From an uncultured bacterium (GTDB lineage Bacteria; Zhuqueibacterota; QNDG01; DTFT01), in assembly GCA_963736115.1 (NCBI GenBank), contig CAVTNR010000002.1:32001-96000 (forward strand): DNA of 64,000 nucleotides, read 5' to 3'. Made by a program: the position numbers and the translations under genes. A model generated the notes under the pieces. That model searched no databases, was not told the DNA's origin, and saw nothing but the letters and a program-made list of their open reading frames with translations. Shown here one piece after another: positions 1 to 64,000 of the stretch (positions within the stretch are counted from its first letter, which is position 1; each line of letters opens with the position of its first letter).

Positions 1-143
1 AGGGCCATGGCCCTGGCGTCGGCCTTGACGTTCAGGAACTCCATGCCGCTCTGGGCCAGTTTTTTATAATTCTGGGCCGATCCGTCGGAAGCCAGGCCGA
101 ACAGGATCAATCCGATCCCCAGAATGGTGAGATGCCTTTTCAT
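1..143 (-). CDS. PorV/PorQ (UPF0164)-family outer-membrane protein, N-terminal part (runs off the window)
   Basis: Manual translation MKRHLTILGIGLILFGLASDGSAQNYKKLAQSGMEFLNVKADARAMA shows a signal peptide plus the K-x-AQ-x-G-x-x-FL...ARAMA motif. RBS GAGGA; directly downstream of 177..2282. Confidence 0.75.
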   Translation of the reverse strand, partial: MKRHLTILGIGLILFGLASDGSAQNYKKLAQSGMEFLNVKADARAMA

Positions 144-176
144 GGTCTTGTCCTCGCGTTTGGATTTGGGAGACCG

Positions 177-2282
177 TTATCGGATGATCACGAACTTTCG
201 GAACGTCTTCTCGCCGTCGGGCGTCTCGAACACCGCGATGTAGAGCCCGCTCACCACGACCTGACGCGATGAGGTCACCGATTCCCAGAGTTCGTCCCCC
301 GAGTTGTTGGTGTGATTCAGGGTCTTGATCAAATCCCCGCGCTCGGTGTAGATCTTGATGGTGCACTGGGGCGGAAGGCCGAAAAATGCGATCCGGTCCG
401 GCTGATCGAACTGGATGTTCCGCGCGCCGAGGTGGAACGGATTCGGAACGATGCGGATGGAATCCAGCGAAGTCAGAACCGACGGCCGCCGGAGATACGC
501 GGCCTGGTTCGTGACCGTATAGTACTTGCTGCTGACCAGCGGCGTGCCGGGTTTGACGTCGTTCTGGGACCCGTCATCCTTGCTCACGATGTAGTAGTAG
601 TAGTTGAAGCCGCGCCTGGCCGTGGTGTCGTCGAAACGGTTGACGACTTGGTTCTTGTCGCACGAGAAGAGAAGATCGTACAGCGTATCGGGCCTGGCCG
701 AAGCCCGGTAGATCTCGTACCCGTTGAAATACGGCCAGGATTCCGCGTTGGCCGCCCATTCCAGCACGATGCGGTCTCCGCCCGAGCTGACGGTGAAAGT
801 TTCGGGAGGCGGAGGCGGCTGGGGGATCTCGAGGTTGTTGTTGTACGTATGGATCGCGCGCCGTAAAGTTTCTTTGATCGAATCCTCGGCCGTCCAGACC
901 CAGGCGCGCTTATAGGCGTTCCGGTCGCTGCCGGTGGAGCCGTTCGGCAGGGTGAAAGGCGCGGCGTTGTTGAACCAGTTTGTGCCGACTTCCAGGCTCT
1001 TGCGGCGGGTCAGGCCCTGAACGCCTTCGGCCATGACGATGTGAACGCTCTGGCCGGGCTCCAGTGTGTAGGGCCCGTAGGACTGAATCTGGGCGGACCC
1101 TCCGATGCCGGGTCCGAACAGGTCGGCGAAATTGCCGTCACCGACCGCTTCGGCATGGGTCTTTTCCGGATGACCGGCGCTCATGGCCGCGTACTGCTGG
1201 TTCATCTGGTTGATGTTGTACGAGTCGATCCAGTTCATGATGTTGTCGTCCGTGTCCCACCACGGCGTGGACTTCGGCTGTTCGAGATCGTCGGACTTGT
1301 CGGTGGCCGACTTGTCCGCGTGCAGGGTCGCGACGCCGCAGAAGCCGGGCGCGCCGAGCACGCCGGGGCCGCCGTAATTGGGTTCGCCCCAATCGGCTTC
1401 GTAGCCCATCGACGCCTGCGAGTGCGGACCGTACCAGGCGTACGAAGCGCGCATTTCGAAAAGCGGGTCGGTCGGATCGTCGCCGATATAGTGGAGAACC
1501 GTGTTCCGGCCCCAGCTCACGTTGCCGGTGGAATGCCAGCCGCCGATGAAGCCCTGGTGGCCCGGAGAGTACCGGTTCGAGAAGGCGAAGTAGACGCCGT
1601 TCAGGGTCTGGTTGACCGGCGCGCCGCTTCCGTCCTTCAGGCCGACGTTGGTGAAAACGAAATCATAAATGTGATAGTCGTCATGGTTCTGCTGGCTGTA
1701 GGCGTAGATCGTGCGCTCGCACCGGACACCGATGTTCGTCTCCGTGACATTGACCAGGATGCGGTCCGCCGGCTGGTCTGGATTGACCTCGTCGACGATG
1801 TCGTCGAGCGTATTTTCCGTACCGTCGGCGCCGTCCACCACCACGATGGGATGGTTGAATTTGCCGTACAGCTTGAACTCGCCCGGCATGAAATTGGTCA
1901 GCGTGTTGAGGTAACGCGGCCCGGCCTGGCACACCTTGAACGGATAGGTGAGCCCGGTTTTCGGGTCGGCGAAGTCCGTGGCCCCGATCCAGAGAGAGCG
2001 GGAGTTTTGCGTGTCGGTGCGGTAATACAGGGCCTCCCACATCATCTCGTCGGCCTGCTGGGTGTTCTGCGCGGCCGCGCGGGAGATCAGCCCGTATTCG
2101 ATCTCCATGCCGGCGTTGGTGTACCACTGGCGCAAGTCGCCGATGCGGATCCACTTGACCTCATGGGGACCGGTGTATTCCTGGGCGGGCAGGGCCGCGG
2201 GAAGAAACGCCGCGGCGAGCGCGCACAGGACCGCCGCCCGGACGAACGCCCTGCCGAAACCGGTGATGTTCAATTTCTTCAT
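177..2282 (-). CDS. Secreted protein with FN3-like region and C-terminal T9SS-type sorting domain (TonB-receptor partner)
   Basis: 701 aa with signal peptide; PPPPP linker then FN3-like strand pattern; C-terminus IVPNPF...IKIYT..GDLIK...VSGLYI...RKFVIIR. Confidence 0.8.
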   Translation of the reverse strand: MKKLNITGFGRAFVRAAVLCALAAAFLPAALPAQEYTGPHEVKWIRIGDLRQWYTNAGMEIEYGLISRAAAQNTQQADEMMWEALYYRTDTQNSRSLWIGATDFADPKTGLTYPFKVCQAGPRYLNTLTNFMPGEFKLYGKFNHPIVVVDGADGTENTLDDIVDEVNPDQPADRILVNVTETNIGVRCERTIYAYSQQNHDDYHIYDFVFTNVGLKDGSGAPVNQTLNGVYFAFSNRYSPGHQGFIGGWHSTGNVSWGRNTVLHYIGDDPTDPLFEMRASYAWYGPHSQASMGYEADWGEPNYGGPGVLGAPGFCGVATLHADKSATDKSDDLEQPKSTPWWDTDDNIMNWIDSYNINQMNQQYAAMSAGHPEKTHAEAVGDGNFADLFGPGIGGSAQIQSYGPYTLEPGQSVHIVMAEGVQGLTRRKSLEVGTNWFNNAAPFTLPNGSTGSDRNAYKRAWVWTAEDSIKETLRRAIHTYNNNLEIPQPPPPPETFTVSSGGDRIVLEWAANAESWPYFNGYEIYRASARPDTLYDLLFSCDKNQVVNRFDDTTARRGFNYYYYIVSKDDGSQNDVKPGTPLVSSKYYTVTNQAAYLRRPSVLTSLDSIRIVPNPFHLGARNIQFDQPDRIAFFGLPPQCTIKIYTERGDLIKTLNHTNNSGDELWESVTSSRQVVVSGLYIAVFETPDGEKTFRKFVIIR

Positions 2283-2313
2283 GGTCGGTCTTCCTCAATC
2301 GATGGGTGAGTGG

Positions 2314-5300
2314 TTAAAACGAAACGTTGACGCCGAAGAAGATCTGCCTCGGATTCAGGAAATTGAAATACGTCTGGTTCGGCATGTCGATATAGGCCTT
2401 GTCCTCCAGGATCTTGTCGATCCGGGATTTCGGAACCTGCTGCCAGCCGCTTGCCCCGCTCTGCATGTACTTTTTGGACGAGGTTTCGTAATAGATCATG
2501 CCCGCGGCCGGGTTGGAGATATCGTTCACGATGGCGACCGACGTCATCGGCTGGAAGGCCACGCCGGTGCCCCGGAATTCGCCGACCCGGTCGTCTCCGG
2601 GAATATTGTCATAATCGGAGCTCTTCGGCAGGTGCAGCGACTGCATATAGAACAGGTAGTCGTTGGTGTCGTAGAAACCCGCTCCGGACAGTTTCTTCGT
2701 GTTGAACAGGTTGTCCACCTCGACGAAAAAGGTCCAGTTGAGGCCGGCCAGCGGGATCAGCTTGTTCAAGCGCAGGGAGAAGTTGGTGAAATCGGTGACC
2801 TGCACGTTGGAGACGACGTCCGCCTTGGAGTCCGGGTTGTAGGTGATGTACTCACCGGCCTTCCAGTTGAACAGCAGGTTCATCGTCCAGTTCTCCAGCG
2901 GACTGATATTCATCAGCTCGGGGCCGAATCCCTTGGGCGAATTCAGCACCAGGCTGGTCCGCGCGTAGGGCTGCGCGATCGGCTTCTGCTGGTAGAGGAA
3001 CGAGGTCCGCGTGCGGGCGTCGGAATCACGCTGACGCGAGACGCTCTGGAAGACGAACGGATTGCCGAAATACCCGTAGCTGGAGACCTGGTACGTGTAA
3101 TTGGCGAAACCGGACACCCAGCCCGTGTTCCTTTTCAGCGTGAGCTCGAACCCGCGCACGTCCGCGTAATTGTTGCTGTTGGCCGCGCTGTAGCTCACCT
3201 TGCCGTCCGCGCTGGTGTAGGTTGTGAAGGACTGCTGGCTGGAGATGTCGTGGTAAAACGCGGAGGCCTGGATCAGCAGGCCGCCCTGGCCGAACATCTC
3301 CTGGTCATAGCCCAGTTCGTACGAAACGGTTTTGGCAAGCGCCAGGTTGGGATCGCCGTAGTTCTGCATCTCGCCGCCGGCCCCGCGGCCGGTCCGGATC
3401 AGCTCCTCATAGGTGGGCAGCTGCTTGAAGTGGCCGTAATTGAAGTACAGCTTGGAGCTCTCGGTGATGGGATGCGAAATGCCGAGCCTCGGGCTGAGAC
3501 TGACGTCGGCCTTGGCTTTTTCGGTCCGGAACTCGGCGTCCTGGTTGTACAGGTAATTGCTCGCGAAGAACGTGACATCGAACGGATTGACGGGCTTGAT
3601 CCAGTCCGTGTTGGCGTTGCTGTAGTCGAGGCGCAGGCCCGCGTTCACGACAAAGCCCTTGGCCTCGAGCTTGTTCTGGGCGTACAGGGCGCCCCGGAAC
3701 GGGAACTTGTGCGACTTGTTCATGATCCGGAGGCCCGTGAAATTGTTGATGGACCCGTAGTACAGGTTCAGGTCGTTGTAGACGAACTCGACGCCCGCCT
3801 TGAACAGATTGTAGAAGTTCAATTGGCTGGTCATGTCGAACTTGAGGGTAATCGCCGAAATGTCGCTGGTGTCGCGGGACTGGCCCGAGTGGCCGCCGAA
3901 AATGTTGATGGCGCCGCCGACGCCGCCGACGGAGTTGGCGCTCCATCCGAAGGGAGCCTCATCCGTGAAATAACCGGGGATGATTTCCTGAGTCCGGGCG
4001 TAGTTTCGTTCCCGGACGGGGCCGGTCGTGTACTTGGTCTTGACGTATTCCAGCCGGCCCTCGTAGAAGGTCCTGGCGCTGAGCGTGTGCGTCAGCTTCA
4101 GGGAGCCGCCGGCGTGCCGCACGAAGGCCTCGGAGTACCAGGAGTCGCCGAACAAGCGGCCCGCGCGCTGTTCATTCGAAACCTGAGCGATGGACAGCGG
4201 ATCCGTCAGATACATGGTCGGCATCCAGTAGCGGGCGACGCGGGAATCGTTCGGCCCGAACTGGTTGTTCAGGTAGCCCGGTCCCTGGCCGTCGGGCATG
4301 AAGTTCCCAACCGCCGCGGCGAACCATCCGCCGTACTCGCTCGCGGTCAGCTTCATGTTCTTCTTGATGTCGGAGGTCAGCTGGACCATCCAGTTGTCCA
4401 CCACGTAGTCGTCGCGCGTCAAGGGCATGAGGAGCATCTCCCGGTCGCGCTTGAAGCTTCCGAAGAACCGCAGGTCCCCCAGCGCCTTGCTGACGAGCGG
4501 AACGGGGCCTCCGAAACCGGCGTCGATGTTGTAGTCGAACTGATCGTTGACGTCCGTTTTACGGTGCTCCCAGTTGAACAGCCGCTGGGCCCCCGACGGC
4601 GTGAGATCGTTGTTCGGATCCGAGTCGGAGAGCAGTTCACTGGACACCGCGTTCCAGCCCCGGAAATTCGGGTACTGGCGCTGGGTGTATTCGTCCCAGG
4701 CCCCGCTGGTGGTGCCGGTCCAGCACACGGCGTCATCCAGGTAGGGCCGCATCCACATGGAATTCTTGTCGAATACGGACTTGCCGAACTGTTTGGGGGC
4801 CGGCGGGCTGCCCTTGACGGTGAGGCCGCCGCTGTACCCCTGCTTGCCGCCTTCACGGGTCACGACGTTGATGATGCCCGACCGCACCTGGCCGTACTCG
4901 GCGTTGAATCCGCCACGCTCCATCGCGACTTCCTGAACCGCGTTCAGGGCCACGCCGGTGATGGGCTTGTTGTTGCGGGGATCGCGGAGCGTGGTGCCGT
5001 TGATCTGGAACAGCAGTTCGCTCTCATCGCCGCCCCGGATGGCCAGGCCCTTGTCGACGCCGGCCTGCAGCTGGACGAGGTCGTTCACCGTGGTCACGGC
5101 CAGGTCCTTGATCTCGGCGCTCGAGAAGGCCGACACGCTGGTGGCCACGTCCTGCTTCACCGCCTCGCGCTTGCCGCTGATGGTCACGGTTTCGCCGGGG
5201 ATGAGCTCCTGATCGAGCCGGAACTCGATCGGCGAAGTCTGGTCGATCCGGACCTGGACATCGGTCACCGTAACGGACTTGAAGCCCATGGCCCGCACCT

Positions 5301-5535
5301 GCACCGAATAAATGCCTGGCGGGACCTGCAGCACGCTGAATTCACCGTTTGCGTCCGTGGCCGCCCCGAGGGCCGTGCCGACCAGGATCACATTCGCGCC
5401 GTAATACGGCTGGCCCGTGGCCCGGTCGGTCACCTGTCCGGCAATCTTGCCGGTGGTGCCGCTCCACAACGGGATAGAGACGGCGAATGCCGTGCACACC
5501 ACGGCCGCCAATACCCATAGCCGTTCTCGTTTCAT
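2314..5535 (-). CDS. TonB-dependent receptor with N-terminal carboxypeptidase-regulatory-like domain
   Basis: 1073 aa; GTTGKIAG, GAATDANG, plug IRGG, GGFNAEYG, SPRLGISHPIT; terminal PRQIFFGVNVSF. Confidence 0.92.
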   Translation of the reverse strand: MKRERLWVLAAVVCTAFAVSIPLWSGTTGKIAGQVTDRATGQPYYGANVILVGTALGAATDANGEFSVLQVPPGIYSVQVRAMGFKSVTVTDVQVRIDQTSPIEFRLDQELIPGETVTISGKREAVKQDVATSVSAFSSAEIKDLAVTTVNDLVQLQAGVDKGLAIRGGDESELLFQINGTTLRDPRNNKPITGVALNAVQEVAMERGGFNAEYGQVRSGIINVVTREGGKQGYSGGLTVKGSPPAPKQFGKSVFDKNSMWMRPYLDDAVCWTGTTSGAWDEYTQRQYPNFRGWNAVSSELLSDSDPNNDLTPSGAQRLFNWEHRKTDVNDQFDYNIDAGFGGPVPLVSKALGDLRFFGSFKRDREMLLMPLTRDDYVVDNWMVQLTSDIKKNMKLTASEYGGWFAAAVGNFMPDGQGPGYLNNQFGPNDSRVARYWMPTMYLTDPLSIAQVSNEQRAGRLFGDSWYSEAFVRHAGGSLKLTHTLSARTFYEGRLEYVKTKYTTGPVRERNYARTQEIIPGYFTDEAPFGWSANSVGGVGGAINIFGGHSGQSRDTSDISAITLKFDMTSQLNFYNLFKAGVEFVYNDLNLYYGSINNFTGLRIMNKSHKFPFRGALYAQNKLEAKGFVVNAGLRLDYSNANTDWIKPVNPFDVTFFASNYLYNQDAEFRTEKAKADVSLSPRLGISHPITESSKLYFNYGHFKQLPTYEELIRTGRGAGGEMQNYGDPNLALAKTVSYELGYDQEMFGQGGLLIQASAFYHDISSQQSFTTYTSADGKVSYSAANSNNYADVRGFELTLKRNTGWVSGFANYTYQVSSYGYFGNPFVFQSVSRQRDSDARTRTSFLYQQKPIAQPYARTSLVLNSPKGFGPELMNISPLENWTMNLLFNWKAGEYITYNPDSKADVVSNVQVTDFTNFSLRLNKLIPLAGLNWTFFVEVDNLFNTKKLSGAGFYDTNDYLFYMQSLHLPKSSDYDNIPGDDRVGEFRGTGVAFQPMTSVAIVNDISNPAAGMIYYETSSKKYMQSGASGWQQVPKSRIDKILEDKAYIDMPNQTYFNFLNPRQIFFGVNVSF

Positions 5536-5621
5536 ACAACCGACCTCCTCAGATGGGAATGAAAGGTTACTGGTCTTGATTCTTCGTTCAGGCTTTCCGT
5601 TCAGGCATTTCGGTCCGGCCG

Positions 5622-6632
5622 TCAGGCCGACTTGCGGATGATCAGTTCGGTTTTCAATATTTTATGGACCGGAACGACAGGGCTGGACTGGTTCGCGATC
5701 TGGTCGATCAAAAGCTCGGCCGCGGTCCTGCCGATCTCGTACGCCGGCTGACGGACCGTGGTCAGCGGCGGTTCGATGAGTTCGGCCATGGGATTGTCGG
5801 TGAATCCCATGACAGCCATCCGGTCCGGCACGGCGATGCCTTCCTGCTTCAACCGGACCAGAGCGCCCATGGCCACCGGATCGGTCACGCAGAAGACCGC
5901 GTCCGGCCTTTCTCCGCCCTGCTCGAGCAGTCGGGACATGGAATCCACGCCGTCCTCCTCGTTCAGGCCGCCGCGAATGATCCATTCGTCCCGGAGGGGA
6001 TGACCGAGCCCGACGACCGCGTCCCGGAATCCCTCGAACCGGAGGCGGCAGATGCTCAGGAATTCGGGTCCGCCCAGGTGGCCGAACCGTCGGTAACCCT
6101 TTTGTACCAGGTATTCGCCCGCTCGGAAGGCCCCGTCGTAATCATCAACCACCACGGTGGGCGCATCAACCTCGCTGCAGACGCGGTCGAAAAAGACCAG
6201 GGGCACGCCCCGCTGTTTGAGCCGGTTGAAATGTTCGCAGGATTTCGTCGTCACGGACACGGAAATCAGAAGCCCCGCCACCCGGTGGGACAGCAGGACG
6301 TCGATGTTGCTCTTTTCCCTTTCGAAATCCTCGTTGGACTGGCAGATCATAACCGTGAATCCGGCCTGATAGGCCACGTCTGTGATGCCGGACATGATGG
6401 ACGCGAAGAAATAATGCTTGACCTGGGGGACCACGACGCCGATGACGAGGGATTGTTTCTGCTGGAGGCTTTTGGCAAGGGTGTTGGGATGGTAGTCGAG
6501 TTCACGGGCCAGGGCTTCTATCCGTTTGCGCGTTTCCTCGCTGATGTCCGGATGGCCGGACAGCGCGCGGGATACGGTTGAGACGGATACGCCCATTTTA
6601 CGGGCTATGTCCTTGATCGTAGTTTGTTTCAT
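5622..6632 (-). CDS. LacI-family transcriptional regulator
   Basis: TIKDIARKMGVSVSTVSRAL HTH, YHPNTLAKSL hinge, sugar-binding domain (PPLTTVRQP). Start placed at MKQTT (6632). Confidence 0.93.
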   Translation of the reverse strand: MKQTTIKDIARKMGVSVSTVSRALSGHPDISEETRKRIEALARELDYHPNTLAKSLQQKQSLVIGVVVPQVKHYFFASIMSGITDVAYQAGFTVMICQSNEDFEREKSNIDVLLSHRVAGLLISVSVTTKSCEHFNRLKQRGVPLVFFDRVCSEVDAPTVVVDDYDGAFRAGEYLVQKGYRRFGHLGGPEFLSICRLRFEGFRDAVVGLGHPLRDEWIIRGGLNEEDGVDSMSRLLEQGGERPDAVFCVTDPVAMGALVRLKQEGIAVPDRMAVMGFTDNPMAELIEPPLTTVRQPAYEIGRTAAELLIDQIANQSSPVVPVHKILKTELIIRKSA

Positions 6633-6775
6633 ATCTGATTGGGATACCGGGAGAGGGTTCGGTTTCGGCTGCGTACCGCAGGCCCGGATTGATTCGGGCG
6701 GAACGGCCGGATCACAGACCGGAACCGATCTTGCGGAACCGTTCACGCCCGGTGAAATGGGCGTACTTTGGTTCC

Positions 6776-6816
6776 GCAAACGTTTGCAAGATACGAAACT
6801 AATTTTTCTTTGTCAA
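6776..6816 (-). promoter_or_regulatory. Sigma70 promoter (TTGACA-N17-TATCTT) followed by LacI-type operator GCAAACGTTTGC
   Basis: -35 at 6816-6811, -10 at 6793-6788, perfect 12-bp palindrome with central CG at 6776-6787. Confidence 0.75.
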
Positions 6817-6957
6817 CGGGTTTTTCGTAAAATATTCCGAGCCTCGAATACTGTTACTTTACATAGAATAACTGTTAAGAACATCAATATAGTTGAATGT
6901 GACGGAGAAATCGGACCTCCCGAAGGTCCCCCGCTTCAAACGGTCCGGCTTTTTTAC

Positions 6958-6986
6958 TTGACATTTAACTTATTCGAAATTATATT
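6958..6986 (+). promoter_or_regulatory. Sigma70 promoter TTGACA-N17-TATATT
   Basis: Near-consensus boxes with 17-bp spacer in AT-rich DNA upstream of 7224. Confidence 0.65.
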
Positions 6987-7223
6987 TAAGTATACCTACA
7001 TAAGGAACCCCATTATACTCCTCGCTATCTTTTTTCACACCTCTATTATTTAAGTCATTCGTAACTGTAAAAGACATTGCCTCTCTTGAGTTCCGAGAGA
7101 CAGGATTGTCTACCCATTATTATGGGAGGACCCGATACGCATTTCGGCTAACGGATGTCCGGCCCTGCCGGTCTTTCATCCCCATTCATCCGTATCACGC
7201 CCGAAAGGCGAAAGGAGGGTCCC

Positions 7224-8039
7224 GTGAACCACAGAATCCTTGCGGCCCCAATGCTGGCGGCCGTACTGCTTCTCCTGAATTGTGAACGCCAGAGAGAATA
7301 CCTCGTCGCAGGACCGACTTACGAGAAACGCTTGATTCGTTTCGGGGGGGTCGTTCTCGCCTATGATGAGCGCGGAAATGTCGCGGGAATCGATTCTGTG
7401 ATATCCGTTATCCTTGATTCGGCCCGCACCGTCCATGACATCCGTTCTCACCGGTTTTTCTACAACGAGAACAATCTCCGGGTGCGGGAGGACGTCCGTC
7501 AAGTTTACCCGGACAGTCACGTGGACGAGTATCAATACCAGTATGAGTATGACGCGAACGGCTTTCAATCGCGTGTCCACGGATTGAACAGGCGGAAGGA
7601 TGGATCCTATAACGCAAGCTTCGAATGGCTCGTGACCTGCGACAGCCTGGGCAGGCCCACGGATATCAGTTTTCTCTGGTCGGATGGGACGCTCCATCCT
7701 TACCGTCAATTCGAATGGGATGAGAGCGGAAACATGCGCGTGGAAAGAACGGATTTCCAGAACGACCTCGCTCAAACCGTCATCACCCGCGAATACGACC
7801 GTTCCCGGAATCCCTTCAGCGTGCTCAAGGGTGTGATGGAAGTCTTCCATTCATATAACCGGAATAACCCGGTGCGCATTTCCTGGACTACGGAATTCCC
7901 GGTCCCGTCTGATAGTGAGTCGTTTTACACGTATTCTTACGATGGATCAGGGTATCCCCTCGTCTGCAAAAGCCTCGGAGATGATGGGACAGTGTCCGAA
8001 ACGAAATACGAATACGAACCGGTTCCGGAAGCGGAATAA
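7224..8039 (+). CDS. Hypothetical lipoprotein with YD/RHS-like beta-hairpin pattern
   Basis: RBS AAGGAGG before GTG; lipobox LLLNC; repeated (Y/W)D-x-x-G motifs (YDERG, YDANG, WDESG, YDGSG). Confidence 0.65.
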   Translation: MNHRILAAPMLAAVLLLLNCERQREYLVAGPTYEKRLIRFGGVVLAYDERGNVAGIDSVISVILDSARTVHDIRSHRFFYNENNLRVREDVRQVYPDSHVDEYQYQYEYDANGFQSRVHGLNRRKDGSYNASFEWLVTCDSLGRPTDISFLWSDGTLHPYRQFEWDESGNMRVERTDFQNDLAQTVITREYDRSRNPFSVLKGVMEVFHSYNRNNPVRISWTTEFPVPSDSESFYTYSYDGSGYPLVCKSLGDDGTVSETKYEYEPVPEAE

Positions 8040-8050
8040 ATCCGGACAGC

Positions 8051-8092
8051 CGGACCTCCCGGGGGCCGAAGGTTCCACCCTCGGGAGGTCCG
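8051..8092. repeat. REP-like palindrome family A (CGGACCTCC...GGAGGTCCG)
   Basis: Related copies at 6912-6926 (half) and 54366-54404. Confidence 0.75.
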
Positions 8093-8278
8093 ATCCGGGC
8101 TGTAAAATAATATCACCCACCCTGCCGCCCCCACACAAGTCCTTGACTTTTTCCCTTTAATTGGTTAAATAAAATCGGTGGTTCTCCGGTCCGTCCGGCA
8201 TCCCATCCTTTCTTTATATATAGTCAGGAAGGTCCCAAGGGACCAGGCCATCAAATCTTTCAATTAAGGAAGGCCCCC

Positions 8279-9670
8279 ATGGAAAAAAAGGATTCGGAGA
8301 AACGGATCACCCGCAGGGATTTCATCGGCGGCATGACGGCCGCGGCCGCGGCCTTCACCATCCTTCCCTCCGGCCTCCGGGCGGGCGAAAATTCCAGGCC
8401 GTCCGGAACCCTGAGCCCCAGCGACAGGCTGAACATCGCGGTCGTGGGCGTGGGAGGCATGGGCCGGTCCAACCTCAAGGCCGTGTCGGACACGGAGAAC
8501 ATCACCGCCCTGTGCGACGTGGACGAGAACCTCGCCTCGGATGTGTTCGGTCAATTCCCCAAAGCCGCCCGGTACTGGGACTTCCGAGACATGCTGGACA
8601 AGGAACACCGGAACATCGACGCGGTCATTATCGCGACGCCCGATCACACGCACGCCGTCGTCGCCATGGCCGCCATGCAGATGAACAAGCACGTGTACGT
8701 CCAGAAGCCCCTCACCCGGCTCGTATCCGAGGCGAGAAAGCTCGCCGAAGCGGCCCGTCGGTACGGCGTGAAAGCCCAGATGGGGAACCAGCACCATTCC
8801 GAGGAACCTATCCGGCTGATCGCCGAGATGATGGCCGACGGCGCCATCGGCCCGGTCCGCGAGGTGCACCTGTGGACGAACCGGCCGGTCTGGCTGCAGG
8901 GCGTGGCCGAGCGGCCCGCGGGCGTGCCCCGTCCGGACGGTCTGGACTGGGACCTCTGGTGCGGGCCCTCCCCCATGCGCGAGTACCATTCCATCTACCA
9001 CCCCTTCGCCTGGCGCGGCTGGTGGGATTTCGGGACCGGCGCACTTGGAGACATGGGCTGTCATTTCATCGACCCGACCTATTTCGCGCTCAAGCTGACA
9101 AAACCGACGGCAATGGAGGCCAGCGTCGCGGCCCTGGTCGATCCGAAGGAAGTCTGGGAGAAGGTCGACAACCGTGAAACCTTTCCCTCCGGATCCATCG
9201 TCACCTTCGAGTTCCCGGCCCGCGAGGCCATGCCCCCGGTGCGGCTGTTCTGGTACGACGGTGGACTCAAGCCTCCGAGGCCCGAGGAGCTGGAGCCGGG
9301 CCGTAATCTTCCGGTCAACGGGTCCCTGTACATCGGGGAGAATGGCAAAATCCTGCACGATCTGGACGGGGCCGCGCCCCGCATCATACCCGAGGAAAAA
9401 ATGCGCGCCTACACCATGCCGGCCAAGACCATCCCGCGCATCACCACGAGCCACGAGATGAACTGGGTCAACGCCTGCAAGGGCATCGGCGACCTGAGCT
9501 CCCCGTTCGACTACGCGGGGCCGCTGGCCGAGTCCACGCTCGCGGGCAACCTGGCCGTGCGCTTCCCCTGGCAGCGGCTCGAATGGGACGCTGAGGCCAT
9601 GCGGGTGACGAATTTCGACGACGCCAATGAATACGTGGAACCGCATTACCGGCAGGGGTACTCGCTCTAG
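8279..9670 (+). CDS. Tat-exported Gfo/Idh/MocA-family oxidoreductase
   Basis: TRRDFI Tat motif; GVGGMG Rossmann fold; IATPDHTH; YVQKPL; GALGDMGCH. Confidence 0.92.
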   Translation: MEKKDSEKRITRRDFIGGMTAAAAAFTILPSGLRAGENSRPSGTLSPSDRLNIAVVGVGGMGRSNLKAVSDTENITALCDVDENLASDVFGQFPKAARYWDFRDMLDKEHRNIDAVIIATPDHTHAVVAMAAMQMNKHVYVQKPLTRLVSEARKLAEAARRYGVKAQMGNQHHSEEPIRLIAEMMADGAIGPVREVHLWTNRPVWLQGVAERPAGVPRPDGLDWDLWCGPSPMREYHSIYHPFAWRGWWDFGTGALGDMGCHFIDPTYFALKLTKPTAMEASVAALVDPKEVWEKVDNRETFPSGSIVTFEFPAREAMPPVRLFWYDGGLKPPRPEELEPGRNLPVNGSLYIGENGKILHDLDGAAPRIIPEEKMRAYTMPAKTIPRITTSHEMNWVNACKGIGDLSSPFDYAGPLAESTLAGNLAVRFPWQRLEWDAEAMRVTNFDDANEYVEPHYRQGYSL

Positions 9671-9683
9671 GCGGTGTTCATTG

Positions 9684-9719
9684 AACGCTCCGGGAGGCTT
9701 CAAAACCTCCCGGAGCGTT
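9684..9719. repeat. REP-like palindrome family B, uninterrupted copy
   Basis: AACGCTCCGGGAGG-CTTCAAAA-CCTCCCGGAGCGTT; interrupted copies at 35158-35250 and 35508-35586, truncated copy near 11645-11666. Confidence 0.8.
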
Positions 9720-9794
9720 TCTTCCCGAGCAGGGGTACCTTTGGTACAGCGCGTTGTAACGTTCGAACGTTCCGACGTTCGAATAATGCCATTC

Positions 9795-9827
9795 AGACGG
9801 TAACCTTCTGCCAGAAGGTTACCGTCT
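9795..9827. repeat. Perfect 15-bp-arm palindrome upstream of the WYL regulator
   Basis: AGACGGTAACCTTCT-GCC-AGAAGGTTACCGTCT. Confidence 0.7.
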
Positions 9828-9855
9828 TATTTTTGACACTGAAACCGAGAGATCC

Positions 9856-10799
9856 ATGCGCATCGACCGCCTGCTGGGCATCACCGTCCTGCTCCTGAAC
9901 CGCGACCGGATCACGGCCCGCGAACTCGCGGAACGGTTCGAGGTTTCGGTCCGGACCGTGTACCGGGACCTGGAAACCATCAATACCGCCGGCATTCCGG
10001 TGGTGTCATACACGGGGAACCAGGGCGGTTACGGCATACTGGACACGTTCCGCATCGACCGTCAGGTGCTGACCTTCGGGGACGTCGTCTCCCTGGTCTC
10101 GACGCTGAGGGCTGTCAACAGCGTACTGGAGAACCGGGAGCTCGACGCGGCCGTGGAGAAAATCGCCAACCTGCTCCCGCGCCGCGGGGAGGATGCGCTC
10201 AGTCGGGCCTCGGAACGCATCGTTATCGACATCCTGCCGATGGGATACACGAAGAAACAGAAAGACCGCCTGGCGGACGTTCACCGCGCGGTATCGGAAC
10301 AGCGCCTGATCCGATTCGCTTACTGCAACAACCGCGGGGAGAACACCGTGCGCACCGTCGAGCCGATGACCCTCATTTTCAAGGGAGGCGTCTGGTACCT
10401 GTTCGCCTTCTGCCGGCTGAAGTCCGCGTACCGCCTTTTCCGCCTGTCCCGCATGTCCGATTCCGAGGTACTGGACGAGACCTTCCAACGCAGGGAAGAA
10501 TCGTTCCGGGACATTTTCGCCTCCAACCCGGCCGGCCCCAACCTCGTGGAGCTCGAGCTTCGGTTTTCTCCCGAAGTCCGGTCGCGCGTGGAGGATTTCT
10601 TCGATCCCGACCAGATCCGGAGGGACGAAATCGGACACATGCGGGTTGATGTGGTCTTTCCCGAGGATGAATGGGTGTATGCGTTTCTGCTCGGATTCGG
10701 CGAGCATCTCGAGGTTTTGTACGCCGGACCGCATACGGAGCCTTCTCTGCGGAGAAGGCGGGAAAAATACAGGCTATTTATAATGGTGGAAACCGTTGA
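9856..10799 (+). CDS. YafY-family HTH-WYL-WCX transcriptional regulator (3' end frameshifted)
   Basis: ARELAERFEVSVRTVYRDL HTH_11; WYLFAFCRLKSAYRLFRLSR; LLGFGEHLEVL. The natural end (...KIQAIYNGGNR*) lies in another frame after indels near 10720-10770. Confidence 0.85.
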
Positions 10800-10832
10800 A
10801 ACGGTTTTCTGTCCGTCCTTCACCGTTTTTCA

Positions 10833-10857
10833 CCCACGACTGAAGTCGTGGGCTACC
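10833..10857 (-). repeat. GTAG-type REP GGTAGCCCACGAC-TTCA-GTCGTGGG
   Basis: Second copy at 48582-48606; each lies near an AAACCG-N4/5-CGGTTT palindrome. Confidence 0.75.
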
Positions 10858-10942
10858 GGAATACAGTCGTGGACTACTCGGATACGAAGTCGTGAGACTC
10901 CGGGACCTAAAACCGACCCCGGTGTCGATTTTTTCCCAACCC

Positions 10943-10974
10943 TGACATCCCCCTGTCACAGGCCCTTGTATATT
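10943..10974 (+). promoter_or_regulatory. Putative WYL-activator site TGACA-N6-TGTCA followed by -10 TATATT
   Basis: Palindrome 10943-10958, -10 at 10969-10974, upstream of 11029. Confidence 0.6.
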
Positions 10975-11028
10975 GGGATAGCTTCCGAACTGGAAGCGGA
11001 ACCCGAAACCCGACCAAGGAGGTCTGTG

Positions 11029-11253
11029 ATGAACGCCCGATTCTGCCAGTCCTGCGGCATGCCGCTCCCCGAAAACGACCAGGCGGATTATTGCCGGTAC
11101 TGCACCGACGAAAACGGAAAACTCAAGCCAAGGGAGGCCGTTCGTGAAGGCATCGCCGCCTGGCTGGAGCAGTTCACGCCGGACAGGAAAGCGGATTTCA
11201 GGAAGCGCGCGGATTCATATCTCAACGCCATGCCGGCCTGGGCGGAGAAGTGA
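11029..11253 (+). CDS. Small zinc-ribbon protein (zinc_ribbon_2-like)
   Basis: Own RBS AAGGAGG; FCQSCGMPL...YCRYC; ends MPAWAEK. Confidence 0.85.
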   Translation: MNARFCQSCGMPLPENDQADYCRYCTDENGKLKPREAVREGIAAWLEQFTPDRKADFRKRADSYLNAMPAWAEK

Positions 11254-11254
11254 C

Positions 11255-11626
11255 ATGAAAACGACCCGTCGAATCTGGCTGTACGGCGCCCTCATCTGGA
11301 TCATCGGCATGGCCGTGGCGACGGCCCTGTGGCCGCTCCATGCCTCCCGCCTGCCGTTGTTCAAGAGCCTCCTGGTGGTGACCATGACGGCCGTGGGCAT
11401 GTTCTTCACTGTGCGGGTGTTCGATTCCGTCCGCTCGGATTACGTGAAAGCGGGAATCCGGACCGGCCTGGTCTGGATGGTCCTCAATTGGATACTGGAC
11501 CTCGTCGTCCTGGTCGGATTGATGAAGACGCCGGCCGGGATGTACGTCATGGACGTGGGCCTTCGATATCTCGCCATCCCGATCATGACGATCGGATGCG
11601 GAATTCTGCTGGAGAGGAAACGATAG
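11255..11626 (+). CDS. Hypothetical 4-TM membrane protein
   Basis: Four hydrophobic segments; starts 1 bp after the upstream stop. Confidence 0.75.
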   Translation: MKTTRRIWLYGALIWIIGMAVATALWPLHASRLPLFKSLLVVTMTAVGMFFTVRVFDSVRSDYVKAGIRTGLVWMVLNWILDLVVLVGLMKTPAGMYVMDVGLRYLAIPIMTIGCGILLERKR

Positions 11627-11687
11627 GGCAGGTGCGACGAATAGAACGCTCCGGGCCTGAAATGCGGGGCTATCAAAAGGAGAAGTC

Positions 11688-12536
11688 ATGAAAAAACATT
11701 CTGGAACAGCCGCAATTCTGGCCGGCTGCATCCTCTTGTCTGTCCTGTTTCCGCCTGGGGAGACCGCCGGCTGCGAACTCGCGCCCGGTTCCGTCATCGA
11801 CATCCCGTTCGAAGGTAAAGATCTGCCCCGCACTCTGTACAAGATGTTCACCGGCGGGGAAGAACCGACCGGCCTGCGGGTCCGCCTGCCGGACGACTTT
11901 TCACTCGACCGCCGTTTCCCTGTGCTCGTCTACGTGCCTGGATATCACGGCGGACCGAAGGGCAACCTCGACAACGCGGTGGCCATTGCAGGCACCCAGG
12001 GCTGGATCGCGGCCAGCCTTCCGTTGTTTAAAAAGGACCTGGACAAGGGCGAACCGGCCGACGGGGTGATTGTCAGTTTCGAAGATTATGCGGTTCTGTC
12101 GAGAGCCTACGGCATTCTGCTGGGCCGTCTGTTCGAGATGATCCCCAACACGGACCGCGACAACAGCGCCATGGTCGGATTCTCGAACGGTTCGCTCACG
12201 ATCGCCGTTCTGGTTTCCTGCCACGACGAATTCATCCTCTCCAGATTCAGAAATTTCTGCCTGGTGGACCATGGGATGGCCCATCTGACCGATCTGCATA
12301 AAAAAGGCGCGAGAGAGTCGAGGTTCCTCATCGCCGTGGGCGACCGCGAGGATTACGGAAGAAGTCTGAAAATCAGGGGCGCCGAGCTCCGGCGGGACGA
12401 GTGGAAACTGCTGGGCGTGAATGTCGACTTCAGGATACTGGAGGATACCGGGCATGAATTCGAGGCGAGACACATGGAACTGGTCGGCCGGTGGCTGAGG
12501 CGGGAACCGCTCGGGGAACTCCATCCGCGGGAGTGA
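11688..12536 (+). CDS. Secreted alpha/beta hydrolase
   Basis: RBS AAGGAG; signal peptide; PVLVYVPG, GFSNG nucleophile elbow, GH near C-terminus. Confidence 0.7.
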   Translation: MKKHSGTAAILAGCILLSVLFPPGETAGCELAPGSVIDIPFEGKDLPRTLYKMFTGGEEPTGLRVRLPDDFSLDRRFPVLVYVPGYHGGPKGNLDNAVAIAGTQGWIAASLPLFKKDLDKGEPADGVIVSFEDYAVLSRAYGILLGRLFEMIPNTDRDNSAMVGFSNGSLTIAVLVSCHDEFILSRFRNFCLVDHGMAHLTDLHKKGARESRFLIAVGDREDYGRSLKIRGAELRRDEWKLLGVNVDFRILEDTGHEFEARHMELVGRWLRREPLGELHPRE

Positions 12537-12623
12537 AATGACAATCTCCCGCGGGGTACAATTCTGCGGGAGATTGATTCTTTCTTCGACCCGAAACTCG
12601 GAACTCGGAACCCGGAACTGTAA

Positions 12624-12866
12624 TTAGTCCGAAAACAGCACTTCCAGAATCGTTCCCAGATTATCCTTCCCTTCCAGTATGCGCAGGTTGAAGATCTCCG
12701 TGTACCCGCAATGATCGCAGGACACGAAAGCGTACCGGTAGGGCTGAACCTCGAACAGTCGGGATAAGCCAGTGCCGGACATGGCCAGTTTCTGAACTTT
12801 TCCCCCCTGCTTTTTGCATTTCGAACAGATAAACCGTTCGCTCAATTGCCTCTCGACCTCGGTCAT
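12624..12866 (-). CDS. Zn-ribbon nucleic-acid-binding protein (DUF2082-like)
   Basis: CSKC...CDHCGYTEIF; RBS AGGAGG before MTEVERQ. Confidence 0.8.
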   Translation of the reverse strand: MTEVERQLSERFICSKCKKQGGKVQKLAMSGTGLSRLFEVQPYRYAFVSCDHCGYTEIFNLRILEGKDNLGTILEVLFSD

Positions 12867-13101
12867 TTCCTCCTCCTTTTTCACACATATACGGACCGGA
12901 ATCCGTCATGTTTCGAATCCGATTCGGACTTGCATTAAAACACTGACAAAGGCCGGTCTGACTGTATCGAAACCGGCAACGGGTCCTCCCCTCAAACAGG
13001 GACGACCCCCGGAAGTTGCATTTTGTCCTTTATTTTCGTAAGTTTAGGATGGGAGGAACTGCGGCTCCATGCCTACAACCACAAGCCGAAAGACGCAGGC
13101 C

Positions 13102-16100
13102 ATGAAAGCGCGAAAGAAATCCGTTCTTTTCCTCCTCTTCGGCCCCCTCTGCATGACCTTTGCGAGCCTTGCCGCTCAGACCGAAACCGTCCGATTCGAA
13201 AAACTCTCCATTGAACAAGGCCTTTCCCAGAGTTCCGTCACGTCGATCTGTCAGGACCGGAAGGGTTTCCTGTGGTTCGGCACGTACGAAGGCGTCAACC
13301 GGTACGACGGATACGAATTCAGGATTTACCGGCACAACCCGGACGACCCGAACAGCCTCATCCAGAACGTCATCAAGGACTTGAAGGAAGACCGGTCCGG
13401 CACGCTCTGGATAGCGACCGACGGAGGCCTGGACCGGTACGACCGGCAGGCCGATCGTTTCATCCACTATGTTCATGATCCCGGCGATTCCGCCAGCCTC
13501 AGCCACAACCGGGTCCGGAACGTTTTCGAGGACGGCCAGGGCACGCTCTGGGTGGCAACGGACAACGGCCTGAACCGGTATGACCCGGAGTCGGACCGTT
13601 TCGTCCGCTACAGCAACGATCCGGCCGATTCGAACAGCCTCTGCGACAACAAGGTCCGCGAAATCTACGAGGACCGGCAGGGAAACCTCTGGATCGGAAC
13701 GGACGCAGGCCTCGACTGTCTCGACCGGAAAACAGGCCGCTTCCGTCATTACCGGAACGTGCCGGGGGATCCAAACAGCATCAGCGGGAATCACGTGATC
13801 TCCTTCGGGGAGGACAGGAACGGGGGTTTCTGGATCGGCACCTGGGACAAGGGGCTGAACCGTCTCGACCGACGGACCGGAAAATTCAAGCGGTACATGG
13901 CCGATCCGCGGAATCCGAAGAGCCTGCAGTACAATACGGTTCGCGCCATTTACGAGGACCGAAGCGGCACGCTGTGGATCGGCACTTACGGCGGGGGCCT
14001 CGAGCGGTATGACCGGGAAACCGACGGATTCACGCATTTCAGATCAAATCCTGACGATCCGATCAGTCTCAGCAGCGATGCGGTCTGGTGCATTGCGGAG
14101 GATGCGTCCGGGATTCTCTGGATCGGGACCGATTTCGGGGGCATCTCCAAGTACGACCGCAGAAAAAACCAGTTCGAATACCACCGGAGCGGATCCGGCA
14201 CGGCCGGCGGCCGGTACCGGAACGCGGTGAACGCGCTGTACGCCGATCCGGACGACCGTGGCCGCATTCTCTGGATCGGCACCTGGGGAGGCGGGCTTTG
14301 CCGCCTGGACCGCCGGTCCGGAGAGCAGGTCTGCTACAAAAACGACCCCTATGATCCCGAAAGCATCAGCAATGACGTGATCCGCTGTATCGACAAGGAC
14401 CGTGACGGCCATCTTTGGATCGGGACGGACGTCGGTCTGAACCGTCTGGATCGCAGAACCGGCCGGTTCGAGCGCTTCTACTGCGATCCGGGCAATCCCA
14501 ACACCCTTGATTACGACAACATATTCAGCCTCTGCGAGGACAGCCGGGGCAACCTGTGGGTCGGATCGTATTACGGAGGACTGAACCGCTTCGACCGCAA
14601 GTCCCGGCGCTTCATCCGGTACCGAACGGGTTCTGCGGATTCCGGCGCGTTCAACGATAATATCGTCTGGAGCATCAAAGAAGACAGGGCCGGCCGAATC
14701 TGGATCGGAACCGATGCCGGGGGCTTGAACCGGTTCGACCCCGCGACCGGGCGGTTTGCCCATTACAAGAGAATTCCGGGCAATCCCAACAGCATCAGCG
14801 ACAACAAAGTCCTCAGCATCCACGAGGATGCCGCCGGGATTCTCTGGCTGGGCACGCCGGGCGGTCTGAACCGTCTCGACCCCGCGGACGGACAGTGGCG
14901 CCGGTACGGCCGGCAGGACGGCCTGGTTTCGGACGCGGTGCAGTCCATCGCCGGGGACCCGGAAGGCTATCTCTGGATCGGCACCACCAAGGGACTGTCG
15001 CGCTTCGATCCGAGGAAGAACACATTCGTCAATTTCAACGCGAACGACGGACTCCAGGGTGACGAGTTCAGCGTCAATTCCTGCGCGTCGGCCGCCACGG
15101 GAGAGATGTTCTTCGGCGGCATCAATGGATTCAATGTGTTTTTCCCGGGTCGGGTGAAGCTCAACGGATTCATCCCGCCGGTCGTACTGACCGACTTCCA
15201 GCTTTTCAACCGGTCCGTTCCCGTCGGGGAGCCGGTCGGCGGCCGGGTGATCCTGAAGCAGTCCATCATGGAGACCCCGGAGATCTCTCTGTCGCACCGG
15301 CAGAATGATTTTTCGATCTACTACGCCGCCCTGTCCTTTTCCGCGCCGGACCGGAACGCATACCGGGTCCGGCTGGCGGGCATTGAGGATGAGTGGAACC
15401 CGGCCGGCCCCAGGCGCTTTGCGACATACACGCGTCTGCCTCCGGGCAATTACGTCTTTGAGGTGAAGGGCTCCAACAACGACGGCGTCTGGAACGAGAA
15501 AGCGATCTCCCTGAAAATCCGGATCCGGCCGCCATTTTGGAAAACCGCCTGGTTCATCCTCCTGATGTCGATGACCGGCCTCGGCTTGATGGCCGCGGGT
15601 TACATCAACCGCACCGGAAAAATCAAGGCGCGGAACCGGGAACTCGAATCCCGTGTCCGGGAAAGAACCCGACAGCTCGAGGAGGCCAACCGGGAACTCG
15701 AGGCATTCACCTATTCGGTTTCGCACGACCTGCGGTCGCCCCTGCGCGCCATGGACGGGTTCAGCCAGGCCGTTCTCGACGAATACGGACCCAAACTCGA
15801 TGAACGGGGTGTGGATTACCTCCGGCGCATCCGGAGGGGAAGCCAGCAGCTGGGTCGGCTGATCGACGACCTGCTGAAGCTGTCCCGGCTGGCGCGCAGC
15901 GAAATGAATTTCAAGGAAATCGATATCGGCCGGCTGGCGGAGACGATCGCGACGGATCTGCGTCAGTCGGACCCGTCCCGGAAAGCCGAGTTCGTCATTG
16001 CCCGGGACGCAATCGTGCACGTGGACCCGGATCTGCTGAAAGTGATGCTTGCCAACCTGCTCGGCAACGCATGGAAGTTCACGTCGAAACGTCCAGACAC

Positions 16101-16395
16101 CCGCATCGAGTTCGGCTTCGATGACGGGGAAGGCGGCCGCGTGTTCTTCGTCCGGGACAACGGCATCGGCTTGGACATGAAATACGCGGACAAACTGTTC
16201 AAGCCGTTCCAGCGCCTGCAGTCGGAGTTCGAAGGAACGGGTATCGGGCTGTCCACGGTCGCCCGGATCATCCGCCGGCACAACGGCCGCATCTGGGTCG
16301 AGGGAAAACCCGATGTGGGCGCCGTCTTCTTTTTCACGCTGGACAATCCCGCGCACGCGGAAGACGGAAATCCGGTCCGGCCGCAATCGGATTGA
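13102..16395 (+). CDS. Sensor histidine kinase with periplasmic beta-propeller (Reg_prop) repeats and Y_Y_Y domain
   Basis: About 14 ED-x-x-G-x-LWIGT repeats; LPPGNYVFEVKG; TM helix; SVSHDLRSPL H-box; NAWKF, DNGIG, GTGIGL boxes. Confidence 0.93.
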   Translation: MKARKKSVLFLLFGPLCMTFASLAAQTETVRFEKLSIEQGLSQSSVTSICQDRKGFLWFGTYEGVNRYDGYEFRIYRHNPDDPNSLIQNVIKDLKEDRSGTLWIATDGGLDRYDRQADRFIHYVHDPGDSASLSHNRVRNVFEDGQGTLWVATDNGLNRYDPESDRFVRYSNDPADSNSLCDNKVREIYEDRQGNLWIGTDAGLDCLDRKTGRFRHYRNVPGDPNSISGNHVISFGEDRNGGFWIGTWDKGLNRLDRRTGKFKRYMADPRNPKSLQYNTVRAIYEDRSGTLWIGTYGGGLERYDRETDGFTHFRSNPDDPISLSSDAVWCIAEDASGILWIGTDFGGISKYDRRKNQFEYHRSGSGTAGGRYRNAVNALYADPDDRGRILWIGTWGGGLCRLDRRSGEQVCYKNDPYDPESISNDVIRCIDKDRDGHLWIGTDVGLNRLDRRTGRFERFYCDPGNPNTLDYDNIFSLCEDSRGNLWVGSYYGGLNRFDRKSRRFIRYRTGSADSGAFNDNIVWSIKEDRAGRIWIGTDAGGLNRFDPATGRFAHYKRIPGNPNSISDNKVLSIHEDAAGILWLGTPGGLNRLDPADGQWRRYGRQDGLVSDAVQSIAGDPEGYLWIGTTKGLSRFDPRKNTFVNFNANDGLQGDEFSVNSCASAATGEMFFGGINGFNVFFPGRVKLNGFIPPVVLTDFQLFNRSVPVGEPVGGRVILKQSIMETPEISLSHRQNDFSIYYAALSFSAPDRNAYRVRLAGIEDEWNPAGPRRFATYTRLPPGNYVFEVKGSNNDGVWNEKAISLKIRIRPPFWKTAWFILLMSMTGLGLMAAGYINRTGKIKARNRELESRVRERTRQLEEANRELEAFTYSVSHDLRSPLRAMDGFSQAVLDEYGPKLDERGVDYLRRIRRGSQQLGRLIDDLLKLSRLARSEMNFKEIDIGRLAETIATDLRQSDPSRKAEFVIARDAIVHVDPDLLKVMLANLLGNAWKFTSKRPDTRIEFGFDDGEGGRVFFVRDNGIGLDMKYADKLFKPFQRLQSEFEGTGIGLSTVARIIRRHNGRIWVEGKPDVGAVFFFTLDNPAHAEDGNPVRPQSD

Positions 16396-16472
16396 AGCTC
16401 CCCGCCGTCCCGCTGCGCGGGATCAAGCTATTATATTAATAAACGATTGTAGACAAGCGGCGGGTCTTCAAT
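16391..16472. mobile_element. Palindrome ATTGAAG-CCCCGCCG/CAAGCGGCGGG-CTTCAAT interrupted by a 46-bp micro-element
   Basis: Inverted near-copy at 52012-52092; uninterrupted host-like copies at 36757-36788 and 16557-16578. Confidence 0.7.
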
Positions 16473-16734
16473 AGTGAACAAGTCAAATAACTTGGTGCCG
16501 CTTTGCGGCGAATCTTCTATCTGTAGTGAAGAAAATATATTATATTCGCTCGCTTACCCCGCCGCAAACGGCGGGGAATGCGCGAGCGATCAGATTCCGG
16601 CGTCGCGCGGTGACAACGACGAATTCTGGTTGCCGGCGCCGTCCGCTGTGGGAATGACCGGTCGTACGCCTCTTTAATGGTTCACCTCCCCAACCCTGAA
16701 CGCCCGCCGGATTCCGGCGGATCAAGGAGCCTGC

Positions 16735-18993
16735 ATGCATAAAGAAAGCGCGCTCATCCGGATCCTTCTGCCGATCCTCATTCTTTCCGCGGTTCCAGCC
16801 GGACTTACATCCGAGGCGTTCAAGCGCGAACTCACCCTTGAGCGGGAAACGGGTCGGCGGATCCGGCGCATCCCCGCGTCCTTCCTGCTCCTGGAGCGCG
16901 AACGCGCCCTCATCGAGGGACTACGCCTTCATCCGGAATGGAGAATCAGCGCTCCGCTTCGCAAGACCGCCTGGTCCTTCTCCGTGGGGTCCACGAGGGG
17001 GTGGTACGCCTATGATTTCGTGACCGAAAAGGATTACGTCGTGCCCTCGACCTGCCGCGCCGTGGGCGATAACTGTTATGTCTTCGTGGAGAACGCCATC
17101 TGGGGAACCCGGGTCACCCAGGCATCCGTGGATTCGATCCGGAACGTCTTCGATCTGCGGACTCCGGCCGATCCGAACCGGGGCGTCTACCGGATGGACA
17201 TCGACATCTTCGGATCCGTTCCGAACGTGGACGGCGATTCCCGCGTCATCATCCTGATTCTGGACATCCGGGATGATTTCACAACGACGGGCGGATACGT
17301 CGGGGGGTATTTCGACTCCACCAACGAATACGACATCTCGACCAGCAACCGCGCGGAAATGATCTACCTGGACGCCGACCCCGTGAACCTGTCCTCCGAA
17401 GACGACATCCGGGAATCCATGAGCATCACGGCGCACGAATTCCAGCACATGATACACTGGCATCAGGATGACAGCGAAATCACGTTCGTCAAGGAGGCCT
17501 GTTCTCTCGAGGCCGAGGTTCTCTGCGGTTACCCCATCTACGACCAGGATCATTACATCAACGAAACAAACACCACGCTCCTGGGCTGGCGGTACGGAGA
17601 GGACGGCGTGCATGGAGATTATTCGCGCGCCGCGCGCTTCATGGCGTATATCGGCGAGCAGGCGGGGACAGGCGTTTTCCGTCCCATGGTCACCAGCGCC
17701 AAGACCGGCATCGCCGGGATCAACGCCGGCCTGACCGCGATCTCGCTCGGCCGGGATTTCAACACGCTTTTCCGGGACTGGCTCGTGGCCAATATTCTGA
17801 ACGATCGGTCCTTCGATCCCCGGTACGGATACGCGGATCCGGGGCTCATGAAACCCGTTCCGATCGTATATCCGTTCTCAGCCGTGACGGATGCGCAGAC
17901 CGTCGAGCCCCTCGCGGCTGTTTACCTCCGTTTCCCGATAGGTTCCGGATTCCGCATCCGTTTCGAAACCGACAACCCGAATCTGCTGATCAAGGCGGTC
18001 GAAACCGGAGAGGCAGGGCCCCGCGTGATCGACATCACGCCCGGGGTCGAGTACGGAGAGCCCGCGCTCGACCCCGCGGCCGGCGAAAGGACGTTCATCT
18101 GCATGAACACCCATCTGACCCAGCAGTGCGTCGTATCCTACACCACCAACGGATCCGCGTCCGGAGCCGCGGAACTGAAATGGGACATGACCGAGCCTTC
18201 GGGCTATCTGACGCTTTCCATCCGCGATACGGTCTGCGTGACCTTCGACGCGATTCCCGGCGCGAAACTGGATTCCGTGCGCGTGGCACTGAGACGCGCG
18301 GGTACGATCACGGGAGGCGTCTGGCGCCACACCGGCGTGACCCGTCCCACCCCGCTCGGCGAACCCCTGGCTTTCCCCGTAACCGCGTCCATCGCCACCG
18401 AGACTCCCGTGCCCTACCCGGTTCCCTATGAAAACTGGGCGACCATTGACCTGACGGCGCACAACATCGACGCGGGGTCGCCTTTCGCCGTGGCCTTCAT
18501 CTACCAGGGCGCCGGAACCGTGGGCCAGCGGGTCATGATCACAGAGCAGAAGAGAACGGGATCGGACCACAGCCTGACCTGGATGAACGACCCCGGAGGG
18601 ACCAGTTCTCCGAACTGGTATTCCGTGGGGCCGCATCAGGACTCGGTTTTCGTCTACCTGGTCCGTGCCTATGTGAGCATGACCTCCGGCACGGACGGCC
18701 CTGCCGAACCGCCGGCCGCGTTCGCTTTGTCTCCGAACTATCCCAATCCTTTCAATCCGTCGACCCGCTTCTCTTTCAGGTTGGCTGTTCCATCCCGTGT
18801 TTCAGCGGACGTCTGGAATCTGACGGGACAACGCGTGGCCTCTCTCGCGGACAGGACCTTTCCGGCCGGGGAGCACGCGCTTGAATGGGACGGCAGGACA
18901 AACCAGGGCGTACCCGCGCCGTCCGGTGTGTATCTGATCCGTCTGCAGGCGGGAGGCAACGCGACGGTCCGGAAAATGGTACTGGAGCGGTAG
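16735..18993 (+). CDS. Secreted zinc metalloprotease (M30/M6-like) with FlgD/T9SS-type C-terminal domain
   Basis: GGYF, AHEFQHMIH zincin motif; NYPNPFNPST...WDG...PSGVY. Confidence 0.85.
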   Translation: MHKESALIRILLPILILSAVPAGLTSEAFKRELTLERETGRRIRRIPASFLLLERERALIEGLRLHPEWRISAPLRKTAWSFSVGSTRGWYAYDFVTEKDYVVPSTCRAVGDNCYVFVENAIWGTRVTQASVDSIRNVFDLRTPADPNRGVYRMDIDIFGSVPNVDGDSRVIILILDIRDDFTTTGGYVGGYFDSTNEYDISTSNRAEMIYLDADPVNLSSEDDIRESMSITAHEFQHMIHWHQDDSEITFVKEACSLEAEVLCGYPIYDQDHYINETNTTLLGWRYGEDGVHGDYSRAARFMAYIGEQAGTGVFRPMVTSAKTGIAGINAGLTAISLGRDFNTLFRDWLVANILNDRSFDPRYGYADPGLMKPVPIVYPFSAVTDAQTVEPLAAVYLRFPIGSGFRIRFETDNPNLLIKAVETGEAGPRVIDITPGVEYGEPALDPAAGERTFICMNTHLTQQCVVSYTTNGSASGAAELKWDMTEPSGYLTLSIRDTVCVTFDAIPGAKLDSVRVALRRAGTITGGVWRHTGVTRPTPLGEPLAFPVTASIATETPVPYPVPYENWATIDLTAHNIDAGSPFAVAFIYQGAGTVGQRVMITEQKRTGSDHSLTWMNDPGGTSSPNWYSVGPHQDSVFVYLVRAYVSMTSGTDGPAEPPAAFALSPNYPNPFNPSTRFSFRLAVPSRVSADVWNLTGQRVASLADRTFPAGEHALEWDGRTNQGVPAPSGVYLIRLQAGGNATVRKMVLER

Positions 18994-19163
18994 AACGAAT
19001 GTCATGCCGGCAAGCTTCGGTCGTGGATTTCACTTGACTGGACGGTTTTTTCGGGTAACTTGATCAAGGCGATTGAAACGGCGTGATCGAATCGCGCGCT
19101 GACAAGGCAAGCCATGGCGGGGGGAATCCGCCCATCTCACGAACGAACCTGGAGAAAATCCGC

Positions 19164-20531
19164 ATGAACTGGCACAGGAAAACTCTGAAAACGAATACCG
19201 TGTGGTTTTTCATAGGCGCCGCGATCTTTCTGATCGTATACGCGCGCTCCGGAAAGGCTCTGGCCTTCAACAACAACAACGGCCGCAACCTGCCTTTTTG
19301 CGACACAACGATGACTCCCTCGTGGGACCCGCCCGGGGTATGGTATGAATGGTGCGGCCGCAGATGGTTCGTGCCCGACAACAGCCCCGGAAAAGCCGGC
19401 AGGACGTTTTATCAGAAAAAAGAACGGAAGGAACGTCTGGAAAGGGCGTATCGGGAAGCCGTCACGGCCATGATTCGGAAAGCGGCCCTGCACCGGACCG
19501 CAAAGGCGAACCGTCCGGCGGATTCAGATATCGAGATCACCTATGAGGACATGCAGACGGCCTACGCCCTTGGTTCGGACTTCATCGAATCCTATGCCTT
19601 TCCTGAAAATGTCCTGATGGACATGGGAATCGAAGATCCGGAGTTCACGGCCCCGCAGCACTGGATCCTCCCGGCGGGCCTGGACTTTTCGACCACGCTG
19701 ACGCGGAAGATCATGGATCCCGAAGACACCCCGGACACGGAAGCATCGCTCGAAGCCACGCATTGCCTCTATGCCAAGTCCCCGAATCAGGGCATCGAAC
19801 TGTACGAATACTTCCTGCTGGACGAGGACGGTCTCTGGCTGATGGGCCAGGCAATGGAAGACCTGGATTTCTTCGACTACACCGACGACGAGATCATGAC
19901 CCTTCCGCTGGATTATTACACCGATTATCAGTCCGGATCCGGGGAGCTGGAAAACTGGCAGGCGGACGGGGACACGACCTGGTACGGCGACGACAATTAC
20001 CAGGTGGACGCCTGGTATTACTGGTCCGAGGCATACGGCACCATCGAGACTCCGGATGACGGTCCGATTGAAGTCATCAAGATCGCTTATCAGTGGATAT
20101 GGTCCGATTGGGCGGTCAACGAGGAGTCAGCGGACGGCGAGGACACTCTCCTGGATTTCGACAACGGCACGGAGATCTATTTTTACAGCAAGGACGGGCA
20201 TCAGATCATGATTTCCATCGATTCTCTCGGAGTGGAGACCTCCGGCCTGGTGAAGCCGGATGCCGTGTATTATCAGAAAGTCCGGAATCCGGGCTCCTCG
20301 GTGGAGAAGGAACGCTCCGTGGTACACCCCGGGTTCCGGGTTTACCCGAATCCGACCGGAGGCATGATTCATTTCGACCAGCCCGCCAGCTTCACGCTGT
20401 ACGACGTGCTCGGCCGGCGGGTTCTGTCGGGGAAAAATGCCGACCGGGCGGATCTGTCCGGCCTGCCCAGAGGCCTGTATTTCATCAAACCCCTGAAGGG
20501 CGCGGCTCAGAAAGTGTTCGTCCAGAAATAG
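19164..20531 (+). CDS. Secreted protein with T9SS type A sorting domain
   Basis: Hydrophobic N-terminus, acidic core, VYPNPTGG...YDVLGR...LSGLPRGLYFIK. Confidence 0.8.
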   Translation: MNWHRKTLKTNTVWFFIGAAIFLIVYARSGKALAFNNNNGRNLPFCDTTMTPSWDPPGVWYEWCGRRWFVPDNSPGKAGRTFYQKKERKERLERAYREAVTAMIRKAALHRTAKANRPADSDIEITYEDMQTAYALGSDFIESYAFPENVLMDMGIEDPEFTAPQHWILPAGLDFSTTLTRKIMDPEDTPDTEASLEATHCLYAKSPNQGIELYEYFLLDEDGLWLMGQAMEDLDFFDYTDDEIMTLPLDYYTDYQSGSGELENWQADGDTTWYGDDNYQVDAWYYWSEAYGTIETPDDGPIEVIKIAYQWIWSDWAVNEESADGEDTLLDFDNGTEIYFYSKDGHQIMISIDSLGVETSGLVKPDAVYYQKVRNPGSSVEKERSVVHPGFRVYPNPTGGMIHFDQPASFTLYDVLGRRVLSGKNADRADLSGLPRGLYFIKPLKGAAQKVFVQK

Positions 20532-20612
20532 AAACGGCCCTTCATCCGTAACCGGATTGGCAAGCCCCGTTTTTCTCTGCGGGGCTTGTTATTTATAAAG
20601 AGGCGGGATCAA

Positions 20613-22172
20613 TTGAAAATTCATCCATTTCCCTGGTGGATCGCGGGCGCCGTTTTGTACGGCATATCCTGGCCCATGCCATGGGATGCGAATCTGTCCT
20701 TTCTGGCGTGGTTTGCCCTCGTTTTCCTCCTCATCTCCCTTGAAAAAGCGAAAGGATTCTGGCGGTTTGCGGGAATCACATGGGGATTCACCTTCATCTC
20801 TTATACGATCTGTTCCGGCTGGTTCCTGGACATTCCCACCAACAAGATACTCATCGGCATCGGAGCCCTGACCGAATCCTTCGGCTTCCCTCTGCCGTTC
20901 ATCCCTTTTTATTTCATACAAAAGAGGATCGGTTTCAGACGATCCGTGTTCATCCTGCCTTTCCTGTTTGTGCTCGGGGAATGGGCATACTGTTCGATGG
21001 AGCACAATCTCAGCTACCTGCTGGTGGCCCATTCCCAGACGGCGAATTGGCGGCTGATTCAATACGCGGATTTGTTCGGGTTCCTGTCCGTCACGTTCTG
21101 GGTCGTCCTGTTCAATGTCCTGCTCTATTCCGCCCTGGACCGATCGGATTTCCGCCCGCTCTCCGCGTCCTTTCTAAAACGGGCGGTCCCCTCCATCGCC
21201 ATGATGGTCTGTGTGCCCCTGGCCTATGCCGCGCTTCAAAACCATCGGCTCCGGGACCTGTCGACGGACCGGATGAAAATCACGATGATTCAAACGCGGT
21301 TCGCCCCGAAGCCGGAAGACGAACAGGCGGCGAAAAACCTGGACCGGACCGTCGAATTGACGGACTCCGTCGATTACACTCTCAAAGAGGGCGGGCTGAG
21401 CCACGACCTGGTGGTCTGGCATGAAGGCGCCATTCCGATGGGCAACAAGCCCGAGATCCGGCGTTTCGTCCAGGGTGCCGTCAATGACTGGCAAATACCC
21501 CTGCTGTCCGGGATCGAATTCTACGAGCGGTTTGAAAACACAACACACAGACAGCCCGTCAATCGCGTGGTTCTGTTCGTCCCGAATCCGGATTCGACGG
21601 ACCGGCCCCAGTATTACGACAAGATCAGTCTCGCGCCGGGATGGGAGAGCATCCCGTATCTGTCTATATTTCACAAAGCGGGGATCCGGTTCAGGAACGA
21701 GCACACGTTCCATAAAAAAGGGGATCGGGTCCGGGTGTTCGACGTTCCCGGCCGAATCCGGCCTTTCACGATCGGCACGCCGATCTGTTTCGAGCAAAAT
21801 GCCCCCTGGCTCTGGAACCGCATGGCCCGGCTTGGCGCGGAGGGCTTTGTTCAGGTGTCATTCGAGAGCTGGTTCGGCAGAACGTATTTCCAGAAACAGG
21901 TCGCTTTCATCACCCGGCTCCGGGCGATCGAGACCCGGCACAGTGTGGCGCGGTGTTCCAACGGAGGGCTTACGTTTTTCGTGGATCCCTTCGGCAGGAT
22001 TTATTCCCCGGCGCGCGGTTCGGAATCTTCAACCACGGATTTTCTCCCGCTCACCCGGACGGTCACCTTCTATTCGCGGCATCCCGTCCTCTTTCCTCTG
22101 ATCTGCGCGATCGTTTCCGCCGCATTCTTCGTCTATGCCCTGTTCCGGCCCCGCCGGCCCGTCGTATCGTGA
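20613..22172 (+). CDS. lnt: Apolipoprotein N-acyltransferase
   Basis: Multi-TM N-terminus, IQYADLFG, nitrilase triad E (WHEG), K (YDK), C (ICFE), RAIETR. Confidence 0.88.
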   Translation: MKIHPFPWWIAGAVLYGISWPMPWDANLSFLAWFALVFLLISLEKAKGFWRFAGITWGFTFISYTICSGWFLDIPTNKILIGIGALTESFGFPLPFIPFYFIQKRIGFRRSVFILPFLFVLGEWAYCSMEHNLSYLLVAHSQTANWRLIQYADLFGFLSVTFWVVLFNVLLYSALDRSDFRPLSASFLKRAVPSIAMMVCVPLAYAALQNHRLRDLSTDRMKITMIQTRFAPKPEDEQAAKNLDRTVELTDSVDYTLKEGGLSHDLVVWHEGAIPMGNKPEIRRFVQGAVNDWQIPLLSGIEFYERFENTTHRQPVNRVVLFVPNPDSTDRPQYYDKISLAPGWESIPYLSIFHKAGIRFRNEHTFHKKGDRVRVFDVPGRIRPFTIGTPICFEQNAPWLWNRMARLGAEGFVQVSFESWFGRTYFQKQVAFITRLRAIETRHSVARCSNGGLTFFVDPFGRIYSPARGSESSTTDFLPLTRTVTFYSRHPVLFPLICAIVSAAFFVYALFRPRRPVVS

Positions 22173-22217
22173 CGTCGAACCGGAACGGGGGTTCGGCCCG
22201 ACATATTGAAATTCAAC

Positions 22218-22257
22218 AACAGTGGCTCCGGGGAAGAAATCCCGGAGCCGCTGTTTT
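22218..22257. terminator. Intrinsic terminator between convergent lnt and serpin genes
   Basis: AACAGTGGCTCCGGG...CCCGGAGCCGCTGTTTT stem with T-run. Confidence 0.6.
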
Positions 22258-22301
22258 GCCCTATCCTGGCCGCGAGAAGAACCTCCCCCCAGCCGGGGCA
22301 C

Positions 22302-23534
22302 TCACTGCGGGATGGTTTCGATTCTCCCCATGAACAGCATCGTCCCGGACGTCTTCTCGTAAATCGCGAAAGCGAAGGGCCGGTCGAAGCGGATCACGCT
22401 TTCGTCCGGTCCGGCCGAAGTCTCCCGTATTTCCACGACTGTCACGGCCGCGGCCTCCGTTCCTTTCTCGTCCACCTCGACGAAGGATTTGTGATAAACA
22501 TCGCTGATGTATGGCCCCAGGCTTCCCGTGATCCGGCTGAAATCCGCGCCGCCGCCGAAAGCGACGCTCATACCCAGCGCCTTCAGTGCGTCGCTCAGGG
22601 TGATTTTGTATTCGACCTTGAATTTCGGCAAGTATAGATCCATTTCACCTTTCACGAAACTCCCCTTCCAGCCCCGCCAGGCCGCTTCCGTCCAGCCTGA
22701 GATGAACGCGTCCATGGAGGTTCCCTCCTCGGGCAGAAACAGTGCCATGGCGTATTGTCCGTTGCCATAGGCCAGTTCCACGGCCCGGAAAGCCGGCGTC
22801 CGGAAATACCCGATCTCCGCCTTCTGCGACATCATCCGGCAGGACAAGGCGGACCCGCCGTCGGGATGGAAAAAATCATCCCGCGTGGTTTTCGGATCAA
22901 ATGCGTACACCCAGGTTCCCTTGAAATACACCGCATTGATCAGAAACATCACCGTCAGCGGATCAATTTCCTCGATCATTCGGTCGATACGGCCGTGCGT
23001 GTTGTCTGAAATCCATCCGTTGATGACGTCCGGCGCAGCCGGATCGGAGAAATCCATCTCCCTGACCGCGGCGTCGAAATACCGCCGGTTCATGTCGATG
23101 AAAGACGGTTGAACCGGATACCCGAGCCTGTACCAGATGGAATTCGCAATTTCCATGACCGTTTCAGGATCCGCCGCTGGCAGAAAGTCGAGAAGACCCC
23201 GGTAGGAGGCGTTGATCTCGTCCTGGGTCATGGTCCCGAAGCCCAGCATCGTCCGCATGTCCGCCTCCGTGCGGCCCGCGGCGCCGTTCAGCGTCATCCC
23301 CAGGGCCATCGAAACGGAGAACGGGGAGACGAATACATTCTTCACACCCTCCTCCCGGCACACTTCCGCGAACAGGTTGAAGCCGAAAGCATTGGAGGCC
23401 TCGGACACACGCTTTTCCTGAGCGGTCAATTCCCGGACCGGCCGCGGATCCGCGTTCTGTATCGTGGACAGGTCGCGGTCACAGGAAACAGCCGCCAGAA
23501 CCGCGGCTGCGGCGAGAAAAGAGAATTTCTTCAT
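22302..23534 (-). CDS. Serpin (serine protease inhibitor), lipoprotein
   Basis: Lipobox LAAVSC; NVFVSPFS, NAVYFKGTW, LPKF, hinge EKGTEAAAVT, FDRPF. Confidence 0.95.
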   Translation of the reverse strand: MKKFSFLAAAAVLAAVSCDRDLSTIQNADPRPVRELTAQEKRVSEASNAFGFNLFAEVCREEGVKNVFVSPFSVSMALGMTLNGAAGRTEADMRTMLGFGTMTQDEINASYRGLLDFLPAADPETVMEIANSIWYRLGYPVQPSFIDMNRRYFDAAVREMDFSDPAAPDVINGWISDNTHGRIDRMIEEIDPLTVMFLINAVYFKGTWVYAFDPKTTRDDFFHPDGGSALSCRMMSQKAEIGYFRTPAFRAVELAYGNGQYAMALFLPEEGTSMDAFISGWTEAAWRGWKGSFVKGEMDLYLPKFKVEYKITLSDALKALGMSVAFGGGADFSRITGSLGPYISDVYHKSFVEVDEKGTEAAAVTVVEIRETSAGPDESVIRFDRPFAFAIYEKTSGTMLFMGRIETIPQ

Positions 23535-23632
23535 TCCGCACTCCTCCTTCATTGCGCCGGATGGCTGGTCAACCAATCCGGAGACCGAGGATACAAATGA
23601 ATTGTCCTATCACTGCGTCCAACCGATCCATA

Positions 23633-24695
23633 TCACCATTCACGCGTGATCCCCAGGGAAGCGATTGTTTTTCGGTAGTACAGGGCCCGGATCGGCGATT
23701 CGTTCCTGTAACGCGCGGCCCTCATCCGGCCGGTCCAACCGTTTCCGAAGCGGCGGGACAGATCCAGAAGGGCCTGGCTGTTCGTCTCATCCTCCGCGTC
23801 CGGCCGGATCCGGATGAGAGCCTCCAGGCCATCGGCGTACGTCTTCTTACGATGCGTCCAGAACGCGCGGACATTCAGGCCCCAGGGCAGCATTTTGCCG
23901 AACCCGACCTCGAAGAAAGGGATCCCGGAAGGAATAGCCGTAGCTGTTGGACCGGTTCCCCTGCATGGAAAACCGGCACATCCAAAGGGCGCACCAATAG
24001 GCTTCGATCGAAGCAGCGGTTTCCAATGTCCGATCCCTCTGACGCTTGTCCAGAAACCGCCATTCGAGTTCCGGAGATTCCAGCCCGGTGCGTCCGACCG
24101 CCCGCCTTTCGAATTCCAGGGACCTGGAACACGCCCGGAGCGACCACTTGACCGACGGCAGGGGCGAGGATTCCACGGCCGCGCTCCATTCCGAGGAGCG
24201 GAAATCGAAGGCGCTGGACGGCGTGTAGTCGAAACCTCCCGCCGACCATCCGAGCCGCACTACCGCGCGGCCGAAGAGGTTCATTCGGAAGAAGGGCGAC
24301 GCGCTCCAGGCCGCGTATCCGCGGCCGTTCCGCATGAACGTTTTGGTCCTGCCCCGCAATTCCGCTCCGGTCGAAAACACCTTCCGGAATCCGGTCTCCG
24401 CGGACAGGCCCGCGGTGTGCACATGCCGGGTCTCGGACGGGTGCTCTGAGTACACGTCCGCGCCTGCCGAATAATCCGCGGACAGGGCCAGCCGACCGGC
24501 CGGCCGGACACGGCCTCCAATCTCCGCCCAGACCCGGCCGATCCGGTCCGGAACCGCGGCGCTGTCCGATTCGAAAACATTGGAGTCGCTGAGAACCGCA
24601 AGTGAAATTCTCGCCGCGCCCTGTCCGCCTGATGCGGGCAGAGCCGTCAGAACGAGCCACGCCGGAATGAAGACGAGGGCGGGAAGCCGTTTCAT
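23633..24695 (-). CDS. Outer-membrane beta-barrel protein (one frameshift near 23917)
   Basis: Signal peptide, DSNVF, alternating strands. Removing one base restores FRDPFFEVGFGKMLPWGL... and the protein then ends SLGITREW. Confidence 0.65.
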
Positions 24696-24710
24696 CAGGG
24701 GGCCGGCCGC

Positions 24711-25712
24711 TCAGTCCGCCGCTTCCGCGGCCTTTTTCAGGAACCATCGGGCCCTGGCCGCGAGGCTGTCCGCGCGTGCGGCCAGTCTGCGCTTGTATTT
24801 CTCCAGTCGATCGATGCGGGTGTTCAGGTCAGCAGGATCGTTTTCCACGCCGGCCCCTTCCGCAAGCCAGCCGGACGGCAGTTCCGGGCCGGCATTTTCT
24901 CCGTTCAAGCCGGGCGGCACGTCGATCAGATTGCCGCGAACATCGAATGTCCCCTCTTTTCCGACCATCCCGCCGGATTCCATGCGCCGGCCCAGCAGTT
25001 CGTCCTGCTCGTTGAACAACGCGAGTTCCCGCGACAGTTCGGCTACGTTCCGCCGTACATCCCTTTCCTCGCGGAGCGACCGGATGCGGCCGTCGATTCT
25101 CAGCATTTCATCCTGCGCGGAATCAACCTCGTCCTGAAGCAGGTTCGCTTTCAGACGGATATCCTCCGGACTGTTCCACGGTTGAAGCCGCACCGGATCC
25201 GACTGCCGGACCGGCGCGGGTCCGGCCAGCAGGCGCGATTCCCACGCCATTTTCCGTTTCAGCAGATCCTGCAGGACCGAGGCGAGTTCGCCTTTGCGCC
25301 TGCTGTCCGCGTTTTCCGCCTCTTCCCGGATTCCGGCAAGCGCCGCCTGAATCGCGCCGATCAACCGGCCCACGGCTTCATCACGCCTTTTCTGGCAGTC
25401 CGCCAGGTCTTTCCTCAGCCTGTTCATCTCTCCATCGAGCCGTTGGGAGGTCTGAAGCCATTTTTCCATCTGCCTGTGCTCTTTGGGGCTGAGCATTTCC
25501 TTTGAGCGGAGCAGATCCATCTGAGCGGCAACCGCTTCGCCGTCCTTCTGAATCCGGCTCCGGACGGACTGGAGTGAATCCAACGATTTTTCAATCGAGA
25601 GGCTCAGTTTTTCGAGGGATTCGAGGTCATCCGTGCCGGTAGGACCGGATGCGTTCAGGGGATTCATCCATTGCAGAAAAAAGAGGAAGGTGATGGAATA
25701 GACTGTCTTCAT
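24711..25712 (-). CDS. Secreted coiled-coil hypothetical protein
   Basis: Signal peptide and heptad-rich E/K/L/R composition; overlaps the upstream stop (ATGA). Confidence 0.7.
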   Translation of the reverse strand: MKTVYSITFLFFLQWMNPLNASGPTGTDDLESLEKLSLSIEKSLDSLQSVRSRIQKDGEAVAAQMDLLRSKEMLSPKEHRQMEKWLQTSQRLDGEMNRLRKDLADCQKRRDEAVGRLIGAIQAALAGIREEAENADSRRKGELASVLQDLLKRKMAWESRLLAGPAPVRQSDPVRLQPWNSPEDIRLKANLLQDEVDSAQDEMLRIDGRIRSLREERDVRRNVAELSRELALFNEQDELLGRRMESGGMVGKEGTFDVRGNLIDVPPGLNGENAGPELPSGWLAEGAGVENDPADLNTRIDRLEKYKRRLAARADSLAARARWFLKKAAEAAD

Positions 25713-27121
25713 GGCGGGCCCGATCCGGGACTAATCCCATATTTTTCAAGCTTATAATAGAGCGCGCTTTCCTTGATGTTCAGCAATTTGGCCGCTCTGG
25801 CCTTGACGCCGCCGGACAGGGTCATGGCTTTTTCAAGCAGTCGTTTTTCAACCGCTTCCAGCGTGGCGTCGAGATCCATGCCGTCTTTCGCAACATCCAT
25901 GCCTTCGGGTCTGACTGCGAGAAAAGAAAGATTTTCCGAGCCGATCCGGTTGTTATCCGAAAGCACCAGCGCCCGTTCCAGAACGTTTTCCAGTTCCCGC
26001 ACATTGCCCGGCCAATCGTACGATTCGAGAATGCGGATGCCTTCCTCGGAGAGAGAGGCTCCGGGCTTCCGCATTTCCGAGGACAGCTTGCGTATAAAAT
26101 GATCGGCCAGAAGCCGGATGTCCTCCCGCCTTTCCCGGAGCGGCGGAAGATGGACGGGCAGGATGTGCAGTCGGTAGAACAGGTCCTCGCGGAAACGGCC
26201 GGTGCGCGCCTCGGCCTGCAGGTCCCGGTGCGTCGCCGCGATGATGCGTACATCGACGTGAATCGTTTCCTCTCCGCCCACCCGCTCGAATTCGCGTTCC
26301 TGCAGGACGCGGAGCAGTTTGACCTGGGTGGAGGGCGAGATGTCCCCGATCTCGTCCAGGAAGAGCGTGCCCCCGTCCGCAAGCTCGAACCGGCCCCGCT
26401 TCTGGCGGATCGCGCCCGTGAATGCGCCTTTCTCGTGGCCGAACAGCTCGCTTTCCAGAACGCCCTCGGCCAGCGCGCCGCACGCCACGCGGATGAAGGG
26501 TCCCGCGCTCCGGCCGCTTCTCTCGTGAACGGCCTGCGCCACCAGTTCCTTGCCGGTTCCGCTCTCGCCGAAAATCAGGACGGAACTGTCGCTGGACGCG
26601 ATTTTCCGGATGTCCGCGAAAACGGCATTCATGCACTCCGACCGGCCCACGATTCCCTTCTCGCCCACCCGGCCGACGAATTCATCACGCAGGTACAGGT
26701 TCTCGTCCGCCAGACGCGAGGCGGCCCGGCGCTCCGACACCAGCCGGAATACGCGGTCCGCCTTGAGCTTCAGGGCGTCTCCGGAGAACGGCTTCGGCAG
26801 GAAGTCCCACGCGCCGGCCTTCATGGCCTCCACCGCGAGATCCACCGTGCCGAAGGCGGTGGCCATCATCACTTCGGTTTCCGGCCGCAGACCTTTGATC
26901 CGGTTGAGAAGCGCCAGGCCGTCCATTCCGGCCATGCGGAAATCCGTAATCACCAGGTCCGCGGGTCTCTCCTCGAAAATCCGGAGAGCCGCGGCCCCGT
27001 CTGATTCGGCCCGCACGTCATAGCCTTCCTTCTCGAGAACGGCCGTCATGCCCTCGCGGAGCGTCTCATTGTCCTCGACGACGAGGATGCGGAATGCGGT
27101 GCGGTTGGAAGAGTCTGGCAT
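25709..27121 (-). CDS. Sigma54-dependent NtrC/AtoC-family response regulator
   Basis: Receiver (ILVVED...ITD), [36 protein letters not shown], Fis HTH. Confidence 0.95.
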
Positions 27122-27157
27122 GGAAGCGGTCTCTGTTTGGTTGGGACGGATCAGAAA

Positions 27158-27255
27158 GTTCATGGTTCATGGTTCATGGTTCATAGAAAAAAGTAATTAG
27201 GGAATCTTCAATCATTACTTATTTTTCTATGAACTATGAACTATCAACCATGAAC
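27158..27255. repeat. Inverted heptamer arrays (GTTCATG)n ... (YATGAAC)n around an AT-rich core
   Basis: Seen directly; second element at 27454-27540. Confidence 0.8.
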
Positions 27256-27276
27256 CGTTTTTGAGCCCTTCTCACT

Positions 27277-27324
27277 CTCCAGCGCGAACACGGTTCCTTC
27301 GGGACCGGTCCGGACAAGGGAGGC
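27277..27324 (-). pseudogene. Orphan fragment homologous to the C-terminus of the kinase at 30947..32443
   Basis: SLVRTGPEGTVFALE versus SLLRSGPDGTVFVLD (10/15 aa, 31/45 nt, counted by hand). Confidence 0.6.
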
Positions 27325-27453
27325 GGACCTCGCCGGGGAAGGAGTGACTCATATGATTCTCAGTAAATTGCATTCCTTCGGCGGCTGTCCGCGGACGGGA
27401 TGATGGATAATATAACTAAAAAATGGGGAAAAATACAGAGGAAGGAAGAGAAA

Positions 27454-27540
27454 GGTTCATGGTTCATAGAAAAAAAACAATTTGGAAAAATTTGATCATG
27501 ACGTTTATAACTATGAACCATGAACTATCATCAATGAACT
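27454..27540. repeat. Second inverted-heptamer element
   Basis: GGTTCATGGTTCATAG ... CTATGAACCATGAACTATCATCAATGAACT. Confidence 0.75.
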
Positions 27541-27545
27541 TGTCT

Positions 27546-28379
27546 TCACCCGTCGCGCGCGCAGCGGAATCCATTGTGTGAGATGCCGTGATAATCGCCT
27601 TTACCGGTGCAACGGAAATCGTTGGTGCAATGAATGGCCGCGCTCAGCCAGCAGCCGCCTCGATAAATGCGATAACTGCCTTCAGCCGGTCCCTCCGGAT
27701 CGGTCTGCAGCGTGCTGTCGTAAGGGGCGTCCCAGTCCGAACACCATTCCCAGACGTTCCCGGTCATGTCGTACAGACCCAGTTCGTTCCGCATCAGCGA
27801 TCCGATCGGATGCGTCCGGTTCTCCGAGTTCTTGTCGTACCATCCCACCTGGGCGATCGAATCGCTTCCGCTGAAAGCCGTCCCTCTCGACCGGTTACCG
27901 CCCCTTGCCGCGAATTCCCACTCGGCTTCCGTCGGAAGCCGCATGCCGTAAAACCCGCAGAACGCGTCGGCGCCTTCCCACGTGATGTTCAGGGCCGGAT
28001 GATTCTCCAAACCCGGCACCGGAGCCCAGCCGCCCCCGGTTTTCTGAACCCCCCAGGGGTGCGAAAACACAAGCACGGCCCCGCGGTGCGGTCCCGTTTT
28101 CACCGTGTCGCTTCCGTATTCGAAGAGGAATCCGGCGAACTCGGCGTTGGTCACCTCCGTCCTGGAGATGAGGAAATCGGAGAGTGTCACGGTGTGCCGG
28201 CGGTCATTCCCCTTCTCGGCCGAGCCCATCTGAAACGTTCCCCCCTGAATTTGGATCAATGCCATGCCCGGGGGCTGGCGTTCCGGTTCGACGGCCGATT
28301 TCCGAATGCAGGCGGAAGCGAGAAGCACGGCAGCCGGCAGGAGCAGCCGGGGCCATTGGAGCGAACGTGAAGTGGTCAT
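27546..28379 (-). CDS. FGE-sulfatase (SUMF1/GldK-like) domain lipoprotein
   Basis: Lipobox LASAC; GGTFQMG, TEVTNAEF, RLPTEAEWEFAARGG, GLYDMTGNVWEWC, RGGCW, GFRC. Confidence 0.92.
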   Translation of the reverse strand: MTTSRSLQWPRLLLPAAVLLASACIRKSAVEPERQPPGMALIQIQGGTFQMGSAEKGNDRRHTVTLSDFLISRTEVTNAEFAGFLFEYGSDTVKTGPHRGAVLVFSHPWGVQKTGGGWAPVPGLENHPALNITWEGADAFCGFYGMRLPTEAEWEFAARGGNRSRGTAFSGSDSIAQVGWYDKNSENRTHPIGSLMRNELGLYDMTGNVWEWCSDWDAPYDSTLQTDPEGPAEGSYRIYRGGCWLSAAIHCTNDFRCTGKGDYHGISHNGFRCARDG

Positions 28380-28536
28380 TCATCTTCCTTTCGGCGTGAG
28401 TCGGTGCGGAATCGATCGTCACTCGAAACGAACGGCGGCATCCCGCTGCCGGTCCGCATGGGTCCTGTGCAGGTTCCAGGCCCGCGGGAGGACGCGTCTC
28501 CGCGCGTGCTCCCGTGTCTGTTTCCCGGCGGAAGCG

Positions 28537-30727
28537 TCACCGGATCAGAGCGACCTTGAGCGCATCGCGGCCGGATCCGCCGGTCACTTCGATCACGTAG
28601 ATGCCTCCGGCGGCGGGACGACCTCCGTCGTCCGCACCGTCCCAGAACCAGGCGGCTTCGTGCCCTCCCGGCGCCGGCGGATCGATCGCGTCGAGGCGGA
28701 TTCTACGGCCGAGCGCGTTGAAAACCCGCACGCGGAGAAAACTGGCCTCATCCCGGGATCCGCCCTGAAAACGGACTTTCAACCGGACCCCGCCGTTGGA
28801 CGGATTCGGATGCGCCCCGAGAATGCGCAGGCTCCCGGCCGCGTGAATCTCCGCCGTCCCATCGACCCGGGTCTCGATGGAAGCCACCAGCACGGCTCCG
28901 AATTCGGCGGAAAAGGCCCTGCCTCTCCGTTCGAAGGACGAAACGCAAATACCCGCCTTCGGCTGGGTCGTGAATTTCATCTCCGCGGTCCGGAGGATAT
29001 CCCGCCACGTCAAACCGTCCTCCGAGCTGGAAAGCCTGACCCGGTCACCCCTTCTCTCCACGCGCACGCGGAGCGGAGGGTTCAGGGAGTCCCCATACAC
29101 GGAAAAAATGGTTTTCCCGTTCGGGATTTTCCGAACGTGCGTGATGAGCTGCCCCGAACGGGTCAGAAAAACGGAGAAGTGGGGGCTTCCCGGATCGAGC
29201 GTCTCCCGGATCATCAGGCCGGCCTTGCTGTCCGGATGCAGGCGCCTGCAGGCCGGCGATCATCGCTTCGATGCGAAAATCCCCTTCCGTGTCCCGGTAG
29301 GCGAACGTGCAGGCGTCCGCGGTGTCGTGCACGTCGCTCGCATGTCCTGATAGAATCAGGCCCGGGTCGTTCTCGATGAAGGACCCCGGATCGGGGACGT
29401 CGCCGATGTCGTCCCACATCCAGGCCTCCCTCCGGAACGGCCACCGGCTTCCGCTTCCGACGGGATTCGAACGGGAGGATGCGTCCCTGAGGTCCGTCAC
29501 CGTCAGGATGCAGGATTCCTGCGGCTCCAGCGGCGGCAGGGAGAGAACGGCCGACCGGCAGCCCGGGCCCGGATCGGCGGACAGGACGGTCCGTTCCGGC
29601 AGAACGCCGAAGTTCCGGGCGTCCCCGAGTCCGCTGCGCTCCATCGGTTCGCTGAACCGGATGCGCACCCGCGATGCAAGATCCGATGTCTCTATGACGT
29701 GAACGGACGTGATCCGTGGCCGTGCGGTGTCGGCCGGGGTCGTCACGACCAGGCGCGGATTGTCCTGAGATTCATCGAGGCGGTAATCAACGGCGCGTAT
29801 TTCATACACGTGCCGCGCTGCATCCGCGAGACCCGCGTCCACGGCCTCTGTTGTATCCGTCTCCAGAATTTTAAGTCCGTCCCGCATCACCCGGTAGAAC
29901 CAAGTTTCCGGATCCGAAATCACCGGATTCCATGTCAGACGGACCGAATGGTCCGTGAGATCGGCGGATGCCGGATTCCCAGGAGACGGAGGCCCGGTAG
30001 CCGGTTTTCCCCGGAGCGTCTGGCTGAACAGCCATTTCGGCAGATCGGGCGTGTGATACGCCTGATCCCCGATGTTGTGCCCTGTTCCCGGGTATTCCGT
30101 GTACAGGACCCGAACGGATCCCAGCCGGAGCAGGGCGTCGACCATTTCCCTCGCGCGGTCCACCCACACGGTGGCGTCGGCTTCACCGTGAAAGACCCAG
30201 ACCGGCAGGTGGATGATGCGGTCCGCCCGCTCCGGATCGGACCAGCCGCTGATCGGCACGGCCGCGGCCACGCGTTCGGGATGGTCTATTGCGAAGGTCC
30301 AGGCTCCCCCGCCCCCGAGCGAGGCGCCCGTCACGTAGACGCGGTCCGTATCAATCGGAAGCGTCCGGACAAGGGAGTCCACCAGCGCCCACGTCAGGGA
30401 CTCGGCATCCTTCTCCCAGCGCCCCCCGCTGATCTGCGGAACCAGGACAAAACAGGGTCGGAGGGCCTGGTTTTCCGGCTCTGCCCAGATTCGGGCTCCG
30501 GATTCCAGGTTTTTAACGTTGTCCAGACCCAGGCCGCCCGAGCCGTGCAGGTAGAGGATCAGGGGATAAACAGAATCCGCATCCGAAACGGAGGGGGTGA
30601 ACAGGCGGTACGGCATGTCGAATCCGTACCCGGTTCCCGAAAAAATCCCGGACCCGAAATCGTCCGGACCCGCGGACGCGGACAGGAACGGGAGAAGAAG
30701 AAGGGATCCGAACGCGAGAATTCTCAT
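28537..30727 (-). CDS. Secreted multidomain alpha/beta hydrolase (COG4099-like) with FN3, Ig-like, DUF1349-like and FlgD-type C-terminal domains; frameshift near 29240
   Basis: PLILYLHGSG, GASLGG, WVFHG, GH. Removing one base joins ...DSKAGLMIRETLDPGS...; C-terminus HPNPSN...WDG...GGIY. Confidence 0.8.
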
Positions 30728-30946
30728 TTCCGGCTCCTGGCAGGAGTTCAAACGCCCGGACGCATCCGGGAGGCACGGAGAATATAATCAACGGAGTGCG
30801 GAAAATCGTCCTGAATCATGAAGTAGTACGTTGAACCTTGAGGGGGGTTATCCGGAACAGCGTGCGGTCCGGACGTATCGGGCGGGTGTCATTCCCGTCT
30901 GCTCTATGAACACCCGATTAGAGGAGGACTTCGAGTTGTGTCAGGG

Positions 30947-32443
30947 TCATCGGATCGATCTCCGGCTCTCGGGTTCCGGCCGTTCCTCTCTCTCCAGATC
31001 CAGGACGAAGACCGTGCCGTCCGGTCCTGAACGGAGGAGGGAAACGCCGCCGCCATTCGCCTCGGCAAGCTGTCGGACGATGGAGAGCCCCAGTCCGGTT
31101 CCCTTCTCACGCGTGGTGAAGAAGGGGCTGAACACGGACGAACGGATTTCCTCCGGAATCCCCGGGCCCGTGTCCGTGAACCGGATGGCGATCCGGTTCC
31201 CTTCAGGCCCGGCCTCCACGGAGAGACGGCCTCCGCCGGGCATCGCCTGGACCGCGTTGCGCATCAGGTTCAGGCTGATGCGCTTGAGGTGGCTGGGATC
31301 GCAGAGGATCATGGCGCTTTCGGTGACGCCTTCAGTCGACAGGACGATCGCGCTTTTCCGGAATTCGGACTCGAGCAGGCCCGCGGCCTCGAGGACGACC
31401 GGAAGCACCGCGCAGGCCGTCCGGTGCGGCTCATCCGGACGCGCGTATTCCAGGAAACGGTCCACGATGTCCCGGAGATACCGGACTTCCTTGGCGATTT
31501 TTCCCACATGTTTCGCCGCGTCCGGATTCGCGGATGTTTCGTCCGCGAGCAAGCCCGCGAACAGTTCGATGCCGCCGAGCGGGTTCCGGATCTCATGGGC
31601 CACGCCGGCCACCATGGCCTTCAGCTCACGTTCACGCTCGACCACCCTGCGGCGCATGGATTCCATGGTGCTGGCCAGCCGCCCGATCTCCCCGCCCCCG
31701 GCGGCCGGAATCGGATCGTCGTACCGGCCCTCGCCGATCCGTTCGGAGGCGCGAACGAGTCCCCCGACCGGACGTGTGATGCTTTTGGCGAGAAAAAAAG
31801 CCAGCAGTCCGGTGGCCGCTGCGCCGGCGGCCGCGATCTGAAAAAGCCGTCTGCGGAGGGTGTCGACCGCGCCGAGGAATTCGGCGCTGCCGTCCACACC
31901 GACTCCCCCGACCACCCGGTCATCCCGGATCAGGGGCGCGAAACCCGTCATGGTCGGCCGCCCGTCGATGCCGTGGAACAGAATCGTATGCGACCGCTCC
32001 CGCCTGCCGAGTCCGGCTGTTTCGTCCCGGTGAAAGCGGAGCGCAAACAGCTCATCCCCCGGAGCGGAGCCCTCACGCGTATCGAGGAGCACCCGGTTCA
32101 TTCCGTCGAACAAGACGACGCGCTCGGCTCCGGTCAGGTCCCGGAAATGCCCGAGCTTGCCGCGGAAATATTCCAGTGTCCTGGGACCCGGTGAAGCGAG
32201 CAGGTAGCCGATTTCCTCGGGATCGAACGCCGCGGCCGCCGCTCCCGCGACCGACTCGAGCTTACGCCCCAGCTCGTCCTCCAGCGCGCGCCGGACGGTC
32301 CACTGCACGGACAGTCCGCCCAGGGCCAGCACGGCGATCAGCAGACCGGCAAAAAACAGGATCAGACGGACATGCAGACGGCTGAAGAAGGGGATGGAGC
32401 GGCCGTCCGCCGCAGGATCCGGATGATGCGGTTTCCGGTTCAC
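30947..32443 (-). CDS. HAMP-domain sensor histidine kinase (NtrB/AtoS-like)
   Basis: Two TM helices, HAMP, GVAHEIRNPL, NAVQA, DTGPGI, PFFTT, GTGLGL; GTGA overlap with the upstream stop. Confidence 0.92.
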   Translation of the reverse strand: MNRKPHHPDPAADGRSIPFFSRLHVRLILFFAGLLIAVLALGGLSVQWTVRRALEDELGRKLESVAGAAAAAFDPEEIGYLLASPGPRTLEYFRGKLGHFRDLTGAERVVLFDGMNRVLLDTREGSAPGDELFALRFHRDETAGLGRRERSHTILFHGIDGRPTMTGFAPLIRDDRVVGGVGVDGSAEFLGAVDTLRRRLFQIAAAGAAATGLLAFFLAKSITRPVGGLVRASERIGEGRYDDPIPAAGGGEIGRLASTMESMRRRVVERERELKAMVAGVAHEIRNPLGGIELFAGLLADETSANPDAAKHVGKIAKEVRYLRDIVDRFLEYARPDEPHRTACAVLPVVLEAAGLLESEFRKSAIVLSTEGVTESAMILCDPSHLKRISLNLMRNAVQAMPGGGRLSVEAGPEGNRIAIRFTDTGPGIPEEIRSSVFSPFFTTREKGTGLGLSIVRQLAEANGGGVSLLRSGPDGTVFVLDLEREERPEPESRRSIR

Positions 32444-33963
32444 GGCTCGGGCGGGCGCCTGAGGCGCAGGATGGGTTCCATGGCGAGTGAATCGACTTGA
32501 TGCGTGAGAAAGCGGACTGCTTCGTCGGGTTTCTTTCCAAACAGCGACACGGCATTTTTTTCGATCCGGTCGGCTTCCGCGAACATTTGTTCTTCGACGG
32601 CCGCGCGCCATTCCGCGGCTCCGCCGATGAGACGGAAATAATCCCGGTCAATGCGGTCCACGTTTCTTTTCAGAATCCAGAACGCGGACGAATCGTCCGG
32701 CGTGAACGTCCCCGGAAGCGGATTGAAGTGGCGGACAAAGGCTTCTTCTGCTGATTCGGATTCGGATTTGAATTCATATTCGGATGCGGACCCTGACCAG
32801 GCGTGAAACGCCTCCGGCGTGCGTTCGATGCAGGCATACCAGGGTGTATAGGGTGTGACGTCCGGCCTTCCGAAAGCCGTCCAAATTTTAGCCGTCATCG
32901 GATACGGAACGTCGGCGCGAAGCTCGGCGACCGTCGAGAAAAGCGTCACGGAATGGCAGATGGTCCGTTCACCTCCGCCATGTGGCGTCCTTCCCTCTCC
33001 TTCGGGAACGGCGTAGGGAGTGCCTTCATAATGGTCCCGCAGGACAGCCATCACGTCCTGCAACCGGATCTTCCTTCCGGGCTTCATGGAAAACGGAAGT
33101 CCTTCGCGTTCGGCCTCCTTTTCCGGAATCGGGTGGCCGGTGAGAAGGGACAGGCCGCGCCATTGCCTCAGGCTGAAGTTGCGCGGCTTCAGCGCCTCCG
33201 GATCGGATGAAGCGGCCCGATACGCCCGGCTGAAATCAAAGGGTCCGTCCGTATTGGGCGACCACCACCCTGCGGACCGGGCGTATGCCATGGGATCCTC
33301 GGACGAAAGCATGAAATTTTTCCTGTCACCGTCGGACACGCCGCGAACGACATAGGTGTTGGGAAGGACGACCACGGCGTCATCCGGGACGCGCTGTGCG
33401 ACCCAGTGTTTCCCGGCGGCTATGGACAGGAGCCACCCTTCTTTCGAATCGCAGATCACGAGAGTCCGACCGGATGACGGATAACCGAAGCGGTCCAGGA
33501 GTTCTCCGGCGATCCGCACTCCTTCGACAGCCGTTTTCGCGCGTTCGGCCACCACGCGCCTGAGGGGCCAGCCGGCGCCGCCTTCCGTAAGAACAGGATT
33601 CTGTTCGCGGGACGGGCAGGCGTCGCTGGCTACGGTCACGCCCCATTCGTTGCAGTACAGATCGGAATATTTCAGTCCATCGACCTGGAACCACAGCATG
33701 GCCCAGGTCTCGGCGGCCTGAGGAATTTCGGCTCCGCCAAGGAACCGGACCGTCTCTTCCGGGCCGTGCCGGAGACGCGGGACTTTCCAGACATGAACCA
33801 CACGGTCCCCAAAGTCGTCCTCGTTGTGGCCGAAGAGGACGGCGCCGGTCGCGGAAGCCTTGCGGCCTACGACCACGGACGTGCAGGCGTCCAGCGACTG
33901 AACCGCGAAAGCCGCCGCAAAGACGGCTGCGGAGATAAGGCGGAAAATCAGTTCTTTTCGCAT
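32440..33963 (-). CDS. Peptidase C69 (dipeptidase, Ntn hydrolase)
   Basis: Signal peptide then CTSVVVG, FGHNED, NEWGV, HWVAQRVPDD, RDHYEGT. Confidence 0.9.
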   Translation of the reverse strand: MRKELIFRLISAAVFAAAFAVQSLDACTSVVVGRKASATGAVLFGHNEDDFGDRVVHVWKVPRLRHGPEETVRFLGGAEIPQAAETWAMLWFQVDGLKYSDLYCNEWGVTVASDACPSREQNPVLTEGGAGWPLRRVVAERAKTAVEGVRIAGELLDRFGYPSSGRTLVICDSKEGWLLSIAAGKHWVAQRVPDDAVVVLPNTYVVRGVSDGDRKNFMLSSEDPMAYARSAGWWSPNTDGPFDFSRAYRAASSDPEALKPRNFSLRQWRGLSLLTGHPIPEKEAEREGLPFSMKPGRKIRLQDVMAVLRDHYEGTPYAVPEGEGRTPHGGGERTICHSVTLFSTVAELRADVPYPMTAKIWTAFGRPDVTPYTPWYACIERTPEAFHAWSGSASEYEFKSESESAEEAFVRHFNPLPGTFTPDDSSAFWILKRNVDRIDRDYFRLIGGAAEWRAAVEEQMFAEADRIEKNAVSLFGKKPDEAVRFLTHQVDSLAMEPILRLRRPPEP

Positions 33964-35138
33964 GTGCGGAGCAGATCCTTCACCGCGTCCCGGTGGACGA
34001 GGAAGGTGAGCATCTTGAACTTCACGAAATCGTCGCGATAAAAGGAATAACCCTTGTACGGGCCTTCATGCGCGCCGGAGCCCGAATCCTTGATCAGGAA
34101 CCAGTCGTGCCCGCCGACCTGGTATGTCCCGATGATGTGGATGCCGTGGTCATCGCCCGTGGTGCGGTTGTCGATGCGCAGTTCCCGGCTGCTCTGGTTG
34201 ATCCGGTCGCCTTGGATGTCGTATGTCGGGATGACGGCCAAACCGCTGTCCTTGTCCTTTCCGGATTCGGATACGTCGCCGCCGATGGCCACTGAGTATC
34301 CGTTCCGTATCGCCTGCGTGATCGCGGCGGACCATTCCTCCAGCGGGGCATTCCAGTATTCCCCGCTATGCCACCAGTTGTCCGGAACCTTGAACTCGCC
34401 TTTGGTGAAAAAGGTGTCTGTCATGCAGGACTGGAAGGAAACATACGCATCCACGGGAAAACGGAGCTTCTTTTCCAGAAAATCACGCGGGGTTATCCTT
34501 TTACCGGCCACGAGAATCGTTTCCGGCGGTTTGCCGAGATGCCGATCGAGAATGAGCCGGACATTGGCCAGGGCGTATTCCTCGTCCCAGTTTTCGTGCG
34601 CTTTCAGATACGAGAGGAAGTCCCGGAGCTCACGGAAGAGTTTTCCGTGGTTGTGCTTGACCGCGCCGTTCAGCAGGCCCGTGTAGTCGGACGCAGGCAC
34701 GATGCCGTACTCCTTCATCCGGAGAAGGACGGCTTCCTGTTCGGAGCCTTCCCCGAATTCGGAATTCCCCTTTTCCCGGACCCAGCGCCGCGCCTTCTCG
34801 ACATACTCCCAGTACACAACGTACATCTCGGACAGCTTGACCGGAGTGCCGTTCAGGCGGTGCAGTTCGGACTCCACGAAGGACAGACCGGAGAAGCACC
34901 AGCAGGTGCTCGTCGTATCCTGTCGGATCGGCGGCGTGTGGAAAACGGGACGGCAGTCCGCCACGGAGGCCGGATGCTCAATCCCCGAAAAATCCATGGT
35001 CAGTACGGTTTTCTTCTGTCCCCAGATGATCTTTTCCGCGTAGAATGCGGAATCCGGCTTCATGATCTGACCGGATGCGGCGGCGAAACCAAACGGGATC
35101 GCGAGAAACGGGATGGCTTTCGAGATAAAAGATCGCAT
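33948..35138 (-). CDS. Papain-family C1B aminopeptidase (bleomycin-hydrolase-like)
   Basis: Q...TCWCFS, KLSEMY, DDHGIHI, LIKDS. Confidence 0.88.
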   Translation of the reverse strand: MRSFISKAIPFLAIPFGFAAASGQIMKPDSAFYAEKIIWGQKKTVLTMDFSGIEHPASVADCRPVFHTPPIRQDTTSTCWCFSGLSFVESELHRLNGTPVKLSEMYVVYWEYVEKARRWVREKGNSEFGEGSEQEAVLLRMKEYGIVPASDYTGLLNGAVKHNHGKLFRELRDFLSYLKAHENWDEEYALANVRLILDRHLGKPPETILVAGKRITPRDFLEKKLRFPVDAYVSFQSCMTDTFFTKGEFKVPDNWWHSGEYWNAPLEEWSAAITQAIRNGYSVAIGGDVSESGKDKDSGLAVIPTYDIQGDRINQSSRELRIDNRTTGDDHGIHIIGTYQVGGHDWFLIKDSGSGAHEGPYKGYSFYRDDFVKFKMLTFLVHRDAVKDLLRTCEKN

Positions 35139-35157
35139 TATTTCCTCCTCATGATGT

Positions 35158-35250
35158 ACGCTCCGGGTAAACGTTCCGGGCCTTCAATGCGACAGTGTCT
35201 GATAAGTTTGGCCCCGCGCAGCGGGGAGGTTGGGAACCTCCCGGAGCGTT
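35158..35250. mobile_element. REP family B palindrome carrying the 46-bp micro-element
   Basis: ACGTTCCGGG-[CCTTCAAT-N16-AGTTTGG-CCCCGCGCAGCGGGG]-AGGTTGGGAACCTCCCGGAGCGTT. Confidence 0.7.
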
Positions 35251-35279
35251 CCGAATACAACGGAACGAGACCGTTCGTT

Positions 35280-35456
35280 TCAGAACCAGGTCCAGTCGTG
35301 ATGAGTGAAAAGATAATACACGACGTAAATCCATCCCAGCAAACCGTGAATCAGTGCCCAGATCACGGCCTTGTTTGCGGTCCACGACAGGATCATGGCC
35401 AGCACAGCCCCGAATCCGATCGACGATCCGGCTAAGATTCCCTTTCTTTCAGCCAT
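35280..35456 (-). CDS. Small 58-aa membrane protein (below the ORF-track cutoff)
   Basis: RBS AAAGGAG; MAERKGILAGSSIGFGAVLAMILSWTANKAVIWALIHGLLGWIYVVYYLFTHHDWTWF*. Confidence 0.8.
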   Translation of the reverse strand: MAERKGILAGSSIGFGAVLAMILSWTANKAVIWALIHGLLGWIYVVYYLFTHHDWTWF

Positions 35457-35507
35457 TACATTCTCCTTTCCCGCACACGCTCCGGTGATTCGCGTATCTC
35501 TCGGTGT

Positions 35508-35586
35508 ACGCTCCGGGCCTTCAATGCGATAGCGTCTGATATGCTTGGCCCCGCGCAGAGGGGAGGCTCGGAGCCTCCATGAGCGT
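35508..35586. mobile_element. Second REP family B palindrome with the 46-bp micro-element
   Basis: Direct repeat of 35158-35250. Confidence 0.7.
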
Positions 35587-35595
35587 GATATAACA

Positions 35596-36696
35596 TCAAT
35601 CCCCCATGCACGTGCCCAACCTGCGGGCCACGTCCACCAAGGGATGGTCGGGGCTGACCAGCCGCATCTTTCCGCCGACGTCGCTCAGCGGAACAGCGAT
35701 GATGTCGTCGCCGCGCAGGGCCACCATGACCCCGGACGCGCCGTTCTGCACGAGCTCGGCCGCCTTGACCCCGAAACGCGTGGACAGGACGCGGTCATAG
35801 GGCGTGGGCGTGCCCCCGCGCTGAAGATGCCCCAGAACAGTGACGCGGCTTTCAAGTGCGGTGCCCTCCTCGATCGCCCGTGCCAGCACCTGTCCGATGC
35901 CGCCCAGCCGAATCGGGTCCGTGCTGGTCTTCACGGTCTGTTTCACCACCAGTTCGCCGCCCTTGGGCCGCGCTCCCTCCGATACCACGACAATGCTGAA
36001 TCGACGTCCCCGCCTGCTCCGGTCCAGGACCGCCGCGCATACTTTCTCGATGTCATACGGGATTTCCGGAATAAGAATCACGTCCCCGCCGCCCGCGATG
36101 CCCGCGGACAGGGTGAGCCAGCCCGCGTACCGGCCCATGAGCTCGATGACCATGACCCGGTGGTGCGACATGGCTGTGGTATGAATGCGGTCAATGGCCT
36201 CGGTCGCGATGGCAACGGCCGTGTCGAAACCGAAAGTGGTGTCCGTGCCCCAGATGTCGTTGTCGATGGTCTTGGGCACGCCCACGATATGCACGCCCTT
36301 CTGTGCGAGACCCTTGGCGATGGCCATGGAACCATCCCCGCCGATGGCCACGATGCACTCGAGACTGAGTTCATCGATGTAACGGACGACGTCGTCGGAA
36401 ACGTCCGCGAATTGGACGTCATCCCCTTCTTTTTTTACCGCCCATTTGAATGGATTGGCCGTGTTCGAGGTGCCGAGAATCGTTCCGCCGATCGTGAGGA
36501 TCCCGGATACCTGCTCCCAATTGAGCGGCATCACCCGTTTTTCGATCAATCCCTGGTAGCCGTCCTCGATGCCGACGATTTCCATGCCATAGGCTCCGAT
36601 ACACGCCTTGGATACGCCGCGGATAACCGCATTCAGGCCCGGACAGTCCCCACCGCCGGTGAGCACACCGATCCGCTTGGATGGTTTTACCGTCAT
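35596..36696 (-). CDS. pfkA: 6-phosphofructokinase (PfkA family, probably ATP-dependent)
   Basis: GGDCPGLN, GGTILG, IGGDGS, PKTIDND, MGRYAG, LGHLQRGG. Confidence 0.93.
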   Translation of the reverse strand: MTVKPSKRIGVLTGGGDCPGLNAVIRGVSKACIGAYGMEIVGIEDGYQGLIEKRVMPLNWEQVSGILTIGGTILGTSNTANPFKWAVKKEGDDVQFADVSDDVVRYIDELSLECIVAIGGDGSMAIAKGLAQKGVHIVGVPKTIDNDIWGTDTTFGFDTAVAIATEAIDRIHTTAMSHHRVMVIELMGRYAGWLTLSAGIAGGGDVILIPEIPYDIEKVCAAVLDRSRRGRRFSIVVVSEGARPKGGELVVKQTVKTSTDPIRLGGIGQVLARAIEEGTALESRVTVLGHLQRGGTPTPYDRVLSTRFGVKAAELVQNGASGVMVALRGDDIIAVPLSDVGGKMRLVSPDHPLVDVARRLGTCMGD

Positions 36697-36756
36697 GATT
36701 GCCTCCATATATGATAAAAAAGTATAGGCATTTTTTATTTTGAAATCAATTTAAAT

Positions 36757-36788
36757 ATTGAAGGACCCCGCCGCAAGCAACGGGGGAT
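36757..36788. repeat. Uninterrupted ATTGAAG-CCCCGCCGCAAGC..CGGGG palindrome
   Basis: Empty-site version of 16391-16472 and 52012-52092; a degenerate copy follows near 36813-36830. Confidence 0.65.
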
Positions 36789-37001
36789 CGCAAAAAACTT
36801 AGATGATGGACGCCCCAAGCGGCGGGGGATCAGACCCGTCGGAGCGGCCAGAAGCCCAATCATCAATCATCCAGAATAACTGGAACCAGAATGACCGGGC
36901 TTCTGGCCGCCCGATTGAGTGGATGCAAGGCGGCCCGGATAACCGGAAACCCTTTGCCCTTCCGCGTCGTTCATACATGGACAGACAGGAGCGGGACGCG
37001 G

Positions 37002-37940
37002 ATGAAACGAAGACATATCCTAATGATTCTAATGGGCTTGGCATTTCTTCAATGCCGGGCCGGAGCGCAGGATCCCATGCCCTACAACAAACTGACCGCG
37101 GAAGAGGAGAGGGTTATTCTCCATAAAGGCACGGAAAGGCCTTTCACTGGCCGTTTCGTCGATCATGATGAAAAAGGGACCTATTCATGCCGCAGATGCG
37201 GGGCTGAGCTGTACCGGTCCGAGGACAAATTCCGGTCGGATTGCGGGTGGCCGAGTTTCGACGATGAGATTCCGGGCGCGGTCAAACGCGTTCCTGACAC
37301 GGACGGCAGACGCATTGAAATCGTCTGTAACCGCTGCGGCGGGCACCTGGGTCACGTGTTCTCCGGCGAGCGACTCACTCCGAAGAACACGCGTCATTGC
37401 GTGAATTCGATCTCAATGGATTTCATCCCCGCGGCCGCCGCTCATGACGCGGCCAGCACGGACACAGCCGTGTTCGCGGCCGGATGCTTTTGGGGCGTGG
37501 AGCATCTATTTGCGGCGGAACCCGGAGTCCTATCCACGACAGTCGGTTACACGGGGGGCCGGAAGGAGAAGCCTTCGTACGAAGAGGTCTGCTCGCACGG
37601 GACCGGGCACGCGGAGGCCGTTGAAGTCGTTTTTGATCCGGCCCGGACGTCCTATGAGAAACTGGCCCGCCTGTTCTTCGAGATACATGACTTCACCCAG
37701 GTGGACCGGCAGGGGCCGGACGTCGGGGACCAGTACCGTTCCGCTGTGTTTTTTAGGAACGGGGATCAGAAACGGATCGCGGAGAACCTGATCCGGGCAT
37801 TGTCGGAAAAAGGACTCAAGGTCGCAACGAAGCTGGAGCCTGTGGAAACGTTCTGGAAGGCCGAGGAGTATCACCAGGACTATTATCGGAAAACCGGTAA
37901 ACAGCCGTACTGTCACTTCAGGAGAAAAGTTTTCGAATAA
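37002..37940 (+). CDS. msrAB: Exported bifunctional methionine sulfoxide reductase (MsrB-MsrA order)
   Basis: GTERPF, CRRC, GWPSF, HLGHVF, RHCVNS then GCFWG, GHAEAV, AEEYHQDY; signal peptide. Confidence 0.93.
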   Translation: MKRRHILMILMGLAFLQCRAGAQDPMPYNKLTAEEERVILHKGTERPFTGRFVDHDEKGTYSCRRCGAELYRSEDKFRSDCGWPSFDDEIPGAVKRVPDTDGRRIEIVCNRCGGHLGHVFSGERLTPKNTRHCVNSISMDFIPAAAAHDAASTDTAVFAAGCFWGVEHLFAAEPGVLSTTVGYTGGRKEKPSYEEVCSHGTGHAEAVEVVFDPARTSYEKLARLFFEIHDFTQVDRQGPDVGDQYRSAVFFRNGDQKRIAENLIRALSEKGLKVATKLEPVETFWKAEEYHQDYYRKTGKQPYCHFRRKVFE

Positions 37941-37967
37941 AATTTTTTGGTCAGATTCAATACAGCT

Positions 37968-38010
37968 GTAGGTCCGAAATGGCCCGCATCTTCTTGCGGG
38001 CCTTTCGGAC
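37968..38010 (+). repeat. GTAG-type REP family C (GTAGGTCCGAAA...TTTCGGAC)
   Basis: Copies at 52323-52371 (+) and 52394-52436 (-). Confidence 0.75.
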
Positions 38011-38072
38011 GATCACTGCGGATGAAACCCTGAAGGGTAAATCCCAAACATAGAACCTTGAACTGTCTCCCC

Positions 38073-39262
38073 TCAGATCACCCCCAGCTTTCTCCCGATC
38101 CGCGTGAACGCCTCCACAGCGAAATCCAGGTCCGCCGTTTCGTGCCCGGCTGAAACCTGCACGCGTATGCGAGCCTGGCCGCGGGGCACGACAGGGAAGC
38201 AGAAGCCGATGACGTAAACTCCCTCGGCCAGCAGGGCGTCGGCCATGGACAGGGCGCGCCTCTCGTCGTAGAGCATGATGGGCACGATCGGATGGGTTCC
38301 CGGCTTGATGTCGAACCCGGCCGCGGTCATGCGTTTTCCGGAAATGCGCCGTGTTTTTCTCCAGCCGGTCCCGCAATTCGCGTCGTTCCGGAAAGCAGGT
38401 CCAGAACCGCGGATGTGGCTCCCGCCACTACGGGCGCGAGCGTGTTGGAGAAGAGGTAGGGCCGGCTCTTCTGCCTGAGAAATTCGATCATCTCCCCACG
38501 GCCCGCTGCGCATCCTCCGGACGCGCCGCCCAGCGCCTTGCCGAAGGTGGTGGTGACCAGGTCCACCTTGTCCCGCACGCCGAAAAGCTCGGGCGTCCCC
38601 CGGCCCGTGGGGCCGACGAATCCCGTGGCATGGCTGTCGTCCACCATGACAAGCGCGTCGTACCGCCCGGCCAGTTCGCAGATGCGGTCCAGTTTCGCGA
38701 ACGCGCCGTCCATGGAAAACACGCCGTCCGTGGCGATGAGTCGCAGGCGGCTGGACGCGGCTTCCTTCAGCTTGGATTCCATGTCGTCCATGTCGGAATG
38801 AGCGTAAATCAGTCTCTTCGCCTTGGCGAGCCGTATGCCGTCAATGATGGAAGCGTGGTTCAGCGCGTCTGTCAGGATCGCGCAGTCTTCGGAGAGGAAA
38901 GGCTCGAACACGCCGCCGTTGGCGTCGAAACATGCGGCATACAGAATGGCGTCGTCCGTTCCGAGAAAGTCCGCGATTTTCCGCTCGAGTGTCTTGTGGA
39001 GTCCCTGTGTGCCGCAAATAAAACGCACGCTGGACAGACCATACCCCCACCGGTCGAGCGCCTCATGCGCCGCTTCGATCACTTTCGGATGGCTGGAGAG
39101 GCCGAGATAGTTGTTCGCGCAGAAATTGAGGACCTCGCGGCCGTCCGCGAGCCGGATACGCACGGCCTGGGGTCCATCGAGCACGCGCTCGTTTTTATAC
39201 AGCCCCTCGTCCCGGATGCTTTTCAGCTTCGCGGTCAGGTCGTCTTTCAGCTTGCCGTACAT
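38073..39262 (-). CDS. kbl: 2-amino-3-ketobutyrate CoA ligase (two +1 frameshifts near 38335-38385)
   Basis: NFCANNYLGL, SVRFICGT, NHASIIDG, TDGVFSMDG, DDSHA, FGKALGG; C-terminus PVVPRGQARIRVQ in a shifted frame. Confidence 0.93.
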
Positions 39263-39287
39263 TCGATATTCCTTTCTCCCGTAAAAA

Positions 39288-39363
39288 CGCACCCTGAAGG
39301 GTACGGCTACCAAACCATCTCAATATCACGGTAATCTCCGGTAGCCGCAGCCTTTAGGCTGCG
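39288..39363. repeat. REP doublet downstream of RAYT
   Basis: REP(-) 39288-39311, 28-bp linker, REP(+) 39340-39363. Confidence 0.9.
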
Positions 39364-39369
39364 CTTTTA

Positions 39370-39864
39370 TTACATTCCCCATGAATTCAAATCGTATACG
39401 GTTGAACCTTTGAACGGATAATCTTTCCATTCTTCCACTATACCCTTACGAACTGGATTGTCGAGTATGTATCCGACATGCCGCTTCAGATCTTCATCCT
39501 TCCTCAACACGTGGTCGTAAAAATCCTTCTGCCATTCAAAACCGGTATTATTTTTCGACATCCAATACCCGGTTTTTTGTTTAAAAAGAACCAGGCATTT
39601 CCGGATATCTGACTCCTCGGTTATCCCCTGAATGGTCAAATGCAGGTGATCAGGCATGAAAAGATAAATATGGGCCTGACAGTCATGACGCTCCAGTTCA
39701 TGAATCAGGATGTCTTTAAAAACAGTGACGAGGGACTGCTTGACGAAGGCTTTTCTTCGGTTCAGAATACAGCAGGTAAACGTCACAACGTTGAATCCTC
39801 GGTACAGGCCGCCATCCAGACGGTGTTTCTTTTCCTGTACAAACCGTGCGGGTTCGTTTGCCAT
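39370..39864 (-). mobile_element. REP-associated tyrosine transposase (RAYT/TnpA-REP, HUH Y1 family)
   Basis: MPDHLH HUH motif, WQKDFYDH, YILDNP; RBS GGAGG; AT-richer than neighbours; flanked by GTAG REPs. Confidence 0.92.
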
Positions 39865-39879
39865 TCTCCCTCCCAAGAA

Positions 39880-40067
39880 CGCACCCTGAAGGGTGCGGCT
39901 ACCCAACCATCCCAATATTACGTTAATATCCGGTAGCCGCAGCCTTTAGGCTACGCAAAAGCGCAAGCTGAAGCTTGCGGCTACCAAACCATCCCGATAT
40001 CACGGTAATCTCCGGTAGCCGCAGGCTTTAGCCTGCGCAAGAACGCACCCTGAAGGGTGCGGCTACC
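39880..40067. repeat. BIME-like array of five alternating GGTAG REPs upstream of RAYT
   Basis: 39880-39903(-), 39932-39955(+), 39962-39985(-), 40014-40037(+), 40044-40067(-). Confidence 0.9.
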
Positions 40068-40082
40068 AATGCCCGGCCGCGC

Positions 40083-41117
40083 TCAATCCAGCTCCAGCAC
40101 CACCTTCCCGCAGTCCCCGGACTCCATGACATCAAATCCCTTCTGGAAATCATCAAAACGGAACCGGTGGGTGAGCACGGGAGAAATGTCGAGCCCGCTC
40201 TGCAGCATGGTTTGCATCTTGTACCACGTCTCGAAAATCTCGCGGCCGTATATTCCCTTGAGCACCAGGCCCTTGAATATCACCTGGTCCCAGTCGATGC
40301 GCGTGCCGGGCGGCAGGATGCCGAGCAGGGCGATGCGGCCGCCGTGGTGCATGCTCTCGAGCATTTTCTCGAACGCGTCTCCATTCCCCGACATCTCAAG
40401 GCCCACGTCGAATCCGATCATGCCGAGTTCCCGCATGGCTTCGGCAATCGACGACTCGGACACATTGACCGCCCGGGTGGCGCCCAGCCTGCGGGCCAGA
40501 TTCAACCGGTACGCGTTGACATCCGTGACCACGACATTCCGTGCGCCCACGTGTTTCGCGATGGCCGAGGCGATCAGCCCGATCGGGCCTGCGCCCGAGA
40601 CGATCACGTCCTCCCCGACCAGATCGAAGGACAGGGCCGCGTGCGTCGCGTTTCCGTAGGGGTCGAAGAACGCGGCGATCTCCGACGGAATGCTCTCGTG
40701 CACGTGCCACGCGTTCGTCGCGGGCACGGACACGTATTCGGCGAAGCATCCGTCCCGTTGAACCCCGATGCCCACGGCATTGGTGCACAGGTGCCTCCGG
40801 CCGGCCCGGCACGAGCGGCACACGCCGCACACGATGTGCCCCTCGGCCGACACCCGCTCGCCCGTGTGGAAACCGCGCACCTCGCGGCCCCGCTCCACAA
40901 TTTCTCCGACGAACTCGTGCCCGATCACCTGGGGCGGATGGATGGTCTTTTGGGACCACTCGTCCCACTTGTAGATGTGCAGGTCCGTGCCGCAGATGGC
41001 CGTCTTGAGCACGCGGACGAGCAGGTCATTGGGGCCGAAGGCCGGAACGGGAACGTTCTCCATCCAGATCCCGGGCCCGGCTTCCCGCTTGACGAGCGCC
41101 TTCATGGTCTTCGACAT
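40083..41117 (-). CDS. tdh: L-threonine 3-dehydrogenase
   Basis: [52 protein letters not shown]. Confidence 0.95.
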
Positions 41118-41235
41118 GTCCTCTCCTCTGAACTCTGTCCGTTGCATTCCCGCGGACGAAAGGACCCCTTCGGCCTCCTGAATACCGGGAAGACTCGAAC
41201 CGGCGGAATCGTCCCGACAAGGACGCCGGAACTCT

Positions 41236-42144
41236 TCAACGGGGGCCGTATTTCTGATTGAAACGGTCCTGGGGCAGGAACCGTTTTTCGATCTCCCGCA
41301 CATCCTGAAATCCCACGAGTTCCTTCCAGTAGTCGAAGGAAACGACGAGGTCCTCCCGTCCGGGCGCCACCCCGCCCTGCGCCGCGATCGCCTTGAGATA
41401 CTCCTCCATGCCTTTCACCGCGGCGAACGCCGTGCCCACCGGAATGGACACCCGCGCCACGCGGAGCTTCCGGAGTTCCTCGATCGGCATCACCGGCGTC
41501 TTGCCACCGACCACGCCGTCGAACAGATTGATCGAGATGGGGGCTTTAATCTCGGAAACGATGCGCCGGATCTGCTCGGCTGTCCGGGGCGCCTCGACGA
41601 AGATGAGATCAGCGCCGGCTTCGGCGTAGGCGTTGCCCCTGCGGATCGCCTCGTCGAGCCCGCTCACGGCGATGGCGTCGGTCCGGGCGTTGATGATGAA
41701 GTCCGGATCGGTCCGGGCCGCCTTGGCGGCCCCGATTTTTCCGACCATCTCCTCGACGGGCACAATTTCCTTGCCTTCAAGATGGCCGCAGCGCTTCGGG
41801 AAAACCTGGTCTTCGAGGTTCACGCCGGCGGCGCTGATGGCCTCGAACTCCTGGACCGTGCGGTACACGTTCACGGCCGTGCCGAACCCCGTGTCACCGT
41901 CGGCCATCACCGGCACGTCCACGGCCTGCACGATCTTCCGCGTCTGGTCGAGCATTTCGCCGTAGGAAAGTAGGCCGACGTCGGGCTTTCCCAGCAGAGA
42001 AGCCGCGATGCCGAATCCGGAGCACTGGATGGCCTTGAATCCCGCGCGCTGGATGAGGATGGCGGAAATCGCGTCGTAGGCGCCTACCATGACCAGGGGC
42101 TCCCTCGCTTCGAGCATCTTTCTCAACTGCGTTGTTTTTTTCAT
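41236..42144 (-). CDS. Isocitrate lyase/PEP mutase-family enzyme (PrpB-like)
   Basis: [34 protein letters not shown]. Confidence 0.9.
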
Positions 42145-42287
42145 GGCGGCTTCTCCCGTCCGAATGGGTCAGGTGGCGGCCGGCCGGAACGCCGGGCGGC
42201 GTTCCCGGTCCGGCCGGAAAAGAAAAAGCCGGACGCGACTGCCCCGGCCTGGTGTCAGCGGTGAAACGGACATGGTCGTCCCGGCTG

Positions 42288-43399
42288 TCAGATCAGTTTA
42301 TCGGCCGGTGTGTATTTTAGATCGAACGCCTGGGCGACCGCCGAATGGGTGATCTCGCCCTTGTACATGTTGAGGCCCGTCCGGATCTCCAGAGATGTGC
42401 GGATCAGCACGTCCATCGCGACGTCCGCGATCCGGATGATGTAAGGCAGGGTGGCATTCGTCAGGGCGATAGTGGACGTGTAGGGCACGGCGCCCGGCAT
42501 ATTGGCCACGCCGTAGTGGATCACGCCGTCCACGACGAAGGTCGGATGGTCGTGCGTTGTCGGTTTGGAGGTCTCGATGCACCCGCCCTGATCGACCGAG
42601 ACATCGACGATCACGGAACCCGGACGCAGAAGCGACAGCATGTCGCGGGTCACGAGCCGCGGGGCCTTGGCCCCCACAACCAGGATGGCTCCGATCAGGA
42701 GGTCGGTGAAGGGAAGCAGATCCCGGAGGTTGTACTCGTTGGAAAAGACGGTCACCACGTTTTCGGCATCACGTCCTGGAGATACCGGAGCCGGTTCAAG
42801 TTGCTGTCGAGAATGTACACCTCGGCGCCCATGCCCGCGGCGATCTTGGCCGCGTTCGTCCCCACGACGCCGCCGCCGAGAATGGTGACCACGCCGGGAG
42901 GCGCGCCGGGAACGCCGCCCAGGAGAACGCCGCGGCCCCCGTTGAATTTCTCCAGGAAACGGGCGCCTTCCTGCGTGGCCATACGTCCGGCGACCTCGCT
43001 CATGGGAACAAGAAGCGGCAGACTTCCGTCCGGCAGTTCGACAGTCTCATAGGCGACCGCCGCGGCCCCTGTTTTCTGAAAATCCGCGGTCAGCTGTCTG
43101 TCCGCGGCGAAGTGAAAGTAGGTGAATACGATCTGCCCGCGCCGGATCATCAAAATTTCCGAAGGCTGGGGTTCCTTCACCTTGACGATCATGTCCGCTT
43201 CCCGGAACAAGTCCCCGGCTGTATCGACGAGCAGACAGCCGGCGGACCGATACTGCTCGTCCTGGAAACCGCTGTTCTGTCCGGCTCCTCTCTGGACGAA
43301 AACTCGGTGTCCGCGCTTGGTGAGCTCCGCAGCGCCGTGCGGCGTCATGGAGACGCGGTTTTCCGCGGTCTTGATCTCGGTCGGGACGCCGATTTTCAT
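42288..43399 (-). CDS. ald: Alanine dehydrogenase (frameshift in T-run 42760-42763)
   Basis: MKIGVPTEIK, KVKEP, PMSEVAGR, GGGVVG, VDQGGC, VANMPGAVP; adding one A restores MPKNVVTVFS. Confidence 0.93.
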
Positions 43400-43445
43400 A
43401 TGGAACTCCTCGCTTAAGACAGTTGAATATTCCGGGGAATATTCA

Positions 43446-43474
43446 AATATATCCATGCATCCTGATAAAGTCAA
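43446..43474 (-). promoter_or_regulatory. Sigma70 promoter for ald (TTGACT-N17-TATATT)
   Basis: Near-consensus boxes with 17-bp spacer. Confidence 0.55.
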
Positions 43475-43575
43475 GATGATGTTATAGGCTGGAAACCGGC
43501 CATTCGGAAATGATGAATCGGACCGACTCGGTTATTCGGGAAAATGACGGAATATTCTGTTCTTCTATTAATTAT

Positions 43576-43604
43576 TTGACTTGAATTGAGAATCATTGTA
43601 CATT
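43576..43604 (+). promoter_or_regulatory. Sigma70 promoter TTGACT-N17-TACATT for the DAK2-DegV gene
   Basis: Near-consensus boxes with 17-bp spacer. Confidence 0.55.
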
Positions 43605-43654
43605 AAAATCTTCCTCCCGATTTACGGATAGCGGAACTCGACAGGGGAGAACCC

Positions 43655-45436
43655 ATGAAATTACGGCATCTGGACGGCGAAAGTCTGTATTACGCCTTCT
43701 TCCACGGCCGGCGCGCGGTGGTTCACCGGCAGAAGCACCTGAACAAGATCAACGTCTTTCCGGTCGCGGACGGCGACACGGGAACCAACCTTGCCATGAC
43801 CATGCATTCCATGATTGAAGGCACATCGGGGACCGGAACCGTCGCGTCGGTGAGCCGAGGCATGGCGGACGCGGCCCTGTCCGGATCCAGGGGCAATTCC
43901 GGAATCATATTCGCCCAGTTCGTCCGCGGCCTGAGCGAGGCGGTTCAGGGCAAGGATAAACTGGACAAAAAAGAGTTCACCCAGGCCGCACGGCGCGCGG
44001 TGGATTCAGCCTACAAGGCCCTGGCCAAACCCGTGGAAGGGACCATCCTCACCGTGATGCGCGCCTGGGTCAATGCGCTCGACGCGCTGCATGAAAAAAA
44101 AGCGAGTTTTGTGGGTCTGTTTCACGAGTCGCTGGTCGCGGCACGCCGCGCGCTGCAGGAAACGCCGAAAATGATGAAAGCCCTCGAGAAGGCGAAAGTC
44201 GTCGACGCCGGCGCTGAGGGCTTCGTCACCTTTCTCGAAGGCGTGATGCATTTCGTCCGTTCCGGCGAAAAGCCGGAATTGCTGAACGAACCCTTGGCCG
44301 CCGCGGAAGCGCAGGACACGCACATGCTGCAGCCCGATGGGGAGATCCGGCATCGGTACTGCACGGAATTGCTCCTGGAAGGGAAGGATCTTTCTCTTGA
44401 CGCGGTCCGCGCGGCAGTGGAGAACATGGGGGACTCCGCGGCCGTGGCCGGGGGCGGCGACCGCCTGCGGGTTCACATCCACACGAATGAGCCTTGGAAG
44501 GTATACGAGACCTGTTCGCGGATCGGGCATATTGCGAAGCAGAAAGTCGATGACATGATCCGCCAGAACCAGATCGCACATCACCGCCGCGCCGGCATCG
44601 CGGTGGTCACCGATTCGGCATGCGATCTGCCGCAGGAGTGGCTGGACCGTTTCCAGATCCACGTCGTCCCGCTCAATCTCGCGTTCGGCGAGAAACAATA
44701 CCTGGACCAGCTCACGGTCAAGCCCGGCCAGTTCTACCGCATGCTGGACGAGGAACCGGACTTCCCCAAAACCTCACAACCCCCGGCGGCCGTTTTCGCG
44801 GACCTGTATCGCCGGCTCTCCCATCATTATCACTCGATCATTTCCATCCATCTGTCCGGCGGCCTGTCCGGTACGCTCAACTCGGCGCGCCTGGCCGCGG
44901 AGCAGGTGACGGGCGTGTCCATTGCGGTGGTGGACTCGAAAAATCTGTCCTCGAGCCTCGGCCTCATGGTGGTGACCGTCGCCGAAGCGGTCGCTGCGGG
45001 AAAGCGCTTCGCGGACGTGGTCCGGCTCGCAGAATCCCTGCCGGGGAAAACGCGCATTCTGGTCGGCGTCCCGGCCCTCAAGTCCTACATCCGGGGCGGA
45101 CGCATCTCGCCGCTCAAGGGCTGGATCGCCAATTTACTGAACCTCAAACCGATCATCTCGATCAATGCCGAAGGCAAGGGCATCCTGTTCGGCAAGGCGT
45201 TTTCCAGGAGCAAAAATCTGGAGAAAATCGTCGACATCCTTTCGCGACTGCACCAGAAAACCCCGGTCCGCAGGTATGTGGTGGGTCATACGGCGGACGA
45301 ACCGGCCGCCCGGGCCTTCGCAGAAAAGATCGAGCTGGAAATCGGAATGAAACCCGAATTCATCGCTTCGATCTCGCCAGTGATCGGTGCGCACGCCGGT
45401 CCCGGATCCGTGTGCGTGTGTTTCATGACGGATTGA
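43655..45436 (+). CDS. DAK2 (FakA-like)-DegV (FakB-like) fusion
   Basis: INVFPVADGDTGTN, RGNSG, EGTILTV, VDAG, VHIHT; then VTDSACDL, KTSQP, SGT, GGRI, GAHAGPG. Confidence 0.9.
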   Translation: MKLRHLDGESLYYAFFHGRRAVVHRQKHLNKINVFPVADGDTGTNLAMTMHSMIEGTSGTGTVASVSRGMADAALSGSRGNSGIIFAQFVRGLSEAVQGKDKLDKKEFTQAARRAVDSAYKALAKPVEGTILTVMRAWVNALDALHEKKASFVGLFHESLVAARRALQETPKMMKALEKAKVVDAGAEGFVTFLEGVMHFVRSGEKPELLNEPLAAAEAQDTHMLQPDGEIRHRYCTELLLEGKDLSLDAVRAAVENMGDSAAVAGGGDRLRVHIHTNEPWKVYETCSRIGHIAKQKVDDMIRQNQIAHHRRAGIAVVTDSACDLPQEWLDRFQIHVVPLNLAFGEKQYLDQLTVKPGQFYRMLDEEPDFPKTSQPPAAVFADLYRRLSHHYHSIISIHLSGGLSGTLNSARLAAEQVTGVSIAVVDSKNLSSSLGLMVVTVAEAVAAGKRFADVVRLAESLPGKTRILVGVPALKSYIRGGRISPLKGWIANLLNLKPIISINAEGKGILFGKAFSRSKNLEKIVDILSRLHQKTPVRRYVVGHTADEPAARAFAEKIELEIGMKPEFIASISPVIGAHAGPGSVCVCFMTD

Positions 45437-45476
45437 CGAATCATTAAACGCTGAGATTCAAGCAAATCGTCTCAAT

Positions 45477-45503
45477 GTCATCCCCGCGCAAGCGGGGATC
45501 CAG
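45477..45503 (+). repeat. RPE4/dRS3-like palindrome GTCATCCCCGCGCAAGCGGGGATCCAG
   Basis: Hairpin of the 'VIPA-AGIQ' type; partial matching end CGCGGGAATGAC near 48522-48533. Confidence 0.55.
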
Positions 45504-45600
45504 TCTTCCGTTATCCGGATAAATGGATCCTTGTGGAGGATTCTGAGATCCCTCGCCAGCGAAACAAGATTCGGTTTATCACGAAATACATCTATTATTA

Positions 45601-46390
45601 ATGGAATAATCCACTGCAGACACACGCCCAAATCACCGCCGCATTCCTCTTCGTCTACATGACGGCCTTCTACCTGGCCGCGCGCCGACTCCGCAACAAC
45701 GGCCTGGCGGATACGGCCTGGGGCCTGGGATTCGTCCTGGTCGCCTGGCTGAACCTTTTCCTGTCCGGCTCGGCAACGGCCCGGTCCCTTACGGTCACCG
45801 CTCTGGTGACAGCCTGGGGCCTCCGGCTCGCGCTCCATATTTTCGCCCGCAACCGCGGGAAGACCGAGGATTTCCGGTATGCGGAAATGCGGCGGAAATG
45901 GGGCCATCATGCGGAATTGAAAAGCTACGGTAACGTCTTCCTTCTGCAGGGTTTTCTTCTTTATGTCATCGCCTGGCCCATCGTGCTGGCGAATACGGCC
46001 GCGGTCAATGAGGGGTTCGGAGTCCTGGAATCGCTCGGCCTCGCAGTCTGGATAACCGGCTTCGTCTTCGAAGCCGTTTCCGACCGCCAGCTCCGCGATT
46101 TCATCCGGAAGGGTAAAACGCCGGAGAACCCGTACATGACCGAAGGCTTGTGGAAATACACCCGCCATCCCAATTACTTCGGCGAGGCGCTTCTCTGGTG
46201 GGGCGTTTTCCTGCTCGCGGTCCGCTCCCCGCTCGGATGGACCGGCATCGTCAGCCCATTTCTTATCGGATTTCTGGTCCGTTTCGTCTCCGGCGTGCCG
46301 CTTCTCGAAAAAAAGCACCTGCAGGATCCCCGGTACCGTCCGTACGCGGAACGGACGAACGTGTTTTTTCCGTGGATACCGAAAAAATGA
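45601..46390 (+). CDS. DUF1295 / steroid 5-alpha-reductase-like membrane protein (probable +1 indel right after the start codon)
   Basis: WGLRL, EDFRY, GLWKYTRHPNYFGE, SGVPLLE; open frame extends to 45602 behind an out-of-frame ATG at 45601. Confidence 0.85.
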
Positions 46391-47397
46391 GAAAATCGCT
46401 GATCCGGGCCGTTCTGGCCGTACTGCTCGCCTCCGGACTTCGTGCCCAATCCCCCGACTCCCTCCTGCTCCCCGGCATCCGGCTCACGCTCGCATGCGAT
46501 TTCGACGCCGCCTTATATGTCTTCCGTTCCTACTGCCGTACGCACCCGCACGACCCCGCGGGACCTTTCTATGTCGCGGCCACATACCAGTCCGCAATGA
46601 TGGATGCGGAATCGGACCGGTACGAGAAGGAATTTTTCGAGGCCGTCAGCCGGTCCATACGCATGGCCGACTCCCTGATCGCGGCCGGACGGCCGGACAG
46701 CCGGGTTTATTTCCACCTTGGGAACGCCTGGAGCTACAAGGGCCTGTACGAAGCCAAGCGGGGCGGCCTGGCCACGGGCGTACTGCACGCCCACCGGGGC
46801 GTGGGCTACCTGGAAAAGGCACTGGAAGCGGACTCCCTGTATGAAGACGCCTACCTCGGAGTCGGCAGTTACAAATACTGGTCCGGCCGTTATTACAAAT
46901 ACCTGCGCTGGCTTCCCTGGATCCGCGACGAACGCGACCTCGGCATCCGGCTGGTCCGGCGCGTAATCGAGAAGGGAACCCTCTCCCGCTGGGTCGGAAT
47001 GAGCAGTCTGGGCTGGATCGAGTATGACCGGAAGAACTACAAAGAAAGTCTAAGACTTTTCAGGCAGGGGCTGGCCGAATTCCCCGGAAGCCGTTTTTTC
47101 CTGTGGGGGGAAGCGGACTGTCTTTTCGCGGACGGGGATTACCCTGAGGCGGTCGCACGGTATGAGAATCTGCTCGCTTCCATTCTCGGGGATAAAACCC
47201 AGAGCGGTTACAACGAGGCGGAATGCCGCACCAAGCTGATGACGGCCTATGACAAAATCGGCCGTCCGGAAGCTGCTGAGGCGCAGGCCCGTGCCGTGCT
47301 GGCCATACAGGCGGATCCGACCGTGAGAAAACGGATGGAACGTCAGCGCAAGGCCGCGGCCGAATGGCTCGACCGGAATCGCGGAGGGACTCGGTGA
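46387..47397 (+). CDS. Secreted TPR protein
   Basis: Signal peptide, TPR-like helices (DAYLGVG.Y.Y); ATGA overlap with upstream stop. Confidence 0.75.
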   Translation: MRKSLIRAVLAVLLASGLRAQSPDSLLLPGIRLTLACDFDAALYVFRSYCRTHPHDPAGPFYVAATYQSAMMDAESDRYEKEFFEAVSRSIRMADSLIAAGRPDSRVYFHLGNAWSYKGLYEAKRGGLATGVLHAHRGVGYLEKALEADSLYEDAYLGVGSYKYWSGRYYKYLRWLPWIRDERDLGIRLVRRVIEKGTLSRWVGMSSLGWIEYDRKNYKESLRLFRQGLAEFPGSRFFLWGEADCLFADGDYPEAVARYENLLASILGDKTQSGYNEAECRTKLMTAYDKIGRPEAAEAQARAVLAIQADPTVRKRMERQRKAAAEWLDRNRGGTR

Positions 47398-48518
47398 GAC
47401 GCCGTCTTTCCGTTGCAGCCGCGGCGCTCATTCTGCTGGCGGCACTCCGGCCGGGCGTCGGCATGTCCCGGTCGCTCGAGGACAGCCTGAGGTTGGACAT
47501 AGAGGACGGTCGGCTGGATGCTTTTTCGAAAATCGAAGCCGCCTTCATCCTGTCCGGCGTCGAGGATCCGGACAGCCTCACCGCCTGTGTGGACTGGCAT
47601 CAGAGTATTGTCCAGACCATTGAAAACTTCCGCTTCCAGATGACGGACCGCGCCGGGTCAAGCCGTCGCGTATTCGCCTGGCTGCACGGCGCCTGGCTCG
47701 TGCGATACGACGCGGAAGCCACCACGTTGACGGACGTACGCAACCGTAAAACCTACAACTGCGTTTCCGGCACTATTCTCTTCAATCTGACCTGCGAAAC
47801 GCTCGGCTGGTCCACGGACGCTTTTGAAACGCCCACCCACGTCTATACCTTTTTCAACAACTATACGGAGCGGATTCCCATCGAAAACACGTCGCCCATG
47901 GGGTTCGATATCATGAAAAATCTGGGCGAATACTCCCGCTTCCTCCTGCAGTATTATCCCGGCAACCGCGCCGCGCGCATCGGACTCGACCGGCTCTTCG
48001 CGCATGAAAACGGGAAAGGCCGCGAGATCAACAACACCGAACTGCTGGGCCTGCTCGCGTACAACCGCGCCTTTTTCGCGCGCAAGGACAGCAGTTACGA
48101 ACGGGCCTGGAATTACGTCCTGCTCGCTCGCAGGTTCAACCGGGATTCCCGCTCGAATGTTGATTTCGAAATCGGCCTGACCTTCGAATGGGGATCCGTC
48201 CTGCTCAAGCGGGGCGAAAACCGGACCGCGTTCGAGACATACGCCGAAGGCTTCCGCCGTTTCCCGGACATCGGCGATCTGCGGCAGAACGCCAGGGCGG
48301 CTTTCTTCCGTTTTCTCCATACGCCGCAGTCGTGGAATTCGGTACGGCCCGTGCTCGACGCGGCTCTCGATTTGCCGGCCTGGAACCGCGGCGATCTTCC
48401 CTTCCTCAGGAACCGGCTCGCCCTCCTGCTTTCCTCCAGTCCGGACCAGGCTGTCGCGGACGAAATCCGCGCTTATCTCGACGCGCTTCCCGGCTTGGCG
48501 GAGGAGTTGAAAAACTGA
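47394..48518 (+). CDS. Transglutaminase-like domain protein
   Basis: YNCVSGT...PTHVY...IENT putative Cys-His-Glu; GTGA overlap. Confidence 0.7.
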   Translation: MRRRLSVAAAALILLAALRPGVGMSRSLEDSLRLDIEDGRLDAFSKIEAAFILSGVEDPDSLTACVDWHQSIVQTIENFRFQMTDRAGSSRRVFAWLHGAWLVRYDAEATTLTDVRNRKTYNCVSGTILFNLTCETLGWSTDAFETPTHVYTFFNNYTERIPIENTSPMGFDIMKNLGEYSRFLLQYYPGNRAARIGLDRLFAHENGKGREINNTELLGLLAYNRAFFARKDSSYERAWNYVLLARRFNRDSRSNVDFEIGLTFEWGSVLLKRGENRTAFETYAEGFRRFPDIGDLRQNARAAFFRFLHTPQSWNSVRPVLDAALDLPAWNRGDLPFLRNRLALLLSSSPDQAVADEIRAYLDALPGLAEELKN

Positions 48519-48530
48519 TTTCGCGGGAAT

Positions 48531-48606
48531 GACCGGAAACCGATAAATCGGTTTCCGGGAGGGGACAATCATTCACAATTTCCCACGACTGAAGTCGTGG
48601 GCTCCG
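48531..48606. repeat. Palindrome pair CCGGAAACCGAT-AA-ATCGGTTTCCGG and CCCACGACTGAAGTCGTGGG
   Basis: Same arrangement as 10789-10857. Confidence 0.65.
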
Positions 48607-48773
48607 AATCCCGTTCCCCTTCCCGGTTTTTCGAGGGAATCCATCAGAAATCCGTGGCCCCGGCGGACACACCCGATTGATAAATATGATCTTACGATTC
48701 GGCATGCCGTTTGCGTGAAATGGTCCGTCAACCTCCTGACGCAATCCCGCATGTTTCGAAAGGAAGCCGGCAT

Positions 48774-51700
48774 ATGAAAAGAACAACCCTGTTTTTCAGC
48801 CTGGCGATTGCCTTCGCCCTGTCCGGAATCCGGCCCCCCGACGCGGGTGCGGCCGGGACCGCGGACTCGCCCGCAAGCCGTTTCGAACGTCTCCGAATGC
48901 ACAGGAACGTATGGCAAAAAGTTCTGGAAAGAAACGCCGGTTTCACGGCCGTCCGGATCTCGAGCGCGGACGACACCACTGGATCCATTTCCGGATTCGT
49001 CCTGGGGCTGGACTCAGTCGCGGTGCAAACCGCTTATGTCGAAGCCATCCCGATCCTCAGCATCGTGGACCGGGACACGGTTTTTGGGCCGAGCCATGGC
49101 GGCGTTTCCCGGGTCAGTCCCGATGACTTGTCATTCTCGATCACCGGCCTGGCTCCAGGCCCGTACTGGGTCTATGCCTGCGCGGACGGTTATACCCCCG
49201 AATACTACAACGGGGGCGGTGATTTCCCGGAAGCGGACACGGTGCATGTGGAGCCTGACCTGGACGTGTCGGGAATCGTTTTCAACCTGCAGAAAATCAC
49301 ACCCGGAACCGGCGGATTATCCGGATTCATTCTGGACGAGGCGGACGGGGCGCCGATCGGGGATGCCTGGGTCACAGCCGTGGCCTCATGGGAGCCCTAC
49401 ACCTATGGCAGGGCAATGACGGATAAACAGGGCCGCTTTGTCATCGGCGGACTGAAATCCGGGGCCTACACGCTTTCCGCGGGCGCTGAGGGATACATCG
49501 AGGAATTCTATTACAATGCGCCTGTCTGGGAGCTCGCCTCAGCCGTGACCGTCACCGAACCGGACACCGTTTCCGGACTCGTCATCCGCCTGACCGAGGG
49601 CGGCACTGTATCCGGACGCGTGACGGACAAGGAAGGAGGCCCCGTCTCCGACGCCTGGATACAGGTTTACTCGGACGCGTCCGGCGATTCGACATGGATG
49701 GATTCGACCCGGACGGAGGCGCGCAAGTTCGATGCCGGCGCCTCCACGGAAGAGGACGGCACTTACCGGATCACCGGCATACCGGAGGGCGAATACTTCG
49801 TCACCGCTTACTCACAGTGGAATCCCTGGATGCAGAACCAGATTTGGTACGACGGCGCGACGGATCCCTCGTCCGCGACGCGGGTTCCGGTCCGATCCGG
49901 AGTTGAAACGCCGGGCATCGATTTCGTTTTCGATTTCACCGCTGCGGACGGCTCCGTTTCCGGACGCGTCACCGATCTGGACGGCAGGCCGATCGAGTAT
50001 GCGCAAGTCCAGCTTTTTTCGGACGGATCCGACGCCTGGGGGAACTCGATTTGGATGACCGCCTCGACCGACGCGAACGGCGATTACAGCCTGTATTTCG
50101 TCCCAGAAGGCCGGTATTATGTCAACTGCTGGGCCCAGGCCGGATGGTCGAGCGTATTCCGCTACTGGCCCGATTCCGAGGATTTCGCGGGCGCACAGTT
50201 GATTTCCGTAGATGGTGTCACCGCGGTAGCCAACGTGGATTTCATTCTGCCGTTGGCGCCGGGCACGGCTTCCGTTGAGGGAACCGTGACCGATGCCGCC
50301 GGACATCCGCTGACCGGCGCGTATGTTGAAATCAATCCATTCCAGTCCGGAGCCGCGGACTCAGGCAAGTCGGGAAAGGAGTTCTGCGCCTGGGCATATT
50401 CGGACAGCGACGGCGTGTACCGGGTGAAGGGACTGCCCGCGGGACCGGTTCAGGTCCATTGCTCCTACTGGGAAAACGAAAGCCGCGGCGAGGAATGGTA
50501 CAGCGGCGCGTCCGTCCCTGAAGATGCGGATCCGGTGACCCTGTCGGACGGCCAGATGGTATCCGGCATCGATTTCAGCCTGACGGTCCGCCGCTTCTAC
50601 GGCAGCATCGCGGGAACCGTCATGGACGCGGAAACCGGAGCCCCGGTTCCGGGTGCGGTGGTGGAGATTCAGCCGCTTCGGTCCGATTGGGTCGGTTTCT
50701 GGCGGGGCACGATGAAAACCACACTGATCACGGACGCGGAGGGGAAGTACAGCGCGGAACGGCTGCTGCCCGGCGTCTATCTTTTGTCCGCCTATCGGAA
50801 AGGCGGATTCTCCTATTACCGGAACGCACCTGTTCCGGAGATGGCGGATTCCATGGCTCTGGAAGGAGGCGGGGAATTGACCGCCGATTTCAGCCTGGTT
50901 ATCCGGAATGAAGGCCCCGGTATCATCCGCGGCACCGTGACGTACGGACTCGGAGGCCCCCTGAGAGGCGGGTTGGAGGAAACCGGACCGGACGGCACGT
51001 CTGCGGGCCGGTCGCGTCTGCTCAAGGCCGACTCGGATATGCCGTTCCCGTATGCGGTCGTCATCGCCAAGCCCGTGGTCACCATCCAATCATGGCCCGA
51101 ATCCGAGCGGTTCTACAACACCTTATCGGCTCAGGACGGTTCCTACGAACTGACCGGACTGCCCGCGGGTGAATACTACGTCTGGAGCTTCGGCGGCTCA
51201 ACAGCACCCCAGTACTGGGATCATACCACGGATCCCGCTCAGGCGCAAACCATCCAGGTTGAAGCAGGCACGCCCGCGGATGGCGTCGATTTCGAGCTCG
51301 ACCAGATGCTGTTCTACGCATTCGACGCCATCGCGCCCGGCCGCAATCAGAACGCCGCATCCGTGCATGGAACCGTGCAGGACGGAAGCGGCGAACCGGT
51401 TTCATCCGCGGTCGTGCTTCTCCTGAACATCAGCGGACAGGCCGTGTCTTCCGCGGTCACGGGGCCGGACGGCGTCTATGCGCTTTCGGCCGCGGCCGGA
51501 GACTACGTTCTGCAGGCGGGTAAACTCGGGTACGGCACGGCTTTCAACGGCGGCGCCAAAAGCGCGGAGGAAGCGGTAGCCGTGAGGCTTGAAACCGGTT
51601 CCCTTGAGGTGAACTTTTCTCTCGGCGCGGCAAGCGCGGTCCCGCAGGGGCCGGTTCTTCCGGACCGGATGACCCTCGACGGAAATTATCCCAACCCGTT

Positions 51701-51941
51701 CAACCCCTCCACCGTGATCCGGTTCGCATTGCCCGCGGCCGGGAGGGCGAAGCTGACCGTTCTGGACGGCAGGGGCCGGACCCTCCGCGTTCTGATGGAC
51801 GGTCGTATTGCGGCGGGCCGCCATCAGGCGGTCTGGAACGCCACGGACGGGAACGGCCGGCCGGTCCCGAGCGGTTTGTATTTCTATCGGCTGCAGACCG
51901 GCGAAGGAACGCGGACAGGCAAGATGCTGTTCCTTCGCTGA
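48774..51941 (+). CDS. Large secreted protein with about 7 carboxypeptidase-regulatory-like (CnaB-type) repeats and a FlgD/T9SS-type C-terminal domain
   Basis: Repeated SGRVTD...G.Y...GL..G.Y...YY.....A..V units; NYPNPFNPST...SGLYFYRL. Confidence 0.85.
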   Translation: MKRTTLFFSLAIAFALSGIRPPDAGAAGTADSPASRFERLRMHRNVWQKVLERNAGFTAVRISSADDTTGSISGFVLGLDSVAVQTAYVEAIPILSIVDRDTVFGPSHGGVSRVSPDDLSFSITGLAPGPYWVYACADGYTPEYYNGGGDFPEADTVHVEPDLDVSGIVFNLQKITPGTGGLSGFILDEADGAPIGDAWVTAVASWEPYTYGRAMTDKQGRFVIGGLKSGAYTLSAGAEGYIEEFYYNAPVWELASAVTVTEPDTVSGLVIRLTEGGTVSGRVTDKEGGPVSDAWIQVYSDASGDSTWMDSTRTEARKFDAGASTEEDGTYRITGIPEGEYFVTAYSQWNPWMQNQIWYDGATDPSSATRVPVRSGVETPGIDFVFDFTAADGSVSGRVTDLDGRPIEYAQVQLFSDGSDAWGNSIWMTASTDANGDYSLYFVPEGRYYVNCWAQAGWSSVFRYWPDSEDFAGAQLISVDGVTAVANVDFILPLAPGTASVEGTVTDAAGHPLTGAYVEINPFQSGAADSGKSGKEFCAWAYSDSDGVYRVKGLPAGPVQVHCSYWENESRGEEWYSGASVPEDADPVTLSDGQMVSGIDFSLTVRRFYGSIAGTVMDAETGAPVPGAVVEIQPLRSDWVGFWRGTMKTTLITDAEGKYSAERLLPGVYLLSAYRKGGFSYYRNAPVPEMADSMALEGGGELTADFSLVIRNEGPGIIRGTVTYGLGGPLRGGLEETGPDGTSAGRSRLLKADSDMPFPYAVVIAKPVVTIQSWPESERFYNTLSAQDGSYELTGLPAGEYYVWSFGGSTAPQYWDHTTDPAQAQTIQVEAGTPADGVDFELDQMLFYAFDAIAPGRNQNAASVHGTVQDGSGEPVSSAVVLLLNISGQAVSSAVTGPDGVYALSAAAGDYVLQAGKLGYGTAFNGGAKSAEEAVAVRLETGSLEVNFSLGAASAVPQGPVLPDRMTLDGNYPNPFNPSTVIRFALPAAGRAKLTVLDGRGRTLRVLMDGRIAAGRHQAVWNATDGNGRPVPSGLYFYRLQTGEGTRTGKMLFLR

Positions 51942-52011
51942 TACCGGATCCGAATCTGTCAGCGAGCGTATTCCCCGGCTTCGCCGGACCAAGCTATCGG
52001 ATTATTTCATT

Positions 52012-52092
52012 ATTGAAGGCCCGCGGCTTGTCTTCAATAACTTAGAAATACAATAGCTTGATCCCGCGCAGCGGGCGGCGGGGAGCTTCAAT
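52012..52092. mobile_element. Inverted copy of 16391-16472 (palindrome plus nested micro-element)
   Basis: ATTGAAGGCCCGCGGCTTG-[TCTTCAAT-N16-AGCTTGATCCCGCGCAGCGGG]-CGGCGGGGAGCTTCAAT. Confidence 0.7.
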
Positions 52093-52159
52093 CCAGTCAG
52101 GCCGGCTCCATTGGAGCCGGCTTTTTTATTCATCAAACGCATGCGGACCCGCCCCCTCC

Positions 52160-52436
52160 GTGGGTCCGAACTGCCTCGCATCCTCTCGGCGAGGCTATCG
52201 GCCATAAGGGATATCAGTTCCGAGTTCCATGTCTGCGACATCGAATTGGTTTTCCGTAGGGGCGACGCGGCGCGGCGCCCCTACAATCCGGTCGGACAGG
52301 GATATGGATTTCAGATGAGGCCGTAGGTCCGATATGCCGAGTCCCGCATTTACGGGACGAGGCTATCGGACAAAAAAAGCCTCCTCCGGAAGCGTCCGAA
52401 AGGCTCGCTGGGATGCGCGAGCCATTTCGGACCTAC
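52160..52436. repeat. Cluster of GTAG REPs
   Basis: GTAGGGGCG...CGCCCCTAC at 52256-52284; family C inverted pair 52323-52371 / 52394-52436; degenerate copy near 52160. Confidence 0.75.
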
Positions 52437-52520
52437 GCTTGCCAGGCCAGGGAGCCATCCGAACTTATTCGGAGAGGCAGATCGGACCCTCTGGACAATT
52501 GTGACAAAAAAGAAAAATAC

Positions 52521-52549
52521 TTGACAATGACGTAAAAATTGAATATGAT
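52521..52549 (+). promoter_or_regulatory. Sigma70 promoter TTGACA-N17-TATGAT
   Basis: Ends 13 bp upstream of the SDR start (possibly near-leaderless). Confidence 0.6.
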
Positions 52550-52562
52550 ATTATATTAGAAA

Positions 52563-53426
52563 ATGGAATGGTTCAACGGTAAAAAAGTCTTCATCACCGG
52601 CGGCTCGAGCGGCATCGGAAAAGCCACCGCCCTGCGTCTGGCCTCCTGGGGCGCCGATGTCTGCATCGCGTCCCGAGGCTTGGACCGCCTGGAATCGGCT
52701 CTCGCCGAGATTCGCAGCCGCTCCGTCCGTCCCGATCAGCGGCTCCTGGCCCTTCCACTGGACGTGACCGACGTCAAGCAATGCCACGCCACGGCCGCGA
52801 AAGCCGTGTCCGCCCTGGACGGCATCGATGTGCTGATCAACAACGCCGGCGCCTCCTGGCCGGGCTATCTGGAGCGCATCCCGGATGCCGTGTGGGACAG
52901 GCTCATGTCCGTGAACTACATGGGCACGGTCAACTGCACCCGCGCCTTCCTGCCCGCTCTCATCCGCAGGCGGGGCGGCCGAATCGCCAATGTTTCGTCC
53001 GTTCTGGGTTTCATGGGCCTTTTCGGGTACAGCGCGTACGCGGCCAGCAAGTTCGCGGTGGTGGGTTTCTCTGAGAGCATACGCCAGGACCTGCTCCGGT
53101 ACGGCATCCGCATCTCGGTCTACTATCCGCCGGACACGGATACTCCCCTGCTCGAGGAGGAGAACCGGATCAAGCCCGAAGAGACCCGCATCCTGGCCGG
53201 CCGCATCAAGCCGATTTCAGCGGATGAAGCCGCCCTGCACCTGCTCCGCGGCGTGGCGAAAGGGAAATTTGTCATCATTCCCGGATTCATGTCGAAACTG
53301 ACCTATCATCTGAACCGGTACGCGCCTTTCCTGCTTCGCGGTATACTGGACCGGGAGCTGAGGAATTACCAGAAGAAAGCGGAATCCGGAACCGGCGCCG
53401 TGCTGGAGTCGAGACTCAATCCCTGA
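52563..53426 (+). CDS. Short-chain dehydrogenase, 3-ketodihydrosphingosine reductase (KDSR)-like
   Basis: TGGSSGIG, NNAG, YSAYAASK, PPDTDTP..EEENRIKP. Confidence 0.8.
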   Translation: MEWFNGKKVFITGGSSGIGKATALRLASWGADVCIASRGLDRLESALAEIRSRSVRPDQRLLALPLDVTDVKQCHATAAKAVSALDGIDVLINNAGASWPGYLERIPDAVWDRLMSVNYMGTVNCTRAFLPALIRRRGGRIANVSSVLGFMGLFGYSAYAASKFAVVGFSESIRQDLLRYGIRISVYYPPDTDTPLLEEENRIKPEETRILAGRIKPISADEAALHLLRGVAKGKFVIIPGFMSKLTYHLNRYAPFLLRGILDRELRNYQKKAESGTGAVLESRLNP

Positions 53427-53506
53427 AGATCCGACGCATGTCGATCCGCCCGCGCTCGCGGACGGATAGGTGCGACCCGTCCACGCCTAACCCGAAGGAG
53501 GAGTTC

Positions 53507-53716
53507 ATGAGAGTCGTGTCTCTGATAATCGCCGCTGCGGGGGTCATTGTTTTCATCCTGGCCGTTCTCTCCGTCCTCACTCCGCTTCAACTGGGAATCA
53601 CGCCCGGAGGGCTTCTCCGGGGCACGGTATCGCTTTTCCTGATGGCCATCACGGGGATTGTGTACGACAAGGCCTATCCCAGGAAACCGGCGGCGCCCAA
53701 ACGGAAGAGAAAATAG
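53507..53716 (+). CDS. Small 2-TM protein with basic tail
   Basis: RBS AAGGAGGAG; MRVVSLII...PKRKRK. Confidence 0.7.
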   Translation: MRVVSLIIAAAGVIVFILAVLSVLTPLQLGITPGGLLRGTVSLFLMAITGIVYDKAYPRKPAAPKRKRK

Positions 53717-53745
53717 AGGCCGCAGGGCCCGACGCGGGAACCCGT

Positions 53746-53785
53746 AAACCGCTCATGCCGGACAGAAGGCATGGGCGGTTTTTTT
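53746..53785 (+). terminator. Intrinsic terminator
   Basis: AAACCGCTCATGCC...GGCATGGGCGG followed by a T-run. Confidence 0.75.
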
Positions 53786-53871
53786 GTTGCGGCGGAACCG
53801 GACCGCCGGCCCGGTTGCCCCGCATTAGAACCGCTCTGCGCGGTCAACCGGGCGCAGGGAGACCTTTGGCC

Positions 53872-53900
53872 TTGACATTCTCGGGCTGAACAATTATACT
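53872..53900 (+). promoter_or_regulatory. Sigma70 promoter TTGACA-N17-TATACT for arfB
   Basis: Near-consensus boxes. Confidence 0.65.
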
Positions 53901-53947
53901 GAGAAACGAACAACGGCCGGGCCGGAAGCGGGACAGGACATCAAAAT

Positions 53948-54364
53948 ATGCGCTATTTCATCACGAATGACATCTTCATTGACGACCGCGAGATGGACTG
54001 GGACTTCATCCGGTCCTCCGGTCCGGGCGGCCAGAATGTCAACAAGGTCGCGACCGCGGTTCAGCTGCGTTATGACGCTGGACGCTCCCGGTCCCTGCCC
54101 GCGGAGGTCCGGGACAGGCTGATCCGGCTTGCGGGAAAACGCGCGACATCGGACGGGGTCCTGGTGATTCAGGCCCGGCGTTTCAGGACGCAGGAAGCCA
54201 ACAAGAAGGACGCGTTTGGGAGGCTGGAGGAACTGGTTCGGAAGGCGCTGGTCCGTCCGGTTGTGCGACGGCCGACCCGGCCTTCCCGCCGGGCGAAACA
54301 GCGAAGGTTGGAAACAAAAAAGAAGCGGTCGGAATTGAAAAAAACGAGGTCTTATCGGGAATAA
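53948..54364 (+). CDS. arfB: Alternative ribosome rescue factor / peptidyl-tRNA hydrolase
   Basis: RSSGPGGQNVNKVATAV, RTQEAN, basic C-terminal tail. Confidence 0.93.
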   Translation: MRYFITNDIFIDDREMDWDFIRSSGPGGQNVNKVATAVQLRYDAGRSRSLPAEVRDRLIRLAGKRATSDGVLVIQARRFRTQEANKKDAFGRLEELVRKALVRPVVRRPTRPSRRAKQRRLETKKKRSELKKTRSYRE

Positions 54365-54365
54365 A

Positions 54366-54459
54366 GCGGACCTCCCGAAGGCCTTCGACCTTCGGGAGGT
54401 CCGCCTCAGCCCCTGTAACAGAAAGACCTGAAAGGTTTCTGAGACCTTTCAGGTCTTTC
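54366..54459. repeat. Two adjacent palindromes (family A and GAAAGACCTGAAAGGT...ACCTTTCAGGTCTTTC)
   Basis: 54366-54404 and 54421-54459, between convergent genes. Confidence 0.75.
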
Positions 54460-54527
54460 CATTTGACTTCATTCCCCTGCGGAAAACGGAACCCCCGGAA
54501 CACCGGGAACCGGAATCCGAAAATGCC

Positions 54528-55775
54528 TTATCCGACAGCCCCGCCCTCCGTCTCCACGTCCAGTATCACTTCGTGAATCTTGGACCGGCTGATCTTCCGC
54601 ACCGTGAAGGTCAGATTACCGTGCTTCAGCTTACCCTCGGTCTTCGGCCTGTCCTTGCACTGCTTCATCAGCCAGTCGTTGAGAATCATGTCCGATTCGG
54701 GAAGCGCCGGAGCGACGTCCTCCCGGAGCTCGCGAAGCGGAATCCCGCCGCCCACCACGTATCGGTTTTCCGTGATGGGATAGCAGAATGTGGGCAGAAG
54801 ATCGTATTCGTCATTGAGACTCCCCACGATGGACTCCACGATGTCCTCCAGGGTGATCAGGCCGGTCACTTTCCCGGTGTCGTCCCGTACCACCGCGATG
54901 TGCTGGTACCCCTTGGTCAGTTCGGTGAGGATGGCGGACAGCTTCAGCCCCGGTTTAACGGAAGGAATGGGCCGGCTGATGCCGCGCAGGGTCGGATCCT
55001 TGGGGTTCAGCCGAAGGACATTGACGATATCCTTGAAATTGACATACCCGATGACGTTGGCCGGGTCGTTCCCCTCAATGAGGGGGAAACGGGTATGATG
55101 GTGAATGTGGGCCTGAAGAAGCGCGTCCGTGAGCGACATGTCCGTGGAGAGCACTTTCATGTCCTCTCGCCTGACCATGATCTCCCCGACCGTCCGCTTG
55201 GACAGCTTGATGCTGCTCGAAACGATTTTCTCCTGCGCGGGATTGATCATGTTCTGGAGGCTGGCGAACCGGGCCAGAACCGAAATGTCGTTCAACGCGT
55301 CGGCCTCCCCGTGGAGCTTCTTCTTGCCCTCGAACGGCCGATTCATCCACTGCACCAGGCCCAGGTAGGGTGTGAATATCCGGACCAGTACACGCATGGG
55401 CGCCGCGACCAGGGAAGCGAAAAACGTATTGTACTTCACGCCGAGCGTTTTCGGCAGTATCTCCGTCCACTGGATCATCACGAGCGAAAAAACGATGGAA
55501 TACAGCGTCACCCATTTCGTGCCGAACAGTTCAGCGAAATGCGTTCCGGAGACGGCCGCGCCGATCGTGTGGGCGAATGTGTTGATGACCAGAATGACGG
55601 CGATGGGTTTCTGGATGTTCTCGCGGAGGTGTTTCCATGTGGCGCCCGCCTTGGGCCGCTTCTCGGACAGTTCGGCGACGTCCGCCAGGGACAGACTGAG
55701 CGCGCAGGCCTCCAGCAGGGAGCACAGGAACGAGATGGACAGCGCGATGAGAGCGATGAGAAGGAATGTGAGCAT
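54528..55775 (-). CDS. CNNM/DUF21-CBS-CorC family (hemolysin-like) Mg2+ transport protein
   Basis: CSLLEA, NT.AHTIGA, EILPK, TRFP, GLITLEDIVESIVG. Confidence 0.9.
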   Translation of the reverse strand: MLTFLLIALIALSISFLCSLLEACALSLSLADVAELSEKRPKAGATWKHLRENIQKPIAVILVINTFAHTIGAAVSGTHFAELFGTKWVTLYSIVFSLVMIQWTEILPKTLGVKYNTFFASLVAAPMRVLVRIFTPYLGLVQWMNRPFEGKKKLHGEADALNDISVLARFASLQNMINPAQEKIVSSSIKLSKRTVGEIMVRREDMKVLSTDMSLTDALLQAHIHHHTRFPLIEGNDPANVIGYVNFKDIVNVLRLNPKDPTLRGISRPIPSVKPGLKLSAILTELTKGYQHIAVVRDDTGKVTGLITLEDIVESIVGSLNDEYDLLPTFCYPITENRYVVGGGIPLRELREDVAPALPESDMILNDWLMKQCKDRPKTEGKLKHGNLTFTVRKISRSKIHEVILDVETEGGAVG

Positions 55776-55804
55776 GTGAACCTGACCCCCTTCAGAGATA
55801 AAAT

Positions 55805-55874
55805 TGAATGATTAATGATGAATGAAGGAGGGCACAGACATTTTATTCAACACTCATCATTCACCATTTATCAT
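55805..55874. repeat. Inverted heptamer-like arrays (AATGATG-type / CATCATT-type)
   Basis: TGAATGATTAATGATGAATGAA ... TTCAACACTCATCATTCACCATTTATCAT. Confidence 0.55.
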
Positions 55875-57868
55875 CAGTATACTCGTATCGGCATGATGAC
55901 GACCGGAATGGCCTCGAAATGCAGTTTCCGTTGAACGGAGAAAATCGTGTAATTGTGCAGCCAGCGGTAGACGAAGGAGTCCTTCGAAAAAACGAGCTGG
56001 CCGCCGAAGAAGACGGCACCCGGGTATTTTTTCTGGAGTTTCACGGCCAGATCGACCATTTCGTCGACCACGTCGACGCCGATACCGGTCGCGGTTTCGG
56101 CATAAAATCCGTGCTGTTTCATGTACCGGACGTACCGGTCCGCATCGGCCTCCAGCTGTTTCTCAAGCGCCTTGATCTCTTCCGTGCTCCTGAAATTCGC
56201 CGCGTCGACCACTCCAACCCGGACAAACACGAAGTTGCGGAACAGGCCGGAAAAGCCCTTGATCACAGAGAACAAAGTGTGCAGACCCAGGCCGTTGAAT
56301 CCGTTGACGAAGATGACAGCGGTCTTGCCCTTGGGATGACGGCGCACGGACTTGCGTTTCCGGCCCTCGCCATTCTCGGTCAGGGGCACGGAAGGTTCGG
56401 TCACGGGCACCAGCGTGTCCAGGCGCTTCAGCATCTTCTGAACCCGGCCGTAATGACTGCGGACCTTGATGAAAAATGCAGCCAGCACGCCGGTGACGAT
56501 CAGCGTGATCCAGCCGCCTTCATGAAATTTAACCGCCACGACGCTGACGAGGATGAAACTGGTCACCACGAGACCCGTCCCATTGACCAAGAGGCGGCTG
56601 ATCCAGTCCCGATTCCGTCCCCGGTCCCGCAGGGCCTCCCGCACCATGCCCAGCTGGGAGAGGGAAAACGTGATGAACACATTGATGGAATACAGAATGA
56701 CGAGAATGCGCACCGATCCGCCAGTCAGCAGAACAACGGCCAGTGCCGAAACGCCGAGGATCAGCACGCCGTTCTGCGTGACGAAACGGTCCGACAGGGT
56801 TGAAAAACGCGTGGGCACCCAGCGGTCGGTCGCCATGTTGGCCAGCACGCGGGGCCCGCCCAGAAAACCGGTCTGCGCGGCCACGAACAGGAGAACCGCC
56901 TCGGACAGGAGGGTGACAAGCACGAAAACACGACCGGGCGCGCCCCAGCTCCGGGTGATGCTCTCGAACAGAACGGCGTTCAGGGTTTTGCCCGGCTGGA
57001 ACTCGACCTGGTACAACAGATAAGCCACCATCAGGCCCACGGCCATGACCGCCAGGGAAACGGCCATGTACAGCATGGTTCTCTTCGCGGTTTTCACGCG
57101 CGGCTCGCGGAGAATCGGCATGCCGTTGCTGACCGCCTCGATTCCGGTGTAGGTGCCGGCGCCCATGCTGAACGAACGCAGGATGATGAACAGCATGCCG
57201 GCCGCCCCGACTTCGGCCCGGGTCGTGGCCACATCCGCCGATACGCTGGACACGACGGAGGGGAGCTGCATGAGATGGGTCACCAGCGCCACGCCGATGG
57301 CCGCCAGATGGGTTACGATGAAAGTCAGAAAAATGGGAACGATCGGAGCCACTGACTCCCGGACGCCCCTCAGGTTCAGCAGAATCAGCAGAAATACGGA
57401 CAGCACGATGACGACAATGCGGTACGGGAGCCATTCGGACGGCAGAAAACTGAAGAGAGCGTCCGCGCCGCTGGACACGGACACCGCGATGGTCAGCACA
57501 TAATCGATCAGAAGCGCCGAACCGGCCACCATCCCGAGCCCCGGAGAGAGCAGTTTCGAGGCCACAATATAACCGCCTCCGCCCGAGGGGAAACGCTCGA
57601 TGATCTGCATGTAGCTGGCGCTGATGATGAAAATCGTGAAAGCGGACAGAAGCGCAACGATCAGGGAAAGCGCATAATGCCCGTTGAGACCCAGATAGGC
57701 TTCCTGCGGACCGTAACAGGCCGAGGAAATGCCGTCCGCGCCGAGTCCCACCCATGCAAGCAGGGCCACAAGCGACAGCTTGTGAAAAATATTTCGGTCG
57801 TGGAGGTCGCGTTCTTTACCGACGAGCAGGCGGATGAGACGCTGAGGGAGTGTCGGACGGGGCGTCAC
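55874..57868 (-). CDS. APC-superfamily transporter, YdaO/KimA-like (copy 2)
   Basis: DGISSACYG, GGGGY, LIDYVLT, NLRGVRES, TGIEAVSN; start uncertain (GTG 57868). Confidence 0.85.
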   Translation of the reverse strand: MTPRPTLPQRLIRLLVGKERDLHDRNIFHKLSLVALLAWVGLGADGISSACYGPQEAYLGLNGHYALSLIVALLSAFTIFIISASYMQIIERFPSGGGGYIVASKLLSPGLGMVAGSALLIDYVLTIAVSVSSGADALFSFLPSEWLPYRIVVIVLSVFLLILLNLRGVRESVAPIVPIFLTFIVTHLAAIGVALVTHLMQLPSVVSSVSADVATTRAEVGAAGMLFIILRSFSMGAGTYTGIEAVSNGMPILREPRVKTAKRTMLYMAVSLAVMAVGLMVAYLLYQVEFQPGKTLNAVLFESITRSWGAPGRVFVLVTLLSEAVLLFVAAQTGFLGGPRVLANMATDRWVPTRFSTLSDRFVTQNGVLILGVSALAVVLLTGGSVRILVILYSINVFITFSLSQLGMVREALRDRGRNRDWISRLLVNGTGLVVTSFILVSVVAVKFHEGGWITLIVTGVLAAFFIKVRSHYGRVQKMLKRLDTLVPVTEPSVPLTENGEGRKRKSVRRHPKGKTAVIFVNGFNGLGLHTLFSVIKGFSGLFRNFVFVRVGVVDAANFRSTEEIKALEKQLEADADRYVRYMKQHGFYAETATGIGVDVVDEMVDLAVKLQKKYPGAVFFGGQLVFSKDSFVYRWLHNYTIFSVQRKLHFEAIPVVIMPIRVY

Positions 57869-57965
57869 GGGGGGGAGATCGTCCTTATTTTTTGTTTTTT
57901 CTTGAATTGCGTACTGGATCCCATATATGAAAAATACGACATTTGGAATCGACAAGCAAGGGGAA

Positions 57966-59960
57966 TCAATACACGCGGATCGGCATGATCATCACCGGAA
58001 TCCCCTCAAAATGGAGCCGCCGATGCACTGAAAAAATAGTGTAATTGTGAAGTGCCCGATGGAGAACCGATTCCCTGGAGAAGACGAGCTGTCCCCCGAA
58101 AAACATCGGATTCGGATACTCCGCCTGGATGCGTTTCGCCATCCGCATGATCTCATCGACCACATCCACCCCCACCGAATAAACGCCTTCCGCATAGATA
58201 CCGTGCTTTTTCATGTAATCGACGTACTTCTCACCCTCCTCCTCGAGGCGCCTGTCGATCGCCCGGATGTCCTTCTGTCCCTTGAAATTCCCCGCGTCCA
58301 CCACGCCGACCTGCACGAACACAAAATTGGTGAAAAATCCCGGGAACTGCCGGATGATGGAGAAGAGCGTGTGCAGGCCCAGTCCGTTGAAACCGTTGAC
58401 GAACAGCACGGCCGTGCGGCCCTTCGCATTCAGCTTCAGTCGTTTCACGCCCCGCGCCGGCTTTTCAGTGGGAGCGAGCAGGGACGATTCCGTGACCGAA
58501 ACGAGGCCGTCCAGCCGCTTCAGCATCTTCTGCACCTTGCCGTAATGCCGTTTGACCAGGGAGAAGAAGACGAACAACCCGCCGGTCACCAGCAGTGTGA
58601 TCCATCCCCCCTGGTTGAACTTCAGCACGGTCACCGTAATCAGAATGAACAACGTCAGGGTAAGACCGACGCCGTTGACGGCCAGTTTTCCCGCCCAGCC
58701 CCTGGCTTCGCGGCGCGATTGCCACCAGTGCCGCACCATGCCGAGCTGGGACAGTGAAAAGGTGATGAACACATTGATGGAGTACAGCACCACGAGCAGG
58801 GTCACCGAACCGGCAGTGGCAACCACGAGCGCCATGGCGGCGAGTCCCATGATGAGTATGCCGTTCTGGGTGACCAGACGGTCCGACAGGGTCGCGAAAC
58901 GGGTGGGTACCCAGCGGTCCCCGGCCATGTTGGACAGGACGCGGGGTCCGTCGAGAAATCCCGTCTGCGCGGCGACAAAGAGCAGAACGGCCTCGGACAG
59001 GAGGGTCAGCAAAACGAAACGGGGTCCCCATGCACCCCATCCTCGCGTAATGGTTTCGAACAATACCGCGTTCAGCGTTTTGCCGGGCACATGCTCAACC
59101 TTGTATAATATGTAGGCCAGCATCAGACCGAAGACCATAAAGGCCAGGGATCCGGCCATGTAGGCCATGGTCCTCTTGGCGGTCTGAACCTTGGGTTCGC
59201 GCAGGACGGGAATGCCGTTGCTGACCGCCTCGATTCCGGTGAACGTGCCCGCTCCCATGCTGAACGAACGGAGGATCAGCAGCACCATGCCCGTCACGCC
59301 CAGAGTGGCGCTCGTGGCGCGCACATCCGCCGAAACCGTGGCCGTCACTTCCGGAAGCTTGAACAGGTGAGTGACAACGGCGAGGATGATCACACCCAGA
59401 TGGGTGATGATAAAAACCAGAAAAATGGGAACGATCGGAAGAACCGATTCCCTGACACCCCTCAAGTTAACCAGGATGAGAACCAGAACGCCGAGCAACG
59501 CGAAACCGATCCGGTAGGAATGCCAGGCCGGCGGCAGAAAACTGAACAGAGCATCCGCGCCGGACGAAACGGAAACGGCGATCGTCAGAACGTAGTCGAT
59601 GAGCAGGGCGGACCCGGACAGCATGCCGGTTCTCGGCGAAAGCAGGCGGGTGGCGACCAGATACCCGCCCCCGCCGCTTGGAAACAGCTCGATAATCTGG
59701 GAATAACTCGCGCTGATAACCAGGATGGTGACCACGCTGAGCAGGGCGACGATGAGCCCCAGGGCGTGGTGCGAACCCAGCACCACGAAAGCTTCGGCAG
59801 GGCCATAGCATGATGAACTGATCCCGTCCGAACCCAGCCCAACCCAGGCGAAAAATGCGATCAGGGACAGTTTATGGAAGAGATTTTTATCCCGGACGTC
59901 CCGGCTTTTACCGATAAAAATCCGCTTGAGGCGGGATTTCAGTGAATAATTGGTCTCCAT
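57966..59960 (-). CDS. APC-superfamily transporter, YdaO/KimA-like (copy 1)
   Basis: DGISSSCYG, GGGGY, LIDYVLT, NLRGVRES, TGIEAVSN; colinear paralog of 55874..57868. Confidence 0.87.
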   Translation of the reverse strand: METNYSLKSRLKRIFIGKSRDVRDKNLFHKLSLIAFFAWVGLGSDGISSSCYGPAEAFVVLGSHHALGLIVALLSVVTILVISASYSQIIELFPSGGGGYLVATRLLSPRTGMLSGSALLIDYVLTIAVSVSSGADALFSFLPPAWHSYRIGFALLGVLVLILVNLRGVRESVLPIVPIFLVFIITHLGVIILAVVTHLFKLPEVTATVSADVRATSATLGVTGMVLLILRSFSMGAGTFTGIEAVSNGIPVLREPKVQTAKRTMAYMAGSLAFMVFGLMLAYILYKVEHVPGKTLNAVLFETITRGWGAWGPRFVLLTLLSEAVLLFVAAQTGFLDGPRVLSNMAGDRWVPTRFATLSDRLVTQNGILIMGLAAMALVVATAGSVTLLVVLYSINVFITFSLSQLGMVRHWWQSRREARGWAGKLAVNGVGLTLTLFILITVTVLKFNQGGWITLLVTGGLFVFFSLVKRHYGKVQKMLKRLDGLVSVTESSLLAPTEKPARGVKRLKLNAKGRTAVLFVNGFNGLGLHTLFSIIRQFPGFFTNFVFVQVGVVDAGNFKGQKDIRAIDRRLEEEGEKYVDYMKKHGIYAEGVYSVGVDVVDEIMRMAKRIQAEYPNPMFFGGQLVFSRESVLHRALHNYTIFSVHRRLHFEGIPVMIMPIRVY

Positions 59961-60169
59961 GACGCCTTTTCGTTCCAATCTAAGAAAATATAAAACAGAA
60001 ACTTAAAACATGCCATCCTGCGGAAAACGATGAGAAAGATACAGAATATAATGCCTGGAAGCAAGTTAATTCGCTCAAAACCCCCTATTCTGTCCGGGCC
60101 CGACGGACTGAATGCCCTCCCTGGCCCGGCCCGCCGGAGAGGAGAGCAGGCCGGACCGGGAGGATCCTT

Positions 60170-60898
60170 CTATATATTGATATCCAATTGGGTTGTAAAC
60201 GTATTGTTCGGAACCACCTTGTTATTGTTGAAAACCACATATCCGAAAATGACGCTGACATTCGTACTGAAGGCATATGAGCAGCCGAAGGACAGTGATC
60301 CGTACCAGCTTTTGCCTGAAGCGTAATCAACGCTCGCCCATATTTTTTCGGTCAGCGTCTTGTCCCAGGTCGCGATGAATCCGCTTGCGGCCGCTTCCCC
60401 GGTCTCGTCAAGGAATAGATTTTCGTTCAAACCCGCATAATACCCGAGGGAGATACGTCCGACTGTCGGCAGGGTCTTGGCCGTAAGGCCGTACACCATA
60501 TTATAATCCGTTACATCTTTTTTGGTCCCGAAATTGAACGCCCCGACGGCCAGTGCCGGACGGGCCCCGCTTTCGGGAAGTCCCAGCTTGAGATTGAAAT
60601 ACACCGGATCCGCCGAGGGTTCGATCAAATCGAAGCCGAATTCCAGGTATTTCAAGACGCCGACCGTCACTCCCACATCCGGCAGGATCATATAGGGATT
60701 CTTGCCGTTGTCGGCGATCGAAAAGTAATTGTCGATTCCGAAATGGACCGTGCCCTTCCTCTGAATGTCGGTCGACGGATTCCATATCTGCGTCGAAGCC
60801 GTGGCCCCGGCCTGGACCGGCCGGAGAACGCCGGCCGTCAGAACCGCTCCCAGAAACACTCGACAGGCCATCCCGTCGAAAGAATTTTTCATGCGCAT
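60170..60898 (-). CDS. Putative outer-membrane beta-barrel protein
   Basis: Signal peptide, amphipathic strands, ends QLDINI; downstream of amt-glnK. Confidence 0.65.
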   Translation of the reverse strand: MRMKNSFDGMACRVFLGAVLTAGVLRPVQAGATASTQIWNPSTDIQRKGTVHFGIDNYFSIADNGKNPYMILPDVGVTVGVLKYLEFGFDLIEPSADPVYFNLKLGLPESGARPALAVGAFNFGTKKDVTDYNMVYGLTAKTLPTVGRISLGYYAGLNENLFLDETGEAAASGFIATWDKTLTEKIWASVDYASGKSWYGSLSFGCSYAFSTNVSVIFGYVVFNNNKVVPNNTFTTQLDINI

Positions 60899-61025
60899 TT
60901 CATCCTCCTTCATTTTTTGTTTTTCCTTCGTTTGCCGTTCGCGCCCCTCCCGGGAACGGGTGCCGGCTGCGGGAGGCCCTGACCGCCCGTCGGGCCCCTT
61001 CGGCCGGACGGTGCGGATTCGCTTC

Positions 61026-61415
61026 TCACTTTTTCTTCTCCCCCGTCTTCCGGCGCGCGTCGATGTCGTCCGGATACATCAGCGCCTCGCCACCCCGCTC
61101 CCCGGTGCGGATCCGGATCACGTCCTCCACGGGATAGACGAAAATCAATCCGTCCCCCTGCTTTCCGGTCCGCGCCGCGGCGCAGATCACGTCAATGGCC
61201 TTTTCCAGGTTGCGGTCGCTGAGCACGATGTTAATCTGCGCCTTCGGAATCAGGTCCATTTGATACGAAGTCCCACGCCATGACAGGTCGATGCCCCCCT
61301 GTCTTCCATGGCCACGCACTTCCGAGACGTTCAAACCAACGATGCCGGCTTCGCGCAATGCATCCTTCACCGCGGTCACCGCCTCTTCCCGTATGATGGC
61401 TTCTATTTTTTTCAT
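61026..61415 (-). CDS. glnK: P-II nitrogen regulatory protein
   Basis: MKKIEAIIR, GHGRQ, RTGKQGDGLIFV, IRIRTGERG; adjacent to amt. Confidence 0.92.
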   Translation of the reverse strand: MKKIEAIIREEAVTAVKDALREAGIVGLNVSEVRGHGRQGGIDLSWRGTSYQMDLIPKAQINIVLSDRNLEKAIDVICAAARTGKQGDGLIFVYPVEDVIRIRTGERGGEALMYPDDIDARRKTGEKKK

Positions 61416-61467
61416 GGATCCATTCTCCTATTCTATGAAAAGTGATCATGAACGACTCCCCTTCCGG

Positions 61468-63066
61468 TTATTTCCCGGCGTATGACTTGAACGTGACCGA
61501 CGGGATATGCAGCCGGCCGGAGTGCATGACCTCGTCGTCATGGATGTAGCCCTTGAGGCCCATTTCCGGCATATCCAGACCGAGCAGTTCGTCGGCCGGC
61601 GCGGAGCGAAGCAGTTTGAGGCCGGCGAGCGCCTTGAAGAACAGAAAACTCAATCCTCCGACGACAATCAGAATGGACGCGATCTCGGAGAGCTGGGACA
61701 GAATCTGCGTGTTCCCGCCGTGCAGGAGTCCACGGACCGGTCCGGTCACGCCGTTCCATCCGTCCGAAGCCGGGTTCCCGTTCGAGAAAATGCCCACGGC
61801 CAGAAGGCCCCACAGCCCGTTGGCGAAATGCACCGGAACGGCCCCGACCGGGTCATCAATTCTCAGCTTTTCGATGCCGAAGGTGACCGCGCAGACGAGG
61901 ATCCCGGCGATCAGGCCGATAACGACGGCCGAAATGGGGCTCACAAAGGCACATGGCGCCGTGATGGCCACCAGGCCCGCGAGAACACCGTTGACGGAGA
62001 GACCGGGATCGGGCTTTCGTGTCGGACCGAACCACCACATCGTCAGCATGGCGGAGCATCCGCCGGCCGCGCCGGCCAGCAAGGTGTTCACCGCCGCGGT
62101 CACGGCCAGGGACGCGCCCCCGCCGACGAACGCCAGCGAGGATCCGGGGTTGAAACCGAACCAGCCGAAAAACAGGATGATCGTGCCGAGAACGCCGAGC
62201 GGAATGTTGTGCCCCGGCATGGCGTTCGCCGAACCGTCCTTGTTGAATCGCCCGATCCGGGGGCCGATGACGATCGCGCCGACCAGGGCGAGCGTGCCTC
62301 CGATCATGTGCACGACGCCGGACCCCGCGAAATCCACGGCCCCGTTCCCCCATCCCGCGATACGGCCGAGATTCTGCAGCCATCCGCCGCCCCAGACCCA
62401 TCCCCCGACCAGCGGATAGATGAACATGCTCACCCAGAGCCCCATCAGGCAGAATCCGCCGAACTTGAGCCGCTCCGCCATCGAACCGGTGGGGATGGTG
62501 GCCGCCGTGTCCATGAACACCATCTGGAAGAAAAAGAAGGCCAGGACCCCGAAACTTCCGGCCCCGATGCCCTGCAGCAGAAATCCCTTGCCCCCCATGA
62601 TGCCGAACTGCCCGATAGATAGCAGTGGTTTGTCGAGCAGGCCGGTCCAATCACCGAGCGTCACGGGCGAGTGGGCCCAGGCGCCGAACGGACCGACGGC
62701 CGGCCAGGTGAAATTCACGGCGCCGAATTGAAGGGCAAAACCCGTCAGCCAGTAGCCGAGCGCACCGATGCAAAACACCATCATGTTCATCATCATGGTA
62801 TGCGCGACGTTCTTCGCCCGGGTGAAGCCCGTTTCCACCAGTGCGAATCCGGCCTGCATGAAAAAGACGAGGCCGCTGGCCAGGAGAACCCACAGTACGT
62901 TCAGGCCGGTGGTGACGTTGTTCGTGTTTTCCTCGACTTTCTGAACCGATTGCGCCAGGGCCGTGATATCGACCGCCGGCTCCCGCGCCATCAAGGCGGA
63001 TCCGCTCCACAACAGGAGCGCGAGAAAAAGTGCGGCTCCCGGTAGTTTTCTGATTTTTTTCTTCAT
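61468..63066 (-). CDS. amtB: Ammonium transporter
   Basis: FMQAGFA, DFAGSGVVH, WFGFNPGS, NGVLAGLVAIT, DDPVGAVPVH; RBS GGAGGA before MKKKIRK. Confidence 0.95.
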   Translation of the reverse strand: MKKKIRKLPGAALFLALLLWSGSALMAREPAVDITALAQSVQKVEENTNNVTTGLNVLWVLLASGLVFFMQAGFALVETGFTRAKNVAHTMMMNMMVFCIGALGYWLTGFALQFGAVNFTWPAVGPFGAWAHSPVTLGDWTGLLDKPLLSIGQFGIMGGKGFLLQGIGAGSFGVLAFFFFQMVFMDTAATIPTGSMAERLKFGGFCLMGLWVSMFIYPLVGGWVWGGGWLQNLGRIAGWGNGAVDFAGSGVVHMIGGTLALVGAIVIGPRIGRFNKDGSANAMPGHNIPLGVLGTIILFFGWFGFNPGSSLAFVGGGASLAVTAAVNTLLAGAAGGCSAMLTMWWFGPTRKPDPGLSVNGVLAGLVAITAPCAFVSPISAVVIGLIAGILVCAVTFGIEKLRIDDPVGAVPVHFANGLWGLLAVGIFSNGNPASDGWNGVTGPVRGLLHGGNTQILSQLSEIASILIVVGGLSFLFFKALAGLKLLRSAPADELLGLDMPEMGLKGYIHDDEVMHSGRLHIPSVTFKSYAGK

Positions 63067-63158
63067 GTCATCCTCCATGGTTTTAAATGCATTCTGGGAA
63101 GACGCTCGCGAACCGAATGAACCCTGCGACAATCGATTGTCCTCAGCCGAGATGAAAG

Positions 63159-63173
63159 GCAATCGAAGTGCCA
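63159..63173 (-). promoter_or_regulatory. Sigma54 -24/-12 promoter for amt
   Basis: TGGCAC-TTCGA-TTGC, about 95 bp upstream of the start. Confidence 0.85.
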
Positions 63174-63251
63174 TAACGCAGACAGCTTTTTAATGTTCTG
63201 TTTTTTATATGTTAAGCTAACAGGAGGGTGATAGGGGATCAATATGAAAGG

Positions 63252-63568
63252 CTACGGTTTTGTAGTGGCGGGTATGGTGCGCTACATATTCGTAAATATA
63301 CCCAATCCCCACGCACTATCCATACTTCTGTTCGAGAAGGACGCACCGCATTCTTTCCGGCGAAGAACGAGAAAAAATATGAAACAGGGAAAACCCTGGC
63401 TGAAAAATTTACCGGAACGTATTTCAAAGACTCCGCATTGGAGGAGAGGCGACAATAAACAGGAGGAATGAACCGGGAGGAATTAAGCAGGAGGGAGATT
63501 AGATAAGCGGGTCACAAACCATAACTACATAACCGTACCCATCATGTCACGCGGATACGGTTTTGTAG
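63252..63568. promoter_or_regulatory. Two pairs of TAC-N6-GTA boxes (putative enhancer sites)
   Basis: 63252-63265, 63282-63295, 63525-63538, 63555-63568; 30-bp spacing within each pair. Confidence 0.6.
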
Positions 63569-63600
63569 TTTTTGTTAAAACGATCATTTTGAGCCGTCAT

Positions 63601-64000
63601 CTACAGAAAGAGAAGCGCCACTCCGCTGATCGCGATCCCGGCTCCCGCCGCTTCGCGGAGCGTGACCTTTTCCTTCATGAAAAGAACTGCCGGCGGGATG
63701 ATGAGAATGGGCACCGTGGCCATGATGGTCGCCGCAATGCCCGCGGCCGTGCGCTGCACGGCAAACAACGAGAACGAGACGCCCAGAAAGGGCCCGAAAA
63801 AAGCGCCCGTGGTCGTGAGGGCCAGCGCCTTTGTGTTTTTCAGAGCGGAAAAGGTCCGGCCCCATGCGCCGCGGGCGGTCAGCAGAACGGCGAATCCGAT
63901 CACGCCCGTGATGATGCGGATCTGGGTGGCTCCGAACGGGCTGTAGTCGGCCATCCCGATCTTGCTGAGAATCAACCCTGCCGCCTGCCCGACCGCTCCG
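63601..64000 (-). CDS. EamA/DMT-family transporter, C-terminal part
   Basis: Hydrophobic helices, P...FMKEKVT.R...G..IA..GV. Confidence 0.85.
   Translation of the reverse strand, partial: GAVGQAAGLILSKIGMADYSPFGATQIRIITGVIGFAVLLTARGAWGRTFSALKNTKALALTTTGAFFGPFLGVSFSLFAVQRTAAGIAATIMATVPILIIPPAVLFMKEKVTLREAAGAGIAISGVALLFL

Follow-up and report, generated by a model that had tools for sequence, protein, structure and literature searches.

A REP-like element of 42-46 nt inside other repeat hairpins of an uncultured bacterium, and how it may move

A stretch of 64,000 nucleotides (the window) from the draft genome of an uncultured bacterium (G000; 3.34 Mb, 87% complete) holds several copies of a short sequence, here called M, that interrupt other palindromes, and uninterrupted forms of those palindromes lie in the same window. 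Does M move as a unit of its own, and what enzyme might move it? We compared G000 with three relatives (G001, G002 and G003) and with further M-like copies in G026. For the genome-wide census, a copy was counted where the M module led directly into a hairpin with 4 bp or more of perfect stem, and the reversed genome served as the control.

Anatomy and copy number of M

The original prediction placed four copies of M in the window, at 16409-16452 (minus strand) and at 35182-35225, 35519-35562 and 52032-52075 (plus strand). A window scan with the predicted pattern relaxed by two deviations returned these 4 matches, compared with matches in 0 of 100 shuffles, and the M hairpin with at most one mismatch gave 5 matches where 0.40 were expected. 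The set of four was incomplete, as two more copies with other hairpins lie beside copies 1 and 4.

16408-16453, minus strand: M copy 1, 46 nt with the final A; T-type 5' end, 16-nt spacer, GCTTGAT and CCCGCGCAGCGGG hairpin
16465-16509, plus strand: additional M copy with hairpin GCCGCTTTGCGGC, on the opposite strand, after the 3' foot (CGGCGGG^) of the copy 1 host
35181-35226, plus strand: M copy 2, 46 nt; tag TTGGC, final G
35518-35563, plus strand: M copy 3, 46 nt; tag TTGGC, hairpin with one mismatch, final G
51975-52019, minus strand: additional M copy with hairpin CCGGCGAAGCCGG, after the 3' foot CCGCGGG^ on the minus strand, in the copy 4 composite
52031-52075, plus strand: M copy 4, 45 nt, without the final A; between the CTTG loop and the CGGCGGGG arm

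Genome-wide, M consists of YCTTCAAY, an A/T-rich spacer, the tag WGCTTGRT and an abutting GC hairpin, often followed by a final A. Its total length is 42-46 nt, with main classes of 42, 44 and 45 nt. A hairpin is carried by the 3' end only, its sequence varying by subfamily while the tag stays constant; the first 25-30 nt are rich in A and T and do not pair. The predicted 16-nt spacer is present in four of the four window copies; across the genome, however, spacers fall into discrete classes of 13-16 nt, rarely up to 19 nt, and M is not of fixed length. A variable spacer had been named as evidence against a mobile element, though it has no bearing on mobility. Two spacer sequences had been described among the four copies, whereas we found four different ones, two of them related. 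The shared motif was recovered in all four, except that copy 1 has CTACAAT instead of CTTCAAT and the hairpin of copy 3 contains a mismatch (CAGAGGG).

A base pair closing the hairpin, co-varying between T-A and C-G, had also been proposed. Copy 1 has T-A at this place and copies 2 and 3 have C-G, whereas in copy 4 T and C stand unpaired. The scan caught two true copies in which G comes after a C tag, and copy 3 is a third by eye; the 142 T-tag copies continue with G in 63 cases, A in 41 and C in 38. Pairing of the tag base with the base after the hairpin is suggestive only.

The census gave about 141-149 copies in the 3.3 Mb of G000, compared with 5 in the reversed genome, and nhmmer with M gave 121 matches at E<1e-5. 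In 149 copies the tag leads directly into a perfect stem of 4 bp or more, and the hairpin also appears in the DNA fold; folding of the copy 1 region gave an outer host stem plus the inner hairpin (z -3.3). A left end was found 19-27 nt upstream in 121 of the 124 tag-plus-hairpin right ends of G000. Because 121/124 right ends thus belong to a complete M, there is no longer version of M in the assembly. The tag is (C)TTGRT throughout the copies, with no GTAG or CGTC tetranucleotide of the kind known from REPs; GTAG-tagged REPs of G000 belong to families other than M. M begins with YCTTCAAY and finishes with GCGGG(A), which do not form inverted repeats, and no duplication of the target is seen beside it. 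Many spacers end in TATAAT.

Gene context was examined for the six window copies, and all of them are intergenic, lying between long ORFs; M is high-copy and, in the window, extragenic, as REPs are. The orientation of M showed no bias relative to local GC skew (62 concordant, 65 discordant). One host family gave 27 to 13 in the same comparison, a weak deviation (p 0.04, uncorrected). Among 167 genomes of the phylum, M was found in all four genomes that represent one genus and in a single further genus, a narrow phylogenetic range.

Junctions, covariation and candidate enzymes

M is joined to its surroundings exactly, with an ambiguity of at most 1 nt and without target duplication, as had been predicted. 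In 126 of 141 copies M is preceded by G, and the four preceding bases are CTTG in 53, CGGG in 37 and GAAG in 12. Breaks fall between a purine and a pyrimidine, usually as G^C, either where the loop of another GC-rich hairpin ends on its 3' side or at the 3' foot of such a hairpin. There are at least eight kinds of host hairpin, other M copies among them: of the 141 copies, 58 lie in the loop of an A/G-type hairpin, 25 at an A-type 3' foot, 8 (plus about 8 in the unclassed set) in the loop of another M, 6 at REP-B tips, 5 in REP-C, 4 in host E, and the remainder in others. Where a T-type copy with a final A lies within the loop of another M, both of its borders can be read without ambiguity, the left one as G^T and the right one as A^C. 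With at least eight host classes, M is not confined to the two composites in which it was first noticed. The view of M as a minimal non-autonomous element landing in other repeat hairpins is borne out, and more firmly than the window alone allowed, by its roughly 141 copies, the host classes, the many empty hosts, the orthologous filled and empty pairs and the Y-R covariation.

The first base of M (Y) pairs with R of TTGRT in 141 of 149 copies (C..G, 91; T..A, 50), and the mismatched states are few (T..G, 5; C..A, 3). Mutual information between the two positions is 0.76 bit, and both paired states occur within each length class. Copy pairs differing at no more than two other positions share the same state in 93 cases, show a double switch in 9 and a one-sided change in 2; one pair differs solely at Y and R. 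In the relatives, 27/28, 38/39 and 28/29 copies have a Watson-Crick combination. As described for REPs, alteration of the guide tetranucleotide 5' of the hairpin shifts the cut dinucleotide as predicted (PMC8266576). By its covariation, and by that alone, M appears to fit the guide rule of Y1 HUH enzymes.

On balance, we take M to be a non-autonomous REP-like micro-transposon of 42-46 nt that is probably moved in trans by an HUH enzyme. We infer that a Y1 HUH enzyme, of the RAYT or IS200/IS605 type and supplied in trans, would cut M in single-stranded form and rejoin it. The guide would be the four bases adjoining the hairpin foot (TGRT), the last two of which would pair with the bases on both sides of the cut; because the guide is TGRT, the published rule predicts the cut A^Y. 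Such an A^Y would arise where the final A of M meets its initial Y, as in a circle or in a form with joined ends, and the excised circle would then be pasted into the loop edge or the foot of another hairpin. Against this proposal, the final A needed for an A^Y junction is present in just 41 of 142 T-tag copies. In these 41 the guide T could pair with the final A, and with the usual target base G it could form only a wobble pair. A further reading, which we hold tentatively, is that M may be the smallest self-specifying HUH transposon so far, with TGRT encoding its own A^Y junction and any compatible RAYT able to excise a single-stranded DNA circle.

One gene in the window could supply such an enzyme.

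39370-39915, minus strand: RAYT (REP-associated tyrosine transposase) gene, NF047646, 87.8 bits against a cut-off of 80

The REPs on either side of this gene are its own, of the GGTAGCCGCAG type, and M is not among them; its product is a candidate trans-acting enzyme only. G000 has three RAYT genes, flanked by three other REP families; M flanks none of these three and none of 20 RAYT loci from relatives, so that no REPtron containing M was seen at them. Likewise, an HUH gene bounded by the ends of M, which had been suggested as something to look for, was not found at the 23 loci, across which nhmmer detected a single M match, about 1.4 kb from the gene. G001 carries an extra RAYT beside a host-E hairpin. 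A flank motif beside the RAYT of G026 was rejected as a duplicated gene end. Close homologues of RAYT-B are confined to the genus; G026, although it bears M-like copies, has none, its best match showing 36% identity. RAYT-like matches (E<=1e-10) were found in 23 of 41 genomes, most of them without M, and among these 41 no association was found between M and any single RAYT. The predicted action of an HUH or RAYT enzyme agrees with the covariation and the guide rule, but M flanks no RAYT, and the link between the two is one that we infer.

Alternatively, M could be the end fragment of a larger element and be moved by another enzyme, such as an IS91/Helitron-like Y2 transposase, an IS110-type enzyme or a tyrosine recombinase working on folded hairpins. 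IS91 inserts after CTTG or GTTC, and CTTG^ is the commonest four-base target word of M (53/141); integron integrases are tyrosine recombinases that act on folded hairpins; the ends of M are asymmetric and target duplication is lacking; and G000 has one IS110-family gene. However, the IS110 locus is without M or host motifs, and neither TnpB nor TnpA(IS200) genes were found in G000. A Y2 transposase search of G000 gave no match, a weak point since the control search matched nothing either. The integron crossover is G^TT, from which the junctions of M differ. Solo right ends or long versions, as expected of an end fragment, are absent by the count of right ends given above, and the Y-R covariation is a specific prediction of the Y1 guide rule. 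We consider movement by such an enzyme unlikely.

Filled and empty host sites

The hosts of the window copies and the empty forms of these hosts are as follows.

9685-9718, plus strand: empty host-E hairpin; ACGCTCCGGGAGG, 7-nt loop, CCTCCCGGAGCGT
16391-16475: host of copy 1, a CCCGCCG/CGGCGGG hairpin, with copy 1 between the CTTG loop and the 3' arm
16536-16600, plus strand: empty A2-type host hairpin with conserved flanks; CCCCGCCG-CAAA-CGGCGGGG at 16557-16576
35158-35249: host of copy 2, a host-E hairpin, with the insertion in the 5' arm after ACGCTCCGGG...CCGGG
35508-35586: host of copy 3, a host-E hairpin, with the insertion after ACGCTCCGGG
36757-36925, minus strand: 'family G' composite, with both small CTTG-loop hairpins empty
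51955-52091, plus strand: 137-nt composite with the M copies 51975-52019 and 52031-52075, from TCTGTCAGCGAGCG to GAGCTTCAA

The ACGCTCCGGG|AGG host of copies 2 and 3 and its empty form at 9685-9718 are as originally claimed. Copies 1 and 4 do split a palindrome, the CCCGCSG-CTTG|CGGCGGGG hairpin; the site at 36757 proposed as its empty version, however, is the empty hairpin of a related but different composite. The hairpin at 16557-16576 is closer and is the best in-window empty site for these two copies. In other copies and species, either or both of the family G hairpins are filled by M. Tabulated over the genome as had been suggested, CTTG-loop hairpins are empty in 37 cases and filled in 49; A1 hosts are empty in 17 and filled in 11, and A2 hosts empty in 13 and filled in 11.

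Comparison with the relatives yielded one perfectly clean orthologous pair and two less clean ones. At about 97.0 kb of contig C8 of G000, a 45-nt M lies between CAAG^ and ^CGGT; the orthologous hairpin in G002 is intact and empty, and the flanks of the pair are 89% and 95% identical. Clearly, M was gained or lost here as one exact unit, by insertion or excision in either direction. At the same locus G003 is without the whole composite and the contigs of G001 break, and the second hairpin of the composite holds different M copies in two species. Three nested M copies stand in G001 where G000 has two. The hairpins of a composite at about 207.9 kb of contig C9 are both empty in G001 and both filled in G003, and one is filled in G000. 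At the orthologous site of copy 2, G001 has the left part of M alone, followed by a whole host-E hairpin. The sequencing runs speak neither for nor against mobility: they share 0.13, 0.01 and 0.00 of words, their contigs on window positions 16100-36000 are short, of low depth and bridge no M copy, and the run-contig joints listed near 16.4 kb derive from other repeat copies.

Many M copies have spread as parts of larger composites. M might then be immobile on its own, having entered a few hosts once, after which the composites spread and recombination or gene conversion, together with slippage, produced the filled and empty patterns. In agreement with this, at the copy 1 and copy 4 loci the relatives lack the whole repeat cluster rather than M alone (the 137-nt composite is wholly missing at the orthologous sites in G001 and G003); all 13 copies in G026 are carried by a single composite; of 26 + 15 loci listed, only one (L066) has an orthologous M in G000; and near 207.9 kb of C9 about 110 nt flanked by a direct repeat, CCCGCCGCTTG, have been deleted from G000. 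Slippage is unlikely at the C8 pair, however, because the flanking identity of 1 nt is too little for it. M is also found inside itself and in eight or more host classes unrelated to each other, always at the G^ position. If T..A and C..G copies recombined within the 26-nt interval, the mismatched forms T..G and C..A would result, and these make up just 8 of 149 copies. The original suggestion that copies spread as composites is partly right, as the copy 1 and copy 4 loci and G026 show; as a full account of M, immobility is quite improbable.

A role of M mainly as a functional module (sRNA, terminator or attenuator, protein site or portable promoter), with Y-R as RNA or DNA structure, is highly improbable: the stable GC hairpin, the TATAAT ending many spacers, the intergenic position of six out of six window copies and the effect of REPs on mRNA stability (PMC3733652) speak for it, but no Rfam family matched the 64-kb window at the gathering threshold (0 matches), both orientations of M occur between co-directional genes, copies are nested in one another and in other repeats, the tag is kept while the hairpin sequence changes across subfamilies, a 2-bp Y-R/C-G helix over a 26-nt loop would be unstable alone, and the turnover of M between species is high. 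As for a sigma-70 promoter, the CTTG-to-TATAAT spacing of 14-15 nt (by eye) is too short, and this reading was rejected.

Relation to known elements and significance

Among known systems, REP/BIME sequences processed by RAYT (TnpA-REP; PMC3333891, PMC8266576, PMC3479197) are close to M. Like REPs, M has a short GC-rich extragenic hairpin whose 5' foot adjoins a conserved tag; it exceeds 100 copies and clusters in mosaics with other repeats, the genome also encodes RAYTs, and one tag position covaries with the base at the cut site, in line with the guide rule. RAYT cleaves 5' or 3' of a REP and transfers strands, and in the published model excised single-strand circles re-integrate at another cleavage site (PMC3333891). 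Unlike REPs, M has the tag TTGRT rather than GTAG or CGTC, a 25-nt non-palindromic 5' extension, a predicted cut at A^Y rather than C^T and no RAYT flanked by it, and it is a discrete, exact-edged unit within other hairpins.

REPINs resemble M in being small and non-autonomous and in differing in presence or absence between relatives; they persist vertically, are thought to use RAYT in trans (PMC3116915, PMC3337134), and excision was seen for doublets, not for singlets (PMC3116915). A REPIN consists of two inverted REPs, whereas M is an asymmetric single hairpin of about half the size, and its orthologous indel is one 45-nt unit, not a doublet. A published parallel comes from T. roseum, where GTAG-23 elements lie within small GC palindromes (CCGSSCC n3-4 GGSSCGG), hundreds of which are empty; Di Nocera et al. 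2013 also described other REP dimers within longer palindromes (PMC3733652). The relevant passage of that paper mentions these palindromes in passing, without orthologous empty sites, self-nesting, a junction rule or guide covariation.

IS200/IS605 elements and PATEs share with M the lack of terminal inverted repeats and of target duplication, sequence-defined insertion and a hairpin near the end; in IS200/IS605 the cut site is likewise chosen by a guide 5' of the hairpin. The cut site of M would lie about 25 nt 5' of its hairpin, similar to the left end of IS608, in which the distance is 19 nt. These elements, however, have a subterminal hairpin at both ends and a fixed target of 4-5 nt, whereas M has one hairpin and enters at G^ in other hairpins. 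Without terminal inverted repeats and target-site duplication, M is not a MITE. Small dispersed repeats of cyanobacteria, reportedly described by Elhai et al. in 2008, are said to be nested, seemingly mobile hairpins of 21-27 nt with no known enzyme; they differ from M in sequence, size and phylum.

How REP-type repeats spread is still debated: RAYTs cut and rejoin REP DNA biochemically, and genomic evidence for movement has come mainly from REPIN doublets. In M, a single-hairpin unit stands apart with ends that can be read exactly; filled and empty targets number in the dozens within one genome, with orthologous ones between species; and a natural compensatory change corresponds to the published guide rule. 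The family yields a prediction of which bases are cut and how the cut shifts with the guide. Nesting of M in hairpins builds Russian-doll repeat mosaics, the origin of which M explains. We read M as a new form of REP-like mobile DNA. If M does specify its own junction, the T-A/C-G double switches would be natural cases of cut-site retargeting by guide mutation, and single REP-like hairpins, not REPIN doublets alone, would also be mobile units.

Copies of M in the window and the source genome

The four copies of the original prediction were recovered in place by a pattern allowing two small deviations, which had no match in 100 shuffles. A genome-wide search for M (YCTTCAAY, an A/T-rich spacer, WGCTTGRT and a GC hairpin, often with a final A) added two copies absent from that prediction. 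All copies in the window are intergenic, between long ORFs; Rfam gave no match at the gathering threshold within the 64 kb.

M copies in the window
16409-16452, - strand: copy 1, pattern match
16465-16509, + strand: extra copy, genome-wide M search
35182-35225, + strand: copy 2, pattern match
35519-35562, + strand: copy 3, pattern match with a hairpin mismatch
51975-52019, - strand: extra copy, genome-wide M search
52032-52075, + strand: copy 4, pattern match with the closing pair unpaired

The predicted fixed length held for the spacer of the four original copies (16 nt in 4/4) but not family-wide, where there are several length classes. The supposedly shared core CTTCAAT reads CTACAAT in copy 1, the hairpin sequence taken as common to all carries one mismatch in copy 3, and the spacers have four different sequences rather than two. 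Covariation of the closing pair was borne out by T-A in copy 1 and C-G in copies 2 and 3, but not by copy 4. Contigs from three runs of sediment metagenomes pile up elsewhere in the window, at 26060-26723, in many variants and to summed depths of 170-480; they probably reflect a conserved gene segment common to many organisms, unrelated to M.

The source genome, G000, is a draft of 3.34 Mb in 31 contigs (60% G+C, 87% complete). A strict core search gave 106 matches and a profile search 190, with 121 at E<1e-5. A generic search (Y, CTTCAA with at most one change, 14-21 nt, TTGRT and a perfect hairpin directly after) found 149 copies, versus 5 in the reversed genome, which defined YCTTCAAY/spacer/WGCTTGRT as the conserved module of M. 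The hairpin 3' of the module differs by subfamily (CCCGC-type 103, CCGGC 19, CCCGT 6, GCCGC 5, and others), and the length from Y, the first base, to the hairpin end is mainly 42 nt (20 copies), 44 nt (44) or 45 nt (50). Many spacers end in TATAAT, just 5' of the tag, in this 60%-G+C genome. Among 124 right ends consisting of tag plus hairpin, 121 had a left end at the proper distance, and nothing in this assembly points to a longer version that carries a gene.

Host hairpins, junctions and empty sites

We sorted 141 copies by their flanks. The base 5' of M was G in 126/141, and the commonest preceding words were CTTG (53 copies), CGGG (37) and GAAG (12).

Host classes of the 141 copies
58 copies: loop 3' edge of CCCGCSG-CTTG-CSGCGGG-type hairpins
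25 copies: directly 3' of the foot of such hairpins, opposite strand
8 copies, plus about 8 assigned by eye from the unclassed set: loop of another M's hairpin
6 copies: tips of GTAGGTCCGAAAT-type REPs
5 copies: GGTAGCCGCAG-type REPs
4 copies: ACGCTCCGGG hairpins
Remainder: other hosts

The original description of the ACGCTCCGGG|AGG host, filled and empty, was correct; relatives add further host families, and an empty copy of each lies dozens of bases away (L094, L107).

9685-9718: empty ACGCTCCGGG host hairpin (host E)

With M removed, the joined flanks of 47/141 copies again form a perfect stem (5 bp or longer), versus about 22 with flanks re-paired at random and 4 with a shifted flank. Both junctions are unambiguous in copies that start with T, end with A and lie inside another M's loop: Y is the first base of the unit and the final A its last, joined to the host as G^T on the left and A^C on the right (^, junction or cut).

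As predicted, no target duplication was seen in G000, unlike in G026, a genome of another family, and at one site of the congeneric G001, where M is bracketed by a repeated 9-10-nt stretch of host arm. All 13 M-like copies of G026 (L042-L054) lie within one longer conserved composite, each bracketed by a direct repeat, GGTTCTTTT, that forms the 5' arm of the next hairpin; in G001 a truncated M (L004) is bracketed by a similar repeat of ACGCTCCGGG. These repeats look like target duplication or templated copy, outside the model proposed here.

The A-type hosts are repeat families themselves, with conserved flanks. When filled and empty sites were tabulated genome-wide, as had been suggested, many were empty: 37 empty versus 49 filled for CTTG-loop hairpins, 17 versus 11 for type A1 and 13 versus 11 for type A2. 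Relative to the strand of M, the loop reads CTTG in 49 and CAAG in 2. In family G, a composite of 170-300 nt in which a long GGCCAGAAGCC...GGCTTCTGGCC hairpin precedes two small CTTG-loop hairpins, neither, either or both of the latter are filled across copies. Family G also occupies many relatives' sites that are empty in G000 (L058, L067, L071, L077, L078, L081, L085, L086, L089, L091, L113).

36757-36925, - strand: family G copy, both small hairpins empty

Orthologous sites in relatives

The strict pattern had 22-28 matches in each of the three other genomes of the genus (3/3), 13 in G026, one in G028, also outside the genus, and none in 35 further relatives; a slightly wider pattern added one single match (G107) over 167 genomes of the phylum.

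Relatives are without the whole repeat cluster where the window has copies 1 and 4. When relatives' M-bearing loci (26 + 15) were compared with G000, with flanks 83-96% identical, the counterpart contained M at one only (L066). What is gained or lost in these comparisons is the composite and not M by itself, and orthologous intergenic sites turn over fast. Spread of M only inside composites, together with recombination, explains much of this pattern; it leaves unexplained a clean indel, the many hosts and the kept pairing of Y with a downstream purine. The indel is at ~97.0 kb of contig C8, where a 45-nt M separates the hairpin CCCCACCG-CAAG from CGGTGGGG in G000 and the orthologue in G002, of the same genus, is an uninterrupted CCCCAACA-CAAG-CGGTTGGG. 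Identity is 89% and 95% in the two flanks, and the joints have one common base; this was the only perfectly clean orthologous filled/empty pair.

On contig C9, a REP tip at ~30.6 kb holds three nested copies in G001 versus two in G000, and the extra closing half-stems match the number of nested copies. At ~207.9 kb, the two hairpins of a composite are both empty in G001 and both filled in G003, and one filled hairpin is left in G000; at C8, the composite's second hairpin carries different M copies in two species. Some copies are common to and conserved across species (for example C14 ~112 kb), so some insertions are old.

Host composites (A2-type plus A1-type hairpin, 130-300 nt) act as mobile units themselves. 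The whole composite, TCTGWCAGCGAGCG to GAGCTTCAA after GAA, was present in one species and absent from another in three orthologous comparisons, with an AA ambiguity only at the joints.

Composite comparisons
Window 51955-52091; L111, L114 and L059 versus G000 C9 ~20.8 kb and C27 ~67.6 kb

Agreement and disagreement with the sign of local GC skew were 30 and 15 for loop-type M, 9 and 26 for foot-type M, and 27 and 13 for the A1 host flank (copies not independent), which suggests that the weak strand preference belongs to the host composites rather than to M.

Candidate enzymes and the Y-R pair of M

G000 has three genes for RAYT, the REP-associated tyrosine transposase of the Y1 HUH class (NF047646 at 87.8, 90.2 and 133.9 bits). 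The suggested check for an HUH gene bounded by M ends gave none among the RAYT genes: each of the three lies between REPs of its own family and 0/3 between M copies, and none was flanked by M at 20 RAYT loci from relatives.

39370-39915: RAYT gene (NF047646)

The RAYT of the window is bracketed by GGTAGCCGCAG / CGCACCCTGAAGGGTGCGGCTACC-type REP arrays (39330-39366, 39868-40075) as a classical REPtron; loops of such REPs host M copies elsewhere in the genome. G001 has an extra, complete RAYT of 194 codons that ends 8 nt before a host-E hairpin (L041, G001:C47:1-1940), and host E may be its REP family. At the orthologous site, window 35256-35500 (35250-35510 compared), G000 has a 58-codon ORF (35280-35456, -) between copies 2 and 3; no close homologue of the extra RAYT was found anywhere in G000 (tblastn best 23-29% identity).

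Another recombinase was considered as the mover of M: IS91 inserts after CTTG, the word found before many copies. TnpB was not found in the genome, Y2 transposase gave no match in a search whose control was uninformative, and the single IS110-family gene (G000 C14:88161-88577, L056) had no M or host-repeat motifs within 1.5 kb.

Y and R, the purine of TTGRT, form the strongest pair within M (0.76 bit), each length class holding both states; the 149 copies comprise C-G 91, T-A 50, T-G 5 and C-A 3. Between copies with at most two other differences, 93 pairs had the same state, 9 a double switch and 2 a one-sided change, and in one pair Y and R are the sole differences. The pair was Watson-Crick in 27/28, 38/39 and 28/29 copies of relatives. 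Descent alone is insufficient, because exchange of types over 26 nt would give mismatched forms, which are rare. Composite spread with recombination, another recombinase, and a functional RNA or DNA module all explain the pairing less simply than a guide rule does.

M resembles a REP processed by RAYT, without the GTAG tag, and the left end of an IS200/IS605 element. It differs from a REPtron, where RAYT is bracketed by its own REPs. It is not a REPIN, which is a doublet, nor a PATE, which has two hairpins to its one, nor a MITE, being without inverted ends and target duplication. Elhai reportedly described very small nested repeats in cyanobacteria in 2008. REPs within small palindromes that also occur empty, in many copies, are mentioned in passing in a 2013 paper (PMC3733652, section 7). 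In our literature search, neither a single-hairpin unit bearing these ends nor its self-nesting turned up, nor did natural covariation of guide and cut site.

As outlined for RAYT, four bases 5' of the REP hairpin act as a guide: by cross complementarity they specify which dinucleotide is cut (C^T for GTAG), and an altered guide altered the cut as predicted (PMC8266576, sections 20-21 and 28). RAYT is described as cleaving 5' or 3' of REP and transferring strands, with a proposed model in which excised single-strand circles re-integrate at other cleavage sites (PMC3333891). The composites have a guide-like ATT adjoining the hairpin foot, for which this rule would predict an A^A cut. For M, the putative guide TGRT at the hairpin foot would predict A^Y, its last base joined to its first, and these are the same ends as those of the unambiguous nested junctions. 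Two observations count against A^Y: only 41/142 copies have the final A, and the usual target base G would make only a wobble pair with guide T. An alternative register, with guide TTGR and cut Y^C, is possible. We infer that the ends of M may be set by a guide rule of the RAYT type.
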